Of a DNA stretch of 64,000 bases, positions 1-64,000 are shown piece by piece (positions within the stretch are counted from its first letter, which is position 1; the number at the start of each line of letters is the position of its first letter). This stretch comes from a virus. The translations under genes were made by a program, and so were the position numbers. The notes beneath the pieces were generated by a model. That model made no database searches. It worked only from the letters and a program-made list of their open reading frames with translations, and was not told the origin of the DNA. The DNA lies in the IMG/VR virus record IMGVR_UViG_3300025012_000066, positions 11,470 through 75,469 of that record; one strand, written 5' to 3'.

Positions 1-525
1 AATAACGGTAGTTCTAGTTCATCCTCTAGCTCCGGAAGTAGTTCTACAAGTTCATCTAGTGGAAATTATGTTACATGGAACAACGGTTCTTCTGGGTGGA
101 ATGCACATGATTCTAGTGGTAACATAATTGCGTCAGGAGTAGCTAATCCACCTAAATATGCTGAAGGAGGAGAAACTCAATCAACTGGTATGCATTATTT
201 AGATGGTAAAGTAGGAAAACCAGAAAGAGTATTATCTCCGGTTCAAACTACAAGCTTTAACCAACTCGTAAAAGATTTACCTTCGCTCACTACTGTCATG
301 GATAATTTAATGAAAAATAACCTACTGATGAATAACTTTAAACAACCCCAAATTGACTTTTCAAATTTTAAACCGAGATCATCCGAAACTCATGTCAGTG
401 TGCCAACTACAATAAATTTTAATGTTACAGGAAAAGATTTTACGACAAGAGATTTGGATAAGATTAGTGGGCATATAGCTCATAGAACTATCACCAATTT
501 AAAAAGAGTAGGAGTTAATATTTAA
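1..525 (+). CDS. Tape measure protein, C-terminal part (5' truncated by window)
   Basis: Frame is open from base 1: Ser/Gly-rich stretch, then KYAEGG...HYLDGKVGKPERVLSP, typical of siphophage TMP C-termini; lies directly before a Dit-like gene. Confidence 0.8.
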   Translation, partial: NNGSSSSSSSSGSSSTSSSSGNYVTWNNGSSGWNAHDSSGNIIASGVANPPKYAEGGETQSTGMHYLDGKVGKPERVLSPVQTTSFNQLVKDLPSLTTVMDNLMKNNLLMNNFKQPQIDFSNFKPRSSETHVSVPTTINFNVTGKDFTTRDLDKISGHIAHRTITNLKRVGVNI

Positions 526-595
526 TAAATCAAGAAAATAAGATGTGCATTGAACTACACATCTTATTTTCTATAAAAAGGTAGGTGAATAATTA

Positions 596-1372
596 ATGTC
601 AATATCAGAATCATTATTTTTTATTTATGATAATGTAAACTTTTATGAACAATTTGGAATTATAAATGTCCATGTTGATTCAGGGTTATATGATGAAAGT
701 TTTCTATCAAATAGAACCATAATTGAACAAAAAATAAGAAAAAATCCAGTTCCATATTTTCAAGAAATTCAAGAAGATACATTAGAGTTAAAATTATCAT
801 TTGCTTTTTCTGATAAATTTGATGAAGAGAAAATTCGTGAAGTGGCAAGAAGTCTAAAAAAAGATTTTTATGCTCCTTTGATTTTTTCAGAGAATCCAGA
901 CCGTATCTTTTTCGCATTATGTACTGACAATCCAAGATTAATACACACTGGATTGGGAACTGGCTATATAAATTTGAATTTCAGATGCAACGCTCCTTGG
1001 AGTTTTAGTCCAATTTACTCTTCTCCTATTTATGATTACTCCTCTAATTCTGTTGAAGGAACTCAATTGAAATTTATAAACAATGGTGATCTTCCATTGT
1101 CACCTCTCATTAATGTAGAAATCGTTAGTGGGACATCTTTTTCAATTCAAAACTTATCTGATGGTGGAAAATTAATGTCATTCACAGATTTAGAAGTTGG
1201 TGAAATTTTAGAAATAAATTGTGAATCTGAAGATATTAAAACCAATATTCCGTTAATTTATAGATATGATTCTATATCAGGAGATTTTCTGAGTTTGAAT
1301 AGAGGAATTTCAAATTTGTTGGTTAAAGGTAATATAAAACTACAATTCCAATATGAACATAGAATTCTCTAG
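596..1372 (+). CDS. Distal tail (Dit)-like protein
   Basis: 258 aa, follows TMP; PLIFSENPDRIFFA, GYINLNFRCNAPWSFS, NNGD and LNRGISNL motifs of Sipho_tail/YomH-like proteins. Confidence 0.8.
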   Translation: MSISESLFFIYDNVNFYEQFGIINVHVDSGLYDESFLSNRTIIEQKIRKNPVPYFQEIQEDTLELKLSFAFSDKFDEEKIREVARSLKKDFYAPLIFSENPDRIFFALCTDNPRLIHTGLGTGYINLNFRCNAPWSFSPIYSSPIYDYSSNSVEGTQLKFINNGDLPLSPLINVEIVSGTSFSIQNLSDGGKLMSFTDLEVGEILEINCESEDIKTNIPLIYRYDSISGDFLSLNRGISNLLVKGNIKLQFQYEHRIL

Positions 1373-1415
1373 TTTTAGTCATAATTCTGAAGTTATTAAT
1401 GAAAGGAAATAAAAT

Positions 1416-4400
1416 ATGTTGCAACAAATCGATTTGTCAAATACTACTCAAACGCCTAAAATACAAATATGTAAACCAAATAAAACAATTATAGGCAATA
1501 TTAAAGAATCATACAATATAAATCTAAAACAAAAAATAATTGGTACATCTGAACTAAACTTTAATATACCATATCTTATAGAAAAAAATCATCAATTAAT
1601 AGGCAATCCTCATATATCTCAATTGAAAAATAGATACTTAATTAAATTTACTTTAGGAGAATTTGTAGAGTGGTTTATTATTAACAATCCATCAAATAAT
1701 TCAGATGATAGTTCAGATTTTTTATCTATTCAAGCATTCTCTCTTGAATATGAATTAAGCGATAGATATATTCGCAATTATCATCCAACATCTATTATAC
1801 TTTCAGATGTGATTAACATTGCACTAATAGATACATCTTGGACAATAAGCAGTGTTCCCAATGGTTTTGATACTGTTTATAGAGCATTTGATGTTTCGTC
1901 TACTTCTGTATTGTCATTTATTTTAGAAGTGGCAGAGAAATTTAATTTAATTGCAAAATTTAATACATCCCTTAGACAAATTGACTTTTATAAAAAGGAT
2001 AATTTGGGACAAAATAAAGGATTGACTGCTAATGAGAGAAAATATTTAAAATCTATTAGTGATGGAATAGACAATACTAAATTCTGTACAAGATTAAAAG
2101 TTTTTGGCAAAGACGATTTAACAATAAATAGAGTAAACCCTACGGGTCAGAATTATGTAGAAGATTATACATATTTTATGCTACCATTCACAAGAGATGT
2201 AAATAAAGTTACTATAACTCATTCAGATTATTTGTCTGACGAATTATGTCAAGCCGAATTGGATTTTATAGATTTAATATCATCTAAATTAACAGATTAT
2301 AATTATTTGCTCTCACAATTAACACCATTACAAGAATTATTAACAACCAAACAAAATGAATTAGATGAATTAAATATAACGTTAAAGAATAATAATTATA
2401 ATATACAATTATCAGTCGCGGAAGTTACAGATTTGACAGTATTGTTGGCAGAGCAAACCAATGTAAAAAATGCAATAACTTCCAAAGAAGCGGAAATAAT
2501 TGTTGTAGGAATAGATATTTATGCAATACAATCTCAAATTACTGCATTACAATCTTTATTGTCTTTATCAAACAATTTCTCTTCATCTTTATTAGCAGAA
2601 AGAAATCGATTTATTATAGAAAAAGAAATTACAGATAGTGCATATATTGATGATGTAGACTTATATGGTTTTGCAAAGGATAAATTAGATGAAATGTGCA
2701 TCCCTCCAATTTCCCTACAGATTAATATTGTAAATTTTCTAGAATGCATAACGGAACAGCATAACTGGGGGAAAATTGTTTTAGGAGATACTGTCAACGT
2801 AAAACATAGTTTACTTAATGTCAATGTAACTGCCCAAATAACTGAAACAAATTTTAATTTTGAAAGTAGGGACATAGATTTAACAATATCCAATATAGTT
2901 AAGATTGAAAATGAAGATGAGAAATTATCGAGATTAATTAATAAAGCATCTTATGTTGGAAATATAGTAGATATCAATAAACCTGAATGGGATAATGCTT
3001 TGTCTAATTCTCAAAAATACACAGACTTGCAAGCACAAGATATTAATAAATCATTAATTAATTTGGCTGTGAATGCAAATATAATTTCTCAAGATGGGTA
3101 CATTACATTAATTGAGTCAAATACTTTAAAAACGTCATTAGATCAGTTATTGTCTGAGTCAATTGAATTTTTAAGTGTAGATTATTTAGATATTGCTACA
3201 GAGAAAACGAATTATCAAAATGCTTTAGACGTATTGCAAATAGAATTAGATAATTGGATTGGGAAAAGTAGTTATCCTATCTTTATTACTTTAGCACAAA
3301 AAACCATATTAACAACTAAATTTGAAAATGTTCAAAGTACAAAATCAATTTTAATTAATAAAATAAGCATTGTTAGGGAGAATAATGCAAAATTTTATTC
3401 GACAAGTCAATTGAATAATTTTATTAGTGAAACTTATGATCTTGATTTAACAGGGATTCAAACTCAAATAGATGGAAAAATAGAATCGTATTTTACGGAT
3501 ACAGACCCCAATACTTGGTTGGAAACAGATAGAACAAAGCATAATGGAGATATGTGGTACAGTGCTTCGACCAAATTATTAAAACGATATAATGGAACAA
3601 CGAATTTGTGGGCGTTAATTGAAGATCAAAAAGCCATTGACGCTTATACAAGTGCTTCAACGGCACAAGATACGGCAGATTCTAAACGTAGAGTATTTAT
3701 TGCAACTCCTACAGTCCCTTATGATATTGGCGACTTATGGAGAATTGAAGGTCAACCAGATTTCAAAATATGTATTGTTAGTAAATTAATATCTGAAACT
3801 TATGTTAGTACAGATTGGATTATAGCTACAGATACAGAAGGGTTTATTAATGCACAAATTTTAGATGTAGAAACATCTCTTGGTAGTTTAAAAGCAAATA
3901 TAGATGATTTTTCAAGTGATTCTATATTAACATTATCTGAAGCGAATTCATTGAAGATATCTTTAAGTCAAGTTAATTCTGAAAGTGCAGACTTGATTAT
4001 TATTGCTGATAAATTATTAATTACAACAGAGAAATACAATTATCAAACTGCATTAAATAATTTACAATCAGAATTAAATAGTTGGATTACCGTTCCTAAT
4101 GGAAACTACACGGGGACATATCCGATTGTCATAACGCCAACTAATAGAACAAACATTCAAACAAAATTTCAAGATGTTCAAAATAAAAAATCGATATTAA
4201 TAAATATTATAGGGGAGGTAAGAAATACAAATGCAACATTTTGGGGAATTGAATCTGGTGGTGCAATATCTGTAATGAATCTTACTCCTTTAGATTATGA
4301 ACCTAAATCTCAATTTACAGGATATAGCACAGGAGTAATACCAAATACTATTTCAGTTGCAAGTACAGCAAATTTTCCTAGCTCTGGAATTATATACTAT

Positions 4401-5861
4401 ACTGTCCATGTCAATGAAGGGGGTATAATTAAAGATTATATACTTCCACAAGTTTATACGTCAAAAGATGACATTAATAATAAATTTTATTTAAATGATC
4501 CACCAACTTACTCTATAAATTCATATCCTCCGGGTGGTGGTATGATTTATACATTCCCATATCAGCCACAAACTACGGTTTATGAAGTTTCCCTCGATTA
4601 TAAGGACATATGGGTTGCAAGCACAAGTGGGTTTCCTGATTCTGGTATTCTATATAGTTATAACAATAATAAAATAATACAACAACCTTATATTTCTAAA
4701 GATGCAAATGCTTTTTATTGTGATGCAATGAATGAAGAAATGGTTAGTGATGAAGTTACCTATGTTGGTCTTTATCAAAATCCTGTTACTGTTGATATTA
4801 GTGTTGGGGAAATAATTGCAGTTAATAATAAGAATGTAAGGATGGTTGTTCCTGCAAAAACATGGACAAATTACCCGATATATTTATCACATACAGGATG
4901 CAGAGATTCAAGAAGAATGGATGTTGGTTGGATATATGTATATATCTATATAGATCAAAACAGTGAATTACAAATTGCTAATTATGATACTATTAATGGT
5001 GTAGTTTTATTTCCACCACAATTGAACATTTATAATCCATCTCCCTATATTTGGCAAACACCAGTAAGTAGTTATTCAATGATTGCTATAACCTATCCTA
5101 ATCCTTCTCAATTATGGGGAGTAATGTGTAATGATACAAATAGAAGATATATTTATGTTAATTCTACTTGGTATTTCTATGACACATACTCTTCCAATGA
5201 TATTTTAGTTGGTTATTTAATGTGTGGTTTTGGAAAAACAGAACCAAGTGGGATATATAGTTTTGGTAATTTTGACACTAATACGGACAATACTCCAGTT
5301 TGGAAAGCAATTGTAAAACAAGACTTTCGCTATAGAAATGATAAGTTAATTCAATATGATTTAAGTGGAAATGGAGTTAATTTATCAACATATGGTACTG
5401 ATATGATATCAATGATATTGACAGGGGCGAACAGTAGTGTTCAATCAATATATAATACTCATACAAAGTATATTCCATTAGGAATAAGTAAAAGAACATG
5501 TGATTTATCAATTACTTCTAATACTACAAAGACCGGAGCAGACATTTTGGTTCAGGGTGCTCATTTTAACGTTGGTAGAAAAGCTGCAGGTGGAGATAGT
5601 TATGGTATTAAAGTATTGTGGGGTATTTATGTAAATTCGGATGGAACCTCAGTCCATGTTGACCAAAAAAGAAATAGTGTAACATGGGGGGATTACGTAA
5701 TTCCACCTACTGCATTAAACACTATATATACAATAATTTGTGACCTTGATATTATGCCATATCCAAATAATCCAAATATAATGTGTTTAAAAGTTGTATT
5801 ATTTAATTATTCTAACGTAGATGAAACTGTTAATTTAAGATTGAATTGGTCTGCTAGTTAA
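1416..5861 (+). CDS. Tail-associated/tail spike protein (Tal, YomG-like) with internal repeats
   Basis: 1481 aa; N-terminal prophage tail endopeptidase-like region (TRLKVFGKDDLTI, NPTGQNYVEDYTYF, LGDTVNV), coiled coil, two ~100-aa repeats, variable C-terminus. Confidence 0.8.
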   Translation: MLQQIDLSNTTQTPKIQICKPNKTIIGNIKESYNINLKQKIIGTSELNFNIPYLIEKNHQLIGNPHISQLKNRYLIKFTLGEFVEWFIINNPSNNSDDSSDFLSIQAFSLEYELSDRYIRNYHPTSIILSDVINIALIDTSWTISSVPNGFDTVYRAFDVSSTSVLSFILEVAEKFNLIAKFNTSLRQIDFYKKDNLGQNKGLTANERKYLKSISDGIDNTKFCTRLKVFGKDDLTINRVNPTGQNYVEDYTYFMLPFTRDVNKVTITHSDYLSDELCQAELDFIDLISSKLTDYNYLLSQLTPLQELLTTKQNELDELNITLKNNNYNIQLSVAEVTDLTVLLAEQTNVKNAITSKEAEIIVVGIDIYAIQSQITALQSLLSLSNNFSSSLLAERNRFIIEKEITDSAYIDDVDLYGFAKDKLDEMCIPPISLQINIVNFLECITEQHNWGKIVLGDTVNVKHSLLNVNVTAQITETNFNFESRDIDLTISNIVKIENEDEKLSRLINKASYVGNIVDINKPEWDNALSNSQKYTDLQAQDINKSLINLAVNANIISQDGYITLIESNTLKTSLDQLLSESIEFLSVDYLDIATEKTNYQNALDVLQIELDNWIGKSSYPIFITLAQKTILTTKFENVQSTKSILINKISIVRENNAKFYSTSQLNNFISETYDLDLTGIQTQIDGKIESYFTDTDPNTWLETDRTKHNGDMWYSASTKLLKRYNGTTNLWALIEDQKAIDAYTSASTAQDTADSKRRVFIATPTVPYDIGDLWRIEGQPDFKICIVSKLISETYVSTDWIIATDTEGFINAQILDVETSLGSLKANIDDFSSDSILTLSEANSLKISLSQVNSESADLIIIADKLLITTEKYNYQTALNNLQSELNSWITVPNGNYTGTYPIVITPTNRTNIQTKFQDVQNKKSILINIIGEVRNTNATFWGIESGGAISVMNLTPLDYEPKSQFTGYSTGVIPNTISVASTANFPSSGIIYYTVHVNEGGIIKDYILPQVYTSKDDINNKFYLNDPPTYSINSYPPGGGMIYTFPYQPQTTVYEVSLDYKDIWVASTSGFPDSGILYSYNNNKIIQQPYISKDANAFYCDAMNEEMVSDEVTYVGLYQNPVTVDISVGEIIAVNNKNVRMVVPAKTWTNYPIYLSHTGCRDSRRMDVGWIYVYIYIDQNSELQIANYDTINGVVLFPPQLNIYNPSPYIWQTPVSSYSMIAITYPNPSQLWGVMCNDTNRRYIYVNSTWYFYDTYSSNDILVGYLMCGFGKTEPSGIYSFGNFDTNTDNTPVWKAIVKQDFRYRNDKLIQYDLSGNGVNLSTYGTDMISMILTGANSSVQSIYNTHTKYIPLGISKRTCDLSITSNTTKTGADILVQGAHFNVGRKAAGGDSYGIKVLWGIYVNSDGTSVHVDQKRNSVTWGDYVIPPTALNTIYTIICDLDIMPYPNNPNIMCLKVVLFNYSNVDETVNLRLNWSAS

Positions 5862-5883
5862 TTTTTAAATAAGGGGTGATGAT

Positions 5884-6012
5884 ATGTCGGATGAAAATTT
5901 AATTCCACAGAGAATTAGAGTAGCAATTACTTTTGATCAAGTGATTGCTACAAATGCAAATGAGCAAAACTTCTTGTTGATAGGAATCGATGAAGGTGAA
6001 AAAACAGAATGA
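5884..6012 (+). CDS. Small hypothetical protein (42 aa), not in ORF track
   Basis: RBS AAGGGGTGA before ATG; MSDENLIPQRIRVAITF... Confidence 0.45.
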   Translation: MSDENLIPQRIRVAITFDQVIATNANEQNFLLIGIDEGEKTE

Positions 6013-6138
6013 AACTAATTGGATGATATTCTGTTTACTATTTTAATGAAATAAGAACAGAAAGCATAATTGCCGAGGAGGAATTTAATTCTTCCTCTTT
6101 TGCTGTTCAAATAAACTTTTAAGGAAGGTGATTAATTA

Positions 6139-7020
6139 ATGGCTTTTTTCTCAGATTCAAATCCGTTATATACTTTAGAAAATCTAGAACCATATCCATC
6201 TACCACAGATTTATTACCCGTAGTAAGTGGTCGTACAATTTTGTTACAAATTCCAAATGAATTCCAAAAAGTTGTTGTTTCAGATCCATCTGCTCCCTTA
6301 GTTCAATATTTTGAAACGACTGGATTATTAACCCAATCAACTTTTTATAGAGTTGATTATAAAAATGGTGGAATTGTTTACTTAGATTCTTCTCAAAATG
6401 GTAAAACATTACAATTTAATTATTATAGTAAAGGTGTAATGGGGATTAGTTCTAGACGAGTTATCACAGATAATAATGCCGATCCTACTGAGACTTTGCA
6501 ATCTTTTATTGATGCAACAGGTCAAGATTTACAACAATTTAAAAATGATACAAATCAGACATACAGTGATTTTGTTGAATCAACAAATAATTCTTATGAT
6601 GATTATGTAAATACAACGGATTTAAGAATTCAATATACAGATTCAATAATGATTAGTAAATTTTCTGAGATAGATGTAAAAATTGCAGATACGGAAGTTG
6701 CTAGACAAAATGCAATTGTTGCAACGAGTGATGCAAATGTTGCAACAACTAATGCAAGCAATGCGACAACTTTAGCTAATACAGCATATACAACAACTTT
6801 AACAATTCCTAAAGTTCCAGTTGCTACATATTCACAAATTACAAGTGTTTATTCTAATCCATCTGTTGGGTGGGAAGTTGTAACCTTGGATACTGGTAAT
6901 AAGTATAGATATAGTGGCTCTGCTTGGATTGAAAATGGTAATGTTAATAGAGGTGGAATTTTGGTTGGATCAAGTCAACCTTCCGACAATTCTATAATCT
7001 GGATAGATATTAATAGTTAG
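6139..7020 (+). CDS. Minor tail/baseplate structural protein
   Basis: Position in tail module, Ala/Thr/Asn heptad region, YRYSGSAW and IWID fibre-type motifs. Confidence 0.6.
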   Translation: MAFFSDSNPLYTLENLEPYPSTTDLLPVVSGRTILLQIPNEFQKVVVSDPSAPLVQYFETTGLLTQSTFYRVDYKNGGIVYLDSSQNGKTLQFNYYSKGVMGISSRRVITDNNADPTETLQSFIDATGQDLQQFKNDTNQTYSDFVESTNNSYDDYVNTTDLRIQYTDSIMISKFSEIDVKIADTEVARQNAIVATSDANVATTNASNATTLANTAYTTTLTIPKVPVATYSQITSVYSNPSVGWEVVTLDTGNKYRYSGSAWIENGNVNRGGILVGSSQPSDNSIIWIDINS

Positions 7021-7111
7021 TAGTCAATAAATAATAATTATTAAATTACTTGATTTTAGAACGGATATATTTTTATCTGTTTATTTATTTTGTGTAAAAG
7101 GAGTTTTAAAA

Positions 7112-7279
7112 ATGAATATTTACAATTGCTTCTCACAGAAGTTGGCTGGATTTTTACTTACGAATGGATTTCCTATTATTGGAGTTAAATCTGATTTAAA
7201 GAAAACTGGTAGAAATATTTATTTGTTTCAAGATAGTGAATTGCTTAGAGCAATGATTAGTAAGTATAAAACAGTATAA
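7112..7279 (+). CDS. Small DUF5659-like protein (55 aa), not in ORF track
   Basis: RBS AAAGGAG; SQKLAGFLLTNGF...RNIYLF; paralog of 20420..20611. Confidence 0.7.
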   Translation: MNIYNCFSQKLAGFLLTNGFPIIGVKSDLKKTGRNIYLFQDSELLRAMISKYKTV

Positions 7280-7301
7280 AAAGAAAGAAGGTTGTATAAA
7301 T

Positions 7302-8147
7302 ATGCCATATATAAAATTTAAAATAGAAAAAACATATGAAGAATATCTAGAACTATTTAAAATTACTTGTGAAGAGTTAGGTAAAGCATTGACCGTAAAA
7401 GAATTAAGAAATAATAAAAACTTACCTTATGAGAACTATTTTATAAAATATTGTCCAAATAAAGATGTAAAGAAATATAATGATTTTCTAGAATGGATAG
7501 GTCTTAATCCTAACATTAAACTATCTATATACACTTATGAAATAGCATATGAAGAATTTGCGAAACGAGGATTTATTTTATTACCACAAGAATATAAAGA
7601 TTCTAAATCTCCTTTAACATATGTATGTCTTAAACATCCAAATATAATTCAAACGAAAACTCTGAATAATTTATTATTTGGCAAATATAGTGAAACTCAA
7701 ATGTGTTACCTTTGTTACAAAGAAAGCATAACTGGATCAGGAAGTCATTTTTGGAAAGGCGGTATCTCTTCTCTAAACGCCTACTTACGAGAATTTATAG
7801 ATGAATGGAAAAAGAAAAGTATGGCAAATTCTGGTTATAGATGTGTAATAACAGGTGGTAAATTTGATGTAATTCATCATCTTTACTCATTTAATAAAAT
7901 ATTACAAGAAGTGTTAACAGAATTAGACATACCAATTTATTCTATAATTAATAAATATACTACCGAAGAATTAGAACTACTAAAAATAAATATTGCGCGA
8001 AAACATGATGATTATCCTTTGGGAGTATGTTTATGTAAAAAGATACATAATTTATATCATCATATTTATGGCGACGATAATGCCCCTGAACAATTTGAAG
8101 AGTTTAAGAACAAATATAATAATGGCGAATTTGAAGAGGCAAGTTAA
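7302..8147 (+). CDS. Putative HNH homing endonuclease
   Basis: C-terminal CVITG..VIHHL...GVCLCKKIHNLYH HNH-like motif; free-standing within the tail operon. Confidence 0.7.
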   Translation: MPYIKFKIEKTYEEYLELFKITCEELGKALTVKELRNNKNLPYENYFIKYCPNKDVKKYNDFLEWIGLNPNIKLSIYTYEIAYEEFAKRGFILLPQEYKDSKSPLTYVCLKHPNIIQTKTLNNLLFGKYSETQMCYLCYKESITGSGSHFWKGGISSLNAYLREFIDEWKKKSMANSGYRCVITGGKFDVIHHLYSFNKILQEVLTELDIPIYSIINKYTTEELELLKINIARKHDDYPLGVCLCKKIHNLYHHIYGDDNAPEQFEEFKNKYNNGEFEEAS

Positions 8148-8200
8148 GTCTCTTTTTTAATTTAAAGATAAAATTCTTATAAAGGAGGAATATAAATAAA

Positions 8201-11200
8201 ATGTCTACGATGAAATATTTTGATATAGGTACACAAACTTGGCAAAGAGTTGATTCGGGAGCCATCAACGATGGAGTGGATAGAATAATTCCTAGTGATT
8301 TAAAATCATTTCATAGAAGTCAATTACATAGTGGATTTTTAAACTTTGGTAGCATAAGTGATTTTACACTTTCTATTTCGACTTTGAATGCAGTAAAAAT
8401 TAATCGTGATTTGTTTGTTAATTTAAATAGTTATTATGTTAAAATTCCTGTGAATACTTTAATTCAATTTTCGGCACCCCCCTCTTCAGGAATAAGAAAT
8501 GATTTGGCATATTTAAAAGCAACATTAGATTCTAAAGGATATTTAACAGGAGCGACTATTCAGGTTGCTGATAATGCAAATACATTAACTAACATAAGTT
8601 ATACATTAGATAGTGTTGATAAAGGTTTGTATAAAAACGGAAGTAATTTAGCAATAGAAATTTGCACTATTCCAAGGAGAAATTCTGGTTCATATTTACC
8701 TTCAAATCCTAATGGGGCAAAAAATTATTATGCTCTTGGTGCTTCTAACTCTATTACCACAACTTATACAGGATCTTCAGTAATAATTACAGTTCCTTCT
8801 ACTACAGGAATGCAAATTAATGACATCATAAAATCAGGAGCTAATATATTTTTAGTAACAGCAATTGGTTCTTCAACTCAGTTTACAGCAACTTATACAA
8901 CTCCTACGAGTAGTGTTTCAGGAGTTTTAAATTTAACTTTAGTTTCTGATAGGGTAGATGGTAATTATTCCAATGTAATTGATAGTAGAGATTTACAAAT
9001 CAATAATGATTTACGTCATAGAACACAATTTCAATATAATTTTGATTATGAAGTTAAACGTGGTTCGGACCAATTTATGAGAGGTGAATTAAGTCCTAAA
9101 AAGTTATTGAAGACGTATCATGGAATTCCAAAAACAGAAATAGATAACAACACTATATTCTACGCTAGTTTGGATGGGACGACTGTAGCTGAGGTTGGTG
9201 GAACGGATTTAAAAAATGTTACTGCAACTTTTAAGCCGTCTTTAGTTGGTTCTGGATTAGTTGTTTCTGGTTATTATAAAAGGATAGATGTTAGTACATT
9301 TAATCTAAACAGCGCTGGAACAATTGATCTTTTAGTAAGTCCTCTTGTTAATACAAGCAATGGTATATTTTCTTTAAGGGATGCTTCTGATAAATGTTTA
9401 TTGTCTTTGGTTATGGATACAGCTTCAACTAGATTATTTCTAGGTACTGGCAATGGAACAACTTATTATACAGACACCGTTTTAGGTGGCTCAACTTTTA
9501 AGTACACTACAATGCCCGAAATAGCTAAACAATCTATGATACCCCTAAGAGTTACTATGGCCTACTCTGGTTCAACGACTGTAATTAAATTATTAGTAAA
9601 TGGCAGTGTAAAATACACAATTACTTTTTCTGGTCAACTGCCTACCATTAAAGATTTAGTGTTTTTTAGCACTTCTGATATGCACAACAGTCAAAACTTT
9701 AGTGCTTATTATGCTAACGGGATTTTAGCAGACATCTCAATCTCCAACATCGACCGTGGCTCACTATTCCCCAATCTCCCTGCCGACTTCATATCAGGTG
9801 ACGCAGTAATCATGCCAGCCTACACCGACCAAAGACGCATTTTATCGGAGAGTCAGACGACACAAACTGTCAATTCTATTGTAAAAGCGACAAATTTGTT
9901 AAATAGTCGTGGTGTTTCTAGGGTAATAATTGGCACTCCTAATACTTGGAGTGCGAATGATACAGTGACAGTTACAGGTATGGCAGGAGAATTGATTTCT
10001 GGAGTTTATTCAAGTCCTTTAGCAACTGTGATTAAGGATGCTTTATCTACTGATACAGTTATTTATACTGATTCAGTTACAGGATTGGTCGCTGGTGATG
10101 AAGTTAAATTAGTTGATAGAGTTTTAGGTACAATTTTAGCAACAAAAACTATTGCTACAGATGGAGTAGATACTACTTTAAAGAAAGTAACATTTACAGC
10201 AACTATTGGAGTAGCATTAAGTAAATATCAAGTTGTAGTAATGGAGTCAACTGCTAGTTCAAGCGTTCCATTAGTCTACCACATGGTAGCAGGAGTAAAA
10301 ACGGCAGTAGTAGGAACATGGGCAACACTTAGTACAAATGTAGCAACATTTACATTGGGAACAAATGCAGGACTTGTAGCACAAGACATTCAAATTGATT
10401 ATTCTATGATTATGCCAGCAGGTCAACCTGCATTGAGTGTACCGACAACAACTACTTTAATGGGTGAAGCAGGGTTTAGATTACCTTATGCTAATCAAAC
10501 TATTACAAGTGATTATGCTAATAAGGTTAGTGGTAGGACATGGGAGAATCCGAATATTGCTAAGACATTAAGTGCGATTGTAGCAAATAATCCTGCTCCC
10601 ACAGATTTTACTACAGAATTGATTACTTCTGAATACGCAAAAATGTTTACATTAGATGGAATTTTAACTACATTTAGCACAAGTGTCAATGGTGATCAAG
10701 CAGTTAGAATTCATCAATTAAATACAATTAAAAATATTGAACGCAAATTAGGTAGTAAAATTCCTGCAAGTACGACTGCTTTAAAAGTGGCATGGATTAA
10801 ATCTAATGTAAGTAAATTAATTCCAAAACTCAATTGTTCAGGAAGTTCACCAACTGGCAATAAAGCCACGGTAGCAATTCGAGATAATAATAGCAATACT
10901 TGGACTGTTGGAGGTAATCATACTAATGCAGGGATTACATTAATTTCTTATGATATTACAAGTGCAAGCACAGTCACATTAGCAAATGCTATTGATGCTA
11001 ATGGAATATTGAATGTAATTTCGTATGGCGATGTATCAGATGGTGTGACTGCAAGTGTAATTAATAATGATTATGTGAGTTTGGATATTGTTTTTCAGAA
11101 TAAAATCGTGAATTTATTTGGTTTAGCGACAGGTCAAACCGTTGATGTAAGGGATGATTTTGTGGGGAAGGTTAGTGGGAGTGTAGTTGAGAATCCTAAT

Positions 11201-12436
11201 TTATTTAAGTATGCTCCAGGTCTTACAACATTACAAACACCTACTGGAACTTGGCTTGAACCTACACAAGGACAATTAGATCTAATTAAATCACTAGATA
11301 ATAGTTTATCCGTTTCTTCTCGTTTAGAGAATGGTGCAATAGCACAATACCTTTTCTCCTATAACATCATAGCAATTGTGGAGCAAAAATACGGCGCAAT
11401 CCCTGCGATTGATAAGGTACAGTGGTTGAAGGATAATTTGAGTAATGTTGTTTGTAATTGGTGGGGGTATGGTAGTGGTCCAAGTGGAAATAAAGCTATA
11501 ATTGCTAGTTGGCGTACAAATAGTTCTTCGTGGGTAAATTTCTCAACAAATAACACTACAGCTACAGTTCAGAGAGTGCAAGGCGTCTTCAGCAATATTC
11601 CTGAGTCGTACATCATAAATAGTGACGGCTTCGTCCACTTCCTAGCCTACGCAGACGCTTCAGACGGAGTAACAGCATCCACCATCTACACGGACTACTG
11701 CAACATTGAATTAACCTTCAAAAAGCCAACAGGTTATGATGTTTTATCTTCTAGTAATCCAAGAAGAGATGCAGGGTTGAGTAATATTTTGCTTGTTAGT
11801 AAAAATACAAAAGAAGTACAAGTGTTGTTTAATTGGAGTAACGAGTATAATCTAGTGACTTATTCAGAATATTTAGAAGCACCAAGTCCAATTTCAGCAA
11901 GTACAGAGGTGACGGTTTTAAGTGAAATTCCAGAATGGCAAATCGTTGACATCTCAAGTGCTTGCGGAACCAAAGAGGGTATTCATCCTTGGAAATCATT
12001 AGCTTATAGAGTTGGTCAAGACAATTTAAATCTCTATGGTGAAATCGGAATATCAAATCTCCCCTTTGCTTCAGATAATATCAATACAAATATTGGGAGT
12101 AAAGTCACAATAAATGGATTAGGTTATTTAGCAAATTATACTAAACAATATGGATTAACTGCTATATCAAAACCACTTGTGGGAATTAGCAGATGGTTAT
12201 GTATGTATAACTCTCAACTTTATCTATTAGTTTTAAGCAAATATGTAACGAATGGTTCATTTGTTGTAGATGGGGCTGGAAGTTGCTATTTAATTCCAAT
12301 TATAGGGAAAAATTTAGTGAAGATAGATGATGGAATTGTTAGGAGTGGTGTGGTGACTCCTACTAAGTGGGCAACAAATAGTTTAGTTGTTGAAGGTTTT
12401 GTGTCGAAAGCAACTAATACATTAATTACTTCTTAA
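8201..12436 (+). CDS. Large tail fibre / receptor-binding protein
   Basis: 1411 aa, Thr/Ser/Gly-rich beta composition, LamG-like segment, two tandem ~200-aa repeats (KVSG..ENPN ... SDGVTAS.I..DY). Confidence 0.75.
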   Translation: MSTMKYFDIGTQTWQRVDSGAINDGVDRIIPSDLKSFHRSQLHSGFLNFGSISDFTLSISTLNAVKINRDLFVNLNSYYVKIPVNTLIQFSAPPSSGIRNDLAYLKATLDSKGYLTGATIQVADNANTLTNISYTLDSVDKGLYKNGSNLAIEICTIPRRNSGSYLPSNPNGAKNYYALGASNSITTTYTGSSVIITVPSTTGMQINDIIKSGANIFLVTAIGSSTQFTATYTTPTSSVSGVLNLTLVSDRVDGNYSNVIDSRDLQINNDLRHRTQFQYNFDYEVKRGSDQFMRGELSPKKLLKTYHGIPKTEIDNNTIFYASLDGTTVAEVGGTDLKNVTATFKPSLVGSGLVVSGYYKRIDVSTFNLNSAGTIDLLVSPLVNTSNGIFSLRDASDKCLLSLVMDTASTRLFLGTGNGTTYYTDTVLGGSTFKYTTMPEIAKQSMIPLRVTMAYSGSTTVIKLLVNGSVKYTITFSGQLPTIKDLVFFSTSDMHNSQNFSAYYANGILADISISNIDRGSLFPNLPADFISGDAVIMPAYTDQRRILSESQTTQTVNSIVKATNLLNSRGVSRVIIGTPNTWSANDTVTVTGMAGELISGVYSSPLATVIKDALSTDTVIYTDSVTGLVAGDEVKLVDRVLGTILATKTIATDGVDTTLKKVTFTATIGVALSKYQVVVMESTASSSVPLVYHMVAGVKTAVVGTWATLSTNVATFTLGTNAGLVAQDIQIDYSMIMPAGQPALSVPTTTTLMGEAGFRLPYANQTITSDYANKVSGRTWENPNIAKTLSAIVANNPAPTDFTTELITSEYAKMFTLDGILTTFSTSVNGDQAVRIHQLNTIKNIERKLGSKIPASTTALKVAWIKSNVSKLIPKLNCSGSSPTGNKATVAIRDNNSNTWTVGGNHTNAGITLISYDITSASTVTLANAIDANGILNVISYGDVSDGVTASVINNDYVSLDIVFQNKIVNLFGLATGQTVDVRDDFVGKVSGSVVENPNLFKYAPGLTTLQTPTGTWLEPTQGQLDLIKSLDNSLSVSSRLENGAIAQYLFSYNIIAIVEQKYGAIPAIDKVQWLKDNLSNVVCNWWGYGSGPSGNKAIIASWRTNSSSWVNFSTNNTTATVQRVQGVFSNIPESYIINSDGFVHFLAYADASDGVTASTIYTDYCNIELTFKKPTGYDVLSSSNPRRDAGLSNILLVSKNTKEVQVLFNWSNEYNLVTYSEYLEAPSPISASTEVTVLSEIPEWQIVDISSACGTKEGIHPWKSLAYRVGQDNLNLYGEIGISNLPFASDNINTNIGSKVTINGLGYLANYTKQYGLTAISKPLVGISRWLCMYNSQLYLLVLSKYVTNGSFVVDGAGSCYLIPIIGKNLVKIDDGIVRSGVVTPTKWATNSLVVEGFVSKATNTLITS

Positions 12437-12460
12437 TCATGTATAAACAAAAAATAATAA

Positions 12461-12561
12461 ATATGGTTGATAAATAAGGTTGCAAACTTATTTATTGTAA
12501 TAAAAGAGCTATGCTGATACATGGCTCTTTTCCAATTTCTAAAAACTTTTGTCAGAAAGGA
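12461..12561 (+). ncRNA. Putative structured leader RNA (junction + RBS pseudoknot), copy A
   Basis: Hairpins 12469-12496 and 12503-12530; loop CTGATA pairs with TGTCAG (12550-55) abutting AAAGGA; homologous to copy at 36840. Confidence 0.6.
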
Positions 12562-12574
12562 TGATTAAATTATA

Positions 12575-13567
12575 ATGACGAGAAAAAAGACGAACGAAGA
12601 ATTTATTAATGAATTATATAATTTAAGAGGTAATCAATATGAAGTATTAGAAAAATATAATGGGAGTCGTATTAAATTATTAACTAGACATAATTGTAAT
12701 GAATGTAATAATTATGAATGGGAAGTTTCTCCTTATGATTTAATAAGTAAAGAAGTGCAATGTCCAGTTTGTCAGCATAAAAAACAAGGAGAGATGAGAG
12801 CAAGATCGCAGGAAACTTTTGAATCACAAGTTTTTAATGTTTTTGGCGATAAATATATTATTAAAGGAAAGTTTAAGAATATTGACAAACAAATTGAAGT
12901 TTATTGTACTATTTGTAATAAATCATGGAGTCCTATTCCTTATCATCTATTGAATGGACATGGATGTCCACATTGTAATGGAAATGCTCAAAAAACAACA
13001 GATGAATTCACTCAACAAATAAAAGATAAACATAAGAATAGATACACAGTAATTGGTAAATACATAAATTCAAAAACAAAAATAGAAATATTATGTAATA
13101 TCTGCAATGAACCTTGGTTAATATTCCCTAATAATTTAATAAGAGATTATGGTGGATGTCCAAATTGTAACCTTAATAGAGCAGAATTAGCAATTAAAGA
13201 ATGCTTAACTCAAAAGCAAATCAATTTTAAACCTCAATATAAATTTGATGATTGTCGTAACATTAAACCATTACCTTTTGATTCAGCAATATTAGATGAA
13301 TATAATAATGTAATAGGTTTAATCGAAGCAGATGGGCAACAGCATTTTGAACCTGTGAGATTTGGTGGTATATCGCAAGAAAAAGCAGAGAAGAATTTTA
13401 TAGAAACTAAAAAGAGGGATAAGATTAAAACGGAATACTGTGAGAAAAATCATATCCCCTTACTCAGAATCCCATATTGGGAGTTCAACAACATAGAACA
13501 AATAATAAATAATTTCATCCAAGAACTATCACCCCAACAAGATAATTCTATTTTAATTGCCAAATAA
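12575..13567 (+). CDS. Zinc-ribbon repeat + Vsr/DUF559-like putative homing endonuclease
   Basis: Repeated CxxC...GCPxC units; C-terminal PFD...LIEADGQQHF...LLRIPYWE. Confidence 0.75.
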   Translation: MTRKKTNEEFINELYNLRGNQYEVLEKYNGSRIKLLTRHNCNECNNYEWEVSPYDLISKEVQCPVCQHKKQGEMRARSQETFESQVFNVFGDKYIIKGKFKNIDKQIEVYCTICNKSWSPIPYHLLNGHGCPHCNGNAQKTTDEFTQQIKDKHKNRYTVIGKYINSKTKIEILCNICNEPWLIFPNNLIRDYGGCPNCNLNRAELAIKECLTQKQINFKPQYKFDDCRNIKPLPFDSAILDEYNNVIGLIEADGQQHFEPVRFGGISQEKAEKNFIETKKRDKIKTEYCEKNHIPLLRIPYWEFNNIEQIINNFIQELSPQQDNSILIAK

Positions 13568-13590
13568 TCAATCATAATATAATAAATCAA

Positions 13591-13650
13591 CTCAATAAAG
13601 TTCAATAAAGTTCAATAAAGTTCAATAAAGTTCAATAAAGTTCAATAAAG
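13591..13650 (+). repeat. 10-bp tandem repeat (TTCAATAAAG) x6
   Basis: Directly visible; last unit forms the start of the RBS AAAGGAGG. Confidence 0.95.
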
Positions 13651-13664
13651 GAGGTACAATCTTA

Positions 13665-14549
13665 ATGAAAACAATACTATTCGATAGAATTTCTAATAAA
13701 ATTACAGGAATCGACAGAGAAAAATTAAACTTCGAATACTCGGTTCTGCTCCCATTTCCTATCAATCTCAATAAAACAATATCTGAACCAACAAATGAAA
13801 AAATACAAAAAGTCAATGATAATGGTGAATATTTATACAAAGATAATATCCAAACCATTACAGATGAATTTGGCAATGAAATTGAGACATATGATGAGAC
13901 TATTGAATCAGAAAAAGTAATAGAATGGGACAAACAAACTGTAACTTACCGTATAGCATCAGATGAATATATTACAGAATTGCAAGATGTGATTCAAGAG
14001 GATGGTTCAATAGTTCAAGAAGAAGTTCAAATTATTGTATATCAAGAAATAACAAATGTAGTTAATGTTCCTAAGACTATTGTAAAATTAGAACCTGTAA
14101 TGATTGATGGAATAGTTGGTAGAATTTATACATTAGAAAATGGATATATGAATTTTGATTATCATGAGGTTTTGGAAGCAAAGAAACAAAGTATAAATAA
14201 TAATTCATTGACCAATCTCTGCTTTTTTGATGAGGACTTCATTAATAACGATTTAATCTTATCAAATTGCAGTATCGGTGATGGGATTTTAATCTTACAT
14301 TCTGGAGGAGTTGTTTCTAAAACAGTTCAACTCCCTAAATTAACAAACATCATAGAAATTTACCAAGAATCACAAAATAATGGATTGGTTTTTGAAGTAA
14401 ATGATGTTCAAGTACATTTTGAAGGAGACACAATAATATCGTCTAAAGGTAGGGTTAAATTACCTGAATACATAAATGAAATTACGATAAAAGTATCAAA
14501 TCCAATAAATAAGAATCTTGAATTGTATGCGTTAGGAGTGATGTGTTAA
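13665..14549 (+). CDS. Hypothetical protein in tail/lysis module
   Basis: 294 aa acidic ORF with strong RBS. Confidence 0.6.
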   Translation: MKTILFDRISNKITGIDREKLNFEYSVLLPFPINLNKTISEPTNEKIQKVNDNGEYLYKDNIQTITDEFGNEIETYDETIESEKVIEWDKQTVTYRIASDEYITELQDVIQEDGSIVQEEVQIIVYQEITNVVNVPKTIVKLEPVMIDGIVGRIYTLENGYMNFDYHEVLEAKKQSINNNSLTNLCFFDEDFINNDLILSNCSIGDGILILHSGGVVSKTVQLPKLTNIIEIYQESQNNGLVFEVNDVQVHFEGDTIISSKGRVKLPEYINEITIKVSNPINKNLELYALGVMC

Positions 14550-14884
14550 TGTCTGATTCGATTGATCTATGGCAAATTGTAGAGAAAGATTTAGAAAAAC
14601 AAACGGGTAGTCTAAGCAAGAATGTCAGTTACTTGGAATATTACAGTGATATATTAGGTTTAATTTTAAAAGAAATGGTCTCAATATTACCTCCAGAATC
14701 AATTACTCCTCAATTACAAGCAAAAGTTAATATATTAAGTACAATATTAGAACATTCTAGTATTGATTTATCAAATATTTCTTCTCCTTTAGAAATATGG
14801 AAAGTTGGAGGAATCATTGACCTTAAAAAAATTAATACAGAATTACGAGAGATGTACATTTCAGCGAAAATGAGTGGTGTTTAA
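14543..14884 (+). CDS. Hypothetical protein
   Basis: ORF coupled to upstream gene (TAATG overlap at 14547-14551). Confidence 0.55.
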   Translation: MLMSDSIDLWQIVEKDLEKQTGSLSKNVSYLEYYSDILGLILKEMVSILPPESITPQLQAKVNILSTILEHSSIDLSNISSPLEIWKVGGIIDLKKINTELREMYISAKMSGV

Positions 14885-14886
14885 TC

Positions 14887-15366
14887 ATGGATATTAATGA
14901 AATAAAACCAACAGATATATTAGCATATAAAGGTTCAAATCCAATATCAAAAATAGTTAAAAAATTAACAAATTCTAATTATTCACATTTGATAATTTAT
15001 ATATCAGATGGCATTGCAATAGAAGCAGATTGGAATGGAATTCAATATTGTAATATAGATAAATATAAAAATTATCTAGATGTCTATACATGCGATTCTT
15101 TAACAGATATTCAAAGAAAATTAATTTGTGATTATGCTATATCAAAAGTTGGAGATAAGTACGATTATGGTTTATTAATTTTTATGTTTTTGAAAAGAAT
15201 ATTAAAGTTCAGGTTTAGAATCAGGGATAGAAATAGTGATGTGTGTAGTGAATTGGTTAATGATTCATATGCTAAAGTTGATGGAATGAGATTAGTAAAG
15301 AAAAGATATCCTTCGCCACAAGAGGTAATTAGTTCAGATAAGTTAAGGTATATTAGAAGTTATTAA
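14887..15366 (+). CDS. Permuted papain-like NlpC/P60 amidase (YiiX/YebB-like)
   Basis: His before Cys order: NYSH...EA...KYDY...CSELV...P. Confidence 0.8.
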   Translation: MDINEIKPTDILAYKGSNPISKIVKKLTNSNYSHLIIYISDGIAIEADWNGIQYCNIDKYKNYLDVYTCDSLTDIQRKLICDYAISKVGDKYDYGLLIFMFLKRILKFRFRIRDRNSDVCSELVNDSYAKVDGMRLVKKRYPSPQEVISSDKLRYIRSY

Positions 15367-15447
15367 ATAATTAATATTTCAGAAAATAGTGGAGAATGGA
15401 TAATAAGATTTAATTCTTTTTATTAATTAAATGGAAGGTGAATAATT

Positions 15448-16323
15448 ATGATAAAAAATAAGGTAGTCGTGCTCGATATAGGTCATGGAGGTCGTGATCC
15501 AGGGGCATTGGGTATTAAAACACAAGAAAAAAATAATAATTTAACTTTAGGACTAAAAGTAGGAAAAATACTTCAACAACATGGAGTCACAGTAAATTAT
15601 ACTAGAACAACTGATAAAGATTTTTGTTCAAATTCATATGATATAAATGAAGATTTACAGAATCGTATTGCAATTGCGAAACAATATAATCCTGATGTCT
15701 TTATAAGTTTTCATAATAATGCGTTTAATAAATCAGCCAAAGGAATCGAATGTCACTGTTTTAAATTTGGAGGAACAGATGAGAAATTAAGTAGAAGTAT
15801 TCAAAGTAATATGGTTTTTGCTTTAAACATGATGATTGCCCGTAAAGTTAAGGCAAGTAATTTTTATGTTTTGCGTAAATTCGATGGAACAAATACAGAT
15901 GCTTGTTTAGTTGAATATGGATTTATTGATTCTGAGGAAGATGCTATTTTAGCAAATATGGATAAAGCGAGTGTTGCTATTAGTAAGGGGATTTTAGAGC
16001 ATCTTGATATTGCTTATAAAGAACAAATTACTTCTACTATTCAATCAGCAATAAATAATAATCAAGGAGTGAATGATATGTTAGATGTTTGTGTATTGCT
16101 TTACAGTAAAGAAGATTATTGGTCTGGGACAGATGTTTCTGAAAAAAATGGTAACTGTGCTTTATTTATTCGACCTGCTGATAAATCTGTACCAAAAGAT
16201 GCGATGAGTTCAAAGAAGTTGATTATAGTTGGAGGATCTAGTGTTGGACATCCTTGTGAAATTTTATTAAGTGGAAAAACAAAATACAATACGGCTGAAG
16301 CAGTTGGAAAATATTTAGGATAA
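15448..16323 (+). CDS. Endolysin, N-acetylmuramoyl-L-alanine amidase (Amidase_3) with C-terminal cell-wall-binding domain
   Basis: LDIGHGGRDPGA, E, FISFHNNA, LVEYGFID zinc-amidase motifs. Confidence 0.92.
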   Translation: MIKNKVVVLDIGHGGRDPGALGIKTQEKNNNLTLGLKVGKILQQHGVTVNYTRTTDKDFCSNSYDINEDLQNRIAIAKQYNPDVFISFHNNAFNKSAKGIECHCFKFGGTDEKLSRSIQSNMVFALNMMIARKVKASNFYVLRKFDGTNTDACLVEYGFIDSEEDAILANMDKASVAISKGILEHLDIAYKEQITSTIQSAINNNQGVNDMLDVCVLLYSKEDYWSGTDVSEKNGNCALFIRPADKSVPKDAMSSKKLIIVGGSSVGHPCEILLSGKTKYNTAEAVGKYLG

Positions 16324-16401
16324 TAAAACAAATGCCAATTAGAGGTATAAAATAAAAATTACACCTCTTTATTAACCTATTAAATTGGTCAATATTATTT
16401 T

Positions 16402-16517
16402 ATTCAGTTTTGTATGTATTTGACAGCCAGATATTGCCCATCTGGACTGTCATTTGGGAATTACAAAGCGTTAACTTTGTAAGACTTGTCTGAATTATAC
16501 ATCAAGAAAGGGGCAAT
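16402..16517 (+). promoter_or_regulatory. Structured leader with pseudoknot over the RBS of a lysis gene
   Basis: Hairpin 16421-16452 with loop ATTGCCC complementary to GGGCAAT (16511-17, part of RBS AAAGGGG); second hairpin 16461-16482; outer stem ATTCAG/CTGAAT. Confidence 0.5.
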
Positions 16518-16524
16518 TGTCAAC

Positions 16525-16923
16525 ATGAAAAATATAATTATGGAAGAGGTGTTGAATTTGAGCATTGAGCCAGAAATAAAGGAAGTTTTGGACGACCATA
16601 AAAAAATATTAGAGGAGCATACAGATAAGATTCAGGATCTTCAAATTGATAATGCTAGTACAAAGGAGCAATTAAATTCGATTAAAACACAAATGAATGA
16701 TGTAAAGGAAATTGTAACAGAATTTAAAACTAGTTATTTACAGACAACAAGTTCAATGATGGGAACATTAAGCCAAGTGGTAATTAATACTAGCAATAAT
16801 AATAAAGAAATTGCAACAACCACTAATAATAATAAAACTCAAATTGCACTCAAGGTTTTAGCTATTGTTGGTGGTTTAATTGTTGGGTGGTTTGCTTTAA
16901 AGGGAGTCACTATTAGTATTTAA
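16525..16923 (+). CDS. XhlA/holin-like membrane protein
   Basis: Coiled coil plus single C-terminal TM helix, between endolysin and holin; start uncertain (16525 ATG, 16540 ATG or 16558 TTG). Confidence 0.65.
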   Translation: MKNIIMEEVLNLSIEPEIKEVLDDHKKILEEHTDKIQDLQIDNASTKEQLNSIKTQMNDVKEIVTEFKTSYLQTTSSMMGTLSQVVINTSNNNKEIATTTNNNKTQIALKVLAIVGGLIVGWFALKGVTISI

Positions 16924-16949
16924 TATTAAAAATAAGGAGAATGATTTAA

Positions 16950-17300
16950 ATGGATATTACAACAGCATTACAAAGTTTTATGGTTTTAGGTACTTTAACT
17001 CTTGGTGTCACACAAGTTTATAAAGAAGTGATTTCTGACAAGAATACACAAAAAGTTAGTGTATTGATTGCTATGATTCTTGCTCTAGTTACTGGGACTA
17101 GTATTTTACAACCTTTAGGTTTTGTACCTGCAACTAATTTTGTTGATTTAGTGAGTCAATTTAAAGTTGGATTTGATGTTTTATACTGGATTGCAGATAT
17201 TGGTGTAACAGGATTCTTAGCATCAAAGGGGAGTAACTTTGCCATTGATTTGTTTAGTAAGAAAAATATAAATGAAAACAAAACAGAAAAAGTAGATTAG
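16950..17300 (+). CDS. Holin
   Basis: 116 aa, 2-3 TM helices, GFLASKGSNF motif, charged C-terminus. Confidence 0.75.
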   Translation: MDITTALQSFMVLGTLTLGVTQVYKEVISDKNTQKVSVLIAMILALVTGTSILQPLGFVPATNFVDLVSQFKVGFDVLYWIADIGVTGFLASKGSNFAIDLFSKKNINENKTEKVD

Positions 17301-17832
17301 TATCATCTACATAATAAAAACCAATAATTTCACAAATATAAACACTCTCTAAGCGTTTAGAAAAGTCTCTATCATACAAACTTACATAGAATCAATTTAA
17401 ACAGCTTAGAGAGTGTTTTCTGTGTGAATCAGATTATTGTGGGCCTGAAAGTGTTGATATAGTAAGGTTTAAAATGTGTCTGACTTACAAGAATTTACTA
17501 TTTTAAAGAGTTAGTTCACTAAGGGCATTGGATGTAATCCAAGCAAATGCTAATTTTAAAGGTATGGTCAAGAGAGGGATTTATGAGAATAAATTTCCTC
17601 TCTTTTATTATGTCTAAATTTAAATAATCTTCCAAAAATCACTTAGAGAATAGTGAAAACTATTCTAACACATTTTCTTTCATTCTTATTTTATTTAGTA
17701 AGAAACGGCGAAGAGAAGAGTTAGGATTTTCTTGACTTTTCTCTAAGTGATTTTTGTATATGGAAACAATTCTTCGCCGTTTTGTTTTTGTATTGAAATT
17801 ACTAATAAAAATAAGAAAGAAGGAAAAAGAAA

Positions 17833-19029
17833 ATGAGTAATGGTAATGTATTAGTAGAGTCCCAATCAGCAAGAGAAGAATTAGTAGTCAAGGTAAGTGA
17901 GGAAAGAGTTGGAGAAATCTTAAACAAGGTAAAAGGTTTAGTTTTGTTGGCAGATGATACACACGTGACGACAGAAATGGTTGCGAATTTTTATGAAGTT
18001 GGACTAGAAGCAATAAACAGTTTGATAAAAGATCATCGTAATGAATTAAATACTGATGGGTTAACGGTTTTAGAGGGTGAACAACTAAAGTCCTTTAAGA
18101 ACATCTGTCAAATTGAGTCAAGGGCAAGAGCTTTAACGATTATTCCTCGCAGAGCAATACTTCGTATAGGTATGATTTTAAGAGATAGTATTATCGCTCA
18201 ACAAGTTAGAACTTATTTACTTGATGTTGAAGGTAATACAAAAGTAGAAGATAAACTCATTGCATTAGGACAAGAAACTAACAATATAATATCAATATTA
18301 AATGAAAAGGTAGATAATTTACAATTGAGTAATAATACACTTAGACAAAATAATAGTGTAATTATTACAGACAATGAAGAATTAAAACATAATGTCTTAA
18401 TGTTAATAACTAAAGTTGATGAATTATTAGAGCAACCTCTTTTCAAGATCCACTCTAATTCTAGTAGATTATATGACATGTTAATTATAAATGACTTTAT
18501 GAATGCAATGGAATCATTAGGAATGAAAAAATCATATGATAAACATTACGCTTTGTTTAATAAAGAGTTTGAGAATTGGACAGGAATAAATTTTGGTGAT
18601 AAGAAAATAAATAAAAAACAATATTGGATTTCATATTATGGAATTGAATCAATAAAGCAATTTATCGTTGGTATTGCACAGAAAATAATTATTAAAAATG
18701 ATAATGGATATTGGGTTAGCAAAGCAGGTATTTATAGCAATAAAGTTGAATGGAAGAAAATATTAAATTCCTTTGGCAATAAATGTGCTTATTGCAGTAG
18801 CGAAGAAATAATTCTAGCAGAACATATTGTGCCACAAAGTAGTGAGGGATCAACCGATTGTATTCATAATTTAATTCCAAGTTGTTCTCTTTGTAATGAT
18901 AGAAAAGGTACAATGGATATGAAGTCATGGATAGAACTTAAAAGAAAAGAGGGAATGACTGATGAACAATATGAAAAAATTAGAGATCATTGGAGAAAAT
19001 ATCATATTGTTTTAGATTTAGATATTTAA
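17833..19029 (+). CDS. Antirepressor-like N-terminal domain fused to HNH nuclease
   Basis: VANFYEV...PRRAILRIGMILRDS..A..VRTYLL N-domain; CAYC...EHIVP...NLIPSCSLCNDRKG HNH. Confidence 0.7.
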   Translation: MSNGNVLVESQSAREELVVKVSEERVGEILNKVKGLVLLADDTHVTTEMVANFYEVGLEAINSLIKDHRNELNTDGLTVLEGEQLKSFKNICQIESRARALTIIPRRAILRIGMILRDSIIAQQVRTYLLDVEGNTKVEDKLIALGQETNNIISILNEKVDNLQLSNNTLRQNNSVIITDNEELKHNVLMLITKVDELLEQPLFKIHSNSSRLYDMLIINDFMNAMESLGMKKSYDKHYALFNKEFENWTGINFGDKKINKKQYWISYYGIESIKQFIVGIAQKIIIKNDNGYWVSKAGIYSNKVEWKKILNSFGNKCAYCSSEEIILAEHIVPQSSEGSTDCIHNLIPSCSLCNDRKGTMDMKSWIELKRKEGMTDEQYEKIRDHWRKYHIVLDLDI

Positions 19030-19073
19030 CAATACATAAATAATATTATCATATTGATTAGGAGGAATACAAC

Positions 19074-19292
19074 ATGAGCAAATCAAGAATTGAAGAAATA
19101 AAAACACTATTAAATAATGAAGGTTTTTATATGGATATGGGAATTGATCATTCAAATCACACATTTAATGTCAGTGTAATTGATAATAATGATGAACTCG
19201 TAGATGTTTATACTATAGGATTGACAGAACTATACAATAAATTATTCGATGATGATGCTGAATTTAAATGGATTGGTGATCTGGATAATTAA
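19074..19292 (+). CDS. Hypothetical protein
   Basis: Strong RBS AGGAGG; followed by hairpin terminator ~19305-19340. Confidence 0.6.
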   Translation: MSKSRIEEIKTLLNNEGFYMDMGIDHSNHTFNVSVIDNNDELVDVYTIGLTELYNKLFDDDAEFKWIGDLDN

Positions 19293-19401
19293 TAGTTTAT
19301 ACAAAGGGGTTGTCCAATTAATAATTTGGATGACTCCTATTTGAAGATTTCACTACCAATCCTATAGAGAAAAATAAATAAACAAAAAAAGGAATGATTT
19401 T

Positions 19402-19494
19402 ATGACAAATCAAACATTAGAAAGTAATAAATCAGAACTTAAAACCTTCTATGTTAAAAGTATGAAATTGGCTGGATTTTTGAAATATTATTAA
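19402..19494 (+). pseudogene. Truncated 5' copy of the DUF5659-like gene
   Basis: MTNQTLESNKSELKTFYVKSMKLAGFLKYY*; 16 aa identical to the N-terminus of 20420..20611. Confidence 0.75.
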
Positions 19495-19539
19495 AATATA
19501 ACAGATACAAAAAATAAATAAATTGTAAACACAAATTTT

Positions 19540-19654
19540 ACTAGCAAGAGGTAGTGGAAGTAATTACCCACTATTAGATGTAACTCGCACATCGTTCTTG
19601 CTAGTTTTTATAATTACGGGCGAGTATACTAAAATCAAAATAAGAAAGCGAGTT
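19540..19654 (+). ncRNA. Putative structured leader RNA (junction + RBS pseudoknot), copy C
   Basis: Outer stem ACTAGCAAGA/TCTTGCTAGT enclosing two hairpins; loop AACTCGC complementary to GCGAGTT (19648-54) at the RBS position. Confidence 0.55.
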
Positions 19655-19662
19655 GTTTATTA

Positions 19663-20403
19663 ATGGAAGGAAATATTGAAATTAAAGAGGAAGAAATTCT
19701 CGAACCCTATGGTTTTATTTATGTGACAACCAATATGGTTAATGGCAAAAAGTATATTGGTCAGAAAATGTTTAAAAAAGATTGGAAATATTATTTAGGT
19801 AGTGGAGCATATTTCTTAAGGGCTGTAAAAAAGTATGGTAAGAAAAATTTTAGTAGAGAAATTATTGCTATTGCATATTCAAAAGAAGAGTTAGATATAT
19901 TAGAAGTTCAATTTATAAATCACCACAATGCAGTTAATAGTACAGATTATTATAACCTTGTTGGAGGTGGATATGGAGGGAATGCTGGAATACCTGCGTC
20001 AGAAGAACAAAAGAAGAAAATGAGCGATTCTCATAAAGGGCATGAAACATCAGAGGAAACAAGAAAGAAAATTGGAGAAGCAAGAAAAGGTCATTTAGTA
20101 TCAGAAGCAACTAGGGATAAAATAAGCAATACTCTTAAAAATTACATAATAACAGATGAACATAGAACGAGTTTAAGTGAATCTGGCAAAGGACGCATCT
20201 TTTCAGAAGAAACAAAATTAAAAATAAGTGAGTCACATAAAGGAAAGAATATGGCTTTAAATTCTGAACAAATAGTAGAAATTAGAGAAAAATATGCAAC
20301 TGGAGAATATAAACAGTATGAATTAGCAGAAATATATTTTGTTACAAAACAAACAATCAATAATGTTGTAAATTATAAATATGCATATAAAAATGTATCG
20401 TAA
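19663..20403 (+). CDS. GIY-YIG homing endonuclease with NUMOD3 repeats and HTH
   Basis: GFIY...KYIG, YLGSG, YYNL..GG, repeated SEETRKKI/SESHKG. Confidence 0.9.
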   Translation: MEGNIEIKEEEILEPYGFIYVTTNMVNGKKYIGQKMFKKDWKYYLGSGAYFLRAVKKYGKKNFSREIIAIAYSKEELDILEVQFINHHNAVNSTDYYNLVGGGYGGNAGIPASEEQKKKMSDSHKGHETSEETRKKIGEARKGHLVSEATRDKISNTLKNYIITDEHRTSLSESGKGRIFSEETKLKISESHKGKNMALNSEQIVEIREKYATGEYKQYELAEIYFVTKQTINNVVNYKYAYKNVS

Positions 20404-20419
20404 ATTAAGGAGTGTTATT

Positions 20420-20611
20420 ATGGAATCAAATATAATTGAATTAAAGACATTTTATGTAAAAAGCATGAAATTAGCCGGATTTCTTATGATGAAAGGGTTT
20501 GTCCTTCATGGAGTAAAACCAGAGGAAAATTCAAACAGAAATATATTCTTATTCACAAATAGTCCTCAATTATTAAAAGCAATTGAGCAATATAAACAAA
20601 TCAAGAAGTAA
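20420..20611 (+). CDS. DUF5659-like small protein
   Basis: RBS AAGGAGTG; SMKLAGFLMMKGF...RNIFLF. Confidence 0.7.
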   Translation: MESNIIELKTFYVKSMKLAGFLMMKGFVLHGVKPEENSNRNIFLFTNSPQLLKAIEQYKQIKK

Positions 20612-20616
20612 AAATA

Positions 20617-20749
20617 TTTGACTACATAAATAGTGTAGTTAAAACTTAGTTACTTATCCATAATGACAGTAAAAATATTTGACTACCACTTTTATGTAGT
20701 TCAATACTTACAATTTACTGTATTTGACTACATAAAACAGGTAGTCAAA
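20617..20749. repeat. Three palindromic TTTGACTAC-N9-GTAGTCAAA sites
   Basis: Copies at 20617-43, 20678-704, 20723-49 (third has perfect arms). Confidence 0.85.
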
Positions 20750-20880
20750 TGAGGTGTAATAAGAGTAACTAAGTATTAATAAGAGAGAATAATATACTCA
20801 TGTCTCGCGAAACGCGATTCATAAATTATTTTCTTTTCTAATGATTATCATAAACAAATTAAAGAAAGAGGTTTTAACAA

Positions 20881-22407
20881 ATGACAGAAAAACAAACATT
20901 AAATAATAAAGGTATATTTTGCAAGTTACCAAATGAATTATTCTATTTCTCTGAAAAGAATCAAGACTCAGATCCTAAAAAAAGGAAGTTTAGCATATTG
21001 GAAAATACAAAATCAGATAAAGGTAAATTTAATTATAAATCATTGTATATTTTAGACTTCATTTATATGAATAAGAATATGAGAAATATTACAAATTTCT
21101 ATCTTAAAGATATGATTACTGATTGTGGTTATAAATATAACACTAGAACTGGTGAATCAGTTGATCAATTCAAACAAATATTGTCCAAATTGCAAGAGTT
21201 AAAATTAATAAGTTGTGATATCAATTTTATAGATGTAAAAGTTAATGAAAGAATATCATGCACATTAGATATTGATTTAGATAATCAATTCTTTATGCTT
21301 TATGATTGTGATAAAGAGAAAATACTTAATCAAACTATAGATAAAACAGACAATATGAATCTCCTTGTTTATTTTTGCTACTTGACCTGTAAAATGTATA
21401 AGCGTCCAAAAGGTGATGAAGTTGAAAAATCAGGTGGTAGAACAGAGGTATGTTGGCCTCCATATAAAACAATTAATAAGGAGTTAGGTTTTGTTGATGA
21501 TTCGATTAATAAATATAACAAAATATTGGTAGAGTTAGATTTAATAAGAGTTGGAAATGCAGGATTATGGTATTACAAAGATGATATTAATAAAGCACTA
21601 AAAGAGAGTTGTAATATTTATACTTTATTCACCACTGAAGATGAATCTACTCATAATCTTAAAGAAGGTATTAAATACTGGAAGAAATTAGATACAAATC
21701 AGAATAGAGTATTCAAAGGCACTAGGGAATATGAGAATAATAATCGTAAACTTAATGGAGAATTAGGTTCTATTATTAAGAAAGAAAATTTGGGAACTGT
21801 AACAGCAGAAGATATTGTTAGAAAAGGTGAAATATTAGCGTCAACAAAACCTGATGAAGAAAAGTATAAAATCATGTCAATATTAGATGCTAACCCTAAT
21901 GAATTATTGTCTAATATATTTGAAGGTAAAAATATTGAGATTTCAGAAAAATATTATGATTTAGAGGATTCTTTAGGTTTGATGGATGGAGAAAATTTAG
22001 CAGATGGTATCAAATATGAGGATTATAAATGGGTAATGATTAATTATAAAGAGAATGAGCATCAAAAGTTTATTGATTATGTTGTCAAGAAAAAGACAGA
22101 TGTATTTGATATCATTGATAATCGTACATCAGCAGAGATTAAGGGTAGAGGGTTACAGAATAATAAGAGAAAATTGATTATAGAAGATACTGTGAATGTA
22201 ACTGTAAGCAATGAGCCAGATATATTTGAAGATTGGTTTAATGTAGATGAATGTGATAATAATAATGATTTGACTGATGAAGAATATCAAGCAAAACAAG
22301 AATGTATTGAGTTGAATCATGCTCAAATACCCGATGAAGTGTTGAGAGAAATAGAAGAAGATATGTATAATAGGAATAAAGAAAATATCTTTGAGATGTT
22401 TTTATAA
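20881..22407 (+). CDS. Putative DNA-binding / replication initiator-like protein
   Basis: 508 aa; wHTH-like VCWPPYKTINKELG...SINKYNKILVELDLI; preceded by palindromic repeats. Confidence 0.45.
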   Translation: MTEKQTLNNKGIFCKLPNELFYFSEKNQDSDPKKRKFSILENTKSDKGKFNYKSLYILDFIYMNKNMRNITNFYLKDMITDCGYKYNTRTGESVDQFKQILSKLQELKLISCDINFIDVKVNERISCTLDIDLDNQFFMLYDCDKEKILNQTIDKTDNMNLLVYFCYLTCKMYKRPKGDEVEKSGGRTEVCWPPYKTINKELGFVDDSINKYNKILVELDLIRVGNAGLWYYKDDINKALKESCNIYTLFTTEDESTHNLKEGIKYWKKLDTNQNRVFKGTREYENNNRKLNGELGSIIKKENLGTVTAEDIVRKGEILASTKPDEEKYKIMSILDANPNELLSNIFEGKNIEISEKYYDLEDSLGLMDGENLADGIKYEDYKWVMINYKENEHQKFIDYVVKKKTDVFDIIDNRTSAEIKGRGLQNNKRKLIIEDTVNVTVSNEPDIFEDWFNVDECDNNNDLTDEEYQAKQECIELNHAQIPDEVLREIEEDMYNRNKENIFEMFL

Positions 22408-23060
22408 ATTATAAACCAATAAATAAAATATTGCTTTACATTTATCATCTCATAATGTACAATTATCATACAAAAGTGAGGTGATAATATTATTATGAGT
22501 TTAACAGACGATGCTTTAGAAACTGCCAAATATGTTAATGATTTATTAAATGGTGACTCTCAAAAACTAAAAAGGATTTATGAACATCTTTGTGTACATG
22601 ATATTATAATGTATCATGCTTCAAAAGAACAAATGCTTGATATTTTTAAAGATATCTAATCTCCTATTGACATAAATCATAAAATAATGTATCATAACAA
22701 ACATAAGTGATTAATTTTCATTTTTCATTTATAACTCTTTCTTTCATCCTCAAGAGGGAGTCTTACTTATTAGTAGGATTTCCTCATTTTTTACCTTTTT
22801 GACAATGGATTGCTTTGTTCGCTATAATTGGAAAAGGAGTGTTGAATATGAATGATTGCATGAGAGAAGACGCTATAAGATTCTGTAAATTAATTAATCA
22901 CAATGCTAGTGAAGAAGATATTGAATTATATATCAAATTCTTTTGTGATAGGTGTAAAAATCTTGGATGTAAATCTCCCAATTTAAAATTAAGGAAAATT
23001 TATAAGGATCAGGATGCTAGAATGAAAAGAATGAGTGACATATAATCCTTTATTTGTTTT

Positions 23061-23089
23061 TTGACAATCCTATACCCATCCTCTATAAT
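23061..23089 (+). promoter_or_regulatory. Consensus sigma-A promoter
   Basis: TTGACA-17 bp-TATAAT; a similar promoter lies at ~22799. Confidence 0.85.
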
Positions 23090-23112
23090 TAGTATAATAG
23101 GAGAGTGATTAA

Positions 23113-23784
23113 ATGATTATTTTGGATGATAATAAAATACAATTCACTGTACAAAGACAAAAACATATTATTGGAAGTAAATTATTTCCAGTTTCATCAA
23201 AAAGTAAACTCCAAGTATTTAACTCTGAATATACAGAAGAATTAGATAAAAACGATCCTAAAATACTTCAATTCACTAAACTTGTTGATCAATGTAAATT
23301 TGAAATGGGCCATGCTTATACAAGTTCTGATATTATTCTTCAAATTGCAGATGCAATAAATTTAGAAGCAAAATTCTTTTCGGGTTGGTTAATTTATCCT
23401 TTTAGTAATACATTTCCTAGTCATCATGCATAGACAGTAATTAATGGTAATAGCGTTGTAGATGTAATGCAATTCCCTGAAGAAATTGATGTAATGATGA
23501 AAACTGATATGACTGATCCTAAATTTAAAGAAAAACTTGCCATAAAAATAACTGAAATACGGAAGAAAGAAAAACCTCTTTCTGAATCATGTTTCTTCGG
23601 TAAAATTAATTATGATTGGGTTTATTATGTTGGGAGTCCAGATACTTCGGAAAACGCTAAGAGAATATTTAGAGAATTAATTTCAAAATATCCTAATCAT
23701 CCTGCTTATATTCGTAAAGGGGTAAGAGAGTCAAATGGTAGAACTGAATTACAAAATTTAATTAATAAGGAAATGGGAGAGTGA
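23113..23784 (+). pseudogene. Single gene split by an in-frame TAG (HAW motif protein)
   Basis: ORFs 23113 and 23467 are in one frame; reads HHA*TVING where the neighbouring gene has DHAWC. Confidence 0.65.
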
Positions 23785-23790
23785 GTAAGT

Positions 23791-24174
23791 ATGAATACTA
23801 ACAATATTAAGATAAATCATTCTAAAATCGGCAAATGTTATGAATTAAGTTTGCAATTTGTATTAAGACATCAGGATTGGAAATTAGTTCATGGATATAT
23901 TACTAATCGACATCCACCATTTCAGACTATTGATCATGCTTGGTGTGCAAAAGGCGATATTGTTAGAGACGAAATATTTGAAAATGAGTTCAGTATAGAA
24001 GTGCATAATGCTTTATTTAATCCAAAGACTGTAAAAGAATACACTTTTGATAAAATGGTTACTATGATGAATAAGTTTGAGACTTATGGCCCTTGGCATA
24101 AGATAAAAAGTCCTAGTAAAAAATATTATGATGAAAATGGTAATTTAAAAGATGAGTATAATGAGAGGAAATGA
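23791..24174 (+). CDS. Hypothetical protein with possible papain/transglutaminase-like C-H motif
   Basis: GKCYE...LVHG...DHAW. Confidence 0.5.
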   Translation: MNTNNIKINHSKIGKCYELSLQFVLRHQDWKLVHGYITNRHPPFQTIDHAWCAKGDIVRDEIFENEFSIEVHNALFNPKTVKEYTFDKMVTMMNKFETYGPWHKIKSPSKKYYDENGNLKDEYNERK

Positions 24175-24392
24175 TAATTATGCAAGAAACTAACAAATTT
24201 TCTTACACAGAAGAACAATACGAAAGATATTGTCAATTCTATTCAATCATTGCTAATGGTGATATTTCTGATATGATTAGAGCAAACGAAGGTTTAGAAA
24301 AATGGATTGAAATTAGAAAGATATCTGAGGAAATGATTTCTGAAATGTCTTTGAGAATGGAAAAAGAATCTGAAGCAGAGATGGGTAATTAA
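24171..24392 (+). CDS. Hypothetical protein
   Basis: ATGA-coupled ORF. Confidence 0.5.
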   Translation: MIIMQETNKFSYTEEQYERYCQFYSIIANGDISDMIRANEGLEKWIEIRKISEEMISEMSLRMEKESEAEMGN

Positions 24393-24406
24393 AGGAGAAA
24401 TGTAAA

Positions 24407-25009
24407 ATGGGAACAAGACATTTAATTTGTGTAGTTAATAATGGTGAGTATAAAGTTGCTCAATATGGACAATGGGATGGTCAACCAAGTGGTCAAGGAG
24501 TAGGTATATTAGATTTTTTACGAAATGAAATGAATAGAGTTAAATTTGAAAATCAGATTGAAGCATTAAGTTTTATTTCAAAAGAAGAACTAGAACAAAT
24601 GTGGATTGAAGCAGGAAAAGATCCTAATGAAAAACTCATACCTATGGAAATATCAAGCAAATTCAAAGAGTTATATCCTGAAAATTCGAAAGATACTGGT
24701 TCTGGAATCCTCCAGTTAATTCAGGATTCTAATCGGCAATTAAAATTAACTGATAACCTTATTTTTGCTAATGATTCATTGTCATGTAGATGGGGTTATG
24801 TAATTGATTTAGATAAGAATTTATTTGAGGTGTATGAAGGGGCTAATGAAACTCCATTAGATGAGAATGAAAGATTTTATTCTATGCAAGACAAATTAAA
24901 ACCAATCACTGTCTATGATAAAACCTATTATCCTATTAAACAGGTTATTAGTTTTGATTTGGATGACTTACCAACAGAAGAAGAGTTTTTGGAAAACTTT
25001 GAGGATTAA
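24407..25009 (+). CDS. Conserved phage hypothetical protein
   Basis: MGTRHLI...VAQYGQWDG.P.GQG motif; RBS AAAGGAG. Confidence 0.6.
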   Translation: MGTRHLICVVNNGEYKVAQYGQWDGQPSGQGVGILDFLRNEMNRVKFENQIEALSFISKEELEQMWIEAGKDPNEKLIPMEISSKFKELYPENSKDTGSGILQLIQDSNRQLKLTDNLIFANDSLSCRWGYVIDLDKNLFEVYEGANETPLDENERFYSMQDKLKPITVYDKTYYPIKQVISFDLDDLPTEEEFLENFED

Positions 25010-25181
25010 ATATGAAAATTAAAAAATATTCGATTATTATTATATTTTCCAAGGATTATTGGGATGTTTTTGAAGTTATGGCTGAGTCTAAAGAACATGC
25101 TAAACAATTAGCTCGATTAGATTTTCCTAATGCTAGAATTGGAAATATATTTAGAGCATAATAGGGAAGTAGTGATTAAAT

Positions 25182-25436
25182 ATGTATAAAGTAAAAGTAA
25201 AGATTATTATGACAGCAATATTAGAGGTTGAAATCAACCAAGAGAAAATGTTTGATCCTGATGACTTTGAGGAAGAAGATATACCGACCATTAATGATTC
25301 TATTAAAGGAGTTGTAGAAAGTTATATTGATAATCCTATAGCTTTTGTGGATGATGAAAGTGTTAAGATAAACATAAGGCATGAAGTTATTGGAGAAATT
25401 CAAAAGTGTAAAATTAAAGCAGAGATAATGAATTAA
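25182..25436 (+). CDS. Hypothetical protein
   Basis: ORF followed by hairpin/T-run ~25445-25480. Confidence 0.5.
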   Translation: MYKVKVKIIMTAILEVEINQEKMFDPDDFEEEDIPTINDSIKGVVESYIDNPIAFVDDESVKINIRHEVIGEIQKCKIKAEIMN

Positions 25437-25604
25437 CTTAATAAGGGGAAGTAAAATTCCCTTTCTGCTTTTTCTTTTCTTATGAATATAAAAAATAATA
25501 TTATCCTTGACAAACTTTGGCAGATAGTGGTATGATGAAAGAGTAGAAAGTGAGGTGAGGGAAAATGGATATTAAATCAATAAATAAATTTTACAAAATA
25601 AAAC

Positions 25605-25633
25605 TTGACAGGCATTTCCACTTATGGTAAACT
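25605..25633 (+). promoter_or_regulatory. sigma-A promoter upstream of the tracrRNA/CRISPR locus
   Basis: TTGACA-17-TAAACT; a second TTGACA-18-TATGAT at 25507-25536. Confidence 0.6.
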
Positions 25634-25733
25634 GATTATAGGTTGAAGCAAGAAATAAAAAGAAAAGTTGTGATAATTAATGTTTATAAATACATAAATA
25701 AATTATTAAGTTCACAATCATTAATTAAATAAA

Positions 25734-25957
25734 AGGCCATCTTAGAAAGGTATTCCTTTAGTTGTGTTTTTAACAACTTGGCCTAAAATCGAGAAGTGTT
25801 CATAATATCTTATTTATAAGGTTGTGAATAACACTCGTAAGGTAATGGGAATAATGCGAATGTAAGGTATACATAAAAATACTAGGTATTTCGCACCCAT
25901 TGAAACTGCTGGCACAAATACCGTCCAGCACTCTTATATGTATATACAAATTGTAAC
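25734..25957 (+). ncRNA. tracrRNA of a type V-F (Cas12f) system
   Basis: Anti-repeat 25932-25957 matches repeat 3 at 25/26; blocks CGAGAAGTG, AACACTCG.TAAGGTA, TGAAACT.....CACAAA.ACCG match the AsCas12f1 tracrRNA as recalled. Confidence 0.85.
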
Positions 25958-26022
25958 AATTAAATAGGTTCGCATTTTATATAGTTGTAAGTGTTGGTGT
26001 GATTGAGTTGCAATGTAGGGCT

Positions 26023-26190
26023 GTTACAACTTGTGTGTATGTATAAGATGTAAGTATCACTCCTCTTAAACCTCTATTAATGTTCTTCCGTTACAACTTG
26101 CATATACATATAAGATATAAGTATCAAGATATTCCAAAAGGCAAAATCACACATCGTTACAACTTGTATATACATATAAGATGTAAGTAC
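26023..26190 (+). CRISPR. Mini CRISPR array: three 35-bp repeats, two spacers (32 and 31 bp)
   Basis: Repeats GTTACAACTTGyrTrTAyrTATAAGATrTAAGTAy at 26023-57, 26090-124, 26156-190 with unique spacers. Confidence 0.9.
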
Positions 26191-26252
26191 CTTTGCACCA
26201 ATCTTATTTACGATTTTAACTCATAAAAATAAATTAAAAGAGGATGATATAA

Positions 26253-27612
26253 ATGAATCAATGTGTAAAAATTGAAATAAAGAAAACGATTATAAAAAAA
26301 TATTGGATTATAGGAAAATATTAAGAGATTTAAGGTATCAATCATGGTTAGCGTTCAATAAAGCAATGACTTATTTTTGCACATTTGCTATGGAAAATAT
26401 GGAATACAAGGAATTAAATGGTGTAAATATAAATGAACGTGAAAGATTTGGTAAAACTCATGGAGCTTGGATACAAAACAGAATGAATGAAGTTATGGTA
26501 TCTCATAATAGTGGAAATGTTGCTCAAGCATATCAATTTGTATCAAAAAGATTTAGTGATGATAAAAAGAAAGGTGTGTTCAAAGGGCAGTCTGGAGTTT
26601 CAAATTTTAAGTTAAATGATCCAATAATTATAAAGAACACTAATTATAAAATTAATGTTAATAATAAGGGATTTGAAGTTGAATGTAGTTTATTTAATAG
26701 GATATATCAAAAAGAAAATAATATAAAACAAGTGAATTTCACTATTGAAAGTTTGGGTACTAGCCAAAAATTTATATTAAATAAAATTATATCTGGAGAA
26801 TACAAACAAGGGTCTGCACAAATTATTGAAGATAAAAAGAAAAGTGATAAGTGGTATCTAATAATAAGTTTTAGTTTTGAACCAGTTACAAGGCAATTAG
26901 ATATGAATAAAGTATTAGGAATTGACTTAGGATTAGTAAATACAGCAGTAATGCAAGTATTTGATATGAGTACTGAAAAATGGGATAAATTATCTTGGAA
27001 TGAGATAAATTATCTTGGAATGAGAGCGTAATTAATGGCAAGGAAATATCACAGTTTAGAAATAAACTAAATGCTAGAAAAAGGCAAATTCAAAAAGCCA
27101 GTAAAATTGTTGGTAATGGGAGAATAGGGCATGGTAGAAATACTAGAATGAAACCATTGATAGATATTGGTGATAAAGTAGCAAGATTTAAAGATACATA
27201 TAACCATAAAGTTAGCAAATACATAGTAGAATTTGCTGTAAAACATAATTGTGCTACAATTCAAATGGAAAATCTAAGTGGATTTTCAGAACAACAATCA
27301 GTAAAATTTTTAAAGAATTGGGCATATCATGATTTGCAAACAAAGATTCAATATAAATGTGAAGAAAAGGGTATTAAGTTCGTACTCATTGACCCAAAGT
27401 ACACAAGCAAGAGATGTAGTCATTGTGGATGTATTAGTGATGAAAATAGAGATTGCAAGGGTAATCAAGCAAGGTTTAAATGTGTTACATGTGGACATGA
27501 AGAAAATGCAGATATTAATGCTGCAAAAAATATTAGTATACCAATGATTGATAGTATTATTGTGGATCAATTGAAGATGATGAAAGAGTTTAAGGATAAG
27601 AAGATTAGTTAA
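26253..27612 (+). pseudogene. cas12f: Cas12f (AsCas12f1-like, type V-F) split by two frameshifts; ~446 aa when repaired
   Basis: RuvC-I GIDLG, RuvC-II QMENL, CxxC/CxxC zinc finger, RuvC-III NADINAA; GHGR bridge; adjacent tracrRNA and array; -1 lesion near the A7 run 26294-300 and a 20-bp duplication 26984-27023. Confidence 0.85.
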
Positions 27613-27708
27613 TATGATCTAGTGTTTAAATACGTTATTAACTCCTTACCCACCAAGGATTAATATAAATAGGGTTGTGACCTACACTAAATTAGAAAGG
27701 GGCAAATT

Positions 27709-28269
27709 ATGTCTAAAAATATTAATATTGAAACCCAAGTTCAACTCGATGAAAAAAGTCACATTATTCTCAATGAGAAATTAAAAACCTTTAATTTAGA
27801 CAGTGATATGAATTATGCTGTTGCAGTTCTGAAAATATTTATTACAAATTCAGAATCAAAGAAATATAATAAGTTAGCTGTTAATGTTGTACCTAAAGTA
27901 CAATTTGTTGTACCATTTGTTTCAAAAATACTGGCAACTGAATATATGAAGGAATTGTCTCAGAAAAATAAGTTAATGATGTTTCTTCATGTTGAAAAAG
28001 GTAATATTGTTGTAAAAGATGAAGATATTGATTTAGCTATTAATAATTTACTAAATACATCAACAAGTCCAGAAATAGAATATGAAGAAATATCTAGATT
28101 AAGTTTATTTAATCTTATTGCCTATAATTGGATGAATTTCTCAGAACAAGAAAAAGATGAATATGCTTATAAACTAGGAGGATTGAACGGGCATTATCAC
28201 ATACGAGCACTACTTGATAATTGGGAATTTAGTCCTGAGTTTGAGAAAGAAGTAGTAAACTATATATAA
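27709..28269 (+). CDS. Hypothetical protein
   Basis: 186 aa ORF with RBS. Confidence 0.6.
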   Translation: MSKNINIETQVQLDEKSHIILNEKLKTFNLDSDMNYAVAVLKIFITNSESKKYNKLAVNVVPKVQFVVPFVSKILATEYMKELSQKNKLMMFLHVEKGNIVVKDEDIDLAINNLLNTSTSPEIEYEEISRLSLFNLIAYNWMNFSEQEKDEYAYKLGGLNGHYHIRALLDNWEFSPEFEKEVVNYI

Positions 28270-28364
28270 AATTTATTAAACATACTACTTAGTGATATCT
28301 GCTGAGGTGGGCAGTAGATATAAAGATTAAAATATAAAATAAATTAATGGAGGTTTAAATTAAC

Positions 28365-28604
28365 ATGAAAGATTATGACGGATTAGGAAATGGTATTATT
28401 GCTAACGAAACTTTAAAAATGCTCATAAGAGATATTAGTAAACAATGGGGCAATATTTTCTCATCTGAAGACAAAGAAGAAATTGCTGAGTTTATAGTGG
28501 GGAAACATAATAAAGAATTGTTTATTACTTTATTAGATTCTCCATATTTTCAATGGTTGATAGGAATGATTTCTGAAGAAAATACCGGAAGACCAATATC
28601 TTAA
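28365..28604 (+). CDS. Hypothetical protein
   Basis: RBS GGAGG. Confidence 0.55.
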   Translation: MKDYDGLGNGIIANETLKMLIRDISKQWGNIFSSEDKEEIAEFIVGKHNKELFITLLDSPYFQWLIGMISEENTGRPIS

Positions 28605-28873
28605 TATAATGTAATATGTATATATTGACCCATAGCAGAGGGGTTCATACTCTGCTAATATATTGATAAGGATGTGGTGTTTCTATGAATTCTAAAACTG
28701 CCGTAAAAATTAGAAATAAGGGAATGTGGTTTCATAAGCATGGGAAACACAAAGGATTAAAAGAAATATCAATTATATTTAACAAGAGAAGAAGATTTAT
28801 GTATGTGTTTGAACCAATAGATATTAGTTGTGGGAATTGGTCAAGTTTTAGGTGGTAGAAAGGAAGTTTAATT

Positions 28874-29098
28874 ATGGAAGATACTCTAAATGATTCAAAA
28901 GACAATGTTTTTAATTATTATTTTCATTATTATGGTTTATTATGTAGTATTTATGATTATAAAACAGATTATCAAATGACAAGATTGTTTAATAAATTAG
29001 CCGAATGGGATGTTAGGATTGATAAATTACCAGAACAAATTAGAAATCAAATAAAAGAGTTGCAGCAAATTGACAATCAAGAAGATTGGGATTTTTAA
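28874..29098 (+). CDS. Hypothetical protein
   Basis: RBS AAAGGA. Confidence 0.5.
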   Translation: MEDTLNDSKDNVFNYYFHYYGLLCSIYDYKTDYQMTRLFNKLAEWDVRIDKLPEQIRNQIKELQQIDNQEDWDF

Positions 29099-29192
29099 AA
29101 TAAATATTCATTATGTAAATATAAAATATACAGGAGAGAACTTGCAAGTTTATGGGTAGCTATCCCTCCCTGATCAGGAGGAGAGAATTGAA

Positions 29193-30443
29193 TTGGGCAA
29201 AAATTTTACTATTGACTATGAAATTATTAGTAGTTTTAAATTAAAATTGGTGGGAACAGAACCTAAAAACGCAAAACAAAATTTTACAATGGAAGACAAA
29301 GAGGGATATATTTATTTTGGCAATTTAAGTGATATGAAACAAAAATTGAAACAGAATCATTCTCTGAGTAGATTTCATACATCAAATTCGCATACTATAG
29401 ATAATATAAAACTATGGTGCAAATTAAATAGTGTTGAATTGGAATTAGTAAGTACAATATATTTAAACAACAAACAAAAACTGGTGTTCAAAGACAAAGA
29501 AGGATATTATTATCTTTTATCTTTAGATTGCCTGCGAAGAAATTCGACGGCTTCTAGATTTCACAAATCAAACTCATATACAATACAAAATATAAAACTA
29601 TGGTGCAATTTAAATAATAAACCATTTAAATTAATTAGTAAAATATATGTTGGTGCTGATGATAAATTAGAATGGCAATGTTTAAAAGATGGTTGTGGCG
29701 AAATATTCAAAATGAAATGGAGTCATATTTATGATAACCACGGTTGTGGGTTCTGTCATGGCAAACAAATTGGTTTGTCAAATTGTCTTGAAACTTTAAG
29801 ATTTAAACTTTCTAAAGAATGGCATCCTATAAAGAATGGTGATTTAACTCCATTTGATGTAACAGTAAGTAATGGAGAGTATGCTTGGTGGAGTTGTAAA
29901 AAATGTAATCATGAATGGGAAGCAGTTATTGCTAGTAGAAGTAGTGGAATTGGTTGTCCTAGATGTGCTGAAATTAATGCAGAATCTCATTTACAGAAGA
30001 GAACAAGACTATACATAAATGAATGTGGATACGATGTATTACATGAAAAAGAATGCACGTTAAATCCTAAAAATATAATAAACCCTCCTGTAAATATTAT
30101 AAGCAATAAACAGAGAAGAAAGGGGATATTAAGATATGATAATGAAATAATAATTGATAATAGACATCTTTTTATCGAAGTTAACGGACAGCAACATGAT
30201 TTAGAGGATAATATATTTAATATAAAATCTTCTAAAAAGCACAATACCACACCAAAAGAAGAGTTAGAATATCTTAAAGCTAGGGATAAATTTAAAGAAC
30301 AATATGTACATATGCAAGGAGAAAATTATTATTACTTAGTATTGTGGTATTACGATTTTGATAAAGAGGATACATATAAAAAATTGATAGATGATAAGAT
30401 AAATGAGGTATTATCAAACCTTCCACTCCCAAAAGCAATATAG
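29193..30443 (+). CDS. Zinc-ribbon + Vsr-like putative homing endonuclease
   Basis: EWHPIKNG...WWSC..C.HEW...GCPRC; LRYD...IEVNGQQH. Confidence 0.75.
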   Translation: MGKNFTIDYEIISSFKLKLVGTEPKNAKQNFTMEDKEGYIYFGNLSDMKQKLKQNHSLSRFHTSNSHTIDNIKLWCKLNSVELELVSTIYLNNKQKLVFKDKEGYYYLLSLDCLRRNSTASRFHKSNSYTIQNIKLWCNLNNKPFKLISKIYVGADDKLEWQCLKDGCGEIFKMKWSHIYDNHGCGFCHGKQIGLSNCLETLRFKLSKEWHPIKNGDLTPFDVTVSNGEYAWWSCKKCNHEWEAVIASRSSGIGCPRCAEINAESHLQKRTRLYINECGYDVLHEKECTLNPKNIINPPVNIISNKQRRKGILRYDNEIIIDNRHLFIEVNGQQHDLEDNIFNIKSSKKHNTTPKEELEYLKARDKFKEQYVHMQGENYYYLVLWYYDFDKEDTYKKLIDDKINEVLSNLPLPKAI

Positions 30444-30460
30444 TTAAATACATAAATAAT

Positions 30461-30643
30461 TATTATATTGTACCAGTATCACCTATTCAGATGAGATTTC
30501 CAGTATATAATAGTAGTATATTTTCATCGTGGGAAGGTCATTTTCGTATACTTGGAGATCAAGAAGCAAGGGATATAGTTTATCATAGTGGATTAGGTTC
30601 AAAAACAAATTGTGGATTTGGCTGTTTGGATAGGGTTATATAA
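30461..30643 (+). pseudogene. cas6: C-terminal remnant of Cas6 (not in ORF track)
   Basis: WEGHFRILGDQEARDIVYHSGLGSKTNCGFGCL*: the Cas6 GhGxxxxxGhG glycine loop with its preceding W.G.F strand. Confidence 0.75.
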
Positions 30644-30698
30644 TACATAAATAAAATTATTAAATTATTCCTATGAAGGAGCAAATAAAATACATTCG

Positions 30699-31396
30699 CT
30701 AGATTATAAATCCAATGTCAATCACCTCTTTCCCAAACTTATCATATAGTTTTTCAAAAGAATCATCATTCTCTATACCAAACATCATTGGATTAACTTC
30801 AAAGACATTAACCAGTTCTATAAACTGATCTAAACTTATTTTCTTTTCTCCTAATTCAACTCTGCTTAAATAATATCCATTCAAACTAGTATTTTTAGCT
30901 ATTTTTATATAAGATAATTTCTTTAATTTTCTTATTCTTTTAATATTAAAACCCATATAATTTTTTGTATTAATCAGGGTATTAGTTTCTAATTGTAGAT
31001 AAAAATCTTTTGTACTTAGGTTTAAGTCTGGTTTTACGTAAGTAGTAGGGGTTTGTTTTTCATTGTTGTTTCGGCACTTAGAACAAAATAATCCATATGG
31101 TATGGGAGCGTTGCACACTAAGCACAATTTCATTTGATAACTAATATAATTTGATTCATATTCTTCTTTTCTGCAAGAATCACACTTTGTATATCTTTGA
31201 TTTATTATCTCAATACCACATTTAATACATCTTCCTGATTTTTTATATCTACTAGCAGATTTCTCCTTCTTTTTTGTAATGACATATTAATACAAGTCCT
31301 GCATTTTTGTGTTGTTTCATCTTGTTCTAAAGGTTTTCCACAATATGTGCATAAGCGAAGTGCTTTTCTTGTTTTTTGAGTTATATTTCTAGCCAT
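30699..31396 (-). pseudogene. Multi-zinc-finger + XRE HTH regulator, frameshifted (~31270)
   Basis: ORFs 31205-31405 and 30699-31133 join by a -1 shift in an A-run; colinear with intact paralog 35697..36596. Confidence 0.65.
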
Positions 31397-31511
31397 TAAA
31401 TACACTCCTTTTTAAGATTATATCATATTTATGGTTATTATGTCCGTTCAATTGAGTAATATGTTTATTCTAGTTTACCTTAACTATATTAATTTAAGGA
31501 GGTGATGAAAA

Positions 31512-31727
31512 ATGTTTATCAGTATGCTTGGCAATATACTTAGTAGTAGCAGTATACTAATGGAAGGAAGTGGTAAAATGAATTATATCGAAGAAACTTT
31601 ACTTGAAATCAAAAATGCTAAAACAGACGAAACAATTAAAAATATTATGTATGATATCTATATTACTACTCAATATGACTCAGCAATTAGGAAAGAATTT
31701 GATGATTATTTTGAAGATGTTAAGTAA
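31512..31727 (+). CDS. Hypothetical protein
   Basis: RBS AAGGAGGTG. Confidence 0.5.
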   Translation: MFISMLGNILSSSSILMEGSGKMNYIEETLLEIKNAKTDETIKNIMYDIYITTQYDSAIRKEFDDYFEDVK

Positions 31728-31781
31728 TTGATATTGATTAATCAGTAAAATAATAAATTTAAAAAAGGTGATAAAATAGAA

Positions 31782-31988
31782 ATGAAATACATACTAATAA
31801 ATAAACAAGTATTATTTACAGATTTAAAAGGCAATGAATTTGAGGGTTATGTCCTAAAAACAGAAAAACAAAATCTAGATATTTTTCAAATTCAAGAACT
31901 TGTAAAGATAATCTATAAAGATGCTAAAGGTAATTATGAGATTGTGAAAGTTCCAATGTCTTGTATTTTAGGGATGCATTATAATTAA
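31782..31988 (+). CDS. Hypothetical protein
   Basis: RBS AAAGGTG. Confidence 0.5.
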   Translation: MKYILINKQVLFTDLKGNEFEGYVLKTEKQNLDIFQIQELVKIIYKDAKGNYEIVKVPMSCILGMHYN

Positions 31989-32198
31989 AAATATATACTT
32001 AGAAAGGAGGTGATAAACAATGGAAGAACTCTACAGCGAATTAAAATCAGTTTGGTCTACATATTCAGACGAAGCAAGAGATAATTGGGCAATGTTGCTT
32101 GGTGGTAAGAGTGGTAAGAGTGAAGTTATGGTTTTGATGAGTAAGTAGGATTAAGGGGTAGTTTAAAGTAAAATAAAAATAAAGGATGGTAATGTAAA

Positions 32199-32441
32199 AT
32201 GAATGAATCAAGAGTTGAATTGGAGAAGCATGTATGGGATACTTCTGAAACCGAATATGACAGCACAAAGGAATTAGCAAATTTTCTAAGCAATATGGAT
32301 GCTAGAATTAAAGTGTTAGAAGAATTTGTAGAAAATTTGCAAAAAGAAAAACTAAAAGAAAAACTAAAAGAAAAACTAGATACGAAGAATATATCAAAAA
32401 TAGTAATTAATGAGATTAATAAAGGATTTGCAAAGACTTGA
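32199..32441 (+). CDS. Hypothetical protein with (KEKL)x3 repeat
   Basis: 12-bp tandem repeat; terminator hairpin ~32473-32495. Confidence 0.5.
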   Translation: MNESRVELEKHVWDTSETEYDSTKELANFLSNMDARIKVLEEFVENLQKEKLKEKLKEKLDTKNISKIVINEINKGFAKT

Positions 32442-32563
32442 TAAATAAATCCATTTGAAAGTTATAAAAAATGAGAGGGCGGCAACCCTCTCTTGCATGA
32501 AATTTAAGCTATGTGGCTAGGGCGTTTTACAAGAACGCTCATTGAGAGGAGGTGAAAAATAAA

Positions 32564-32876
32564 ATGAAAATATATAAAGTTACTCAAGAAACAAAAATTA
32601 TCAACTATCAACCAGTAGAAGAAAATCATGCTCATTTCTACACAAAATATAAAGGAAAATTATCGCCATGGAGTTAATTTTGAAAAAATGTTCTTATCAA
32701 AAGAAAACGCAGATATAGTTTATAATGAAATACTTGATGAAATAATGACTGGATCAGACGGAATAATAAAGAGTGGCAACACCATTTATTATGTAAAGAA
32801 TGTTTGGGAACTAAATAAACATCCGTATTCAATTATTAGTTGTGCCTGTGTTCAGGAAGTTGAAATTGCTGAGTAG
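32564..32876 (+). pseudogene. Hypothetical gene with a probable frameshift
   Basis: Strong RBS GAGGAGGTG precedes ATG 32564, which is out of frame with ORF 32628. Confidence 0.45.
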
Positions 32877-32932
32877 TAAATTAGTAAGTTTTAGGGTTGT
32901 GACCGACCACTATAATAAAGGAGGAAATTAAA

Positions 32933-33439
32933 ATGGAATTAAAAGATTTTGAGAGATATTTGGAATTAGTAAAAATTAATGAGGAATATATTAACATATG
33001 GAGAGAAACAAGAAGTGATGAAAACTATGAAAACTATGATAACGTGTCTAAAACAAGGGAAGAACTAAGTAATTTTAAAAATAATCTATTAAAGTTTGTT
33101 TTTGGAAACCAAAGTAGCATAGAAACAGTTATAGATAAGCTTAAATTTAGACTTAATCGTTTTAATGAATATGCTGGATCTGATGAAAATAGAGCATTTA
33201 ATGAAATAAAAATGGTTAAGGAAATATTGAATTTACTTGAGATGTATGATTGGAAACTTATGCACTCAGAGTATTATACAGGAGAAGTTAAACAAGTTGC
33301 TATTTGGGAACAAAATGGAGAAGGATTAATTAGGAGACATAAAGTTTGGAATGTAGTTGATGCTATAAATACTACAAAAGATTCAGGGAGAATTATTGGT
33401 AAAGCAATGGGAAGCATTTCTGAAAATATTAATAATTAA
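32933..33439 (+). CDS. Hypothetical protein
   Basis: RBS AAAGGAGG. Confidence 0.6.
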   Translation: MELKDFERYLELVKINEEYINIWRETRSDENYENYDNVSKTREELSNFKNNLLKFVFGNQSSIETVIDKLKFRLNRFNEYAGSDENRAFNEIKMVKEILNLLEMYDWKLMHSEYYTGEVKQVAIWEQNGEGLIRRHKVWNVVDAINTTKDSGRIIGKAMGSISENINN

Positions 33440-33475
33440 GGGTTGCGTCCAAACGCAAGAAAGAAGGAAATAACA

Positions 33476-34498
33476 ATGAAAGAAATTATGATTAAAACAA
33501 TCAAGGAAGATATCACATATATGTTGGCAGAACTAGGTAATATGCGTAAAGCTGAAGTCAATAAAGATACAAAGAATAAATTAATGGAAAACTCAGGTTT
33601 AAGTCAAGATTCAGTAGGATATCGTGTCTATTTTAAGGATTTTAGACCTTATAGAAAAATGGTTGATTCATTATCAAAACTATATGATAGTCTTAATCAA
33701 ATGTATAAATATAATATGTTAAAAGGAGATGAAGAGTTTGTAGAATATATTGTATCATCTCTATTTGCAGAATCTAAAGAATTACATAAGTTAATGGAAA
33801 CTTGTAAAGAAGATTATGATCAGTATAGATGTATGAGCGATGCTTATGTTAAACTGACTGATAAAATATGTAGGATTGAGAGGGATATGCCATATGATTT
33901 GATCAATCAAAAGGAATTATTAGATTTAGAGGCATCTTTAAACATAGTCCTTGCAGAATCAGAAGATATTGTTAATATTGCTGAAAGTTTAGGAATCTTA
34001 ACTGAAAAACATAATTATCAAAACGCATTATATTCTTTAAGTGTAGAATTAGATAATTGGATTGGTAAAGTGTCATATCCTATTAAAATTAGTAAAGATC
34101 AAAGAAATTTTATCAAAACATTATTTTCAAATGTTCAAGGGGCAAAGGGTATTTTGGTTAATAAAATTTCATCTTTTAAACAAGATGGTCTGTCATTAAA
34201 TGAGTATAAATATGTAAAACCAATGTATATTGATTGTGTTTGTAGTGAAGGCAAAGAAAATGATAAAGTGATAGCATACGTTGGCAATGAATTAATTGCT
34301 TTTAATTCTAGAAAACATATGCAACAACCAATGAGCATAATTGACTATGCTGAAATTATTCATGATGTAGCCATCCAAAAAGGATATGAAATATTTATTA
34401 ATACTCAAGGATTTGGAATGAGTTTGTATGATCATCTTATAGAATTTGGAGATTTGAAGGTTAGTAAGTTAATACAAATGGTTTTAGGTAAGAAATAA
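33476..34498 (+). CDS. Hypothetical protein carrying a copy of the tail-protein repeat domain
   Basis: TEKHNYQNAL..L.VELDNWIGK.SYPI matches repeats in 1416..5861. Confidence 0.65.
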   Translation: MKEIMIKTIKEDITYMLAELGNMRKAEVNKDTKNKLMENSGLSQDSVGYRVYFKDFRPYRKMVDSLSKLYDSLNQMYKYNMLKGDEEFVEYIVSSLFAESKELHKLMETCKEDYDQYRCMSDAYVKLTDKICRIERDMPYDLINQKELLDLEASLNIVLAESEDIVNIAESLGILTEKHNYQNALYSLSVELDNWIGKVSYPIKISKDQRNFIKTLFSNVQGAKGILVNKISSFKQDGLSLNEYKYVKPMYIDCVCSEGKENDKVIAYVGNELIAFNSRKHMQQPMSIIDYAEIIHDVAIQKGYEIFINTQGFGMSLYDHLIEFGDLKVSKLIQMVLGKK

Positions 34499-34578
34499 AA
34501 AATATAACAAATACTCCTAACTGCTTTAGTTGGCAGTTAGGAATATTAATATAATATTAATATAATATAGTATATAAA

Positions 34579-34827
34579 TTATTCAGGTGTTTGAAATTTA
34601 TCTAAATCAATATTGATTTCTAAAAAGAACATAAGATATCCACAATCTAAACATACATAATTAATAGGATACATAGGCATTGTAATCTCTTTTTCTGGTG
34701 TTTGAAATTTCATGGTGGCATTTATGTTCATAGTATCTACTTTATTACTTTTGCAAATAGGGCAAGATTTAGATTGATTTGATATTGTTTCTTTGGTAAT
34801 TTTACGAATGTTTTGATTTTCTTCCAT
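34579..34827 (-). CDS. Small zinc-ribbon protein
   Basis: CPIC...CLDCGY. Confidence 0.6.
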   Translation of the reverse strand: MEENQNIRKITKETISNQSKSCPICKSNKVDTMNINATMKFQTPEKEITMPMYPINYVCLDCGYLMFFLEINIDLDKFQTPE

Positions 34828-34887
34828 ATGATTGCCTCCCTATGTTTGATAATATTGATTAGCATGTCCATTTTGTTTGATTAATAA

Positions 34888-35707
34888 TTATCTCAATCTA
34901 ATCTTCTTAACATTAATTAAACAATCTGGATCAACAATAACCTCACTCTCACCCCTCTTGTCAATATAAGCAAGAACATCTTCAATTTTTATCATTGCTT
35001 CATATAATTTCCCATTATCAGGATCAAATCTTGTAGCAAAGAATTTAGCTGCATTAATATCAATTGTCCAAGAAAATGCTTTCTTATAAGGCGTAGATTC
35101 AGTGTTTTGTCCTCGATATATTTTAACAAGACCACTACTATCTACTTTTAAAATTTTTCTAAAATCTTCTTTTGGTTTGTACTTAAATATATTGAGAAAG
35201 AAGTTTTTATTAAGTTTTGAAAAACCATATTCAGAACGTCTATAAATGTCCTCAAAGCACTTATATTTTTGTTCATCAGGTATATTTTCAAATGATTCAA
35301 TATAGAAATCTAGAGTAATCTTCTTCTCTATAAGGAAAAATAATTTATCATATTGTTTTTTAGAGATGTATTTGTTCATACTCTCTTCAACTTTTTCGAT
35401 TCTTAATTTAGTTTGATAAAGGGTTAAAACTTTGATATCGAATGCATCTATATCTACCATGACAGGGCCAGAGAGGTATGCGTAAGGCGTTATGAAAGTT
35501 ATCATTGAAGTAGAACCTATCTATTGGCTTATCAAGGTGTTTAATGGCATTTAGGATGATTTCATATAGAGGTATTTCGTATTCAGTTTCTTCTATTATT
35601 TTGAGTCTAAATTGGTTGTTTTGGAATCGAGAAATAGGAATTAGTAAATCTTGGTTGACGACACGGTGAGATAGGTTGAATAATTTGTTTATGTCATTAG
35701 TTTTCAT
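34888..35707 (-). CDS. Putative ADP-ribosyltransferase-fold protein, probably frameshifted near 35498
   Basis: R-S-ExE motif: IYRG...FSWT...GESEVIV; overlapping ORFs 35408-35707 and 34888-35505 fuse on deleting one base in a homopolymer. Confidence 0.5.
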
Positions 35708-36596
35708 TTCTGTATTCTCCTTTAATTATAAAATCAATGTTAACAATTTCAGTATTAAATTTAGAATATAGTTTCTTACATAATTTATCTGATTCGATTC
35801 CAAACAGAGATGAATCAATGCCTAACACCTTAATAATTTCTTTAAACTGTGGTAGATTGATTTTTCTTTTACCTTTCTCAATATTATATAATTCATCTAA
35901 TTTTAGATTGGAATTTTTAATAAAGTTAGATGTAGATATTTTCTTTAACTTTCTTACTCTTTTAATATTGAATCCTATATAATTGCCATTTTTTATAGCT
36001 TGATCAATTTCTAATTGAATATAGAAGTTTTTTGTGCTGATTTGTTTTTCTTTTTCGGTTAGAGTTTTTCCTTGATAACTTTTACGTTCTGTAATTGGTT
36101 TTGATTGTTGATTATTTTGATTAAGTTTCTTGTAGAAACTTTTATCATATGAGTTTTTAATATTTCTTTTAATACTTTCTTTTTTACATTCAGGACAATA
36201 TTTGCCGAATTGATCTACAAAGACTCCACAACCACCTAGACATAGTTTTGGTGCTTTTGATTTTCGGTCTATTTTATCATTATATGGTTTTTGATGTATA
36301 CGAGCTTTTTCATAGCATTTTCTACATTTAAAATATTCCGTTGAATCTAATCTTGTGCCACAAGTAAAACAGATTCTTAATTGTTTACAGTTTTCTTTTT
36401 TTGCTTGATAATCTTGTTTGATAATTAATCTGCATTTTTCACAGTGTATTTTTGTTTCTTTAGGTGATAGAGGTTCACAACATTTAAAACAGAGACGAAG
36501 TTTCTTTCTGATTGAGTGTGTTGGGTTTATACTTGTATTTTTTGGTGTTTGATTAATTGTATCTTGTGTCATTTGTGACAACCTCCATTTCGACAA
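35697..36596 (-). CDS. Multi-zinc-finger + XRE HTH regulator
   Basis: Several CxxC pairs; GFNIKRVRKLKKIS...IEKGKRKINL; TTGAAC-17-TATAAT upstream. Confidence 0.7.
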   Translation of the reverse strand: MSKWRLSQMTQDTINQTPKNTSINPTHSIRKKLRLCFKCCEPLSPKETKIHCEKCRLIIKQDYQAKKENCKQLRICFTCGTRLDSTEYFKCRKCYEKARIHQKPYNDKIDRKSKAPKLCLGGCGVFVDQFGKYCPECKKESIKRNIKNSYDKSFYKKLNQNNQQSKPITERKSYQGKTLTEKEKQISTKNFYIQLEIDQAIKNGNYIGFNIKRVRKLKKISTSNFIKNSNLKLDELYNIEKGKRKINLPQFKEIIKVLGIDSSLFGIESDKLCKKLYSKFNTEIVNIDFIIKGEYRNEN

Positions 36597-36839
36597 TGAT
36601 GATTATATTATAGCATATTTAGGGGTTTTGTTCAAATTTGAGTTTTATTATTATCCAATAAAAGTATGTTTTTATTTTGTTTGAAATAGTGGGTTTGAAA
36701 GTGGTTTGTAGTAAGGGTTGTAGAGGTGGGAATTGTTGGTAATTGGATGATTTGGAGTTTATTAGTTATAATTTAATATTTTTTATTTTTAAAGAGCTGT
36801 TGAGGCTCTTTTTTGTTTTGTTTAGTGAAATTGAATTTA

Positions 36840-36946
36840 ATATGGTTTTCAATAAGTTAGGCCAAATTTATTGAAGTAAAACTAGGACAATCATGCCAAT
36901 ACATAGTTGTCCTTATTCCATTTGTGTCTCTAAATATTGGAAGGAG
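36840..36946 (+). ncRNA. Putative structured leader RNA (junction + RBS pseudoknot), copy B
   Basis: Hairpins 36848-75 and 36884-913; loop CCAATA pairs with TATTGG (36935-40) abutting AAGGAG. Confidence 0.6.
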
Positions 36947-36957
36947 AATGATAAATA

Positions 36958-38478
36958 ATGGGATTGATTAGTACAGAGGTTGAGGTTGGAGTAAATGGCA
37001 AAAATATTGAACAATATGAAGAAAAAGGTTATAAATTTGAAAGATATTATAATGAACATAATAGAAAAATGTTAGTTAGAAAAGGAACAAAGATAAAAGT
37101 TAGAGTAGAAGATTTAGGTGATAAATCTAGTGCGAAGGTAGATGCAGAATGTGATGGCTGTGGTAAAGAATTAAAAGGAATAAGATGGGTAGATTATAAG
37201 GAACAAGTAAAAGAAGATGGAAAATATTTTTGTATAAGATGTGCTAGTGCTGGATTTAAACAATGGATAAGTTTTTATAAATGGTGCTATGATAATTTAC
37301 CAAAAGAATTAGCAGATTATATATTAAGTAGATGGAATAAAGAATTAAATATTGATAAAGATGGCAACCAATTAACTTCTCACGATGTTAGTTATGCTTC
37401 ACAAGGTATAGACAGGAAAGGATATTGGTTTAATTGTTTAGATAACTTTGAACACAAACCAGAACAAAAACATATAAGTTCTTTTACAGGAGGACAAAGA
37501 GGTAGTCTTGATTGTGATATGTGTAACACCATTTTTGTTACTCATCATCACTTAGTACACTTCTTTGTTAATAAAGAGGATGCACATAAATACTCTTTTG
37601 GATCAGGTAAGTATGTATTAGTTAAATGTCCAGACTGTAGTTATGAAAAAAGAATTAAAATTTCCAATTTGGTAAATCACGGGTTTGGTTGTAATCGTTG
37701 CGGAGATGGTGTTAGCTTCTCAGAAAAGGTTACGATAAATGTTTTAGAACAATTACACGAAACATTTATAATTCAATTATCTAAAACTACTTTTAAATGG
37801 TGTAAAGATTATAGATATGATTTATATATAAATAAAATAAATGGGATTTGCGAGGTTATGGGCAACCAACACTACGAAGAAACATATGGCAAATGGGGGA
37901 CATTGCAAGAGATACAAGAAAATGATAGGGACAAAGAAAATTTAGCTAAAGAAAATAATATTACTAATTACATAATTATAGACTGTAGGAGAAGTGAATT
38001 AGAATGGATTAAAAACAATATTATGAATCGTGATCCAAGTCGTCCAGATCAACAATGTCTTGCAGAAGTATTAAACTTTAATGAATCTGATATTGATTGG
38101 TTAAAAGTCTATGAATCAGGGTTCAGAAACTTAGTTAAGACAGCATGTATTTTATGGAATGAAGGACTTAAAAGCACAGTCAAGATAGGGAATAATTTAA
38201 ATTTAAGTAGTGGAGCAATAAGAAATTATCTCAAAAAAGGAACTGAATTAGGATGGTGTTCTTATAATCCAAAAGAAGAGATATGTGAGAAAGTAATATG
38301 CTTGACAACTGGTGAAATATTTAACTCCATACATGAAGCTTCATTGAATGGTAGAGAATCAATTAGACCAAATATTTCTGCTTGTTGTAAAGGAAAACAT
38401 AAATCAGCAGGCAAGTCAATAACTGGCGAGCCGTTGGTTTGGATGTACTATGATAAATATTTAGAAATCAACAAATAA
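36958..38478 (+). CDS. Zinc-ribbon/Vsr-like putative homing endonuclease with NUMOD1-like C-terminus
   Basis: CxxC repeats, YRYD...EVMGNQHY, KVICLTTGEIFNSIHEAS. Confidence 0.75.
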   Translation: MGLISTEVEVGVNGKNIEQYEEKGYKFERYYNEHNRKMLVRKGTKIKVRVEDLGDKSSAKVDAECDGCGKELKGIRWVDYKEQVKEDGKYFCIRCASAGFKQWISFYKWCYDNLPKELADYILSRWNKELNIDKDGNQLTSHDVSYASQGIDRKGYWFNCLDNFEHKPEQKHISSFTGGQRGSLDCDMCNTIFVTHHHLVHFFVNKEDAHKYSFGSGKYVLVKCPDCSYEKRIKISNLVNHGFGCNRCGDGVSFSEKVTINVLEQLHETFIIQLSKTTFKWCKDYRYDLYINKINGICEVMGNQHYEETYGKWGTLQEIQENDRDKENLAKENNITNYIIIDCRRSELEWIKNNIMNRDPSRPDQQCLAEVLNFNESDIDWLKVYESGFRNLVKTACILWNEGLKSTVKIGNNLNLSSGAIRNYLKKGTELGWCSYNPKEEICEKVICLTTGEIFNSIHEASLNGRESIRPNISACCKGKHKSAGKSITGEPLVWMYYDKYLEINK

Positions 38479-38483
38479 TATTA

Positions 38484-38522
38484 TAGAGAGTAACTATAAT
38501 TAATTTTGTAGTTACTCTCTAT
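38484..38522. terminator. Bidirectional terminator
   Basis: TAGAGAGTAACTA / TAGTTACTCTCTA inverted repeat between convergent genes. Confidence 0.7.
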
Positions 38523-38532
38523 TTTTTACAAT

Positions 38533-40059
38533 TTATTCTCTTCCAATTTCCTCTAAATTCTTACCATCAATAACATACTCCTTAAAGACTTTATTGATCC
38601 ATGTTGCACTCTTGCTAGTAGAAATCATCTTATTTCCTTCACGCATAATTTTTCTAAAGATAGGATTTTCTTTTGCTAAAAATTTTCCCCTGAATCCCTT
38701 ATATTCAATGTCGTCATTAAACTTAGAAAGTATATTTAATATCTCTTCTTTGTTTTTTTCTTGTAATAATTTAGAGATGTAGAAATATCCACCCCATGCT
38801 AAAGCCTCCATTGTTAGACTATTTAATCTAAGCAATTTCCTCTCCTCTAAATCTCTACTTGCCATAAATTTAGGGAAGGTTTGAATTAGTGAATCCACAA
38901 AGGTTATGAGATATTTGCTCATTTCTTCAATTTCAGATTTTGTTTGAGGAGAATAATTATCCTTTATATTTTTTGATAAAACTCCAAAAGTAATTATCGA
39001 ATTTGAGTTACTCTTAATAGATGTAGAAATTACCTCTACCTTATCCTTCATATCACTGAATTTGATTATTTCTCTGCACAGTTTGTTTGTATTGTCTTCC
39101 ACGTTTAAATACTCACCGCGACTTTTATTAATTCTCAAACCTTTTAGACAATATTCGCTAAAAAGTGACTTTGCCGAACTATCATCTAACATTTCAATTA
39201 CCACGGATATTTGATATTCAGTAGGATTTGGTACTGACTCTGGATTTTTGCGATATGCCTTTAAAATCTTCGAAAAGGCAGCCAATCTATGTTGACCATC
39301 AAGTATTTCGAGTTTCGTAGTAATTGGAGCAGTTATTGTGTGAGAATCTTCATCATACTCTATTGAATTTTCTTTATCTGGGTTTAAATTAAGCACGATA
39401 AAACCGCCATGCATTTGATCCTTAGTTAGACTATCATATATTTGATTAATATGGGATACTGAACGTACAGCAACCAATTCATTCTTACTATTCTTTTTCC
39501 ATCCTCGATTTAATTCTCCATTGTATTGAATAATATTACGATCTAAAAGATTAGCCAATACGTCTGAACTCACCACGCATTGATATTTTGCCAATTCACC
39601 ATTTCGATAAATTTCAACAACGTTTTCAAATGTGTAACTGTCAGAATTATTCATTTGACTCAATCTTTTTCTAACCTCTTTCTTAGTTTTTTGTATATCT
39701 TTTTGCTTTTGAATTTCATTAAAATTTTCATTAAATTCATTTTTTGGGATCTGATTATCTTCATTTGATTCATTTGCTTTTACTATTTCACTCATACTTG
39801 GGAATAGAGGTTTAATAGTTTCAGATTCAATCTCTTGTTGATTATTATTAACCTTTTCTTCTTCCCAAACTCCTGTGTCTAAAGTAGATGCAGTTTCTTC
39901 TTTTGCTTTCTCTAAATTTTTAATCATTTGAGAATCATCTTCGCCTTGAGTCATATCATCCTTAACAATTTCCACCTGAGTAAACCTATTCTTCTTCGCC
40001 ATATCGGTGTTTTCCTCCATTTTCTCATCTACTAATTTATTCACCATATTAATAATCAT
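38533..40059 (-). CDS. DGQHR-domain (ParB/DndB superfamily) protein
   Basis: ILDGQHRL motif, upstream NRG; acidic low-complexity N-terminus. Confidence 0.75.
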   Translation of the reverse strand: MIINMVNKLVDEKMEENTDMAKKNRFTQVEIVKDDMTQGEDDSQMIKNLEKAKEETASTLDTGVWEEEKVNNNQQEIESETIKPLFPSMSEIVKANESNEDNQIPKNEFNENFNEIQKQKDIQKTKKEVRKRLSQMNNSDSYTFENVVEIYRNGELAKYQCVVSSDVLANLLDRNIIQYNGELNRGWKKNSKNELVAVRSVSHINQIYDSLTKDQMHGGFIVLNLNPDKENSIEYDEDSHTITAPITTKLEILDGQHRLAAFSKILKAYRKNPESVPNPTEYQISVVIEMLDDSSAKSLFSEYCLKGLRINKSRGEYLNVEDNTNKLCREIIKFSDMKDKVEVISTSIKSNSNSIITFGVLSKNIKDNYSPQTKSEIEEMSKYLITFVDSLIQTFPKFMASRDLEERKLLRLNSLTMEALAWGGYFYISKLLQEKNKEEILNILSKFNDDIEYKGFRGKFLAKENPIFRKIMREGNKMISTSKSATWINKVFKEYVIDGKNLEEIGRE

Positions 40060-40166
40060 AATAATAACCTCATTTCATCGTATTTTGATATTATCACAAT
40101 TCTATACAATTTGAAAGAGTTCTATACCAAAAACATTAAAAATTATTAAAAAAAGAAAAGAGTAAA

Positions 40167-42497
40167 TCAAAACTTACTCTCCTTTTTACTCTTAAATCTC
40201 TTCTCAGGTGGTAATTGCATCTTGCAAATAAATGGCACAGCATTTTCCCCACCACTTCTAATAATATTAATACTATGCCAACGTTTCAACTTTAAGCAAT
40301 CCTCCAAAGTAAACGGATAAACCTCTTCCTTTAAACTTATCCAAGTTAATTTACTTGTAGGATAAATATGATAATGTGGCAAAGCATTTCGAATTGCTTT
40401 CTGTAAATTATTGGGAATTTGTTCCCAATAATGGAACGTCCAAAAGTACCCCACAAGCCACTTTCGACTCTCGACAGCAGCACCCTCCCATATTGAAGCA
40501 CTACGAAGATATTGATGTGGCTCGTCTAACATGATATAGAAAGGAAATTCTGCTTCAGATCCATATATTTTCTTTCTAAGTCTCATAGCAATATCAATTT
40601 TGGAACATAGTAAATTGACAATTACATCTATTGCCGATTTATCTAAGTCGTCACTAGGAACATCAAATACAATAATTTTCTTTTGTGACATTAATTGAAC
40701 CATGTCTAAACTATTATTAGAATTTACACAATTTGCTAAGTGGGGATCTGATAATATCCTATTCAATCTATTGTAAATAGGAGATAATATCTTACCCTTC
40801 ATACCGTCACCCATACCTTCAAATTCTTTTAAAGTTGCCTTATTTAATCCTTCATCCATACCATCAATAACTTGTTTAAGATAAGTTTTATCATTAAAAA
40901 TCTTGATAATTTCTGATACTTTACCAGTAGTCATTCCAATTATAGATGCTCTTAAAAATCTTTCAGTTTGTCCAGTTGTATCGTCACTTACACCAAAAAA
41001 ATCTACGGCAGTTCCAGCTAATCTTGCCTTTGTACTAGAATCATGTAATGTCTCACACCAATCTAATGAAAATGCTTGTTGTCCTAAATCTATTCTAATA
41101 AAATCTTCCTTCTTTACAATTCCTGCATTAACAGCACATTGTATTTGATCTCCAATTTCACGTTTATTAGGATCAATTGCCAAACCTCCATATCCCTTTA
41201 AATAAGCCCCTATGAGCCAATTTGAAGCCAATCCTTTTGTCTTACCCTGCCCCATACCTCCGATCCCTACATTCGGCAAGCAAGCTTCATCAGGATCATT
41301 TACAGGTTGATATACTTTAACAGTTTGTCCTTTAAATGTTGCATCACCTAATTCAATCCCTTTTGATTCATTTAAGAATTTATTGTTTACTTCAACTTCT
41401 GCTAATTCAACTCTTTCAACTTCAGGATATTTTTCTTGAAGTTCTCTACCAGGGATTTGAACAATTTTAGATATTTCTGCTGATGACATAATATTAAAAT
41501 TTAGCTTAACTCTTGGTGGTTTATGAGTATTTATAATTCTTAAAACTTCATTTGCTTTTTTACCTTTTAATTGACAAGGTGCTAATTCATTGTCTAAGCT
41601 TATGTCATGAAAACTACTTGCTATTGTCCTTGCTATTGTATTTGCCCTTGCAGATTCATCTGATTCAACAATAACCCAAAGATAAGTTCTTATAGATGAT
41701 TTATTTCTTTTTTCTTTTGTAGAATTTGATAAATTTTCTATTGTGTACTTTTGGCCTTCCGGATCAGATGGTTTTTTAGCGTATATATTTTGACTATTTC
41801 CATCACTAATTAACTCACTCAAACCAATAATTACCTCTCTAATTAACTCTGTTAATCCGATAGCAATTGTAAAGGTAATATTTTTAAATGATTGATTCCA
41901 TTTTCTCGGAGCATTTCCACTTCTTAATTTATCCCACGCTTCATCTAATTCGCCTTGCCATGCTAATTGATATATTGGATCAAGATAGCAAAATAATCTT
42001 GCCTTTTCATTTTCTCCTATTAATCTTCCTGCTTCAATTAATGATATAAGTGGAAGATTGTCCTTTGAATCAGTGTGTAGTGAATATAGATCGTGCTTAC
42101 TGTAAACTAATTCATAAACAACAGATTTGTTTGAATTAAATTCTTCTGCATTATCTACTTTGTCGATTGTGGTCTTGTCCCATATAGATGTTAATCTTCT
42201 GTAAATAAGAGGTGCAATAGTTTCAGGCACACCAATGTAAAATGTTACATTGTTTTCTTTGAAATCAATTTCAAATGATGCCCTTTCCTGCACTTTATAT
42301 CCTCTTGGTAAGATTGCTTGTCTTATAATTCTATCAATAGGTAGTTTAAATTGATCTGCAATAGTTTTAACAAAATCTTCTGTACGATAATTTCTAGCAG
42401 AAGAGTCAGGTTTAATTTTAAATCTTACATATTTAGGATTAACAATATTAAACCAATTAATATTTTTAATAGTAGTAATTTTTTCAGCAAAAATCAT
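40167..42497 (-). CDS. VirB4/HerA/FtsK-like P-loop ATPase
   Basis: Walker A GGMGQGKT, AIDP, Walker B IMLDEPHQ, ESRK; ATGA-coupled to the M23 gene. Confidence 0.75.
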   Translation of the reverse strand: MIFAEKITTIKNINWFNIVNPKYVRFKIKPDSSARNYRTEDFVKTIADQFKLPIDRIIRQAILPRGYKVQERASFEIDFKENNVTFYIGVPETIAPLIYRRLTSIWDKTTIDKVDNAEEFNSNKSVVYELVYSKHDLYSLHTDSKDNLPLISLIEAGRLIGENEKARLFCYLDPIYQLAWQGELDEAWDKLRSGNAPRKWNQSFKNITFTIAIGLTELIREVIIGLSELISDGNSQNIYAKKPSDPEGQKYTIENLSNSTKEKRNKSSIRTYLWVIVESDESARANTIARTIASSFHDISLDNELAPCQLKGKKANEVLRIINTHKPPRVKLNFNIMSSAEISKIVQIPGRELQEKYPEVERVELAEVEVNNKFLNESKGIELGDATFKGQTVKVYQPVNDPDEACLPNVGIGGMGQGKTKGLASNWLIGAYLKGYGGLAIDPNKREIGDQIQCAVNAGIVKKEDFIRIDLGQQAFSLDWCETLHDSSTKARLAGTAVDFFGVSDDTTGQTERFLRASIIGMTTGKVSEIIKIFNDKTYLKQVIDGMDEGLNKATLKEFEGMGDGMKGKILSPIYNRLNRILSDPHLANCVNSNNSLDMVQLMSQKKIIVFDVPSDDLDKSAIDVIVNLLCSKIDIAMRLRKKIYGSEAEFPFYIMLDEPHQYLRSASIWEGAAVESRKWLVGYFWTFHYWEQIPNNLQKAIRNALPHYHIYPTSKLTWISLKEEVYPFTLEDCLKLKRWHSINIIRSGGENAVPFICKMQLPPEKRFKSKKESKF

Positions 42498-43141
42498 TGT
42501 ATGGTCACTCCTAACATTTTTAATATGATATAAAATGCAAAAGTCCAATAAACTCCTTTTACAGCTCTTTTAGAACCGAATATTGCAAGTAAAGCTAATA
42601 TCATAGCAACTAATATTGCATAATCACTGTTTTGAACTATCCAATGGAATAAATCAGATATAAATGATAAAAACTTGTTAAATATACTTTGTTTTGCTTC
42701 ATCTAATAAATCCGTACCAGAAGTAGTTAATACATGCCATGTTTTTTCCCAAAATCCTGTTTCAGTTGCTTTTTGAAGATAATTGCTTGGGTCTTGATAT
42801 TGACCATTTGATGATATTAGCCCAACGTGGATATGCGGGCCTGTACTTCTTCCAGAATTTCCAGTTAATCCTAATGTTTCTCCCACTTTAACATGTTGAC
42901 CATAAGTTACATTCACTTGAGATAAATGACCATAAACCAATTCTTTGCCATTATCTAACTTAACTCCAATGCCATTTCCAATAATATTATCGTGAATTAT
43001 CCTGCTAATGATTCCATCCGTTAAAGATTGGGCAGGAGTAGACATAGGACTTCCAATATCTACTCCAGAATGAGGAATCTTGTGAACACTATCAATTGCT
43101 CCAAATTTTGCTGTGATAGGATATTGCAAGAATTTAATCAT
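42494..43141 (-). CDS. M23 (LytM) peptidase with C-terminal TM helices
   Basis: HSGVD, YGHLS, GRSTGPHIH; hydrophobic C-terminus. Confidence 0.88.
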   Translation of the reverse strand: MIKFLQYPITAKFGAIDSVHKIPHSGVDIGSPMSTPAQSLTDGIISRIIHDNIIGNGIGVKLDNGKELVYGHLSQVNVTYGQHVKVGETLGLTGNSGRSTGPHIHVGLISSNGQYQDPSNYLQKATETGFWEKTWHVLTTSGTDLLDEAKQSIFNKFLSFISDLFHWIVQNSDYAILVAMILALLAIFGSKRAVKGVYWTFAFYIILKMLGVTIQ

Positions 43142-43155
43142 AATGATTATCTCCT

Positions 43156-43632
43156 TTATCTAGGAATTGCTATTTGAACTGAACTAAAAGCATTATGAAT
43201 TGCAACAAAAAATGTAGGAATAATGAACATACTTATATAACCAATGACCGCAAATTTTAATTTCTGCTTCCATCCAGGAGAACCAATAATCATTTCTACC
43301 ATTCCCCATATTGATACAATAATTCCTACTGGTAATGCTAAATCTTGAACCATTGTGATAATAGGCCATAATGAAACAATTAGATTTGCTGTGCCAACTG
43401 GATTACCTACTGAATTTGTTAATGTTGGTACAGGTGAAACTACTGCTAAAACAGGTGATGCTAAATTAATTACACTTAAAACAACAGAGGTTGGAACTAG
43501 ATAATTTTTGAATAGTTTTTCTACTTTTTTACCTACTTCAATCCATTGATTTACTAATACTTCTTTTTCAAGTGTTACCAATGGATGAACACATGGAGGA
43601 TTTAAAACAGATCCATTAATTCTAACAATCAT
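43156..43632 (-). CDS. VirB2/TrbC pilin-like membrane protein
   Basis: Signal-like segment ending PVLA, two TM helices separated by GWKQKLKFAVIG; RBS AAAGGAGG before ATG 43632. Confidence 0.55.
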   Translation of the reverse strand: MIVRINGSVLNPPCVHPLVTLEKEVLVNQWIEVGKKVEKLFKNYLVPTSVVLSVINLASPVLAVVSPVPTLTNSVGNPVGTANLIVSLWPIITMVQDLALPVGIIVSIWGMVEMIIGSPGWKQKLKFAVIGYISMFIIPTFFVAIHNAFSSVQIAIPR

Positions 43633-43654
43633 TTTTAATAAACCTCCTTTAGAT

Positions 43655-43684
43655 GTATAAGTATTTGAATTTGCGGTAATACTA
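43655..43684 (+). promoter_or_regulatory. Sporulation sigma-F-type promoter
   Basis: GTATA-15 bp-GGTAATACTA fits the B. subtilis sigma-F consensus GYATA-N15-GGnnAnAnTA. Confidence 0.65.
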
Positions 43685-43711
43685 AAGTCATATTGGAAGG
43701 AGATGATTTTC

Positions 43712-43789
43712 ATGACACCTGCACTCATAAAAATACTCATTGGATTTGGTTTAGTAGCATTCCATTATTTACCGATAGTCTCCAAATAG
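43712..43789 (+). CDS. 25-aa hydrophobic peptide (not in ORF track)
   Basis: RBS GAAGGAG; MTPALIKILIGFGLVAFHYLPIVSK; has its own promoter and terminator. Confidence 0.6.
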   Translation: MTPALIKILIGFGLVAFHYLPIVSK

Positions 43790-43868
43790 GTAGTACTTGC
43801 ATAATAAAATATATGTGTGCATAAATATGATTCATCATATTAAATGAGTTAAGTCTACCCTTTACCAA

Positions 43869-43894
43869 ATCCCCACCATTGGGGATATTTTTTT
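43869..43894 (+). terminator. Intrinsic terminator
   Basis: ATCCCCA-ccat-TGGGGAT followed by A and T7. Confidence 0.7.
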
Positions 43895-43896
43895 GT

Positions 43897-44121
43897 TCAT
43901 TTTCTCCTTTTAATTGCTTCTTTAGTAAGTCTAATAATTTCAGGCATACTTTTGAACATTGATTTCAACATAAAGAATGCTCCAAATAAAAACATTATAC
44001 AACCTAATAATCCCACTAAAGAACCTACAATTAATGAAAATGGAGTAATTAATTCAGAACCAATACCAATAATAAAAGTGCCAGTAACCATAGTCAACAT
44101 TGCTTTTGTATCTTTTCTCAT
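43897..44121 (-). CDS. Small two-TM membrane protein
   Basis: Two hydrophobic helices, RBS AAGGAGG. Confidence 0.65.
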   Translation of the reverse strand: MRKDTKAMLTMVTGTFIIGIGSELITPFSLIVGSLVGLLGCIMFLFGAFFMLKSMFKSMPEIIRLTKEAIKRRK

Positions 44122-44384
44122 AATAATTCCTCCTTAAAACTTGATTTAAAATCCTTAATAATTTCAATTCCTTTTTCTGAAATATAATAGCAGAAGGCAT
44201 TCCTTTCTTTATATCCAGAAAAAATAAGCTTTAATTGATTAAGATGTCCAATTATATTCCTAAGTCTAAAATAATTAAGATTTAATAGAGTTGATAATTT
44301 CTTTATAGAGATAGAATTCATTTGATTATTGAATTGATTATCAAATAAATACAGCAAAACATCTACTTCAATCTTACTTAACAT
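44118..44384 (-). CDS. Winged-helix DNA-binding protein
   Basis: ISIKKLS...RLRNIIGHL...YYISEKG. Confidence 0.6.
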   Translation of the reverse strand: MLSKIEVDVLLYLFDNQFNNQMNSISIKKLSTLLNLNYFRLRNIIGHLNQLKLIFSGYKERNAFCYYISEKGIEIIKDFKSSFKEELL

Positions 44385-44508
44385 TTAATTAATTCACCTC
44401 ACCTTCCCTAATGTATATTAAGCAATGCTTATTCTATATGTATAGTAATAAATGGGAATTTAAAATTTCTCCCAAAATAAAAACTCTGATTTCTCAGGAC
44501 TTAATTTA

Positions 44509-44586
44509 TACCCCATACTATCCCTTATCTTTTCCTACATATTCTCCAATTACCCCATACAATACTACAATTATTCCTACATACTC
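44509..44586. repeat. parC-like repeats downstream of parR
   Basis: TACCCCATAC at 44509 and 44551; TTCCTACATA at 44532 and 44574 (42-bp period). Confidence 0.6.
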
Positions 44587-44626
44587 ACTAAACAAAAAAA
44601 GAAGACACAACCATTATAGTTGCGTC

Positions 44627-44890
44627 TCAAATCATCATATCATCAAGTTCATCCTTTTCTGCTCTCTTCCTTTCGACTACTTTAGTCTGTATCAAAACAT
44701 CCTCCTTTATTCCTTCCTTAGTCTCTTTAACTACGACCCCATCATTAATTAATTGCTTCTTAACCCATTTACTAAAATTTCTAATCTCATTTGCCTTTTC
44801 ATAAAGTAATAATTCATCTTCATCATCTAGGTTAAAATAAACACCTTTTCTTTTTACTCTGCCTGTGAGTTCGCCTGTGCTTTTGCCCAT
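44627..44890 (-). CDS. ParR-like adaptor (ribbon-helix-helix-like)
   Basis: Small ORF overlapping the parM end; RKGVYFNL...NFSKWVKKQL, acidic tail. Confidence 0.65.
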   Translation of the reverse strand: MGKSTGELTGRVKRKGVYFNLDDEDELLLYEKANEIRNFSKWVKKQLINDGVVVKETKEGIKEDVLIQTKVVERKRAEKDELDDMMI

Positions 44891-45705
44891 TTTTTCACGC
44901 CCATCCTGTGATAACCTTCTACGTTAGCATAGACACAATTATCTAAAACTGAACAATTAGGATAATATTTCTTAAATAAATCACCAAATTGCAATGCTCC
45001 TCCACCAGTTAATAAAACTCGATCAGAAATTTCGTAGTCTGTGAATCTCTGACTAAGTTCAGCTACAATCTTTCCAACATATTGAGAATTATCAATTTGA
45101 TTTCCTTTTAGTTTAATGGAACCGAAAGCCAGTGTTCCAGAATCCCTTGTTACAAATTTACTCCCATTCATAGAACTATAATTTACAGTTAAACTTCCTA
45201 AGTCAATTATTCTTTTCTTACCAATTGATAAATTTTCATCTTTCGATAATGCATATTGAAAGCTGGCAACAGATTCAGGTATAATATTTAGATTGTTTAT
45301 ACAGAATTTTTTATGTTCTCCATTAATTTGAATATCGTATTTGCCAAATAATAAATTTTCCAATGCAGATTTTGTTGCGGCATTGAACTGATCAACTGGT
45401 ACACCTGTGCAAATGTACAAATCACTGTCATCTTCCTCTAAGGATAGGCCGACCCCAGTTAAAAAAAGCACCCTTGTCTGTTCATGAATCTTTGATGCTG
45501 TACTCATCTCAATTGGAGCAAATGATTCATCGAGTGCTAATTGTCCTACAAAATGTTTTTCTTTATCGTTGATAATTACTTCATATTCTTCATTATCAGA
45601 TATTTCCCTATGATGCCAATCTCCAACTACAGACCTGAATGATTGATTGTTTAATAACTTTACAGTGTTGCGTCCACAGTCGATTGGAATGATCTGAATT
45701 GCCAT
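44854..45705 (-). CDS. parM: Actin-like partition ATPase ParM/StbA
   Basis: IDCGRNTVK, TGVP, PES, IIDLGSLTVN, LTGGGA. Confidence 0.88.
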   Translation of the reverse strand: MAIQIIPIDCGRNTVKLLNNQSFRSVVGDWHHREISDNEEYEVIINDKEKHFVGQLALDESFAPIEMSTASKIHEQTRVLFLTGVGLSLEEDDSDLYICTGVPVDQFNAATKSALENLLFGKYDIQINGEHKKFCINNLNIIPESVASFQYALSKDENLSIGKKRIIDLGSLTVNYSSMNGSKFVTRDSGTLAFGSIKLKGNQIDNSQYVGKIVAELSQRFTDYEISDRVLLTGGGALQFGDLFKKYYPNCSVLDNCVYANVEGYHRMGVKKWAKAQANSQAE

Positions 45706-45726
45706 AAATATTCCTCCTTCATGTTA

Positions 45727-45790
45727 TACCCCACTATAAAGTATGGGGTATTTACCTTTATTCTGATTATATCGCATTACCCCATACTTT
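45727..45790. repeat. parC-like repeats upstream of parM
   Basis: TACCCCAC 45727, inverted GTATGGGGTA 45741, TACCCCATAC 45778. Confidence 0.6.
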
Positions 45791-45894
45791 ACAATGCTTT
45801 TTCATTTGCGGTATTGATAAAATACAAAGGCCCATTGCTATATTTATTGTGTAGCAATGGGCTTATTTTTCTTTTTATTATACGGCCTGAATAC

Positions 45895-45974
45895 TTATCA
45901 ACATGTGGATAAATTTTGTCGAGGACTATCTATCCACAAAGGAAATTATGATATATACTATTACCTGTGGATAA
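45895..45974. promoter_or_regulatory. DnaA-box cluster (candidate origin)
   Basis: TGTGGATAA perfect at 45904 and 45966; one-mismatch boxes at 45895 and 45930. Confidence 0.75.
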
Positions 45975-46290
45975 TTTTTATTCTTAGAAGGAGAATAGTG
46001 TCGAGGTGTCGAATATATAACTCAATCAAATTAACTCAATAAATGCGAAAACACCTGACCTCTTGCAAAGATCAAGTGTTTTCTGAGCATAATGTTCTGA
46101 ACAACATTAAGCTTTTAAGTTCTTGAGATTATTGTACCCTAAGTTTAAATTAGAAGCAAGTATAAACTTAGAGAATAATTTAACAAAGAATGTAAAAGGT
46201 TAGTAGTTGGTGCAGAAATGTACATGCTACTAACTTTTTTATTGAGTCAATATTAATAAAATTATTCAAATTGAATAGGTAATGAAAAAA

Positions 46291-46423
46291 TCTCCTAGTT
46301 AGTGCTTGAGTTGTGGCGACACATCACTAAACTAGGAGACCCCTGAAGACTCGTATTGAATTCTTTAAGTCATTTTATCATGATTTTAAAAATTTGTAAA
46401 CAGTCTTCAGCATCGCTACGCTC
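46291..46423 (+). promoter_or_regulatory. Structured rep leader (plasmid copy-control-like)
   Basis: Stem TCTCCTAGTTAGTG/CACTAAACTAGGAGA with loop TGTGGCGA complementary to TCGCTAC (46413); second stem CTGAAGACT/AGTCTTCAG. Confidence 0.55.
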
Positions 46424-46457
46424 ATTTTTTGAAAAATGCTGAAAGAAGGTTTTATCA

Positions 46458-47012
46458 ATGAAAGCACAACAAACTGTATTTGATTTTATTAAAGAAACAA
46501 TGGGACATAGCACATTATTGGCTATATCTGGAGATATGATGCCATTTGCTAATAATTCTTTTGATAATGCAAGATTTCTAAGTCAGTTGCTTTTCTGGGT
46601 TGATGATAGAAATGAATGGACTCCAATTCAAATGAAGGAATGGAAAGATGTAGCTCATTTATCTAGATATGCTATAGAAAAAGCAAGATATTATTTCTAC
46701 AGTATTGGAGTTCTAGAATATCGTGTTAAAAAAGACAGTCAGGGAAATCCTGTTTCTCATTATCGTTTAGACTTTAAAGCATTGATGAATAAGATGAATA
46801 AGTTCTTCAAAGATAATAAACCAAAGCAAATTGTAACTTTTTCTGGTTTTGCTGATTGCTTCAAAAAGAAAAGTGAACAAAAACAGACTGATATTCCTAC
46901 AAACACTTATCCTCAATATAAAGAAAAATTAGAGAGTAAAAATATAGGACAATCTTCTAAAAATGAAACCAGAGAGGAAAGAAAAAAGAGATTAGAGAGA
47001 CTTTACCTCTGA
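46458..47012 (+). CDS. Replication initiator-like wHTH protein
   Basis: FLSQLLFW...EW....LSR...G.LE...GNPVSHYRLD pattern of phage/plasmid Rep N-domains. Confidence 0.65.
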   Translation: MKAQQTVFDFIKETMGHSTLLAISGDMMPFANNSFDNARFLSQLLFWVDDRNEWTPIQMKEWKDVAHLSRYAIEKARYYFYSIGVLEYRVKKDSQGNPVSHYRLDFKALMNKMNKFFKDNKPKQIVTFSGFADCFKKKSEQKQTDIPTNTYPQYKEKLESKNIGQSSKNETREERKKRLERLYL

Positions 47013-47086
47013 TCTAATCTCTTCAGCCTCCATTAATTAAATAAATCACATTTTAAAAAAGAGAAGTTTATGATACTCTAGCTTTG

Positions 47087-47440
47087 CTATGCCTTAACAA
47101 TCTCAACATAAAACTCACCACCATCAAAATTTCCATCCATACGACCCACCAATTCTGGCCCATTCTCATATTTAGCAGATTCATAATTACATCCGCAATC
47201 ACATTTTAAATCACTAACCATAATTAATTCACCACATTCTGCATCAGGAAACATTTCTTTAATTGCAGTATTATATGTCTCAAATACTTCTTTCTTTGCT
47301 TCCGAGATTGTTTTAAAAAATGTAGGTTTAGCGAAAACACCTGATTTTTCTTCTTCAAATAGATTGATACCAAATCTAACTTGATATTTAATATTCTTAT
47401 TATTTTTGTTTTTATTACAGAATTGTTTAATCTTTGCCAT
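47087..47440 (-). CDS. Hypothetical protein
   Basis: ORF with RBS. Confidence 0.5.
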   Translation of the reverse strand: MAKIKQFCNKNKNNKNIKYQVRFGINLFEEEKSGVFAKPTFFKTISEAKKEVFETYNTAIKEMFPDAECGELIMVSDLKCDCGCNYESAKYENGPELVGRMDGNFDGGEFYVEIVKA

Positions 47441-47683
47441 TATATCTTCCTTCTTTCTTTAATTCTTCTTTTAAATCATTCCAACTTTTCTTAGGTATTT
47501 TTCCTTCTCTTATTAATTTCATTTCTTTTAACGATTGTTCTAAAGATTCAGATGGAGTACAATATCTTTTTTTCATCTTTAGTATCATCCATATGAAAAC
47601 ATGTTTCACAAGTTAATCCATATTCTTTTGAAGAACAATTATTTATATCATAATCCACAGGACATTTAAATTTAATCCTCTCC

Positions 47684-48160
47684 TTAACATCCATAACTAC
47701 AAGTCCAATATTTTTCACTGGTCATTCCATCTTCTTTTTCAGCAAATTCAATCAAAGGATTTCTGCAGACATTACATATACCTTGTTCTTCACAATATTT
47801 CTCATTTTCACTTTTAAAATATTCTTGAAAAGCATTTTTATCTAGCAATTCAGTATATGGAATTTGGCAATTTACCACTCTCAGCCATTCTATGCTTTCA
47901 ACACCGAATTCTAGAAAATCTTCAATGTCATTATCCTTGCATTTGCAATCACTAGAATTATCAATAAGAATTTCTTCTTTATATGCTTTCTTTAAATCTT
48001 GTATAAACATATAGTCTTGATAATTAGAACAAGGGTAAGTGCATGAAGAGATACGAGTACATTTATCACAAATTTCATTATTGTAATCAATCATATTTAT
48101 TTCTCCTTTGTATTTTATTATTGTATTAATCCAAATTCCCTTGATCAAACATATTTTCAA
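47684..48160 (-). CDS. Cys-rich hypothetical protein
   Basis: CxxC motifs; probable start at MIDY (~48094). Confidence 0.5.
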   Translation of the reverse strand: MKICLIKGIWINTIIKYKGEINMIDYNNEICDKCTRISSCTYPCSNYQDYMFIQDLKKAYKEEILIDNSSDCKCKDNDIEDFLEFGVESIEWLRVVNCQIPYTELLDKNAFQEYFKSENEKYCEEQGICNVCRNPLIEFAEKEDGMTSEKYWTCSYGC

Positions 48161-48548
48161 TCAGTCCTATAACGTCATCAAGTGTCTCACAATGATTTGA
48201 AATACAACTATTAATATGTGGACTCCAATGTTTCTTTCCAAAGGCTATAACAGGCTTTCCTAGCTCTCTAAATCTAGTTAACTCAAAGATAGTACCTGGA
48301 CTATAATCTATAGCCTCTAAGCACACAATACAGATGTCACACTTATTAATATAGTAATTGTTTTGGTCAACCACAATCTTAGAATCGTATGTATGATTAA
48401 TTTCTCTTAGAAAATTAATACAAGGATTAAATACTTTTACTGAATTTTCATAGGCCCAAGCACCAAATTTATCTCTCCAATCTGTGGCCTTATAGAATTC
48501 ATTGTTTCTATGATGTATGGTTAATGCTCCAGCTTCATAAATATACAT
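48126..48548 (-). CDS. Nucleoside 2-deoxyribosyltransferase-like protein
   Basis: IY.AG, WR, FNP, CDI, SPGTIFEL, GKPV. Confidence 0.7.
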   Translation of the reverse strand: MYIYEAGALTIHHRNNEFYKATDWRDKFGAWAYENSVKVFNPCINFLREINHTYDSKIVVDQNNYYINKCDICIVCLEAIDYSPGTIFELTRFRELGKPVIAFGKKHWSPHINSCISNHCETLDDVIGLIENMFDQGNLD

Positions 48549-49088
48549 TTAATCGCCAATCCTCTCATTTAAATATTCTATAAATTTAATAACTTCCTGC
48601 TCTAATTCTTCTTTAGTCTCACATTTTATGTAATAATCAAAGTCATAATTATCTAATGCTGTTTCAGAAGAATGTAATCTTTGTTTTGACGTAAGTTTAT
48701 TTTCATGATTAAGTCTTTCAATTCTTAAAGATATAAAATGAAAATCATTATCCCATCTCTCAATCTCATTGATAAATCTTGTATCTGGAATTAAAACATA
48801 ATCGTAATCATCTTCAAAGACTTTTACCAATTCAATTACATTATCTACCCAATAATTATTATTTTTTGCTCTAACTTTTTCAGTGCCAATTTTCTGTAAC
48901 AACTCTCTGCCTTTAATATCTTTTTCACCATTCCATCCGAAATATTTTTGGCAAAGAAATTTAAGTTGATCACCATAATTTATAATTAATACTCTTTTGC
49001 CTTGTTTTTGTAATTCTATTTTAAGAAGAGTGGCAGTCAGGTCTTTGCCTGATTCTGCCTTTCCTGAAATCGGTATAATGATTGGCAT
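48549..49088 (-). CDS. Deoxynucleoside monophosphate kinase
   Basis: SGKAESGKD, RELLQKIGTE, PDTRFINE, HSSETALD. Confidence 0.8.
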   Translation of the reverse strand: MPIIIPISGKAESGKDLTATLLKIELQKQGKRVLIINYGDQLKFLCQKYFGWNGEKDIKGRELLQKIGTEKVRAKNNNYWVDNVIELVKVFEDDYDYVLIPDTRFINEIERWDNDFHFISLRIERLNHENKLTSKQRLHSSETALDNYDFDYYIKCETKEELEQEVIKFIEYLNERIGD

Positions 49089-49093
49089 ATTAT

Positions 49094-49753
49094 TTATTCT
49101 CCTTTCAATAACATTTCTTTAGTAGGATATTTATTACAACCATTTTTCTCATTGCAATATCCTAACACTTCACACTTTACTTTTGCATAACTAATAATTT
49201 TTTCCCATTCACTATCCAAATCACTAACAATACTTTTTAATTCCTTAATAAATTTTCTAAATTCCCAATACGCTCTAGTACATTCCCTAACTTCTACCAT
49301 ATGCAAAATTGCTCTTGCGTTGATTTTTAAAACCATTTTGCTTTCCATTCCTAATGGGAGAATATTAGCAATATCTTCTTTAGGAATACACAAGTCTTCT
49401 AATTTTTTATAAGTATCCATAATATTTGACATGATATTTTGATATATTTCTAATGCTAAATTATTTTTTGTAATAGATTGTGGAATAATATAGTTAAATT
49501 CTCCATATTTAATATATCTTGTACTGGCTTGAAGTCTTGACGTTCCTGATATATGAGTATAAATTTCACGGATAACCCTTGCTGAATATCCACTTATTTG
49601 TAAAGTGACATCTGCGTACTCTAAGACTCTACCATGATTTGATTCAATACAGTCAATTCCTATTTGTGGAGAAGGATTTGAATCCCAACAGTAACTAGCA
49701 CACTCCCCCATTAATGATAATGGATTTTTTGTATAACTAATAACTTTAATCAA
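49094..49753 (-). CDS. thyX: Flavin-dependent thymidylate synthase
   Basis: HGRVLEY, SARVIRE..TH, QASTRY, KEDIANILP, NAR, R.CTRAYWE. Confidence 0.85.
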   Translation of the reverse strand: MIKVISYTKNPLSLMGECASYCWDSNPSPQIGIDCIESNHGRVLEYADVTLQISGYSARVIREIYTHISGTSRLQASTRYIKYGEFNYIIPQSITKNNLALEIYQNIMSNIMDTYKKLEDLCIPKEDIANILPLGMESKMVLKINARAILHMVEVRECTRAYWEFRKFIKELKSIVSDLDSEWEKIISYAKVKCEVLGYCNEKNGCNKYPTKEMLLKGE

Positions 49754-49772
49754 TTATATCTTCCTCTCTTAA

Positions 49773-50291
49773 TTAAATCTTCACCTTGTCGTATTTATAT
49801 TTCTTCTTATAGACACATTGATTCTTATGTGATAAACACCCATCACAATTCTTCTTGACAACAAAATCTATAGGTGAAAAACAGGAATTTTTATTCTTAT
49901 ATGGAATATACCCGTTAGCAATAACCTTGATTTCTTCATTGGATAATTCAATATCATCTTCTTGATTTTGACTTAATTCATTGTTTTCATCACTTACTAA
50001 TTCTGCTTCAAATTTCTCTAAACTCTGAAGGATAGTACCATTAATATCCTTCAATAGAGAATCATCCAAGGAAAATTTAATACAGTAATATTCAGTTTGA
50101 TTCTTGTGACTTCGTTTTGTAATAGTACACAACGTATTTCTATATTCCTCAATAATACCCTTGTATATAGCATCACTTCCTACATCAAAAGCATATTTAA
50201 ATTTAGTTGGTTCACTAGTCTCCTTATATTTATCCACTTTCTTAGGTTTACTAGTTTGATTTAGTAAAGATTTACTTGCCAAATTCTTCAC
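49773..50291 (-). CDS. Hypothetical protein
   Basis: TTGACT-17-TATAAT promoter at ~50343-50372. Confidence 0.55.
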   Translation of the reverse strand: MKNLASKSLLNQTSKPKKVDKYKETSEPTKFKYAFDVGSDAIYKGIIEEYRNTLCTITKRSHKNQTEYYCIKFSLDDSLLKDINGTILQSLEKFEAELVSDENNELSQNQEDDIELSNEEIKVIANGYIPYKNKNSCFSPIDFVVKKNCDGCLSHKNQCVYKKKYKYDKVKI

Positions 50292-51182
50292 ATCCTTTCG
50301 TTAACTCTGCACTACAATATATACACACACACCATATAAATTATTATACATTAATTACAGCACAGAGTCAATATAATTTTATTTCTTGCTTTATGTATAA
50401 TATTATCCCCCTAATATAAGCTAATATTGCACAAATCCAACAACATGCTCATCTTTCTCATTCAATAATTCATAAGCAACTTTAATAATTTGCCTTAATA
50501 TGATATCACACTCATTAAAATCCCTTCCCTCAAAATCAGCAGTCAAGAATCCTTTCATTCTATCATAGTGTTTTATCTCTAATTCCTTGTTTGAAAGAGT
50601 TTCCTTGTTTAAAATGTTTACATTATTTCTCATGATAATCATTCTCCTTTTAATTTATATTTATATTTTACTCTACTCCCAAGTATCTTCTTCAGGTAAA
50701 CTAATTGCAACAACTACTTCACCGCTACGATATAACTCTAAGATATGTCTACACATGTATTCTTTGCTAGGTTTTTGCCAATCAAAACAAATTACAATAT
50801 TGGCATTGTTAATTTTTAATTTAAATCCATTCCAATGTTCCTGTTTTTCTATTTCTGCATCAACAACAGATAATTTAGTGATAATTCCCAATTCTCCACC
50901 TGAATGAACAGATTCTATTTTAATTACCTTATTTAATGTTTTATTAATAAAATATTCTAAATCCATATGTATTCCTCCTAATAATTTTATTTTTTAATCT
51001 TTGATTTGATATTCAGGGCAATCTAAACTATTAAACACAACACCTTGAGTTAACCAACAATACTTTGAAAGTTCATATGTATTGGTTAATCCATGAATAC
51101 CTAAACACTTATTAATAGAATTATTTACATTATGTATACATTTAATTAATTTACAGTTCTGATTCATACTGATACCAACTTC

Positions 51183-51569
51183 CTACCAACTCTTATAATC
51201 AGTGAAATCAATTACAATATTACACTCTGGACATACACCTTTATATGTAGAACCTATTCCCGAACCATACTCAAACAATAATAAATGTCTTTTACACTTA
51301 TCACATTCTGCATAGATTCCTTGTGAATTCATTTCGTCAGTTTTGCCAATATAAGTGTACCCTTTTCTAATTAATCTCTTCTGTGCTTCTTTATCATATT
51401 GATCAGCTTGGAGTTGTGTAATTTGATTTTGAATTTCTTTAATATATGATTTACGTATGTCTCTTTTAATTCCCAATTCAAGAATTTCTTTTCTAATATT
51501 GTCTAACTCTTGATTGGATGATTCTAATTGCTCTTGTAATTGAGCAATTCGAATGTTTGTATCAAGCAT
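51183..51569 (-). CDS. Coiled-coil + zinc-ribbon protein
   Basis: CDKC...GSGIG...CPEC...DFTDYKSW. Confidence 0.55.
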   Translation of the reverse strand: MLDTNIRIAQLQEQLESSNQELDNIRKEILELGIKRDIRKSYIKEIQNQITQLQADQYDKEAQKRLIRKGYTYIGKTDEMNSQGIYAECDKCKRHLLLFEYGSGIGSTYKGVCPECNIVIDFTDYKSW

Positions 51570-51983
51570 TTTAGTTCACTCCTTTATAATTATTTTATCG
51601 CCTTCAATTCTAAAGCAACACGTTCTGAATGGCCCATTACTCTATATTTCTCAATATCAACAACTTTATAGTTTTTACTTTCATTTTTGATAGTTATTGT
51701 TTCACCATTTTTATAATTTGCATTTGATGTGTATGCTGTTACTACATCACCTTTAGCATTGTATAATAGAATATCCATTTAATTTTCCTCCTTTAAATAA
51801 TTTCAAATTCATTGTAATAATAAATTTCTGCTAAACCCCTTCTGGCATCAAGTTCAGATAGTTTGTATTCATTCATAAATTCTTCAACTAATTTGAAGTT
51901 TATTTTATCCATTGCTTGTAGGATGTAGTTTTCTTTGTTTGTGATCATTTGTGTGATTCTCCTTCCTTAATTAACATTAAATT

Positions 51984-52757
51984 TTATCTTTCATTTATCC
52001 ATCTCTCACAAAGACATTTACCACTTTTATAACTATCGCAAGGGATTACATTGCCATTCGATAAAACAACTAGCTTTTCTGTTCCTGCGGTACACTTGCC
52101 TTCTGAAAATGGTAACCCCAAACGAATTTTGTCTTGATATTTGAGTTGTAATTCATTGATTATCTTATTCAACTCTTCTTTATTTGGCAATAAAAATTCT
52201 TTGTCCGTTCCTCTACCGTGAAGAATGATTTTTAATAAACTAATCTTATTAACTCCAATGTTTACTAGTTCTATTACTGTATCAATTAATGTATGAAGAT
52301 TTAATGACATTGGAACAATATGTACTTCTGTATTTAAACCAATATCTAAGCAAAGTTTAATATTATTTAAAATAATATCGTGAGCATCTTTTTCTCCAAC
52401 TATTTGATCATATATGTCATTTTGATGACTGTAATAAGAAATTATAATATAGTCCAGGTCAATTATTTTTAGTGCTTTTAATTTTGTGTTTATATCGTCT
52501 ACATAAGTTGAGGTATATAACCGAACTTTAATTTTCTCACCTTTTAACCATTGAATAATACTTATAAAATTATCAGTTAATAATGGTTCTCCTCCACTTA
52601 AATTTACATATTGCGGTTTGTATTTTTGAACTATATTTTTAATTGTATTGATATCAAGAAATTCTTTTCCGTTAATATTTGAATTATTAGAACAATGAAC
52701 ACAGTCTAATTTACATTTATTTGTTAATTCAAAGGTTATTTCATTTATTTCGATCAA
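51984..52757 (-). CDS. Radical SAM protein with short Twitch/SPASM-like tail
   Basis: CKLDCVHC, SGGEP, CTAG...NGNVIPC. Confidence 0.88.
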   Translation of the reverse strand: MIEINEITFELTNKCKLDCVHCSNNSNINGKEFLDINTIKNIVQKYKPQYVNLSGGEPLLTDNFISIIQWLKGEKIKVRLYTSTYVDDINTKLKALKIIDLDYIIISYYSHQNDIYDQIVGEKDAHDIILNNIKLCLDIGLNTEVHIVPMSLNLHTLIDTVIELVNIGVNKISLLKIILHGRGTDKEFLLPNKEELNKIINELQLKYQDKIRLGLPFSEGKCTAGTEKLVVLSNGNVIPCDSYKSGKCLCERWINER

Positions 52758-52961
52758 CTTCTTTCTTAAAGACTATAACTTAAAATCTTCCACACGTTTT
52801 GTTCATCATTTCGCTCTTTGAAACCATCGACTTCTTCTTTATTGGTAGAGACCATTAGAATTCCATCTTTGTTTCCTTGGTGCGTATTATTAATAAGGAT
52901 ATACACCATAATTTTTTATATACACAAGTCTACCCCTTCTCAAATGAAATAGGTTTTTATT

Positions 52962-53294
52962 TTATTTCTTTACAGTTACATTATTCTTAATCCACAAAAC
53001 TTTTTCTTCTGTTGTGTTGCCAATAGATGCTCCAAAATGTTTTTCTATTTGATCTATCAAATTATGCTCAACTATATTTACTTTACTTAAATCAACATCT
53101 TGTCTATGCCATTTATTAACAATATTCCATAGTTCTTGTTTAATTTCACTTACTTCATTATTAATTGTAGTTAAAAAGTTAAGTGTTCTATTTTGTGCTT
53201 CTTTAAGAGAAATATTTTCTTCGTTGATAATTTGTTCAGAAAATTTCTTTATAATTGATTTTCTCAAATCAAAATTAAATAGTGATTGATTCAT
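52962..53294 (-). CDS. Small protein ending in a tail-fibre repeat motif
   Basis: NLIDQIEKHFG...EKVLWIKNNV matches both repeats in 8201..12436. Confidence 0.6.
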   Translation of the reverse strand: MNQSLFNFDLRKSIIKKFSEQIINEENISLKEAQNRTLNFLTTINNEVSEIKQELWNIVNKWHRQDVDLSKVNIVEHNLIDQIEKHFGASIGNTTEEKVLWIKNNVTVKK

Positions 53295-53406
53295 AATTCA
53301 CCTCCTTTAAAAGCATTATTTACTTTATATTCAACATTATATTTTCTTCCTAAGATGCGTTCTGTATCTTCTTGTATATTTAAACTCATTTAATCTTCCT
53401 TCTTTC

Positions 53407-54141
53407 TTATAAAATAATCCCAACCCTAAAATCAGCATAATAAGTAGTAGTTCCCTGTCGATTATCTTTACACCATTTATCCAACAATAATTGAAGTTCT
53501 TTTTGATCTTTATCAGATATATCATCCATAGCATCTTCATGTAAATCACTACAAGCATCTTCAATAATATTATAAGCATCCATAGATAATTCAATTGATT
53601 GTGTACTATAAACTCTTAATTCTTCACGACATATTGATTGGTCTGCTTCGCTTTCTTTATCTTCTATCCATTCTTCTAATTCTTCAACCATGAGATATTT
53701 ATCATAATTATCAATATAAATCATTGTGAAGTCGTTACACGCTTGTTCATAACTAATCTTTTTTGCTTTATTCCAAGTTTCTAAATCTTTATCATATCGT
53801 TCTTGAAGGCGTTCTAGGTTTGACTGTTTACAATCACATCTAGATGTACCTCTATTTAATATCTTTGCACAATGTAAACATTTACTTTGAACTCCATTAT
53901 AACAATGTCTGCATCCAACAATAGTTTGTTGTTTATATGGGAAATGAATTTTACTATTTTCGCCTTTGATTCCAAATGGATTATCATCTACTTGAAGTCC
54001 CGTTCCTCCACAATGAGAGCATATAACTTCATGTTCTTGTAAATCTTTTTGAAGCTTAAGATTGAATGATACATCAATTTGTTCAGTTCTTATCGGCATT
54101 TTATTTCTCCTTTCTTTCACTTTCAATTCTTTTAATAGCAT
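53407..54141 (-). CDS. Protein with DnaJ-like CxxCxGxG zinc finger
   Basis: CSHCGGTG, CRHCYNG, CLHC. Confidence 0.6.
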   Translation of the reverse strand: MLLKELKVKERRNKMPIRTEQIDVSFNLKLQKDLQEHEVICSHCGGTGLQVDDNPFGIKGENSKIHFPYKQQTIVGCRHCYNGVQSKCLHCAKILNRGTSRCDCKQSNLERLQERYDKDLETWNKAKKISYEQACNDFTMIYIDNYDKYLMVEELEEWIEDKESEADQSICREELRVYSTQSIELSMDAYNIIEDACSDLHEDAMDDISDKDQKELQLLLDKWCKDNRQGTTTYYADFRVGIIL

Positions 54142-54680
54142 CCAAAGTTTCTAATAAAGCTTTCTTATACCCTTTTGACCACGCATAGGTGCTTTCATTA
54201 TAGTAATCTATATTAATGGAGTTTATTTCATTAATTAACCATTCTTTTAATTCTTTCATTGTGAACTATTCTCCTTTCTTCTTTATGTCACCTCCCTTCT
54301 GTCAATTTTATTTTATGTTTATTTAGTTATAGTTCATCTCTGATAAAGGTTATGTAATCTGAAATCTGACAAATTTTACAAACAAATTGCTTATCTAAAA
54401 TCTCTTCATCATAATCTTTAATTCCTGTTGATTTATTAGGACAATAAAATTTACAGAATTGTTCTTTTAATTCCAATAATTTATCTTCCATTAATATTCC
54501 TCATCCAGTGCTAGTTTCCAGCATTCAGCACACATTGTATCATTACTTGCAATACATTTATTGTGTTGATTTTCTTTTAATCCTACAGCATTAGGGCATA
54601 CACCAAATAGATGACTAATTTTAGAATTAGGTTCTAATTGTAAATATTCTATTAATTTATCTTTTCCTGTCATTTGATCA

Positions 54681-54998
54681 TCACTCCTTAATAAATTCAA
54701 TAATATCTAACATTGCATATGTTCTTAGAGCATCTTTATCAACATCAAATACATCCATTAACCATTGGTTTTCTTTGTGAAAATCTGTATGCCCATAATA
54801 AACACTGACAGGAATAATAGTTCTGATTCCAATTTCACTTTCCCAATTTTTATATTTTACTTTGATTGATTTACTAGGATTATAATGAGGACATGAATCT
54901 TTATGATTTAATAAGCATCCTTCGCCAAATGGTTCTCCCCAATCAGGTGAATAGCAAACTCCACTGTCAAAATGTATGCATGGTTTCATTTCAAACAT
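54681..54998 (-). CDS. WYL-like small protein
   Basis: YKNW....R.I.P..VYYG...H...QWL...D.DKDA.RTYAM.DI. Confidence 0.55.
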   Translation of the reverse strand: MFEMKPCIHFDSGVCYSPDWGEPFGEGCLLNHKDSCPHYNPSKSIKVKYKNWESEIGIRTIIPVSVYYGHTDFHKENQWLMDVFDVDKDALRTYAMLDIIEFIKE

Positions 54999-55491
54999 TC
55001 TCCTTAATTAAATTTTCACATTCGTCCTAAAACGAAGAATGTAATTTAAACATATTTTGTTCTAATTCATCTAACCTTACACTAATTTCTTTATAATTAG
55101 TGTAAAATGATATATAGTTTTCTGTTGCATTATCTTCATTTACAAAGTCTGGATTTTGAACACAACCGCCTAATTTAGAAACTAGATATTCAATATTTTT
55201 AATTTCATTGAATAATTCTTCTGATTTTTGTGGATTTAATGTTTTCATTAATTTCATTCTCCTTTTTAATATAATTTACTACTTAATTCTTCTACAAGTT
55301 TATATATTGTTTTAATTTCTGTTAGATTTGCAAATTCCTCAAGTTTATCTTTAATATCATTTACTTGCATTTCTATATCATCTAGTACATCTATTGTCTC
55401 AGATAGTTCTACTTTATTATCTTCTGAACTATATTCTAATCTTTTTCTATATTCACTTACGGACATTTTTATATCAATTCCTTTCATATGT

Positions 55492-55968
55492 TTATTTCGA
55501 AGTATTACTTAAAGTAATCTCTATCTTAGTATCACTAATTAATTGCCTATACTTTACTCCTGCCATATTTAGAATAAATCTAGAAGCAATAGTTTGTTCC
55601 ATATCTTTATATTTGTCACTTAGGTATACAACTTCGGATATTCCAGATTGGACAATTGTTTTAGAACACTCGTTACAAGGAAATAATGTTGCATACAGAA
55701 TACATCCTTGAAGATCATTTTTACCGTACAAAATAGCATTAATTTCTGCATGTACTACATATAGATATTTCCCTTCTAATCCTTCTTTTGATTCCCAAGG
55801 CATTTCTGAATCATTGCATCTGTTCGGCATACCATTGTATCCAGTTGATATGATTCTATGATTTTTATCTACTATACATGCTCCTACTTGTGTTCTTGGA
55901 TCTTTACTACGCAATGATGATACATATGCTACGGACATGAAATAATCATCCCAATTTATTATTTGCAT
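55492..55968 (-). CDS. dCMP deaminase
   Basis: RSKDPRTQVGA, HAEINA, PCNEC. Confidence 0.92.
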   Translation of the reverse strand: MQIINWDDYFMSVAYVSSLRSKDPRTQVGACIVDKNHRIISTGYNGMPNRCNDSEMPWESKEGLEGKYLYVVHAEINAILYGKNDLQGCILYATLFPCNECSKTIVQSGISEVVYLSDKYKDMEQTIASRFILNMAGVKYRQLISDTKIEITLSNTSK

Positions 55969-56037
55969 TTTGTTTTGTTGTTCCTTTCTGGGAATGTAGA
56001 AGAGATATATTTCAACCTCTCCATTATTAAATTAATT

Positions 56038-56469
56038 TTACTTTCTACCTGTGCTTCCAATCCCATCTCTATCTTCATTATCAAGAAAATTAACCTCTTC
56101 AAATACTACTGTTGGCATTTTCTTTTGAATTCTAAATTGACAAATACGCTCATTAACTTTAATTTCTGTGTCTCTCAATGCATATGCAGGATATTTCCAA
56201 ATATCATTATTGCCTTTATATGATTCGTCAATTACTGCATGATGATTAGTTTGAATAATACCAAAGTTTTTATATGTACTAGAGCGAGGAACGATATATG
56301 CCTCATGCCCTTCAGGCAATTCCATTGACACCCCAAGAGATATTAATTTATATTCTCCTGCCTTGAGAGTGACATTTTCTGCTGATCTTAAGTCAAACCA
56401 ATCTGATTTACCTTCAATGTTTGTAATTTTATCAATTTCCTTTGAGTGGTATTTGATTTTAATATTCAT
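56038..56469 (-). CDS. dut: Trimeric dUTPase
   Basis: [25 protein letters not shown]. Confidence 0.9.
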
Positions 56470-56487
56470 TTATTTATATTCCTCCAA

Positions 56488-57298
56488 TTAATTATTTTTT
56501 GATTTATTTTTAAATACAGTATTTACATCATTGTCTCTATTAACTAATGCACCAAAATATTTCACCTCTCCTTCTTGTCTTGCTTTTGCTGCATCTTCTA
56601 TATTTACACGATAACCTAAAAACTTCTTTTTGCCATTTAACTTTATATTTGCCATTTAACTTTATATTTGTTTCCCATTTATTCTTAGATTTATCCCAAG
56701 ATACTCCAGGAAAACCGGAAGTATTATTAGACTGTTTACCTTTATTTATTCCATTAATTTGATATGTTGTAATTTCAAGGTTATACTTTCTACAATTCTT
56801 TCTGTCTCTGTCTATATGATTTACAACCTTTGATTTATCTTCAGGAGGTTCAAAGTTCATTACGTAATTATGTAATCCACCTAATGTATGATTAGAAACG
56901 TATTTTTCTACGGTAAGATTCCATCTATGTATTTTACATTTATCTACATCTTCTAAATCAATTGGTGCTCTTGCCTCTTCAATTTGATTTTCATCATATA
57001 AGATTATTTCGGCATAATCATTATAACTAACAATTTCATTTAAATCTCTATTAGTTCTCTCTTTTATATAACCGTAAGTTTTCATTTGTTGGTAATGTCT
57101 ACTGCAATAATATTTATTGTCAATACAACCAACCCTATTATCACTACCACAAACCTCACAAACATGATTTATTTTATCCGGCAGTATCTCTCCGAACTTC
57201 CATAATTGCCAATAATGTCTTTTACATATATATTTATTAATTTTTTCATTAAATCTAACAAGGTGATTGCTATTACATATTTCACAAACTTTTTCTAT
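56488..57298 (-). pseudogene. HNH-AP2 homing endonuclease, frameshifted by a 19-bp duplication
   Basis: HIDR....NL, SNNTSGFPGVSW; duplication 56631-56668 breaks the AP2 domain; frame extends upstream to an ATA at 57298 with CxxC...CxxH repeats. Confidence 0.7.
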
Positions 57299-57328
57299 TT
57301 AATATCAACTCTTTCTATTTAATTATTT

Positions 57329-60040
57329 CTATCTTACTGGACATACTCCTGATTCACAACCATCATTTCCAATATCAAATTCAGTTTCAACTAGTTCATA
57401 TTTACTAATCAATGAAGGTATAAAAGTTTTCATTTCGCTAACTCTTTTATTATATTCTCCTTCTGTAATAGCTTCTTGTGGCATTAACTGATAAAAAGAA
57501 TCTGATAGAGATAAGAAACTTACAGCAACCACATCTTCCCAATTATTCCAAATCCAATCTTCTACTTGATTCCATTCATTATCACGAACAGTAACAGTAA
57601 TCGAAGCATTATGATCAACATAATTGTCCATAAACATTTTATAGTCTTCAAGTTGTTCTATAGCTGATACATCAAATTTTGTTTTTCCAATAGGTGATTT
57701 GACAGGAAACTCAATTACTTTTGTTGTGCATGTTTCAATATCCTGACCATTCTCAGGAAAGATTGGATAATTTAATTCTTCACAAACTTTAACTAAAGGA
57801 TCATGTGCATTAATTCTTACTCTTATGATATACCAAGGAGCTTGAGAATAATGAACTCCTGATGAAACTCCTGGGATTTTACTCAAAGTTCCTTCCGGCT
57901 TGACTGTAGTAATTAATAATGATACTGGTAATCCTAATTCTTGAGCATATGTATTAATTGTATCATGAGCTACTTTACGTAATTTTCTTAACAATTCAGC
58001 TTCTTCTATTTTAGTCATTCGAGTAGCATTGACCATATCTTGCCATCCAGTTAAAGAGCATCCAGTTAATCTATCTCTTTTTTGTACAGCATCCCATTTT
58101 GGAAGCTCTAGTTCTACACAAGTCATACGATATCCTGATCTTGCCGATAATCTTTGTGCTTCTAACAACGCTTCGATGTCTAATATTCCGTCTATCACAA
58201 AAGCAAAAACATTTACAGTAGTTAAATTACAAAGTCCACAAGAGTCAAGTAAAATTTCAGCACAATTATGTGCAACTACATTTTCTACAATTCCCCAATT
58301 CGTTTCTGGTTCTGAAAAATCATAAACTTTCTGTTTTTCTAAAATATTAATTGATATTACTGTTGGATTTTTACCATAGTATGCTGACAAGTCTTTATTT
58401 AAAGAATCTTTTGCTTCACACTCTTTACCACTATCTAACATTAAAATATGATCTGGGGTACATTTTATAATTCTATTGTTGCTTAATTGTACTTCAACAA
58501 TATCTTTTTCTCCATTGCACCAAACTTTGCCATTTGATATATCACCATTTAGATTGACAATACTAACTTCTTTTCCATTTAACTCTTCAAATGTTCTATA
58601 TCCAGCCGAGGTTAAAAGATTCATATCACCAGTAAAACAAGGATTAACACCATTGAAATTTGGCCTACGTTTATTTCCTGCAATTTCATTAACAAATGCT
58701 GGTTCTCCTGAATATCTCATTTGTTCAATTTGCCAATGAATTTGTTCTCTAGAAGGTTTTTCTTTATAATAAATAGAATTATTACTCATTTGCCTATGTG
58801 ATAATTCTGTATCTATTTCCCATTTTCCATTAATTGGTGATTGAGTATAAAGATTGCTTTTTGCTTTGATACATTCTTCATCATCTGAACCAATTAAAGA
58901 TATTTCGCTCGTTCTGCGAACTCCTCCGATTACTACATTTTCACCAATAGCGTTTAATATGTCCATGCAATTAATTGGTTTTAATTTGATTCTATCTTGT
59001 TCTTGACTTAATCCTTCTTTTTTAATTATTTTATCTACTTTAGCAAACATTGATTTTAAACTTTCATATCCAGAAGCAGTACCACCAAATGTTTTTAATC
59101 TTTCTCCTTTTGGTCTAACGTGATCATAAACAAATACAATGGTTTTAATATCAATAAAATCTTTATCCCACAACATTCTTAAAAAGTAATCTAATGCTTG
59201 AACCCATCCACCTTTACTATCTCCTACAATAATTTTCACCATATCATTGTTTGTAAATTGAATTGATGTACTATCTTCTCTTTTTGTACTAGGAACAGAA
59301 GAGTAATCTTTATGAATTACTTCTACATTAGTTTTTACTCTAGGAAGTTTTGATACATCATCTTTTAGAATACGAAATCCAAATCCAGAACCAATCATAA
59401 GTAGATAGAAAGCATCCTTAAATGCTTCAAAATTATCTATTACTGCAAACGAGCAGTTATAATTCGAAGTTGGGAATTTTTCTGAAACCAATGTACCACC
59501 TATGTATAAAGTCCTACCAGATAAAAATTGTCTAAGATAAAAGATATTATCATATAGTTTTTCTGCTTCTTCTTTATTTGTTGGTACTAAACTACAATTA
59601 TATTCTACTGCTCTTTTAACTGTTTCCCACCAATATTCTCTACGCTGTTCTTCAGGTAGATATCGACTATATGTACGATAATAGACAAAACTACCCAATT
59701 GTGTCATTGGTGAAGGTAAATGTTTATATTTACTTATAAACTCTTCACTGAGGAGTCCTTTTATTTTATTTTTTCGTACTTTATCTCTTTGATTGCGATA
59801 GATAATATATCTCTTTGCAACATCTTTTCTATTGCTTTCCATTAACATATCTTCAACAAAATTTTGAATATCTTCAACTGAGAATATATCTAATCCAATA
59901 GACTCAATTTTATTTGCAATGTCATGACTTAATTTAGTATCAATTCCTTCTTTTGTTTCAAGCATTGCTTTTTCAATTGCTCGAATAATACTATTTTTAT
60001 CAAATTCAACCAGTGTGCTATTTCTTTTCTGTACTTTCAA
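57329..60040 (-). CDS. nrdJ: Class II (B12-dependent) ribonucleotide reductase with ATP cone and mini-intein
   Basis: ATP cone; YNC, GGTASG, VIGGVRR, NPC[intein]CAEI, TTVKPEGT, C-terminal CESGVCPVR. Confidence 0.92.
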   Translation of the reverse strand: MKVQKRNSTLVEFDKNSIIRAIEKAMLETKEGIDTKLSHDIANKIESIGLDIFSVEDIQNFVEDMLMESNRKDVAKRYIIYRNQRDKVRKNKIKGLLSEEFISKYKHLPSPMTQLGSFVYYRTYSRYLPEEQRREYWWETVKRAVEYNCSLVPTNKEEAEKLYDNIFYLRQFLSGRTLYIGGTLVSEKFPTSNYNCSFAVIDNFEAFKDAFYLLMIGSGFGFRILKDDVSKLPRVKTNVEVIHKDYSSVPSTKREDSTSIQFTNNDMVKIIVGDSKGGWVQALDYFLRMLWDKDFIDIKTIVFVYDHVRPKGERLKTFGGTASGYESLKSMFAKVDKIIKKEGLSQEQDRIKLKPINCMDILNAIGENVVIGGVRRTSEISLIGSDDEECIKAKSNLYTQSPINGKWEIDTELSHRQMSNNSIYYKEKPSREQIHWQIEQMRYSGEPAFVNEIAGNKRRPNFNGVNPCFTGDMNLLTSAGYRTFEELNGKEVSIVNLNGDISNGKVWCNGEKDIVEVQLSNNRIIKCTPDHILMLDSGKECEAKDSLNKDLSAYYGKNPTVISINILEKQKVYDFSEPETNWGIVENVVAHNCAEILLDSCGLCNLTTVNVFAFVIDGILDIEALLEAQRLSARSGYRMTCVELELPKWDAVQKRDRLTGCSLTGWQDMVNATRMTKIEEAELLRKLRKVAHDTINTYAQELGLPVSLLITTVKPEGTLSKIPGVSSGVHYSQAPWYIIRVRINAHDPLVKVCEELNYPIFPENGQDIETCTTKVIEFPVKSPIGKTKFDVSAIEQLEDYKMFMDNYVDHNASITVTVRDNEWNQVEDWIWNNWEDVVAVSFLSLSDSFYQLMPQEAITEGEYNKRVSEMKTFIPSLISKYELVETEFDIGNDGCESGVCPVR
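58265..58639 (-). mobile_element. 125-aa mini-intein in the RNR active-site loop
   Basis: Starts CFTGD, block B CTPDH, block F VYD, ends VAHN followed by Cys; no endonuclease domain. Confidence 0.92.
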
Positions 60041-60741
60041 TTATGCATCCTCCAATATTTTTATTTTAGTATTTGTTAATCCAATCAAAAGATTATTTTA
60101 TTTGCTCAATCTTCAACAACAACCATACTCATTACTTTCTCAATAACCTCTAATTGCTCTACTGATTCAATAAATACACGAATATCTTCTTTTACCTTGC
60201 TTTCAACCATTTTCATCTTTTATCACCCCCTTCATTACATATCCCAATGCCTATTCTTTTTCAGAATCTCAATAACCTCACCTGCATATGGTTCATCAAT
60301 ATTAATAACTAAATACTGATTGCTAGGTTTTTTATTAAATTTAATTCTACTAACTCTAATATTTTTAAGAATCCTACTCAAATCAATACTATCTTGTTCT
60401 GATGCATGTTTGTATAAATCGTCTTGTTTTATGACTACGTATTTGTGAAAGTCAATACCATGTAAAGAAATATTATTTAAATTATTTATACAGATTGTTC
60501 ATCACCTTCTTTCCTCTGCCTAGTTATTTTTATTTATTATGTTGATTACTTATCTTGCTAAAATAGACAAACAACATAACACCTCTTGCGTCTATCATAA
60601 TAATCTTAACATGTTTATTAGACAGTCTACTGCTTTATAAGAATTTCCAATTGTGAAACATTTGACTTCCTTAATACGAAGTAATTTTTAAACATTGATA
60701 ACATCTATATTATGTTGACATTGTGATATATTAGACACTAA

Positions 60742-61470
60742 TTATTCTCCTTTATCATTTTCTTTTATATATCTGTATTCTCCATAATATCTTTCCTCCG
60801 CTTCTTTTCTAATTTCTACTGCTTTATAAAAATTATCAAAATAACCCAATCTGACAAGTTTTTTATTTAAGTGAATATGTACTTCCCAAACTTTTCTCTT
60901 TTTAAGCCACATAACACCAACACAACCAGATGTATTATTGCTTTGCATGCGTTTGTTTGTTAAATTATTTTGTTGCAAACATATTCTTAAATTTGACTTT
61001 CGATTATCATAAATCAAATGATCTATGTGATCAACAACTTCATTTTTATTTGGAGTGGTTAATAATCTATGCATTCTTTTCATTTTTTTATTTATAGTAG
61101 TAAGTATGTAACCTCTTTTATCCTCACGCCAACAATAATCTTTAATCCTATTATAATCTTCTAAATCAAAATAAAATTCTTTATTTGTGTTAGTTGTCCA
61201 TCCAATTCCGTAATCTTCGGTGTATAGATTATATGAGTTATATTTCTTATGTATTGTAGACAATAATTCACTTTTTAGACAACCACAAGACATACTCTTC
61301 TTTTGATTTAATCTATCTGCGTTAACTATTTTTAGTGTTTTCTTTTCGCATTGACATTCACATAACCATTGTACTTTACTTGCTCCATTTTTAGAAATAT
61401 GATTATCTGCTCTTTTCAGCACTTTCCAACGTCCTATAGTCTGACCAGTTAAATCTATTATATTTGCCAA
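60742..61470 (-). CDS. HNH-AP2 homing endonuclease
   Basis: DLTGQ.IGRW, WLCECQC, KSMSCGC, VDHID...DNRKSNL, NTSGCVGV. Confidence 0.85.
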   Translation of the reverse strand: MANIIDLTGQTIGRWKVLKRADNHISKNGASKVQWLCECQCEKKTLKIVNADRLNQKKSMSCGCLKSELLSTIHKKYNSYNLYTEDYGIGWTTNTNKEFYFDLEDYNRIKDYCWREDKRGYILTTINKKMKRMHRLLTTPNKNEVVDHIDHLIYDNRKSNLRICLQQNNLTNKRMQSNNTSGCVGVMWLKKRKVWEVHIHLNKKLVRLGYFDNFYKAVEIRKEAEERYYGEYRYIKENDKGE

Positions 61471-61987
61471 AACTCAGTCTTCCATCCTTTCGTTTTTAAT
61501 TTCTGATTCTTTATTACAGAACTCCAATACTTCTAATTTATCCACTACTTCCTTGCGATAATAACCAATTTTACCTGTATCTTGTTCAAAACAATGCATA
61601 TAGTTAATTTTATCATGATAGTTTGATTCATATTCTTCTTTGAAGATTTCTATCCACTTTGATCCATCCATTGCATCTGTTAGAATTTTAATACGTATCA
61701 CCTCTTTTGATTGTAGCAAGAATTTGATTAGTGGTATTTATAATCTATATGATCAAATCCTTGCTAATATTATGATAATTATTTTATGATTTGTGTTTAG
61801 GAATTATGATTATTAGGAAATCTTTTTGTAGTATGTAGTGATATTGGTCAAATCACTTTTGCTGAACATGAAGTTTGCTGTGTCTTGGGAATTGTATTCT
61901 TGTGAAGTGCAGGTAGTCCATTTACCGTCGATTCGATTGATGATTTTTGTAGGATTCATTTTTTTCACCTCCTTTCTATGTTTATAT

Positions 61988-62013
61988 TATAGCATGTGGG
62001 TAATTTGATGTCA
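61988..62013 (-). promoter_or_regulatory. Consensus sigma-A promoter (approximate bounds)
   Basis: TTGACA-17-TATAAT on the minus strand before a small ORF with RBS AAAGGAGG. Confidence 0.75.
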
Positions 62014-62032
62014 AGAAATTTTATTTATTGGT

Positions 62033-64000
62033 TTATACTAGTAGTAATTCTTTCAGATAAGTCTTCCTATTAAAGTCTGCTTTCTTTTTAATTGCTCTAT
62101 TTACAGTTTCAATTTCTCCAAAATGGAATACTTTTTGCTTTGCTCTCGTTTGCGAAACATAAATAAGATTGCTATTAAGCATAAAGGTGTGAGCTTTAGG
62201 AGTTATCATAATAACCTTTTCACATTGACCGCCTTGGCTCTTCATTATACTGATGCTATAAGCCAATTTAACATTTAATAAATCATTTTTAGTATATACA
62301 ACCAATTCATCAAACATAATAATTACTTTACCATATTCAATTTTAATTATTTTACCAATTTCTCCATTTGCAACAAATGTTTTATCATCTTCGTCTATCC
62401 AACCATCTTCTTTATATCTTATTGCTTTATAATTATTAACTGATTGAATTACCAAATCATTTTTATAAAATTTAGTATCCCCAATTTGAATGTTAATACC
62501 TTTCAATATTACATTAGGATTAGCAATAGGTTGTAGATGTTTATTTATTGCTACTGTACCATAATCACCTACATTGTATGAAGATAAAATCATAATATCT
62601 TCTATAGAATTTCCTGAAGTTAATAGTTTTTGATACAATGCAACAATATTTTTAATTATATGTTCTTGTTGCATAGATATAAACATATAACCTTTATCAT
62701 CGCCAAATATTTGTGGTTTTTGATGGTCTGCTAGAAACTTTTCGCTATTTCTAGTTTTTGTTGCTACAGTTAATACTCCTCCTTCTCCATATCTAAATAT
62801 TTGTATTAGAGAAACTATAGGAATTAGTTTTGAATTAATTAAATCATAGAATACATTTCCTGCTCCAACAGAAGGAATTTGAGCACTATCACCAATCATC
62901 AGTAATTTAGTTTTAGAAAAATCAATTGCTTCTAATAAATGTTTCATTAGAAAGACATCGCACATAGAAAATTCATCCACTATAACTACGGAATAAGGTA
63001 ATTTATGCTCCTCATTGTAACCCCATTCTGGAGGAATATACGCTAATCCTCTGTGTATAGTTGAAGCATTTTCTTTAGTGAATTCAGCAAGAACCTTTGC
63101 AGCTCTACCAGTGGGAGCAAATAAGCAAAATGATTTATTATTATCTTTTAGCATATCAATTACTGATTTAGTTGTTTGGCTCTTGCCTGAACCGGAAAAC
63201 CCATTTAGTATAGACACATTAGAATTACATACCATAGGTAAAACTTTATATTGTTGATCTGTGAGAGTTACTTCGGAATTTATCTTATATTTTTCAGTAT
63301 CTATATTCCATTGATTTTCTACCTTCATCCCTTCTAAAATCCTATTAGCAATATATACTTCAGTTTGATACGTTTCCTCTAATGCAACTGTATTTGTCGC
63401 TTTGCCAAAATGAATATCTTTATCATTCTTAATAATATCAACAAAGTGTTCAATACATTTCTTTGCTAATGCTTCTGATTGTTTTCTTAGGACTTTGATA
63501 TCAATTTTTGTATTACCATCATTCTCATTTTCTTCTAGTAGAAACATGATTGCAGATTTTTGTCTTTGACTAGAAGTTTGCAAATCAAAAGTGAAATCGA
63601 TTGGAGGAATTTCTCCTTTTTTCTTTGTTGCTATACAATCTTTATTAAATCCAAGAAGTATCTTGTCTGCTGTTTTGAAGGCTATTCTGGATAATCCGCA
63701 CAAACACTTATACGGATTATCTTGTAGTTTCTCTTTGATCATATCGACTGACCCATATTTATCATACAATGCCTTTAAGATTTTAAATTCGATAAATCCT
63801 TTAAATTCCGTAACCATCTCTGCTAGTGCAAAATTTTCAATTATTTTACGTTTAATAACATCGAATCTAAACCTTCCAATATTATAGAGTTTGTTTAAAT
63901 CAATATCTTCCAAACGATTATTAATAACTCTGTCAATAATATCTGGATATTCACGCATAACCTCATCGACTTGACTATAACTATCTAATATACTTTGTAA
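62033..64000 (-). CDS. RecD2-like SF1B helicase (5' truncated by window)
   Basis: GFSGSGKS, APTGRAA, IVDEFSM, GDSAQIPSV, QIFR, KSQG, YVSQTRAK; frame open to window edge. Confidence 0.9.
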   Translation of the reverse strand, partial: LQSILDSYSQVDEVMREYPDIIDRVINNRLEDIDLNKLYNIGRFRFDVIKRKIIENFALAEMVTEFKGFIEFKILKALYDKYGSVDMIKEKLQDNPYKCLCGLSRIAFKTADKILLGFNKDCIATKKKGEIPPIDFTFDLQTSSQRQKSAIMFLLEENENDGNTKIDIKVLRKQSEALAKKCIEHFVDIIKNDKDIHFGKATNTVALEETYQTEVYIANRILEGMKVENQWNIDTEKYKINSEVTLTDQQYKVLPMVCNSNVSILNGFSGSGKSQTTKSVIDMLKDNNKSFCLFAPTGRAAKVLAEFTKENASTIHRGLAYIPPEWGYNEEHKLPYSVVIVDEFSMCDVFLMKHLLEAIDFSKTKLLMIGDSAQIPSVGAGNVFYDLINSKLIPIVSLIQIFRYGEGGVLTVATKTRNSEKFLADHQKPQIFGDDKGYMFISMQQEHIIKNIVALYQKLLTSGNSIEDIMILSSYNVGDYGTVAINKHLQPIANPNVILKGINIQIGDTKFYKNDLVIQSVNNYKAIRYKEDGWIDEDDKTFVANGEIGKIIKIEYGKVIIMFDELVVYTKNDLLNVKLAYSISIMKSQGGQCEKVIMITPKAHTFMLNSNLIYVSQTRAKQKVFHFGEIETVNRAIKKKADFNRKTYLKELLLV

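Follow-up and report, generated by a model that had tools for sequence, protein, structure and literature searches.

Homing endonucleases are needed in small, well-timed amounts, and, to our knowledge, the RNA controls described for them so far are only simple, lineage-specific hairpins in T4-like phages. In the T-even phages, several homing-endonuclease genes (I-TevI, I-TevII, I-TevIII, segB and Aeh1 mobE) are restrained by RNA structures that sequester the ribosome-binding site (RBS), and the presumed role of these hairpins is to limit translation from read-through transcripts (PMC2988022). Here, we describe leader RNAs ahead of three homing-endonuclease genes in a 64-kb stretch of viral DNA, which we call the window (Table 1). 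Two of them are copies of an element of ~120 nt, type A, a cis-acting RNA family, so far uncatalogued, that forms the 5′ leader of free-standing homing-endonuclease genes. We consider it probable that type A acts as a three-way-junction leader whose hairpin-2 loop is paired beside the Shine-Dalgarno (SD) sequence, most likely lowering the initiation of nuclease translation, and that the leader of the GIY-YIG gene belongs to a sister family.

Table 1. Leader RNAs, their parts and the nuclease genes that follow them (window coordinates).
Feature	Position	Strand	Remarks
Type A leader RNA, copy 1	12458..12577	+	through nuclease start codon; R1 115 bits, R2 95 bits
Copy 1, 5′ motif ATATGGTT	12461-12468	+	sequence
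Copy 1, P1 5′ strand ATGG	12463..12466	+	3′ partner CCAAT 12532-12536; 3 good pairs only; alignment A8
Copy 1, hairpin 1	12470..12495	+	9 bp; self-complementary tip TTGCAA 12480-12485, flanks G...A
Copy 1, junction GTAA (GUAA)	12497..12500	+	between hairpins 1 and 2; invariant in type A
Copy 1, hairpin 2	12502..12531	+	12 bp; apical loop CTGATA 12514-12519
Copy 1, CTTT	12546-12549	+	flanks partner strand on 5′ side; SD on other flank
Copy 1, partner strand TGTCAG for hairpin-2 loop	12550..12555	+	5 Watson-Crick pairs and 1 G.U; duplex -5.1 kcal/mol
Copy 1, SD-like AAAGGA	12556..12561	+	directly 3′ of partner strand; position common to family
HEG1	12575..13567	+	330 aa; treble-clef zinc finger, CapR domain, Vsr-like nuclease; Pfam and PHROGs
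Type B leader RNA	19538..19665	+	R3 homologues L089, L085, L007:1-82
Type B, P1	19540-19549/19596-19605	+
Type B, hairpin A, tip GTAATTAC	19550-19575	+
Type B, hairpin B	19577-19593	+	loop AACTCGC 19582-19588
Type B, loop complement, site 1 GCGAGT	19620..19625	+	upstream; kept in all complete members
Type B, loop complement, site 2 GCGAGTT	19648..19654	+	at SD position
GIY-YIG homing endonuclease	19663..20403	+	246 aa; SegE-like, NUMOD3
Intrinsic-terminator-like hairpin	36791..36811	+	~30 nt upstream of copy 2
Type A leader RNA, copy 2	36837..36960	+	R1 74.9 bits though not in seed; R2 97 bits
Copy 2, 5′ motif ATATGGTT	36840-36847	+	sequence
Copy 2, P1 5′ strand ATGG	36842..36845	+	partner CCAT 36918-36921
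Copy 2, hairpin 1	36848..36875	+	self-complementary tip GGCC 36860-36863
Copy 2, junction GTAA	36876-36879	+	sequence
Copy 2, hairpin 2	36884..36913	+	apical loop CCAATA 36896-36901
Copy 2, possible weak third hairpin	36927..36946	+	partner strand within its loop
Copy 2, anti-SD-like TCTCT	36927-36931	+
Copy 2, partner strand TATTGG	36935-36940	+
Copy 2, SD AAGGAG	36941-36946	+
HEG2	36958..38478	+	506-aa homing endonuclease, family other than HEG1's

An earlier, sequence-only reading of the window had listed the parts of the two type A leaders, and every one of them was found where it had been placed in both copies. It had also held that the stems differ in sequence yet pair in both; indeed, the copies have no similarity by blastn, and both hairpins are contained in the minimum-energy fold of each (z -3.9 and -1.7, respectively). 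A covariance model, R1, whose seed consisted of copy 1 and two foreign homologues with copy 2 left out, nevertheless picked up copy 2, with a score of 74.9 bits and E 3e-11, so the resemblance of the copies is far beyond chance. Together, models R1 and R2 recovered ~20 further copies from contigs of uncultured phages, plus one from a Clostridium MAG; the phages that carry type A are AT-rich and probably infect Clostridia. In the homologous loci searched for leaders, which were picked by nuclease protein similarity alone, type A copies end at the start of a Vsr/zinc-finger homing endonuclease, the exception being a degenerate copy (L002) where the nuclease gene is absent. Approximately 70% of HEG2-type genes have no leader detectable in the R1 and R2 searches, and the element is therefore not obligatory. 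The element is also absent from the RNA catalogue Rfam. Rfam 15 gave no match at the gathering threshold in the whole window, its sole match across 20 homologous loci was a tRNA, and in the three nuclease regions only noise appeared at E up to 10, introns and small ribozymes included. Nor did we find a description of the type A family in the literature searched. With its conserved fold and covarying pairing next to the RBS, only ahead of homing-endonuclease genes, the element is the cis-acting and possibly undescribed RNA family that had been suspected.

The type A fold is a three-way junction composed of a short P1, hairpin 1, GUAA and hairpin 2, and both this fold and the pairing of the hairpin-2 loop with its partner are under selection. 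The GUAA between the two hairpins is present in 22 of 22 members, and the junction nucleotides UU and GUAA are invariant. Across the stems, 91-95% of cells are paired and 20-24 pairs have changed on both sides, a level of covariation reached by none of 500 shuffles; slid controls were 31-54% paired. G.U pairs outnumber A.C combinations by 47 to 7, and this excess indicates that the selected structure is the RNA of the sense strand. The closure of hairpin 2 by ATG/CAT and the TTCCA that follows it, which had been taken as shared features, hold for a subgroup but not family-wide, as GTG/CAC and other variants occur elsewhere. P1 is only 4 bp long and nearly invariant, compensatory variants (ATTGG/CCAAT and GTGG/CCAC) being found in other members. 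A -10-like TAATAT overlaps it; because P1 is this short, this invariant and overlapped in this way, its 5′ strand might be missing from some transcripts. A sigma-70 scan of the leaders identified no conserved promoter site inside them, although the phage's own promoter types may differ from sigma-70. Nothing suggests that the leader cleaves itself.

In every type A member, the hairpin-2 loop pairs with the 5-8 nt immediately 5′ of the SD, and the partner is always followed directly by AAGGAG, AAAGGA, GGGGA or AGGAG. The proposal that loop and partner covary, made from CTGATA/TGTCAG and CCAATA/TATTGG in the two copies, extends to the whole family. At least 12 distinct loop/partner sequences occur, with duplexes of -4 to -9 kcal/mol, and the summed complementarity of loops with their own partners is 141, a score attained in 0 of 20,000 permutations of the partners (102.8 +/- 4.6). 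Scored on an alignment in which not every row was correctly placed, the loop-partner columns have 74% of their cells paired, and three of the six pairs have changed on both sides. Such covarying pairing of a hairpin loop with a distal strand is what characterizes an H-type pseudoknot or kissing-loop element. In type A, there is a single partner site, and the SD itself only adjoins the covarying helix, lying outside it. A flanking stem of 3-8 bp between an anti-SD and the SD can be drawn in all type A members (at least 4 bp in 18 of 19). Compared with shuffled flanks, this third hairpin reaches P 0.027, which is weak support because pyrimidine-rich flanks readily pair with purine-rich SDs. Since the partner strand can occupy the loop of this weak SD-sequestering hairpin, a feature that the earlier reading had not noticed, the contact might be of the kissing-loop kind instead of a classical pseudoknot.

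How might such a leader affect its gene? We propose that, once P1, hairpin 1, GUAA and hairpin 2 have folded into the junction, the hairpin-2 apical loop would form 5-8 bp with the stretch abutting the SD, while the pyrimidine tract beside that stretch could pair with the SD, possibly placing a kissing loop onto the weak hairpin. A compact fold inside the 30S landing zone would then reduce initiation of nuclease translation on any leader-bearing transcript; in type B, the loop could pair with the SD itself or with the second site upstream. Because the loop pairing lies at or beside the ribosome landing site, the leader most likely limits the amount of nuclease. The predicted accessibility of the SD is 0.34 in the leaders and 0.52 in other genes of this phage (P 0.02, the tertiary pair left out), a rough comparison in which the background is 27 genes from one phage. 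A helix 5′ of an SD can, on the other hand, be neutral or even helpful, and this counts against a repressive effect.

The GIY-YIG leader had been counted as a third example of the same topology. It does fold into a three-way junction, and the loop AACTCGC and its complement GCGAGTT are present; nevertheless, R1 and R2 do not match it, and it is a member of a sister family that shares the type A architecture but is separate from it. The type B alignment is 98.9% paired, with eight pairs changed on both sides. In type B and a further sister family, type C, the loop matches the SD itself, and a second, upstream site gives it an alternative partner.

The tip of hairpin 1, to which the earlier reading had drawn no attention, has a self-complementary core of 4 to 6 bases in 18 of 18 type A members examined, in five versions, and the tips of types B and C (TAATTA or TCATGA) are self-complementary as well. 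The core does not track the protein clade: it is GGCC in copy W_L2 and TTCGAA in L036, whose proteins are 88% identical. A self-complementary loop core is the sequence mark of a DIS-like dimerization hairpin, and hairpin 1 bears it. One may entertain, tentatively and from sequence, a dedicated switch for selfish nuclease genes, an RNA that dimerizes and limits itself, in which tip-to-tip kissing of two leaders would tie nuclease output to the concentration of its own mRNA and the sister-family loop would toggle between an upstream decoy and the SD; we think this unlikely. Kissing leaders might further convert to a long intermolecular duplex cleavable by RNase III. If the tip does mediate dimerization, this would count among the few instances in which pairing between mRNAs controls a gene of a bacterial virus.

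The nucleases behind these leaders are diverse. HEG2 and HEG1 share 24% identity (E 0.012), the relatives of HEG1 carry annotations as VSR homing endonucleases associated with group I introns in Staphylococcus phages, and the same leader type precedes nucleases that have no detectable similarity to each other. A terminator-like hairpin similar to that upstream of copy 2 lies ahead of many HEG2-type leader copies. The idea that leader and nuclease travel together as a mobile cassette stands insofar as the leader abuts the nuclease gene; however, how alike two leaders are bears no relation to how alike their nucleases are, a pattern more in keeping with shuffled modules than with strict co-travel, and an empty site did not turn up. 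The occurrence of the fold before unrelated nuclease families (Vsr/zinc-finger directly, GIY-YIG via the sister family) and in many uncultured phages suggests a portable regulatory module that is picked up and exchanged by mobile nuclease genes.

Several other explanations were weighed against a leader that lowers translation. The leader might be a two-state switch or an activator, in which the loop, on the upstream site, would occupy the anti-SD elements and leave the SD open, as decided by a trans factor such as temperature, a phage or host protein, a ligand or transcript concentration. The two partner sites of types B and C, the type A helix that adjoins the SD without covering it, junction bases as invariant as those of ligand- or protein-binding folds, and the retention of a strong canonical SD (AAGGAG) would all suit this explanation; we nevertheless regard both the switch and these candidate factors as unlikely, given that type A has one partner site, that no covarying, mutually exclusive alternative helix was found, and that the genes offer neither a ligand-related context nor an obvious metabolite for a nuclease gene to sense. 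Less probable still is an autoregulatory operator, whereby the nuclease or another phage protein would bind the leader RNA, or the palindromic hairpin-1 DNA, and repress its own synthesis. I-TevI autorepression at the DNA level is a precedent (PMC2988022), all downstream proteins carry nucleic-acid-binding zinc fingers, and the palindromic tip resembles a dimer-binding site; yet one leader type serves dissimilar nucleases, the palindrome varies freely and independently of protein clade, and the stems covary with G.U pairs, so that what is conserved is the shape of the RNA and not the sequence of the DNA.

That hairpin 2 and its U-rich tail act as a terminator or attenuator limiting read-through into the nuclease gene, the loop complementarity being secondary, seems very improbable. 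The hairpin-2 stems do open with runs of A and close with runs of U, after which comes UCCAUUU, and T4-type phages also limit nuclease genes by termination (PMC2988022), but the U-tract is broken by a CC that is part of P1, the terminator scan, which looks for a G+C-rich stem with a U-run right behind it, flagged the nearby terminators at 36791 and 38483 while leaving hairpin 2 unflagged in both copies, and termination offers no explanation of why a partner strand transcribed later should be under selection. Hardly credible, finally, is a split group I intron core, another ribozyme or a DNA-level homing or recombination site. The combination of a three-way junction and a long-range loop contact is reminiscent of a ribozyme, and the HEG1 relatives do sit in group I introns; against this, a conserved P3-P9 core around the ORF and an interrupted host gene, as expected of a group I intron, are both missing: not even a partial Intron_gpI was matched in Rfam (gathering score or E up to 10), the gene upstream of the leader has a conserved natural stop in the window and in L007, a 10-nt tandem repeat and the following RBS are all that the 97 nt downstream of HEG1 contain, HEG2 is flanked on both sides by opposite-strand genes, and the strand-specific G.U excess speaks against a DNA element.

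We favor a leader that lowers nuclease translation, and type A would be both a new family for RNA catalogues and a compact natural element with which translation could be tuned. Among known systems, the pseudoknot of T4 gene 32, which lies 5′ of the RBS and is a nucleation site for the gene's own protein, is likewise a tertiary RNA contact immediately 5′ of an RBS in a phage mRNA; type A differs in architecture and gene class, and no protein partner is indicated. In the HIV-1 DIS, a six-base self-complementary core with purine flanks is the signature of kissing-loop homodimerization. The hairpin-1 loop appears, by its sequence, to have a six-base self-complementary core flanked by purines as well, but it lies in a bacterial-virus mRNA leader and may be a DNA-level palindrome. 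Purine-type riboswitch aptamers are three-way junctions with a loop-loop contact between arms, and the leaders resemble them in their junction, its invariant nucleotides and a covarying loop contact upstream of the RBS; however, the leaders match no Rfam riboswitch family, a metabolic gene context is absent, and the contact is made to the expression platform rather than between aptamer arms. The RBS hairpins of the T-even phages share with our leaders a cis-acting RNA structure at the ribosome-binding region, directly upstream of a homing-endonuclease ORF. Those hairpins are single and lineage-specific, hold the SD within the stem and are bypassed through an embedded late promoter, whereas the leaders described here, in which the sigma-70 scan identified no embedded promoter, form a three-way junction that is conserved and covaries, in which a loop makes a long-range contact with the SD position (type B) or with the bases beside it (type A), and are common to unrelated nuclease families and many phages.

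The window comes from a 75.5-kb IMG/VR virus record with an estimated completeness of 45%. Every leader element that the sequence-only reading had listed before two homing-endonuclease genes (HEG1 and HEG2) is present where it was placed, and both hairpins appear in the minimum-energy folds of the two copies. These leaders, here called type A, are the only copies of their kind in the genome, and blastn finds no similarity between them; the claim of a family was therefore rested on homologues from other DNA. Compared with GenBank phages by blastn, the two leaders gave only chance matches, and the HEG1 region had no match by megablast. A scan of viral contigs with the shared motifs gave eight matches, of which three were true homologues; the other five were rejected as chance occurrences inside coding DNA. 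A covariance model (R1) was built on a seed of three sequences, copy 1 and two foreign copies, to which it had been reduced after MAFFT misaligned the stems; its structure comprised a closing helix (P1), hairpin 1 and hairpin 2, the pseudoknot being left out. R1 recovered copy 2, which was not in the seed, at 74.9 bits (E = 3e-11), which bears out the proposed leader family, and it yielded additional copies. Among 80 loci chosen only for encoding HEG2 relatives, R1 and a broader model (R2) found the leader in about 20, and every match ends at the nuclease start, to which the leader is exclusively tied. A type A leader also occurs in a Clostridium sp. MAG contig, a hint that the phage hosts are Clostridia.

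Several further loci were noted during these searches. A candidate in the window (E = 0.13) was rejected as a plain terminator and RBS before a structural gene, as were, on the same grounds, candidates at three other loci (L015, L074 and L061). At L002 a degenerate type A leader (R2, 43.8 bits) lacks a loop partner and has no nuclease gene behind it. All that follows is an ORF of 16 codons and a terminator-like hairpin, as if the nuclease gene had been lost and its leader had stayed behind. In L093, a type A leader is preceded, at a distance of about 100 nt, by a tRNA gene (Rfam, 69.8 bits).

Coordinates of the leaders and neighbouring features (window positions unless a locus is named)
Feature	Copy 1 or sole site	Copy 2
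Type A leader	12458-12577	36837-36960
Hairpin-1 self-complementary tip	12480-12485	36860-36863
Tiny out-of-frame ORF	12560-12577	36947-36970
Sigma-70-like site	12549-12576	
Tandem repeat after HEG1	13592-13650	
Start of the gene after the repeat	13665	
DndB-like gene (PF14072), minus strand		38533-40059
GIY-YIG leader (type B)	19538-19665	
HNH nuclease gene	17833-19029	
Region upstream of the HNH gene	17690-17835	
Rejected candidate	6026-6144	
Degenerate type A leader	L002:3795-3917	
tRNA gene	L093:114-188	
Third-group leader	L010:66-178	
Third-group leader	L014:1383-1503	
Third-group leader	L216:586-703	
Third-group leader	L024:1028-1140	

How is the leader folded? When the members are aligned with structural guidance, pairing in the nested helices comes to 91-95%, and 20-24 pairs are altered on both sides; none of 500 shuffles reached this stem pairing, and sliding the partners left 31-54% paired. 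Because G.U pairs outnumber A.C pairs in the stems by 47 to 7, selection has acted on the sense-strand RNA of the nuclease and not on a DNA palindrome; the leader acts as a sense-strand RNA. ATGG in the 5′ box can pair with CCAT after hairpin 2, and with this closing helix the element becomes a three-way junction. In type A, P1 is almost invariant, with compensatory variants (ATTGG/CCAAT and GTGG/CCAC); one of its pairs was counted as AU 16 times, UA three times and GC once. Every type A member has a self-complementary hairpin-1 tip, in one of five versions (TTGCAA, TTCGAA, TAGCTA, ATCGAT and GGCC) and mostly with G...A flanks, the sister families having TAATTA or TCATGA; which version is present does not track the nuclease clade. 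Such self-complementarity is not needed for a simple hairpin, and the tip sequences appear to bear the hallmark of a site for kissing-loop dimerisation.

The pairing of the hairpin-2 loop with a downstream partner was scored in each member as the longest Watson-Crick complement between the 12 nt at the centre of hairpin 2, located by its GUAA anchor, and the segment from hairpin 2 to the start codon. The summed score with each member's own partner was 141, compared with 102.8 +/- 4.6 when the downstream segments were permuted among members, and it was reached in none of 20,000 permutations. The hairpin-2 finder failed in L010 and L014, so this test is conservative. There are at least 12 distinct loop/partner sequences, with duplexes of -4 to -9 kcal/mol, and in the model-made alignment, in which several rows are out of register at this helix, it is 74% paired, with three of six pairs altered on both sides. 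A purine-rich Shine-Dalgarno (SD) sequence always lies directly 3′ of the partner, whose end is about 17 nt before the AUG. The fold, a selected loop-partner pairing and its constant position at the RBS are thus features of the family, and the proposed tie to the RBS holds. A pyrimidine tract 5′ of the partner can also pair with the SD over 3-8 bp (at least 4 bp in 18 of 19); the partner strand would then occupy the loop of a weak hairpin that sequesters the SD, and its pairing would be a kissing-loop contact, a modest signal (P = 0.027 against shuffled flanks). Predicted SD accessibility, computed with no tertiary term, is lower in the leaders, at 0.34, than in 27 other genes of the phage, at 0.52 (one-sided P = 0.02).

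Two other features share this region. An AUG directly 3′ of the SD is the start of a tiny ORF, out of frame with the nuclease gene, which stops at the nuclease start or slightly past it (in copy 1 with a stop/start overlap, TAATG) and could have an upstream-ORF or coupling effect. A near-consensus sigma-70-like site in copy 1 (TTGTCA, 16 nt, TATAAT; 11 of 12 positions) shares bases with both the partner strand and the start codon of HEG1, and may be due to chance.

The leader of the GIY-YIG gene has the topology previously ascribed to it; it is not a third type A copy, being matched by neither R1 nor R2, and represents a sister family (type B). R2 had no match before 80 GIY-YIG loci, and such a leader is absent from L130, the closest GIY-YIG homologue. 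A single-sequence structural model of this leader matched L089 and L085, in both cases directly upstream of HEG2-type genes; a further match, at the L007 contig end, has the syntenic spacing from the type A leader of that contig. The four type B sequences, which form only two clades, are 98.9% paired with eight pairs altered on both sides; the loop AACTCGC is invariant, and so are its two downstream complements, an upstream one and a second at the SD position. A third, divergent group, before HEG1-type genes and including a member (L216) from a Lysinibacillus zambalensis genome, also forms a three-way junction, with GTCATGAGC or TAATTA in the hairpin-1 loop. Its hairpin-2 loop is complementary to two sites farther downstream, of which the second is the SD; these were found by script in L010, L014 and L024, and only by eye in L216. 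Upstream of the HNH nuclease gene of the window, a three-way-junction leader and a loop/RBS match are absent. Long hairpins are present there.

The genes downstream of the leaders encode homing endonucleases in which a Vsr-like nuclease is combined with treble-clef zinc fingers (DUF4379) and CapR-type domains; in Staphylococcus phages, HEG1 relatives carry the annotation of VSR homing endonucleases associated with introns. The HEG1 and HEG2 proteins are barely related (E = 0.012), and their leaders are 73% identical; the copy 2 leader is 78% identical to that of L007, where the protein is unrelated, and 68% to that of L036, where the protein is 88% identical. Likeness of leaders is therefore uncoupled from likeness of proteins, and by these comparisons the leader appears to behave as an exchangeable module. 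The L007 leader is syntenic with copy 1: the long genes ahead of them are homologous and end at a conserved stop, 22-24 nt past which each leader begins. In many HEG2-type copies, copy 2 among them, a terminator-like hairpin stands some 30 nt before the leader. A DndB-like gene adjoins the HEG2-type nuclease in the window, as in all three relatives that possess it (L210, L211 and L212); the homing site may lie in or near this gene. An empty site was sought through this neighbour, and all loci returned also bear the nuclease. A neighbouring 294-aa protein has no relative among GenBank phages. From the HEG1 stop to the RBS of the next gene, a 10-nt unit, CAATAAAGTT, is repeated about six times head to tail.

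What, then, might the leader do? We infer an effect on initiation, and its sign, as follows: the fold would cover the ribosome landing zone, and this would hold down translation of the nuclease from each transcript bearing the leader. We consider such occlusion probable. The main rival, a two-state switch or an activator, is rather unlikely, although the two partner sites in type B and the third group and the invariant junction bases speak for it. Autoregulation by the nuclease through its leader is improbable and fits poorly with the service of one leader type to unrelated proteins.

Terminator, group I intron, ribozyme and DNA-element readings were also weighed and rejected. A terminator is very improbable, since a terminator scan flagged hairpin 2 in neither copy. 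Least credible of all is an intron, a ribozyme or a DNA element: no leader member matches any family in Rfam 15, HEG1 is followed by a tandem repeat and the next RBS, and the G.U excess argues against a DNA element.

The literature searched likewise gave no description of the leader. The earlier interpretation is supported in part: a new family tied to the RBS stands, while translational control and travel with the nuclease as a cassette keep the rank of proposals. Among known systems, the nearest to the leader, which we favour as an occluding element, is found in T-even nuclease genes, whose RBS-sequestering hairpins have their position and presumed purpose in common with it; unlike these leaders, the T-even hairpins are simple and lineage-specific, and are bypassed by embedded late promoters (PMC2988022).

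What the first reader, a model, noticed from the sequence alone, without database searches (positions are those of the whole stretch)
25734..27612. Complete phage-borne miniature type V-F CRISPR locus (tracrRNA + mini-array + cas12f) without adaptation genes
Seen: three 35-bp repeats with two unique spacers, a 26-nt anti-repeat 65 bp upstream, and a TnpB/Cas12-type gene with all three RuvC acidic motifs (GIDLG, QMENL, NADINAA) plus the zinc finger. Knowledge (recalled, unsearched): protein blocks such as NSGN.AQ, ISGEY...QII....KWYL.IS..FEP and GHGR..R.KP, and tracr blocks such as CGAGAAGUG, CUCG.UAAGGUA and UGAAACU...CACAAA.ACCG, match AsCas12f1. No cas1/2/4 is in the window. Inference: a ~1.9 kb RNA-guided module, probably for phage-phage competition, and a candidate new compact editor with a natural tracrRNA. 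I found no convincing protospacer in the window.
Basis: partly seen in the sequence, partly recalled or inferred. Interest (0 to 1): 0.85.

Follow-up and report, generated by a model that had tools for sequence, protein, structure and literature searches.

The report
Phage Cas12f CRISPR module, effector gene broken
A large phage carries a miniature AsCas12f-type CRISPR module (tracrRNA, three-repeat array, cas12f, no adaptation genes), a kind already known from phages, but in this genome the nuclease gene has just been knocked out by a 13-base deletion and a 20-base tandem duplication.

Summary
There are three repeats, two spacers and a 26-nt anti-repeat 65 nt upstream. A Cas12f gene follows whose closest solved relative is AsCas12f (intact allele L054: E 1e-87, end to end). 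The upstream RNA is a true homolog of the AsCas12f tracrRNA. It has the same sequence blocks in the same order, folds well (z -3.65), and shows covariation in ten loci, including the second repeat:anti-repeat duplex. The host record is a phage fragment with no Cas1/2/4, no TnpA and one gene copy.

The locus is not "complete". cas12f (26253-27612) is split over three frames by a 13-nt deletion between AATAAA direct repeats (~26278/26279) and an exact 20-bp tandem duplication (26986-27025). The nearest allele (L054, 448 aa) is intact and almost identical over 900 nt. dN/dS in the clade is 0.04-0.15, so the lesions are fresh. Two other close alleles carry their own private frameshifts.

About 60 viral and metagenome contigs, and two cultured phages, carry the same gene-plus-mini-array design. 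Phage type V-F systems without adaptation genes were reported in 2020. The window and L054 share one spacer at different array positions, so spacers turn over. No protospacer was found anywhere.

Earlier notes of this scan cover this same stretch. Verdict: new member of a known kind, recently inactivated copy, modest interest.

The parts
25443..25464 (+). Terminator-like hairpin of the upstream gene; it coincides with the left edge of the conserved module
   Evidence: 8-bp stem followed by a T-run. The homology blocks with L054, L056, L057, L063, L064 and L069 all begin at 25435-25446.
25507..25536 (+). Promoter-like site P1 (TTGACA, 18 nt, TATGAT, with TG before the -10)
   Evidence: 11 of 12 matches. 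It lies inside the block conserved with L005 and L054. Function is not shown.
25605..25633 (+). Promoter-like site P2 (TTGACA, 17 nt, TAAACT), about 100 nt before tracr stem 1
   Evidence: 10 of 12 matches. The sequence is identical in L005. Function is not shown.
25734..25784 (+). tracrRNA stem 1 (AGGCCA/UGGCCU closing a branched hairpin). Its 5' loop carries CUUA (25741-25744), complementary to the repeat's last bases UAAG, which is the proposed R:AR-2 duplex
   Evidence: Fold; compensatory changes against L006; the loop motif co-varies with the repeat 3' end across loci.
25785..25931 (+). tracrRNA core, stems 2-4, with the blocks CGAGAAGUG, CUCGUAAGGUA, an expanded stem, UGAAACU, and GCUGG-CACAAAUACCG-UCCAGC
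   Evidence: z-score -3.65. Homologs occur in 9 other loci. 72% of cells pair against at most 47% when the partners are slid, and 0 of 500 shuffles reach the observed count. The blocks appear in the same order in the published AsCas12f1 sgRNA.
25932..25957 (+). Anti-repeat (R:AR-1 partner of the repeat's 5' 26 nt)
   Evidence: 24-25 of 26 positions pair with each repeat, with duplex energies of -25 to -30 kcal/mol.
25958..26022 (+). Leader: a conserved 65-nt segment (GTTCGCA motif; a TGGTATGAT-like extended -10 in relatives). It is not a spacer
   Evidence: the segment is conserved in L012, L013, L014, L015 and L025, which carry unrelated spacers.
26023..26054 (+). Repeat 1 (32-nt conserved unit; four transitions relative to repeat 3)
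26055..26089 (+). Spacer 1 (35 nt), leader-proximal and unique to this genome
   Evidence: No match in any collection.
26090..26121 (+). Repeat 2
26122..26155 (+). Spacer 2 (34 nt), identical to the first spacer of L054
   Evidence: No target found.
26156..26187 (+). Repeat 3 (terminal). The downstream sequence is identical in L054, so it is the array trailer
26253..26278 (+). cas12f pseudogene, piece A (ATG and first 8 codons, frame 0), ending at the 13-nt deletion junction
   Evidence: L054 has 13 extra bases here between two AATAAA direct repeats.
26279..27005 (+). cas12f pseudogene, piece B (frame 2): WED/REC and RuvC-I (GIDLG)
   Evidence: AsCas12f, E 7e-28. 97% identical to L054.
26294..26300 (+). 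A AAA AAA heptamer lying in the zero frame after the deletion. A -1 slip here would rejoin frames A and B (inference only)
   Evidence: Read directly from the sequence. The run is also present, in frame, in the intact alleles.
26986..27025 (+). Exact 20-bp tandem duplication (2 x TAAATTATCTTGGAATGAGA), which shifts the frame
   Evidence: One search shows the two copies are identical. The duplication is absent from L004, L005, L008 and L054.
27026..27612 (+). cas12f pseudogene, piece C (frame 1): RuvC-II (IQMENL), CCCC zinc finger, RuvC-III (NADINAA), stop codon
   Evidence: PF07282, 80.7 bits; AsCas12f, E 4e-55; 95% identical to L054.

Best explanation
This is a roughly 2.2-kb type V-F1 CRISPR-Cas module, orthologous to the AsCas12f1 system, sitting at a syntenic position in a group of large low-GC phages. 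Its order is promoter(s), tracrRNA, leader, three-repeat array, cas12f. In intact relatives the inferred mechanism is as follows. The tracrRNA pairs with each repeat through a long duplex (R:AR-1) and a short loop-tail duplex (R:AR-2). A Cas12f dimer is then loaded with a guide of about 34 nt and cuts matching double-stranded DNA next to a PAM. New spacers must come from adaptation proteins supplied in trans, or from recombination, because the phages encode no Cas1, Cas2 or Cas4. In this particular genome the RNA genes look intact, but cas12f was very recently inactivated by two replication-slippage mutations: a 13-nt deletion between AATAAA direct repeats and an exact 20-bp tandem duplication. 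As sequenced, the module is therefore a freshly dead (or switched-off) allele of an otherwise selected, functional system. Shown here: the anatomy, the homology, RNA covariation, the lesions, purifying selection in the clade, the shared and shifted spacer, and the absence of adaptation genes. Inferred: expression, cleavage, the PAM, the target, and the source of spacers.
For: Protein. The pieces hit AsCas12f at E 7e-28 and 4e-55. The intact allele L054 hits at 1e-87 over its full length, ahead of other Cas12f1 structures, and scores 298 bits against 105 bits for TnpB. PF07282 is matched.

Lesions. The gene reads in three frames. The 20-bp duplication is exact. The 13-nt gap and the 20-nt insertion are seen against L054, which is otherwise nearly identical over 26230-27130. 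The genome search also finds the gene as two pieces, each with an internal stop.

Selection. dN/dS is 0.04-0.15 with dS 0.5-1.25 among the window, L005 and L004. Most relatives are intact.

RNA. The fold z-score is -3.65. tracr homologs occur in 9 loci. Covariation is supported. The blocks match the published AsCas12f1 scaffold. R:AR-2 co-varies with the repeat end. G-U pairs in the stems fix the + strand.

Array. Window spacer 2 equals L054 spacer 1, and all other spacers in the clade are unique.

Context. The record is viral, with tail and homing-endonuclease genes. There is no Cas1/2/4 and no Cas1 in four related virus records, two of them at least 96% complete. There is no TnpA. The flanks are syntenic in L060.
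Against: No expression data exist. No protospacer was found, so target and PAM are unknown. The repeat variants keep their positions (first, second, third) in both the window and L054, although the shared spacer sits at different positions. That fits recombination at least as well as leader-end acquisition. The promoter matches are consensus hits in AT-rich DNA, and the total count is no higher than in shuffled sequence.
Confidence: 0.8

Rival explanations
1. The gene is really intact in the phage. On this reading the two indels are assembly errors, or minor variants captured in the consensus, and the locus is a fully functional V-F1 system.
For: Both lesions are private to this record, and the nearest allele, L054, is identical around them and intact. 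No reads could be examined.
Against: The other long ORFs in the window (1481, 1411 and 903 aa) are uninterrupted, so the record is not error-prone. Indels of 13 and 20 nt with microhomology or exact duplication are typical real slippage products, not typical short-read errors. Independent contigs of close relatives carry their own lesions: L005 has +4 and +1, and L008 has -17 between CAATT repeats.
Confidence: 0.1
2. The lesions form a reversible OFF state rather than decay. The 20-bp tandem duplication would collapse back by slippage. The N-terminal frameshift would be bypassed by a -1 ribosomal slip on the A AAA AAA heptamer that the deletion placed in the zero frame. A subpopulation would then regain nuclease activity.
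For: The heptamer lies 16 nt after the deletion, in the correct frame, and the slip product would have the canonical N-terminal length of the family. Tandem duplications are intrinsically unstable (established knowledge). Three of about nine close alleles carry private, fresh frameshifts although dN/dS is about 0.1. An earlier scan note proposed reversibility.
Against: The A7 run is also present in the intact alleles, where it is simply read as Lys-Lys, so its position is probably a coincidence. No stimulatory structure was identified. The 13-nt deletion cannot itself revert. The lesions in L005 and L008 (+4, +1, -17) are not of a reversible kind.
Confidence: 0.08
3. The RNA genes still work without the local nuclease. 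The intact tracrRNA and array would be used in trans by Cas12f made by co-infecting relatives or by a host V-F system, so the module remains useful after cas12f is lost.
For: The tracr, leader and repeats show no disruptive change, whereas the ORF has two. Intact, nearly identical cas12f alleles co-occur in the same sample series.
Against: The lesions are so recent that the intactness of the RNA genes carries little information. No host V-F locus with this repeat could be searched for. Nothing shows co-infection.
Confidence: 0.07
4. It is an IS200/IS605-type TnpB transposon with an omega-RNA, not a CRISPR system.
For: NCBIfam's only model above its cut-off is the broad 'guided_TnpB' subfamily, and databases label the relatives 'transposase'.
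Against: There is no TnpA and only a single copy. Homology with relatives ends at the stop codon, with no conserved 3' RNA or right end. The guide-RNA scaffold lies upstream, ends in an anti-repeat, and is followed by a repeat-spacer array. The score to AsCas12f is far higher than to TnpB.
Confidence: 0.02

Closest known systems
AsCas12f1 type V-F1 system of Acidibacillus sulfuroxidans (PDB 7WJU, 8J12, 8DZJ)
   Same: The protein aligns end to end, using the intact allele L054 (E 1e-87). The RuvC D/E/D motifs and the CCCC zinc finger are the same. The tracrRNA shares its blocks and stem order, with a long R:AR-1 and a short R:AR-2 formed by the stem-1 loop.
   Different: The locus is phage-borne, has no cas1/cas2/cas4, and has a 3-repeat array. 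Its tracr stem between TAAGGTA and TGAAACT is expanded by about 45 nt. The repeat sequence is unrelated. The N-terminal half of the protein is much more divergent than the C-terminal half. The ORF is broken in this copy.
Phage-encoded type V-F (Cas14) variants and other phage CRISPR systems without adaptation genes (Al-Shayeb et al. 2020, PMC7162821)
   Same: A viral genome, a compact array, a miniature type V effector, and no Cas1/2/4.
   Different: Those were described from huge phages as new V-F subtypes. This one belongs to the AsCas12f1 (V-F1) clade, and its tracrRNA can be aligned to a characterised one. Whether these exact loci were in that survey is unknown.
Unrecognised loci in cultured phages: Alicyclobacillus phage MMB025 and Bacillus phage Mgbh1
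   Same: The protein is 53-54% identical over the C-terminal part and is annotated 'transposase'. A mini-array lies directly upstream: an annotated 171-bp CRISPR in MMB025 and two 37-nt repeats in Mgbh1.
   Different: They have different hosts and repeats. Their genes are intact. Their tracr regions were not examined.
Cas12 hacker (Cas12p), CasPhi (Cas12j), Cas-lambda: other phage-borne miniature type V effectors
   Same: Phage-encoded compact RuvC nucleases with small arrays, thought to target rival nucleic acids.
   Different: They are different protein families and sizes (500-800 aa). Cas12 hacker needs host thioredoxin and uses a GTN PAM. CasPhi and Cas-lambda need no tracrRNA (established knowledge).
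IS200/IS605 TnpB with omega-RNA (for example ISDra2)
   Same: A shared RuvC/TNB core and the same RNA-guided nuclease superfamily.
   Different: Here there is no transposase, no transposon ends, no 3' omega-RNA and only a single copy. There is a CRISPR array and a separate tracrRNA instead.

Membership tests
Type V-F1 CRISPR-Cas12f (AsCas12f1-like) | The effector is homologous to Cas12f1 over WED/REC/RuvC/zinc-finger (TNB) | tested here: met
   AsCas12f is the best hit (298 bits for the intact allele), and PF07282 scores 80.7 bits.
Type V-F1 CRISPR-Cas12f (AsCas12f1-like) | RuvC catalytic D/E/D and CCCC zinc-finger residues are present | tested here: met
   GIDLG, IQMENL, NADINAA and CSHCG...CVTCG align with the AsCas12f motifs.
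Type V-F1 CRISPR-Cas12f (AsCas12f1-like) | The effector is encoded by one uninterrupted ORF | tested here: not met
   The gene reads in three frames, owing to a 13-nt deletion and a 20-bp tandem duplication. The allele in L054 is intact.
Type V-F1 CRISPR-Cas12f (AsCas12f1-like) | An adjacent CRISPR array of direct repeats with unique spacers | tested here: met
   Three repeats and two spacers. Related loci have 2-8 repeats with 64-68 bp spacing.
Type V-F1 CRISPR-Cas12f (AsCas12f1-like) | A tracrRNA with an anti-repeat and the conserved scaffold | tested here: met
   Anti-repeat; fold z-score -3.65; covariation; blocks shared with the published AsCas12f1 sgRNA.
Type V-F1 CRISPR-Cas12f (AsCas12f1-like) | Expression of crRNA and tracrRNA, and RNA-guided, PAM-dependent dsDNA cleavage | not testable with these tools
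No protospacers were found from which to infer a PAM.
Type V-F1 CRISPR-Cas12f (AsCas12f1-like) | Adaptation genes cas1/cas2/cas4 (common in bacterial V-F1 loci, not obligatory) | tested here: not met
   None in the record. No Cas1 in four related virus records.
Phage-encoded CRISPR-Cas lacking adaptation machinery | The locus lies in a viral genome | tested here: met
   It is an IMG/VR virus record, with tail proteins and homing endonucleases. Relatives occur in records with terminal repeats and in cultured phages.
IS200/IS605 TnpB element | An associated TnpA, or defined transposon ends with a 3' omega-RNA | tested here: not met
   No Y1 transposase. Homology to relatives stops at the stop codon, 27611-27615.
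IS200/IS605 TnpB element | Multiple copies in the genome | tested here: not met
   Only this one locus in the 75-kb record. The record is about 45% complete, so the test is partial.

The most novel reading that the evidence does not exclude
Fresh, private frameshifting indels in three of about nine closely related alleles, in a gene whose dN/dS is about 0.1, may not be random decay. They could reflect recurrent selection to silence a phage-borne nuclease, for example because of a self-targeting cost or as escape from a rival's targeting of this gene. They could also reflect a slippage-based ON/OFF switch. On that reading the window allele is a reversible OFF state (collapse of the duplication, plus a -1 slip on A AAA AAA) whose intact tracrRNA and array can still be used in trans.
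Probability: 0.1. Interest if true: 0.6.

Novelty: new member of a known kind. Interest (0 to 1): 0.3.

Why it matters
The finding adds one well-dissected example to the known class of phage-borne miniature type V systems. It shows that a large set of "transposase/TnpB" annotations on Clostridia and Bacilli phages and phage-plasmids are really AsCas12f1-type CRISPR effectors with their own tracrRNA and mini-array. The conserved tracrRNA alignment, with covariation that includes R:AR-2, gives a natural-variation map of the AsCas12f guide scaffold. The intact alleles (for example L054, 448 aa) are ordinary candidates for compact editors. The shared but shifted spacer, together with private fresh knock-outs, gives a small window on how such loci turn over in a phage population that has no adaptation genes. 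None of this opens a new category, and the copy in this window is itself non-functional as encoded.

Tried and rejected
**Protospacer searches.**
- The window spacers found nothing in the own 75-kb record or in related loci, in GenBank phages or plasmids, as exact 24-25-mers in IMG/VR, or in GTDB genomes.
- Twenty spacers from close relatives found nothing in about 490 kb of fetched loci.
- The L026 array against phages and plasmids gave only array-to-array similarity.

**Other searches that led nowhere.**
- Rfam had no family for the tracr.

**Readings I considered and dropped.**
- I first read the first frameshift as a slip in the A7 run, and then as a 25-nt deletion against L005. The nearest allele, L054, shows a 13-nt deletion.
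- I took 25995-26022 to be a 'spacer 0'. It is a conserved leader.
- I considered a natural single-guide fold-back as a general feature. Only L005 has it.
Repeat 1 favours the + strand, while repeats 2 and 3 pair better in the - sense. Strand rests instead on the G-U pairs in the tracr stems and on homology.
- I considered that the module is a mobile cassette. It sits at a syntenic site with mosaic flanks.
- Cas12 hacker (Cas12p) is a different family.
- No array was detected next to the C. perfringens phage-plasmid copy.
Full report
**Observation.**
- Repeats start at 26023, 26090 and 26156, separated by two unrelated spacers.
- A 26-nt anti-repeat lies at 25932-25957, 65 nt before repeat 1.
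- A Cas12-type gene ends at 27612.
- Comparison with relatives shows that the conserved repeat unit is 32 nt and ends in GATGTAAG, so the spacers are 35 and 34 nt.
- The window is part of a 75,469-bp IMG/VR virus record that CheckV estimates to be 45% complete. Its large ORFs match phage tail proteins and several HNH and homing endonucleases.

**The gene and its lesions.** The coding region starts at ATG 26253 and runs in three different frames:
- 26253-26278 in frame 0
- 26279-27005 in frame 2
- 27026-27612 in frame 1

The second break is an exact 20-bp tandem duplication, 26986-27005 repeated at 27006-27025. It is absent from L004, L005, L008 and L054.

The first break looked like a 25-nt deletion against L005. 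The nearest intact allele is L054 (metagenome contig, 448 aa, ATG at 1842), which is almost identical to the window over 26230-27130. Against L054 the break is a 13-nt deletion lying between two AATAAA direct repeats. P0032 and L005 share the 'KEND-KK-LDYRKIL' reading, so the frame-2 reading after the deletion is the ancestral one. An independent six-frame search also returns the gene as two pieces, 97% and 95% identical to L054, each with an internal stop. Both lesions are classic replication-slippage products.

**Family.**
- The two larger pieces hit AsCas12f structures (7WJU, 8J12, 8DZJ) at E 7e-28 and 4e-55.
- The intact L054 protein aligns with AsCas12f from end to end at E 1e-87 (298 bits). 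Other scores are 245 and 204 bits for two further Cas12f1 structures, 127 for 8HR5, 105 for a TnpB and 96 for Un1Cas12f.
- Pfam gives Cas12f1-like_TNB.
- NCBIfam only reaches its broad 'guided_TnpB' subfamily model. This explains why relatives are labelled 'transposase' or 'TnpB'.

**RNA genes.**
- The 227-nt region 25734-25960 folds into a branched stem 1, three further stems and the anti-repeat, with z = -3.65.
- nhmmer finds homologs next to related genes in nine other loci whose proteins range from close to distant relatives.
- On a ten-sequence alignment, 72% of cells pair against at most 47% when partners are slid. 0 of 500 shuffles reach the observed number of double-sided changes. Clear compensatory changes are visible.
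- The G-U pairs in these stems are only possible on the + strand.
- A published AsCas12f1 sgRNA scaffold (bioRxiv 10.1101/2022.10.20.513037) has the same blocks in the same order: CGAGAAGTG, CTCG(G)TAAGGTA, a stem, TGAAACT, and a 5-bp stem around CACAAA-ACCG. The window has about 45 extra nucleotides in the stem after TAAGGTA.
- The stem-1 loop motif tracks the last bases of each locus's own repeat. The pairs are CUUA with UAAG, CUUG with CAAG, UUUCA with UGAAA, CUCU with AGAG, and in AsCas12f GUUCA with UGAAC. This supports the short R:AR-2 duplex and places the start of the guide directly after GUAAG. These 4-5-mers are short and some off-diagonal matches occur, so I rate this as good but not conclusive.
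- The 65 nt between the anti-repeat and repeat 1 are conserved among loci with different spacers, so they are a leader and not a spacer.
- Two near-consensus promoters lie upstream (25507-25536 and 25605-25633) inside the conserved block. Their function is not shown.

**Context.**
- No Cas1, Cas2 or Cas4 is found in the record.
- No Cas1 is found in four related virus records, two of which are at least 96% complete.
- There is no Y1 transposase and no second copy of the gene.
- Homology with relatives starts at 25435-25446, at the upstream gene's terminator, and ends at 27611-27615, at the stop codon.
- L060 matches the window on both sides of the module. The module therefore sits at a syntenic site with mosaic flanks and is not a transposon.

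**Population view.**
- An alignment-based scan of IMG/VR returned 42 loci. Most have an intact 430-470-aa gene and a mini-array with 64-68 bp spacing, upstream or downstream.
- The metagenome scan returned 19 more loci, mostly intact.
- Cultured phages Mgbh1 and MMB025 have the same design under a 'transposase' label.
- In the window's tight clade, three of about nine distinct alleles are broken, each by private indels. The window has -13 and +20. L005/L056 has +4 and +1. L008 has -17 between CAATT repeats and is otherwise identical to L004.
- dN/dS among these lineages is 0.04-0.15 at dS 0.5-1.25. The gene was therefore under purifying selection until very recently.
- Arrays hold 2-4 spacers, and all are unique except window spacer 2, which equals L054 spacer 1. 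The window has a different spacer on the leader side, and L054 has a different one on the trailer side. Spacers therefore turn over between near-identical phages. The repeat variants keep their positions in both arrays, so recombination is as likely as leader-end acquisition.

**Targets.** No protospacer was found in the record itself, in the related loci, in GenBank phages or plasmids, in IMG/VR or in GTDB genomes. The role in 'phage-phage competition' therefore remains an inference from the literature.

**Interpretation.** The best reading (0.8) is a phage-borne AsCas12f1-type module that is functional in the lineage but freshly inactivated in this genome. The rivals are as follows.
- The lesions are artefacts or minor variants (0.1); the reads could not be examined.
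- The lesions are a reversible OFF state, with a -1 slip on the A AAA AAA heptamer at 26294-26300 and collapse of the duplication (0.08). The A7 run is also present in the intact alleles, so its position is probably a coincidence.
- The intact RNAs are used in trans (0.07).
- It is a TnpB transposon (0.02).

**Novelty.** Phage-encoded type V-F variants, and the general lack of Cas1/2/4 in phage CRISPR loci, were reported in 2020 (PMC7162821). Other phage miniature type V effectors are known. This is a new member of a known kind. Earlier notes of this scan describe the same stretch in the same genome.

**Limits.**
- The record is a fragment.
- No expression or read data were available.

Noticed in passing
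window 30407-30643 (+): A Cas6 C-terminal remnant (Pfam Cas_Cas6_C, 37.4 bits against a cut-off of 23; ends in GLGSKTNCGFGCL) lies directly after an HNH homing-endonuclease gene (29193-30443). A related phage contig (L075:184-888) has an intact 234-aa Cas6 that is 82% identical over this part, with no array nearby.
   Followed up: partly
L005:2809-2894 (= L024, L056): In this relative the anti-repeat runs straight into a repeat-like segment, forming a fold-back of about 20 bp. A 31-nt spacer-like segment follows, giving a natural single-guide-like arrangement that replaces the conserved leader (fold z -4.84). It is seen only in this locus, whose cas12f is also broken.
   Followed up: partly
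window 27616-28667: A segment of about 1 kb with two ORFs of unknown function (27709-28269, 186 aa; 28365-28604, 79 aa; the 186-aa ORF had no PHROG hit and the 79-aa ORF was not scanned) lies directly after cas12f. At least its first part is shared with L054. It is absent from L055, L056 and L058-L060, where the module abuts the block that matches window 28668-28854.
   Followed up: no
window 25435-27761 vs L054: Identity is mosaic. The 5' 900 nt of cas12f are almost identical to L054 (1-2 substitutions), whereas the tracr/array region and the 3' third of the gene differ by 7-30 substitutions per 100 nt. This points to recent recombination among co-circulating phages.
   Followed up: partly
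window 12575-13567, 17833-19029, 29193-30443, 36958-38478: There are at least four HNH/homing-endonuclease-like genes in 64 kb (PHROG 559, 2214, 4538, 9084), consistent with the mosaic flanks around the CRISPR module.
   Followed up: no
L009 (C. perfringens plasmid NZ_CP148608.1), L010 (Bacillus phage Mgbh1), L011 (Alicyclobacillus phage MMB025): Public records annotate AsCas12f-like genes as 'transposase'. Mgbh1 has two unannotated 37-nt repeats upstream. MMB025 has an annotated CRISPR plus a second repeat pair upstream. The C. perfringens phage-plasmid copy, which sits between capsid and tape-measure genes, showed no array on either side.
   Followed up: partly
L039:4308-4640 and L041:4309-4640: In these distant relatives the tracr homolog, the leader and a one- or two-repeat array lie downstream of the gene. 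In L041 the spacer between the two repeats is only 16 nt.
   Followed up: partly

Follow-up and report, generated by a model that had tools for sequence, protein, structure and literature searches.

Genes at the locus

The window, that is, the whole 64-kb stretch of DNA analysed, belongs to a 75.5-kb contig and carries a co-oriented gene cluster on the minus strand. All the genes that a sequence-only reading had described in this cluster are present, and the partial translational coupling that it pointed out is found as ATGA overlaps between the M23 stop and the ATPase start and between the wHTH and 2-TM genes.

The longest gene of the cluster (40167–42497) encodes a 776-aa ATPase of the SPP1 gp32/SPO1 gp27.4 family (phrog_5156, 2.5e-167 in a PHROG profile search); a Pfam search gave no sequence-level family membership. 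Its Walker A (GGMGQGKT at residue 413) and Walker B (YIMLDE at residue 654) motifs are kept across 77 homologues. Fold comparison of the AF2 model (pLDDT 92) matched the C-terminal motor domain (residues 369–769) to VirB4 (4ag5) with Z 27.6, tied with TrwB, DndH-C and HerA (Z 26–27 for the last two). The N-terminal domain (residues 17–366), folded alone, matched TrwK/VirB4 only (7o42_A; Z 16.4, rmsd 3.6 over 246 aligned residues; next-best match Z 8.9), and its best 10 Foldseek matches were all TrwK. Since the motor domain ties among families whereas the N-terminal domain matches TrwK/VirB4 alone, the ATPase is a full two-domain VirB4-type protein. Thus, from the earlier designation "VirB4/HerA/FtsK-like", VirB4 is retained and the likeness to HerA is confined to the motor domain. 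No DNA-pumping activity is known for VirB4 proteins.

The ATPase gene is preceded by one for a membrane-anchored, LytM-type M23 metallo-endopeptidase of 215 aa (42494–43141; PF01551, 1.4e-20; phrog_7767, 3.8e-34). The intact zinc ligands claimed for it were found (HSGVD at residue 24, HIH at residue 103), as was a C-terminal TM anchor (residues 176–194). It was also considered as a SpoIIQ homologue and rejected, scoring 36.9 bits against the SpoIIQ model (cut-off 250) with its catalytic residues kept. SpoIIIAA is a VirB11/GspE-type ATPase, and the ATPase of the cluster is VirB4-type; the suggested likeness to SpoIIQ and SpoIIIAA therefore does not extend to homology.

On the other side of the M23 gene lies a gene for a pilin-type membrane protein (43156–43632). 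The listed ORF (43156–43740) was over-long; the ATG at 43632, with a Shine-Dalgarno sequence (AAAGGAGG) 8 nt before it, yields a protein of 158 aa with a predicted leader-like hydrophobic segment and two TM helices. A Pfam search with this protein gave no match; seven of its relatives match Pfam TrbC or T4SS_pilin (1.8e-6 to 3e-3). When its family (A5) was compared by hhalign with the family of the pCLK, TP-84 and SPP1 gp31.1 proteins, in which the pCLK member is annotated by PGAP as TrbC/VirB2, the probability was 99.2% (E 5e-20). The description as VirB2-like thus holds with a corrected start, and profile similarity places the gene in the TrbC/VirB2-like family of SPP1 gp31.1.

Further upstream, also on the minus strand, are genes for a 74-aa protein with two hydrophobic segments (2-TM, 43897–44121; no family match in Pfam or PHROG) and an 88-aa wHTH protein (44118–44384; Pfam HTH_45, 8.8e-5, below the family cut-off). 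Next come a ParR-like ribbon-helix-helix (RHH) protein of 87 aa (44627–44890), with a terminator after its gene at 44602–44628, and a ParM-like actin (ALP; 44854–45705; ALP_N 7.6e-21, phrog_691 1.2e-46). A DnaA-box cluster and a rep-like gene adjoin parM. At the opposite end, a 508-aa DGQHR/DndB-like protein (38533–40059, minus strand; PF14072, 8.3e-22) follows the ATPase.

A cassette conserved among elements of endospore formers

Comparison with relatives separated a conserved unit from its surroundings. The wHTH protein shares just 32–40% identity with its counterparts in relatives in which identity of the pilin-like, M23 and ATPase proteins reaches 73–97%, and the 2-TM gene was seen in relative L023 (80% identity) and in none of L022 and L024/L006. 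The DGQHR protein is 36–60% identical where the ATPase is 85–97% identical (36% in a relative with a 97% identical ATPase); outside the Clostridium clade the gene is absent and unrelated genes occupy its place. The first two had been listed in the cluster and the third as following it; by these comparisons all three are variable flanks outside the conserved unit. The M23 gene, among the lineages compared, is confined to the Clostridium clade (L022–L024) and some Bacillus phages such as YungSlug.

By contrast with the flanks, the gene order RHH, VirB2-like, VirB4-like recurs in almost all of about 25 loci, and the trio is kept in SPP1, TP-84 and 055SW001, all of which lack ParM. The motif KxVxFN..D.D...L..HA..R.NFS.YVK.LIQ.DM of the ParR-like protein recurs in SPP1 gp31 and in proteins encoded directly upstream of the pilin-like gene in TP-84, vB_BpsM-61, 055SW001 and LY5. 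An ALP stands beside the cassette in at least five diverged clades, including lytic phages (Clostridium clade, L025, a Bacillus prophage clade, SPO1 gp27.9, CP-51 gp96 and phiCp-D). The location beside ParMR is thus not accidental, the RHH protein being the most constant neighbour across lineages. Gene order and sequence similarity together define a conserved core of ParR-like RHH protein, VirB2-like protein and VirB4-like ATPase, often with ParM upstream.

The cluster is the Clostridium phage-plasmid copy of an accessory cassette of phages and plasmids of endospore-forming Bacillota, which has already been noted, without characterisation, in SPP1 (genes 31–32) and SPO1. SPP1 shares with the window the ATPase family (tblastn 3e-34 over 97% of the length, PHROG 5156), the pilin-like (gp31.1) and RHH (gp31) families, the gene order and a divergent hydrophobic micro-ORF. 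However, it has neither ParM nor M23, and a second small membrane protein, gp31.2, takes the place of M23. SPP1 genes 31, 31.1, 31.2 and 32 have been described as a putative translocon, transcribed early from PE5 in vegetative infection, with ORF 31.2 and gene 32 dispensable for lytic growth (Godinho et al. 2018, PMC6316719). That study gives similarity for the C-terminal part of gp32 only, and it describes neither the N-terminal domain of VirB4 type nor the link to the RHH gene, the micro-ORF or the limited host range.

In SPO1 (gp29.1, gp27.9–27.3) and CP-51 (gp97–gp90), the pilin-like protein, ParM-like actin and VirB4-like ATPase also form one block, together with small membrane proteins; unlike the window, these lytic myoviruses have no M23, and their ATPase gene is immediately followed by one for a Replic_Relax protein. 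Large C. botulinum/sporogenes plasmids (e.g. pCLK), as well as plasmids of the Bacillus cereus group, encode a protein annotated by PGAP as TrbC/VirB2 and, immediately downstream of it, a homologue of the ATPase (about 25% identity, 98% of the length covered). Here the context is a plasmid and not a phage, with no other T4SS genes nearby and no M23 or ParMR in the stretch examined.

The sequence-only reading had wondered about a restriction to spore formers. Matches came from 107 phage records and 50 plasmid records, all of them from endospore-former genera except for one doubtful Microcystis record. Within Herelleviridae, the profile matches SPO1 at 5.9e-204, and the search found no homologue in Staphylococcus phage K (a 12.8-bit P-loop match only), Listeria A511, Enterococcus phiEF24C or Lactobacillus LP65. 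Such a distribution could also reflect shared phage gene pools and not function.

As for type IV secretion systems (T4SS, e.g. that of R388), the window shares with them the two-domain VirB4 (TrwK) fold, a VirB2 (TrbC) protein with leader and two TM helices, and an accessory cell-wall hydrolase in the role of VirB1, although the hydrolase is an M23 endopeptidase and the T4SS counterpart a lytic transglycosylase. In contrast, VirB3, VirB6, VirB8, VirB9, VirB10, VirB11, VirD4 and relaxase are missing, and the carriers of such cassettes are tailed phages. A full conjugation system elsewhere in the genome could have accounted for the cluster. We found no match to relaxase, Replic_Relax, FtsK/SpoIIIE, AAA_10, VirD4, TcpC or TrbL in the contig, nor to VirD4, relaxase, TcpC, TrbL or Replic_Relax in three 100%-complete relatives; as the contig is about 45% complete (CheckV), the absence rests more on the relatives. 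These also lack a coupling protein, VirB6 and VirB8, so that the cluster is not a conjugation system and, as the earlier reading had it, is a T4SS-derived minimal module and not a complete T4SS.

A divergent micro-ORF behind a forespore-type promoter

A sigma-F-type promoter had been reported inside the module. The consensus (GTATA-N15-GGTAATACTA) is indeed present at 43655–43684, one of two strict matches in the window with both strands counted, but it lies on the plus strand, antisense to the module, and instead of driving it precedes a micro-ORF of 25 aa (43712–43789, plus strand). The micro-ORF encodes a membrane peptide with a single hydrophobic helix (MTPALIKILIGFGLVAFHYLPIVSK) and has a Shine-Dalgarno sequence (GGAAGGAG) at 43695–43702. 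The motif is retained in L022, L023 and L024 despite spacer changes. When the micro-ORF of the window is compared with that of L024, the nucleotide differences are distributed 7/1/10 over the codon positions, with seven synonymous and six conservative codon changes; with L023 there are three synonymous and no non-synonymous changes. Judged from these alignments, substitution shows a coding pattern. A hairpin with a T-run (43869–43896, plus strand), the stem of which keeps its pairing through changes in L022–L024, is oriented as an intrinsic terminator of the micro-ORF transcript.

This arrangement is widespread. Of 24 loci examined, 21 have a hydrophobic divergent micro-ORF with a Shine-Dalgarno sequence upstream of the gene for the pilin-like protein; L025 and L007 have related micropeptides in the same position and orientation, and nearly all lineages examined have analogous ones. 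The full sigma-F/G consensus, taken from B. subtilis work, precedes the micro-ORF in the Clostridium clade, L025, L007 and phiCp-D, which are four independent lineages, the background being 0.0014 per 70 nt. SPP1, TP-84 and vB_BpsM-61 have its CATACTA -10 element, and in pCLK a motif close to that of sigma-F accompanies a divergent micro-ORF. Before the pilin-like gene itself, no strict sigma-E, sigma-K or sigma-A motif was found in any lineage examined, so that the main operon is not visibly sporulation-specific. Promoters of the sigma-F/G type could also be read outside sporulation by phage sigma factors, such as the two encoded by the complete relative G404.

Possible functions of the cassette

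The purpose that we tentatively consider most likely is virospore formation, in which the cassette would secure a place for the phage genome in the developing spore, and not lytic growth. A VirB4 hexamer at the membrane would use ATP to extract or assemble pilin-like subunits into a short structure spanning the wall or septum, where the M23 enzyme would open peptidoglycan locally and the RHH protein, with ParM where present, would bring in the element's DNA. The micropeptide would be produced in the forespore only, making the proposed machine asymmetric across the sporulation septum. The tie to sporulation is supported indirectly, by the host range of endospore formers and by the conserved forespore-type promoter before a conserved micro-ORF; these also make the cassette a candidate, open to testing, for the means by which phage DNA enters spores. 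SPO1 forms virospores, with its ParM named as a possible factor (PMC12991052), and this ParM, gp27.9, is located in SPO1's copy of the cassette. A role in spore entry is opposed by the absence of M23 from most lineages, the lack of a known DNA-pumping activity of VirB4 proteins, the absence of visible sporulation-specific control of the main operon and the early transcription of the SPP1 cassette in vegetative infection (PMC6316719).

The same transcription would suit a device of the cell envelope during vegetative infection, an unlikely but serious alternative in which VirB2 and VirB4, plus M23 where present, form a structure at the surface or in the membrane soon after infection. It might act in superinfection exclusion, secretion of an early phage protein or wall remodelling, with no special part in sporulation. 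Consistent with this, the cassette's surroundings in every phage examined are early genes and replication genes, and no sigma-E/sigma-K motif precedes the operon. However, such a device does not account for the lack of the cassette in phages whose Bacillota hosts do not sporulate, even in Herelleviridae, for the conservation of a forespore-type promoter and micro-ORF or for the constancy of the RHH/ParM neighbours.

Another alternative is a membrane tether, in which the DNA-bound ParR-like protein docks on the membrane-associated ATPase and pilin-like protein and so anchors the genome to the membrane or a cell pole to aid its segregation and replication, without transport. The trio stays together without ParM, ParM is adjacent in many clades, and the window's parM adjoins the DnaA boxes and rep-like gene. 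Yet an ATP-driven VirB4 motor, a leader-bearing pilin-like protein and a wall hydrolase exceed the needs of a tether, which alone does not account for the host restriction or the forespore-type promoter either, and we regard it as distinctly unlikely. Polar tethering could, however, serve spore capture, in which case it merges with spore entry.

Conjugation-like spread, with the minimal VirB2/VirB4 set moving phage-plasmid DNA into neighbouring cells and the missing parts possibly borrowed from the host or co-resident elements, appears very unlikely. The T4SS-type proteins, the Replic_Relax protein directly 3′ of the ATPase gene in SPO1 and CP-51, the motor domain's closest cellular paralogues (which adjoin Replic_Relax and TcpC in integrative elements) and the stand-alone gene pair on large C. 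botulinum plasmids all fit such spread. Nevertheless, neither the contig nor the three complete relatives yielded a coupling protein, relaxase, VirB6 or VirB8, and strictly lytic phages keep the cassette. Defence or counter-defence against other mobile elements by a HerA/DndH-like ATPase and the DndB-like protein is hardly credible: the motor-domain tie and the adjacent DndB-like gene suggest it, but the ATPase N-terminal domain is of VirB4 and not HerA form, PADLOC gave the ATPase no better match than 0.003 and the DGQHR gene is a variable flank.

Spore entry, as preferred here, recalls the SpoIIIA–SpoIIQ channel by analogy alone (an ATPase, a LytM-fold protein and membrane proteins), the parts of that channel being made on opposite sides of the sporulation septum. 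Another small set is the archaeal Ced/Ted DNA-import machinery, in which small membrane proteins accompany a VirB2-like pilin and a VirB4/HerA-like ATPase and which works with no relaxase or coupling protein. By description, the cassette resembles it in pairing a small VirB2-like protein with a VirB4/HerA-like ATPase, whereas Ced differs in its VirB6-like polytopic protein, its chromosomal location and its import of DNA from one cell into another.

The VirB2/VirB4 cassette and its surroundings

All the genes that the sequence-only reading had assembled into a minimal secretion- or conjugation-like module beside ParMR are present on the minus strand: those for a wHTH protein, a two-TM protein, a pilin-like protein, an M23 peptidase, a VirB4-type ATPase (40167-42497) and a DGQHR/DndB-like protein. 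The annotated start of the pilin-like gene (43156-43632) proved to be wrong; the gene begins with the ATG at 43632, which has the Shine-Dalgarno sequence AAAGGAGG. ATGA overlaps couple the wHTH gene to the two-TM gene and the M23 gene to the ATPase gene, and a terminator of good quality lies directly 3′ of parR. The parent of the window is a single virus record of 75,469 bp, linear according to IMG/VR and about 45% complete according to CheckV; the window covers its bases 11470-75469. The window has a G+C content of about 29%. Among its genes are those for tail proteins, for numerous HNH and homing endonucleases, for an anaerobic ribonucleotide reductase and for a RecD-like helicase. Its DNA is present in groundwater metagenomes, and its closest relatives are metagenome bins of Clostridium sp. 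and viral contigs. We take it for a large Clostridium phage that has a putative plasmid-type ParMR partition system, the ParM-like gene of which matches ALP_N with 75 bits. The module region gave no megablast match in the phage collection, and an Rfam scan of 38000-47500 returned nothing relevant.

Local profiles were used to compare about 25 loci, taken from phages, prophages, viral contigs and plasmids; the search for related loci with a narrow ATPase alignment yielded 10 genome loci and 11 viral loci. The constant unit consists, in this order, of a small ParR-like protein, a VirB2-like protein and a VirB4-like ATPase. The ribbon-helix-helix (RHH)-type motif of the ParR-like protein is common to SPP1 gp31 and the proteins of TP-84, vB_BpsM-61, 055SW001 and LY5, indicating that an RHH protein accompanies the VirB2/VirB4 pair even without ParM; the same RHH family occurs without ParM in SPP1 and TP-84. 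A gene for a ParM-like actin adjoins this unit in the Clostridium clade (the window and its relatives L022, L023 and L024), in the more distant L025 (ATPase 51% identical), in a Bacillus prophage clade (37%) and in phages SPO1 (gp27.9) and CP-51 (gp96), and one lies nearby in phiCp-D.

In the gp31-gp32 cassette of SPP1, homologues of the RHH protein, the pilin-like protein and the ATPase follow one another as they do in the window. SPP1 gene 32 matches the window ATPase at 3e-34 in tblastn, gp31 is matched by the local RHH profile at 3.7e-9 with the motif visible in the alignment, and gp31.1 is a member of the pilin-like family matched by the window protein. It was reported that the C-terminal part of gp32 resembles TrwB, VirB4 and FtsK, that the phage can do without gene 32 and ORF 31.2 and that the genes belong to the early class (PE5); a translocon of gp32 with gp31.1 and gp31.2 was proposed, its role being unknown (Godinho et al., PMC6316719). 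For B. pumilus phages, TrbC/VirB2, Replic_Relax, FtsK/SpoIIIE and RHH genes have been listed (PMC9658697). Thus, the cassette has been noticed in the literature, but not characterised.

Within the Clostridium clade, the pilin-like protein, the M23 peptidase and the ATPase are 73-97% identical, whereas identity falls to 32-40% for the wHTH protein and to 36-60% for the DGQHR protein, and the two-TM gene is found in one relative only. The wHTH, DGQHR and two-TM genes are variable flanks. The genes downstream of the cassette in other clades are mutually unrelated and encode a serine recombinase, a PIN protein, AimR, a subtilase or Replic_Relax.

The DGQHR/DndB-like gene (38533-40059; L022:5451-6941) is only 36% identical between two elements in which the adjacent ATPase is 97% identical, and the mosaic boundary is sharp and immediately follows the ATPase gene, which is what one would expect of an exchangeable gene for defence or counter-defence. 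Directly 3′ of the VirB4-like ATPase gene of SPO1, gp27.3 (L004:6217-7041) is a Replic_Relax protein (PF13814, 2.9e-12); CP-51 gp90 (L034:8696-9547), annotated as 'replication initiation by nicking', matches a local profile that was partly seeded with gp90 itself. Between parR and the pilin-like gene, the Bacillus prophage clade encodes a conserved two-TM protein of 93 aa (L030:6270-6551, L029:6280-6561 and L032:6279-6560) that matches nothing in Pfam and could be a VirB3-like partner; small two-TM proteins examined as VirB3 equivalents had no Pfam match.

Identity of the ATPase, the pilin-like protein and the M23 peptidase

The ATPase has no match among Pfam or NCBIfam models at E up to 0.1, including Pfam CagE_TrbE_VirB and AAA_10, and phmmer found none in PDB. 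Its profile retrieved from PDB P-loop-level matches only, plus HerA and DptH. On the other hand, it matches PHROG 5156 (phrog_5156) at 2.5e-167 and belongs to a family of 880 clusters at 50% identity that is conserved over its full length. Its kinship to VirB4 holds at the level of fold and profile only. In the AlphaFold model (77 homologues in the alignment, pLDDT 92), the C-terminal domain (residues 369-769) aligns with VirB4 4ag5 over 334 residues (Z 27.6, rmsd 3.3), but is about equally near TrwB (Z 27.0), DndH-C (26.9) and HerA (26.2), a tie that places it in the FtsK/HerA/VirB4 class and no finer. The Walker A (GGMGQGKT) and Walker B (YIMLDE) motifs are present; among the 77 sequences, K419 and E659 are invariant and G418 and D658 are at least 90% conserved. 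The N-terminal 368 residues (domain at 17-366) were folded alone (pLDDT 91) and compared with 48,161 PDB representative chains. This domain has a single outstanding match, TrwK/VirB4 of R388 (7o42_A; Z 16.4, rmsd 3.6 Å, 246 residues aligned), the second-best structural match reaching only Z 8.9, and the best ten Foldseek matches are all TrwK. Taken together, the predicted folds of both domains reproduce the two-domain architecture of VirB4, and, judged by these models, the ATPase is a protein of the VirB4 type.

The proximity of the C-terminal domain to DndH-C and HerA does not extend to a defence ATPase of the HerA/DndH type: the N-terminal domain matches VirB4, with no HerA chain among the matches listed for it, the best PADLOC match (0.003) and all others were unconvincing, and DGQHR is not a conserved neighbour. 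In cellular genomes, the closest paralogues of the motor domain are ATPases of 830-870 aa that match TrwB_AAD_bind, TraG-D_C and DUF87 and adjoin Replic_Relax genes in integrative elements (L017 and L018), one of them also TcpC. Only four full-length ATPase matches came from 401 sampled genomes of the phylum to which L007, another relative, belongs. In the Clostridium phage phiCp-D (L036:5986-8401), the annotation divides the ATPase homologue between two ORFs, of 179 aa and 631 aa, so that it is either split or frameshifted.

The pilin-like protein (158 aa) has a leader-like hydrophobic segment and two TM helices, and no Pfam match at E up to 1. In every relative, a membrane protein of roughly 125-170 aa that aligns with it precedes the ATPase gene. 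In hhalign, the pilin-like family matched the family containing the protein of C. botulinum plasmid pCLK with a probability of 99.2% (E 5e-20); members of the matched family include this pCLK protein, annotated by PGAP as TrbC/VirB2, the proteins of TP-84 and vB_BpsM-61, SPP1 gp31.1 and SPO1 gp29.1. The match of the pCLK protein to Pfam TrbC (1.8e-6) exceeds the gathering score. Altogether, seven relatives match Pfam TrbC (PF04956) or T4SS_pilin (PF18895), those besides pCLK at 6e-5 to 3e-3. The VirB2-like identity suggested from the sequence is therefore borne out at the profile level, by this homology and by the Pfam matches of the relatives.

The M23 peptidase matches PF01551 with 73.7 bits against a cut-off of 28.7 and, as noticed earlier, retains its Zn ligands (HSGVD at residue 24, HIH at residue 103). 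Among the loci compared, it is confined to the Clostridium clade and some Bacillus phages, YungSlug for example. The enzyme (42494-43141) is without an N-terminal signal peptide; its C-terminal membrane anchor is made up of one TM helix or of two that flank a basic loop. The analogy drawn with SpoIIQ does not amount to membership of the SpoIIIA-SpoIIQ channel: the peptidase scores 36.9 bits with the SpoIIQ model NF053738, far below its cut-off of 250. The ATPase, for its part, is of the VirB4 type.

A full conjugation system elsewhere in the genome would account for the VirB2/VirB4 pair in another way. The Pfam models PF02534, PF03432, PF13814, PF12642, PF04610, PF01580 and PF12846 were run on the contig, and in this 45%-complete sequence there was no match to Replic_Relax, FtsK_SpoIIIE, AAA_10, VirD4, a MOB relaxase, TcpC or TrbL. 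Because the contig is incomplete, the absence rests more strongly on three 100%-complete relatives, namely genomes of 67.8 kb and 59.2 kb with terminal repeats, and TP-84, which have no PF02534, PF03432, PF13814, PF12642 or PF04610 (VirD4, relaxase, Replic_Relax, TcpC and TrbL). The coupling protein, relaxase, VirB6-like and VirB8-like components of a complete type IV secretion or conjugation system were thus found neither in the contig nor in these relatives, in agreement with the initial impression. The cassette exemplifies the use of T4SS components with the remainder of the system missing.

Antisense promoter and divergent micro-ORF

The sigma-F-type promoter motif placed within the module does exist, at 43655-43684, but it is on the plus strand, antisense to the module. 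About 10 nt past it is the Shine-Dalgarno sequence GGAAGGAG, followed 9 nt later by a 25-codon micro-ORF (43712-43789, plus strand) with the translation MTPALIKILIGFGLVAFHYLPIVSK, and a hairpin with a T-run in plus-strand orientation lies at 43869-43896. The whole region, about 265 nt in front of the pilin-like gene, is retained by three relatives, also in cases where the genes farther upstream are different. Against L024, the micro-ORF has 7, 1 and 10 differences at the first, second and third codon positions, and against L023 it has three synonymous and no non-synonymous changes, a pattern indicating that it evolves as coding sequence. Clearly related peptides are encoded at the same place and in the same orientation in L025 (MSPIIKIIIGAALILFSRLPL) and L007 (MIPLILITGGVALIAFSQLPL). 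The arrangement is wider still: hydrophobic micro-ORFs of 17-31 codons with a Shine-Dalgarno sequence are divergent upstream of the pilin-like gene at 21 of 24 loci, including those of SPP1, TP-84, 055SW001, pCLK and phiCp-D.

At five of 18 loci, representing four independent lineages, the micro-ORF is preceded by a complete sigma-F or sigma-G consensus. With a background of 0.0014 per 70-nt window, the rough binomial chance is of the order of 1e-8 for the patterns used, those of the B. subtilis literature. SPP1, TP-84 and vB_BpsM-61 have the CATACTA -10 element as well, and strict sigma-E, sigma-K or sigma-A patterns were found upstream of the pilin-like gene in none of the 18 lineages. The divergent micro-ORF of phiCp-D has a full sigma-G-type consensus, GAATA-N17-CATACTA. 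Such forespore-type promoters might instead be read by phage sigma factors: G404, the complete 67.8-kb relative to which L025 belongs, encodes two sigma-70-family factors (49474-49695 and 52285-52509). On both strands, shuffled sequences fold about as well as the conserved region of 264 nt (z about -0.8), and we therefore read this region as promoter, micro-ORF and terminator and not as a structured RNA.

Between the micro-ORF stop and the terminator hairpin lies a perfect palindrome, ATATGATTCATCATAT (43825-43840), within a block of 28 nt that does not vary among the four sequences of the Clostridium clade. The palindrome could be an operator site, and the promoter of the pilin-M23-ATPase operon may lie here; if so, two transcripts antisense to each other would result.

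Hosts of the cassette and a possible link to sporulation

Whether the module is confined to spore formers was addressed with the window ATPase and SPP1 gp32 as queries distant from each other, which matched 91 and 107 phage records, respectively. The phages belong to Bacillus, Geobacillus, Lysinibacillus, Brevibacillus, Alicyclobacillus, Terrisporobacter and Clostridium, and the plasmid matches (n=50) to Clostridium, Bacillus and Alicyclobacillus, all genera that we take to be endospore formers; one record labelled Microcystis is the exception. In Herelleviridae, the ATPase family profile matches SPO1 at 5.9e-204, and no homologue was found in Staphylococcus phage K, Listeria A511, Enterococcus phiEF24C or Lactobacillus LP65, phage K giving only a P-loop match of 12.8 bits over 60 residues. 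The exceptional record, MT362618.1, is the Microcystis phage MaeS of about 80 kb. It matches SPP1 gp32 over the same stretch and with the same identity as do Basilisk- and Staley-type Bacillus phages of about 80 kb, and its host label may be wrong.

Virulent Bacillus phages trapped in spores have been known since the 1960s, and to our knowledge the route of phage DNA into the forespore, or its retention there, is understood only for phi29. A 2026 study described virospores formed by SPO1 and suggested its ParM as a factor (PMC12991052). This ParM is gp27.9, encoded inside the SPO1 copy of the cassette.

The cassette may serve genome capture in spores. At the membrane, the ATPase would act on the pilin-like protein in the way that VirB4 acts on VirB2, the M23 peptidase would open the wall locally, the RHH protein, with ParM, would bring the DNA of the element, and the micropeptide would be produced in the forespore. 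We regard a role in sporulation as possible, though somewhat short of probable, and the identity of the parts is much firmer; taken as a whole, the initial interpretation is partly supported. Against a sporulation role, the SPP1 genes are early vegetative genes, and phage sigma factors might read the promoters. A more specific and rather unlikely version is a T4SS-derived machine split across the sporulation septum, with VirB2/VirB4 (and M23 in the Clostridium lineage) on the mother-cell side and the sigma-F/G-dependent micropeptide on the forespore side, which by means of the ParR-like adaptor and ParM would deliver the viral genome to the forespore or retain it there. If true, it would be the missing mechanism behind virospores, that is, the spore entrapment of lytic phages. 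A cassette that acts as the entrapment device would also represent a new use of VirB2/VirB4 parts without the remaining secretion system and would explain a gene set of well over a hundred Bacillus and Clostridium phages and plasmids. The hypothesis is open to ordinary genetics in SPP1 and SPO1; an entrapment device would be directly testable in SPP1, ORF 31.2 and gene 32 being dispensable. Should the sporulation link fail, the cassette remains a widespread minimal VirB2/VirB4 module.

Three further observations concern the window at large. Large HNH/homing-endonuclease genes (17833-19029, 29193-30443 and 36958-38478) are spread over its structural and early regions. Spo0A boxes are not enriched in the module, with one inside the ATPase gene and one, a consensus box at 46007, near a group of DnaA boxes. 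This group, at 45895-45974 between parM and a rep-like gene (46458-47012), comprises the only two perfect DnaA boxes of the window (TTATCCACA) and two one-mismatch boxes within 80 bp, and is probably a plasmid-prophage origin.
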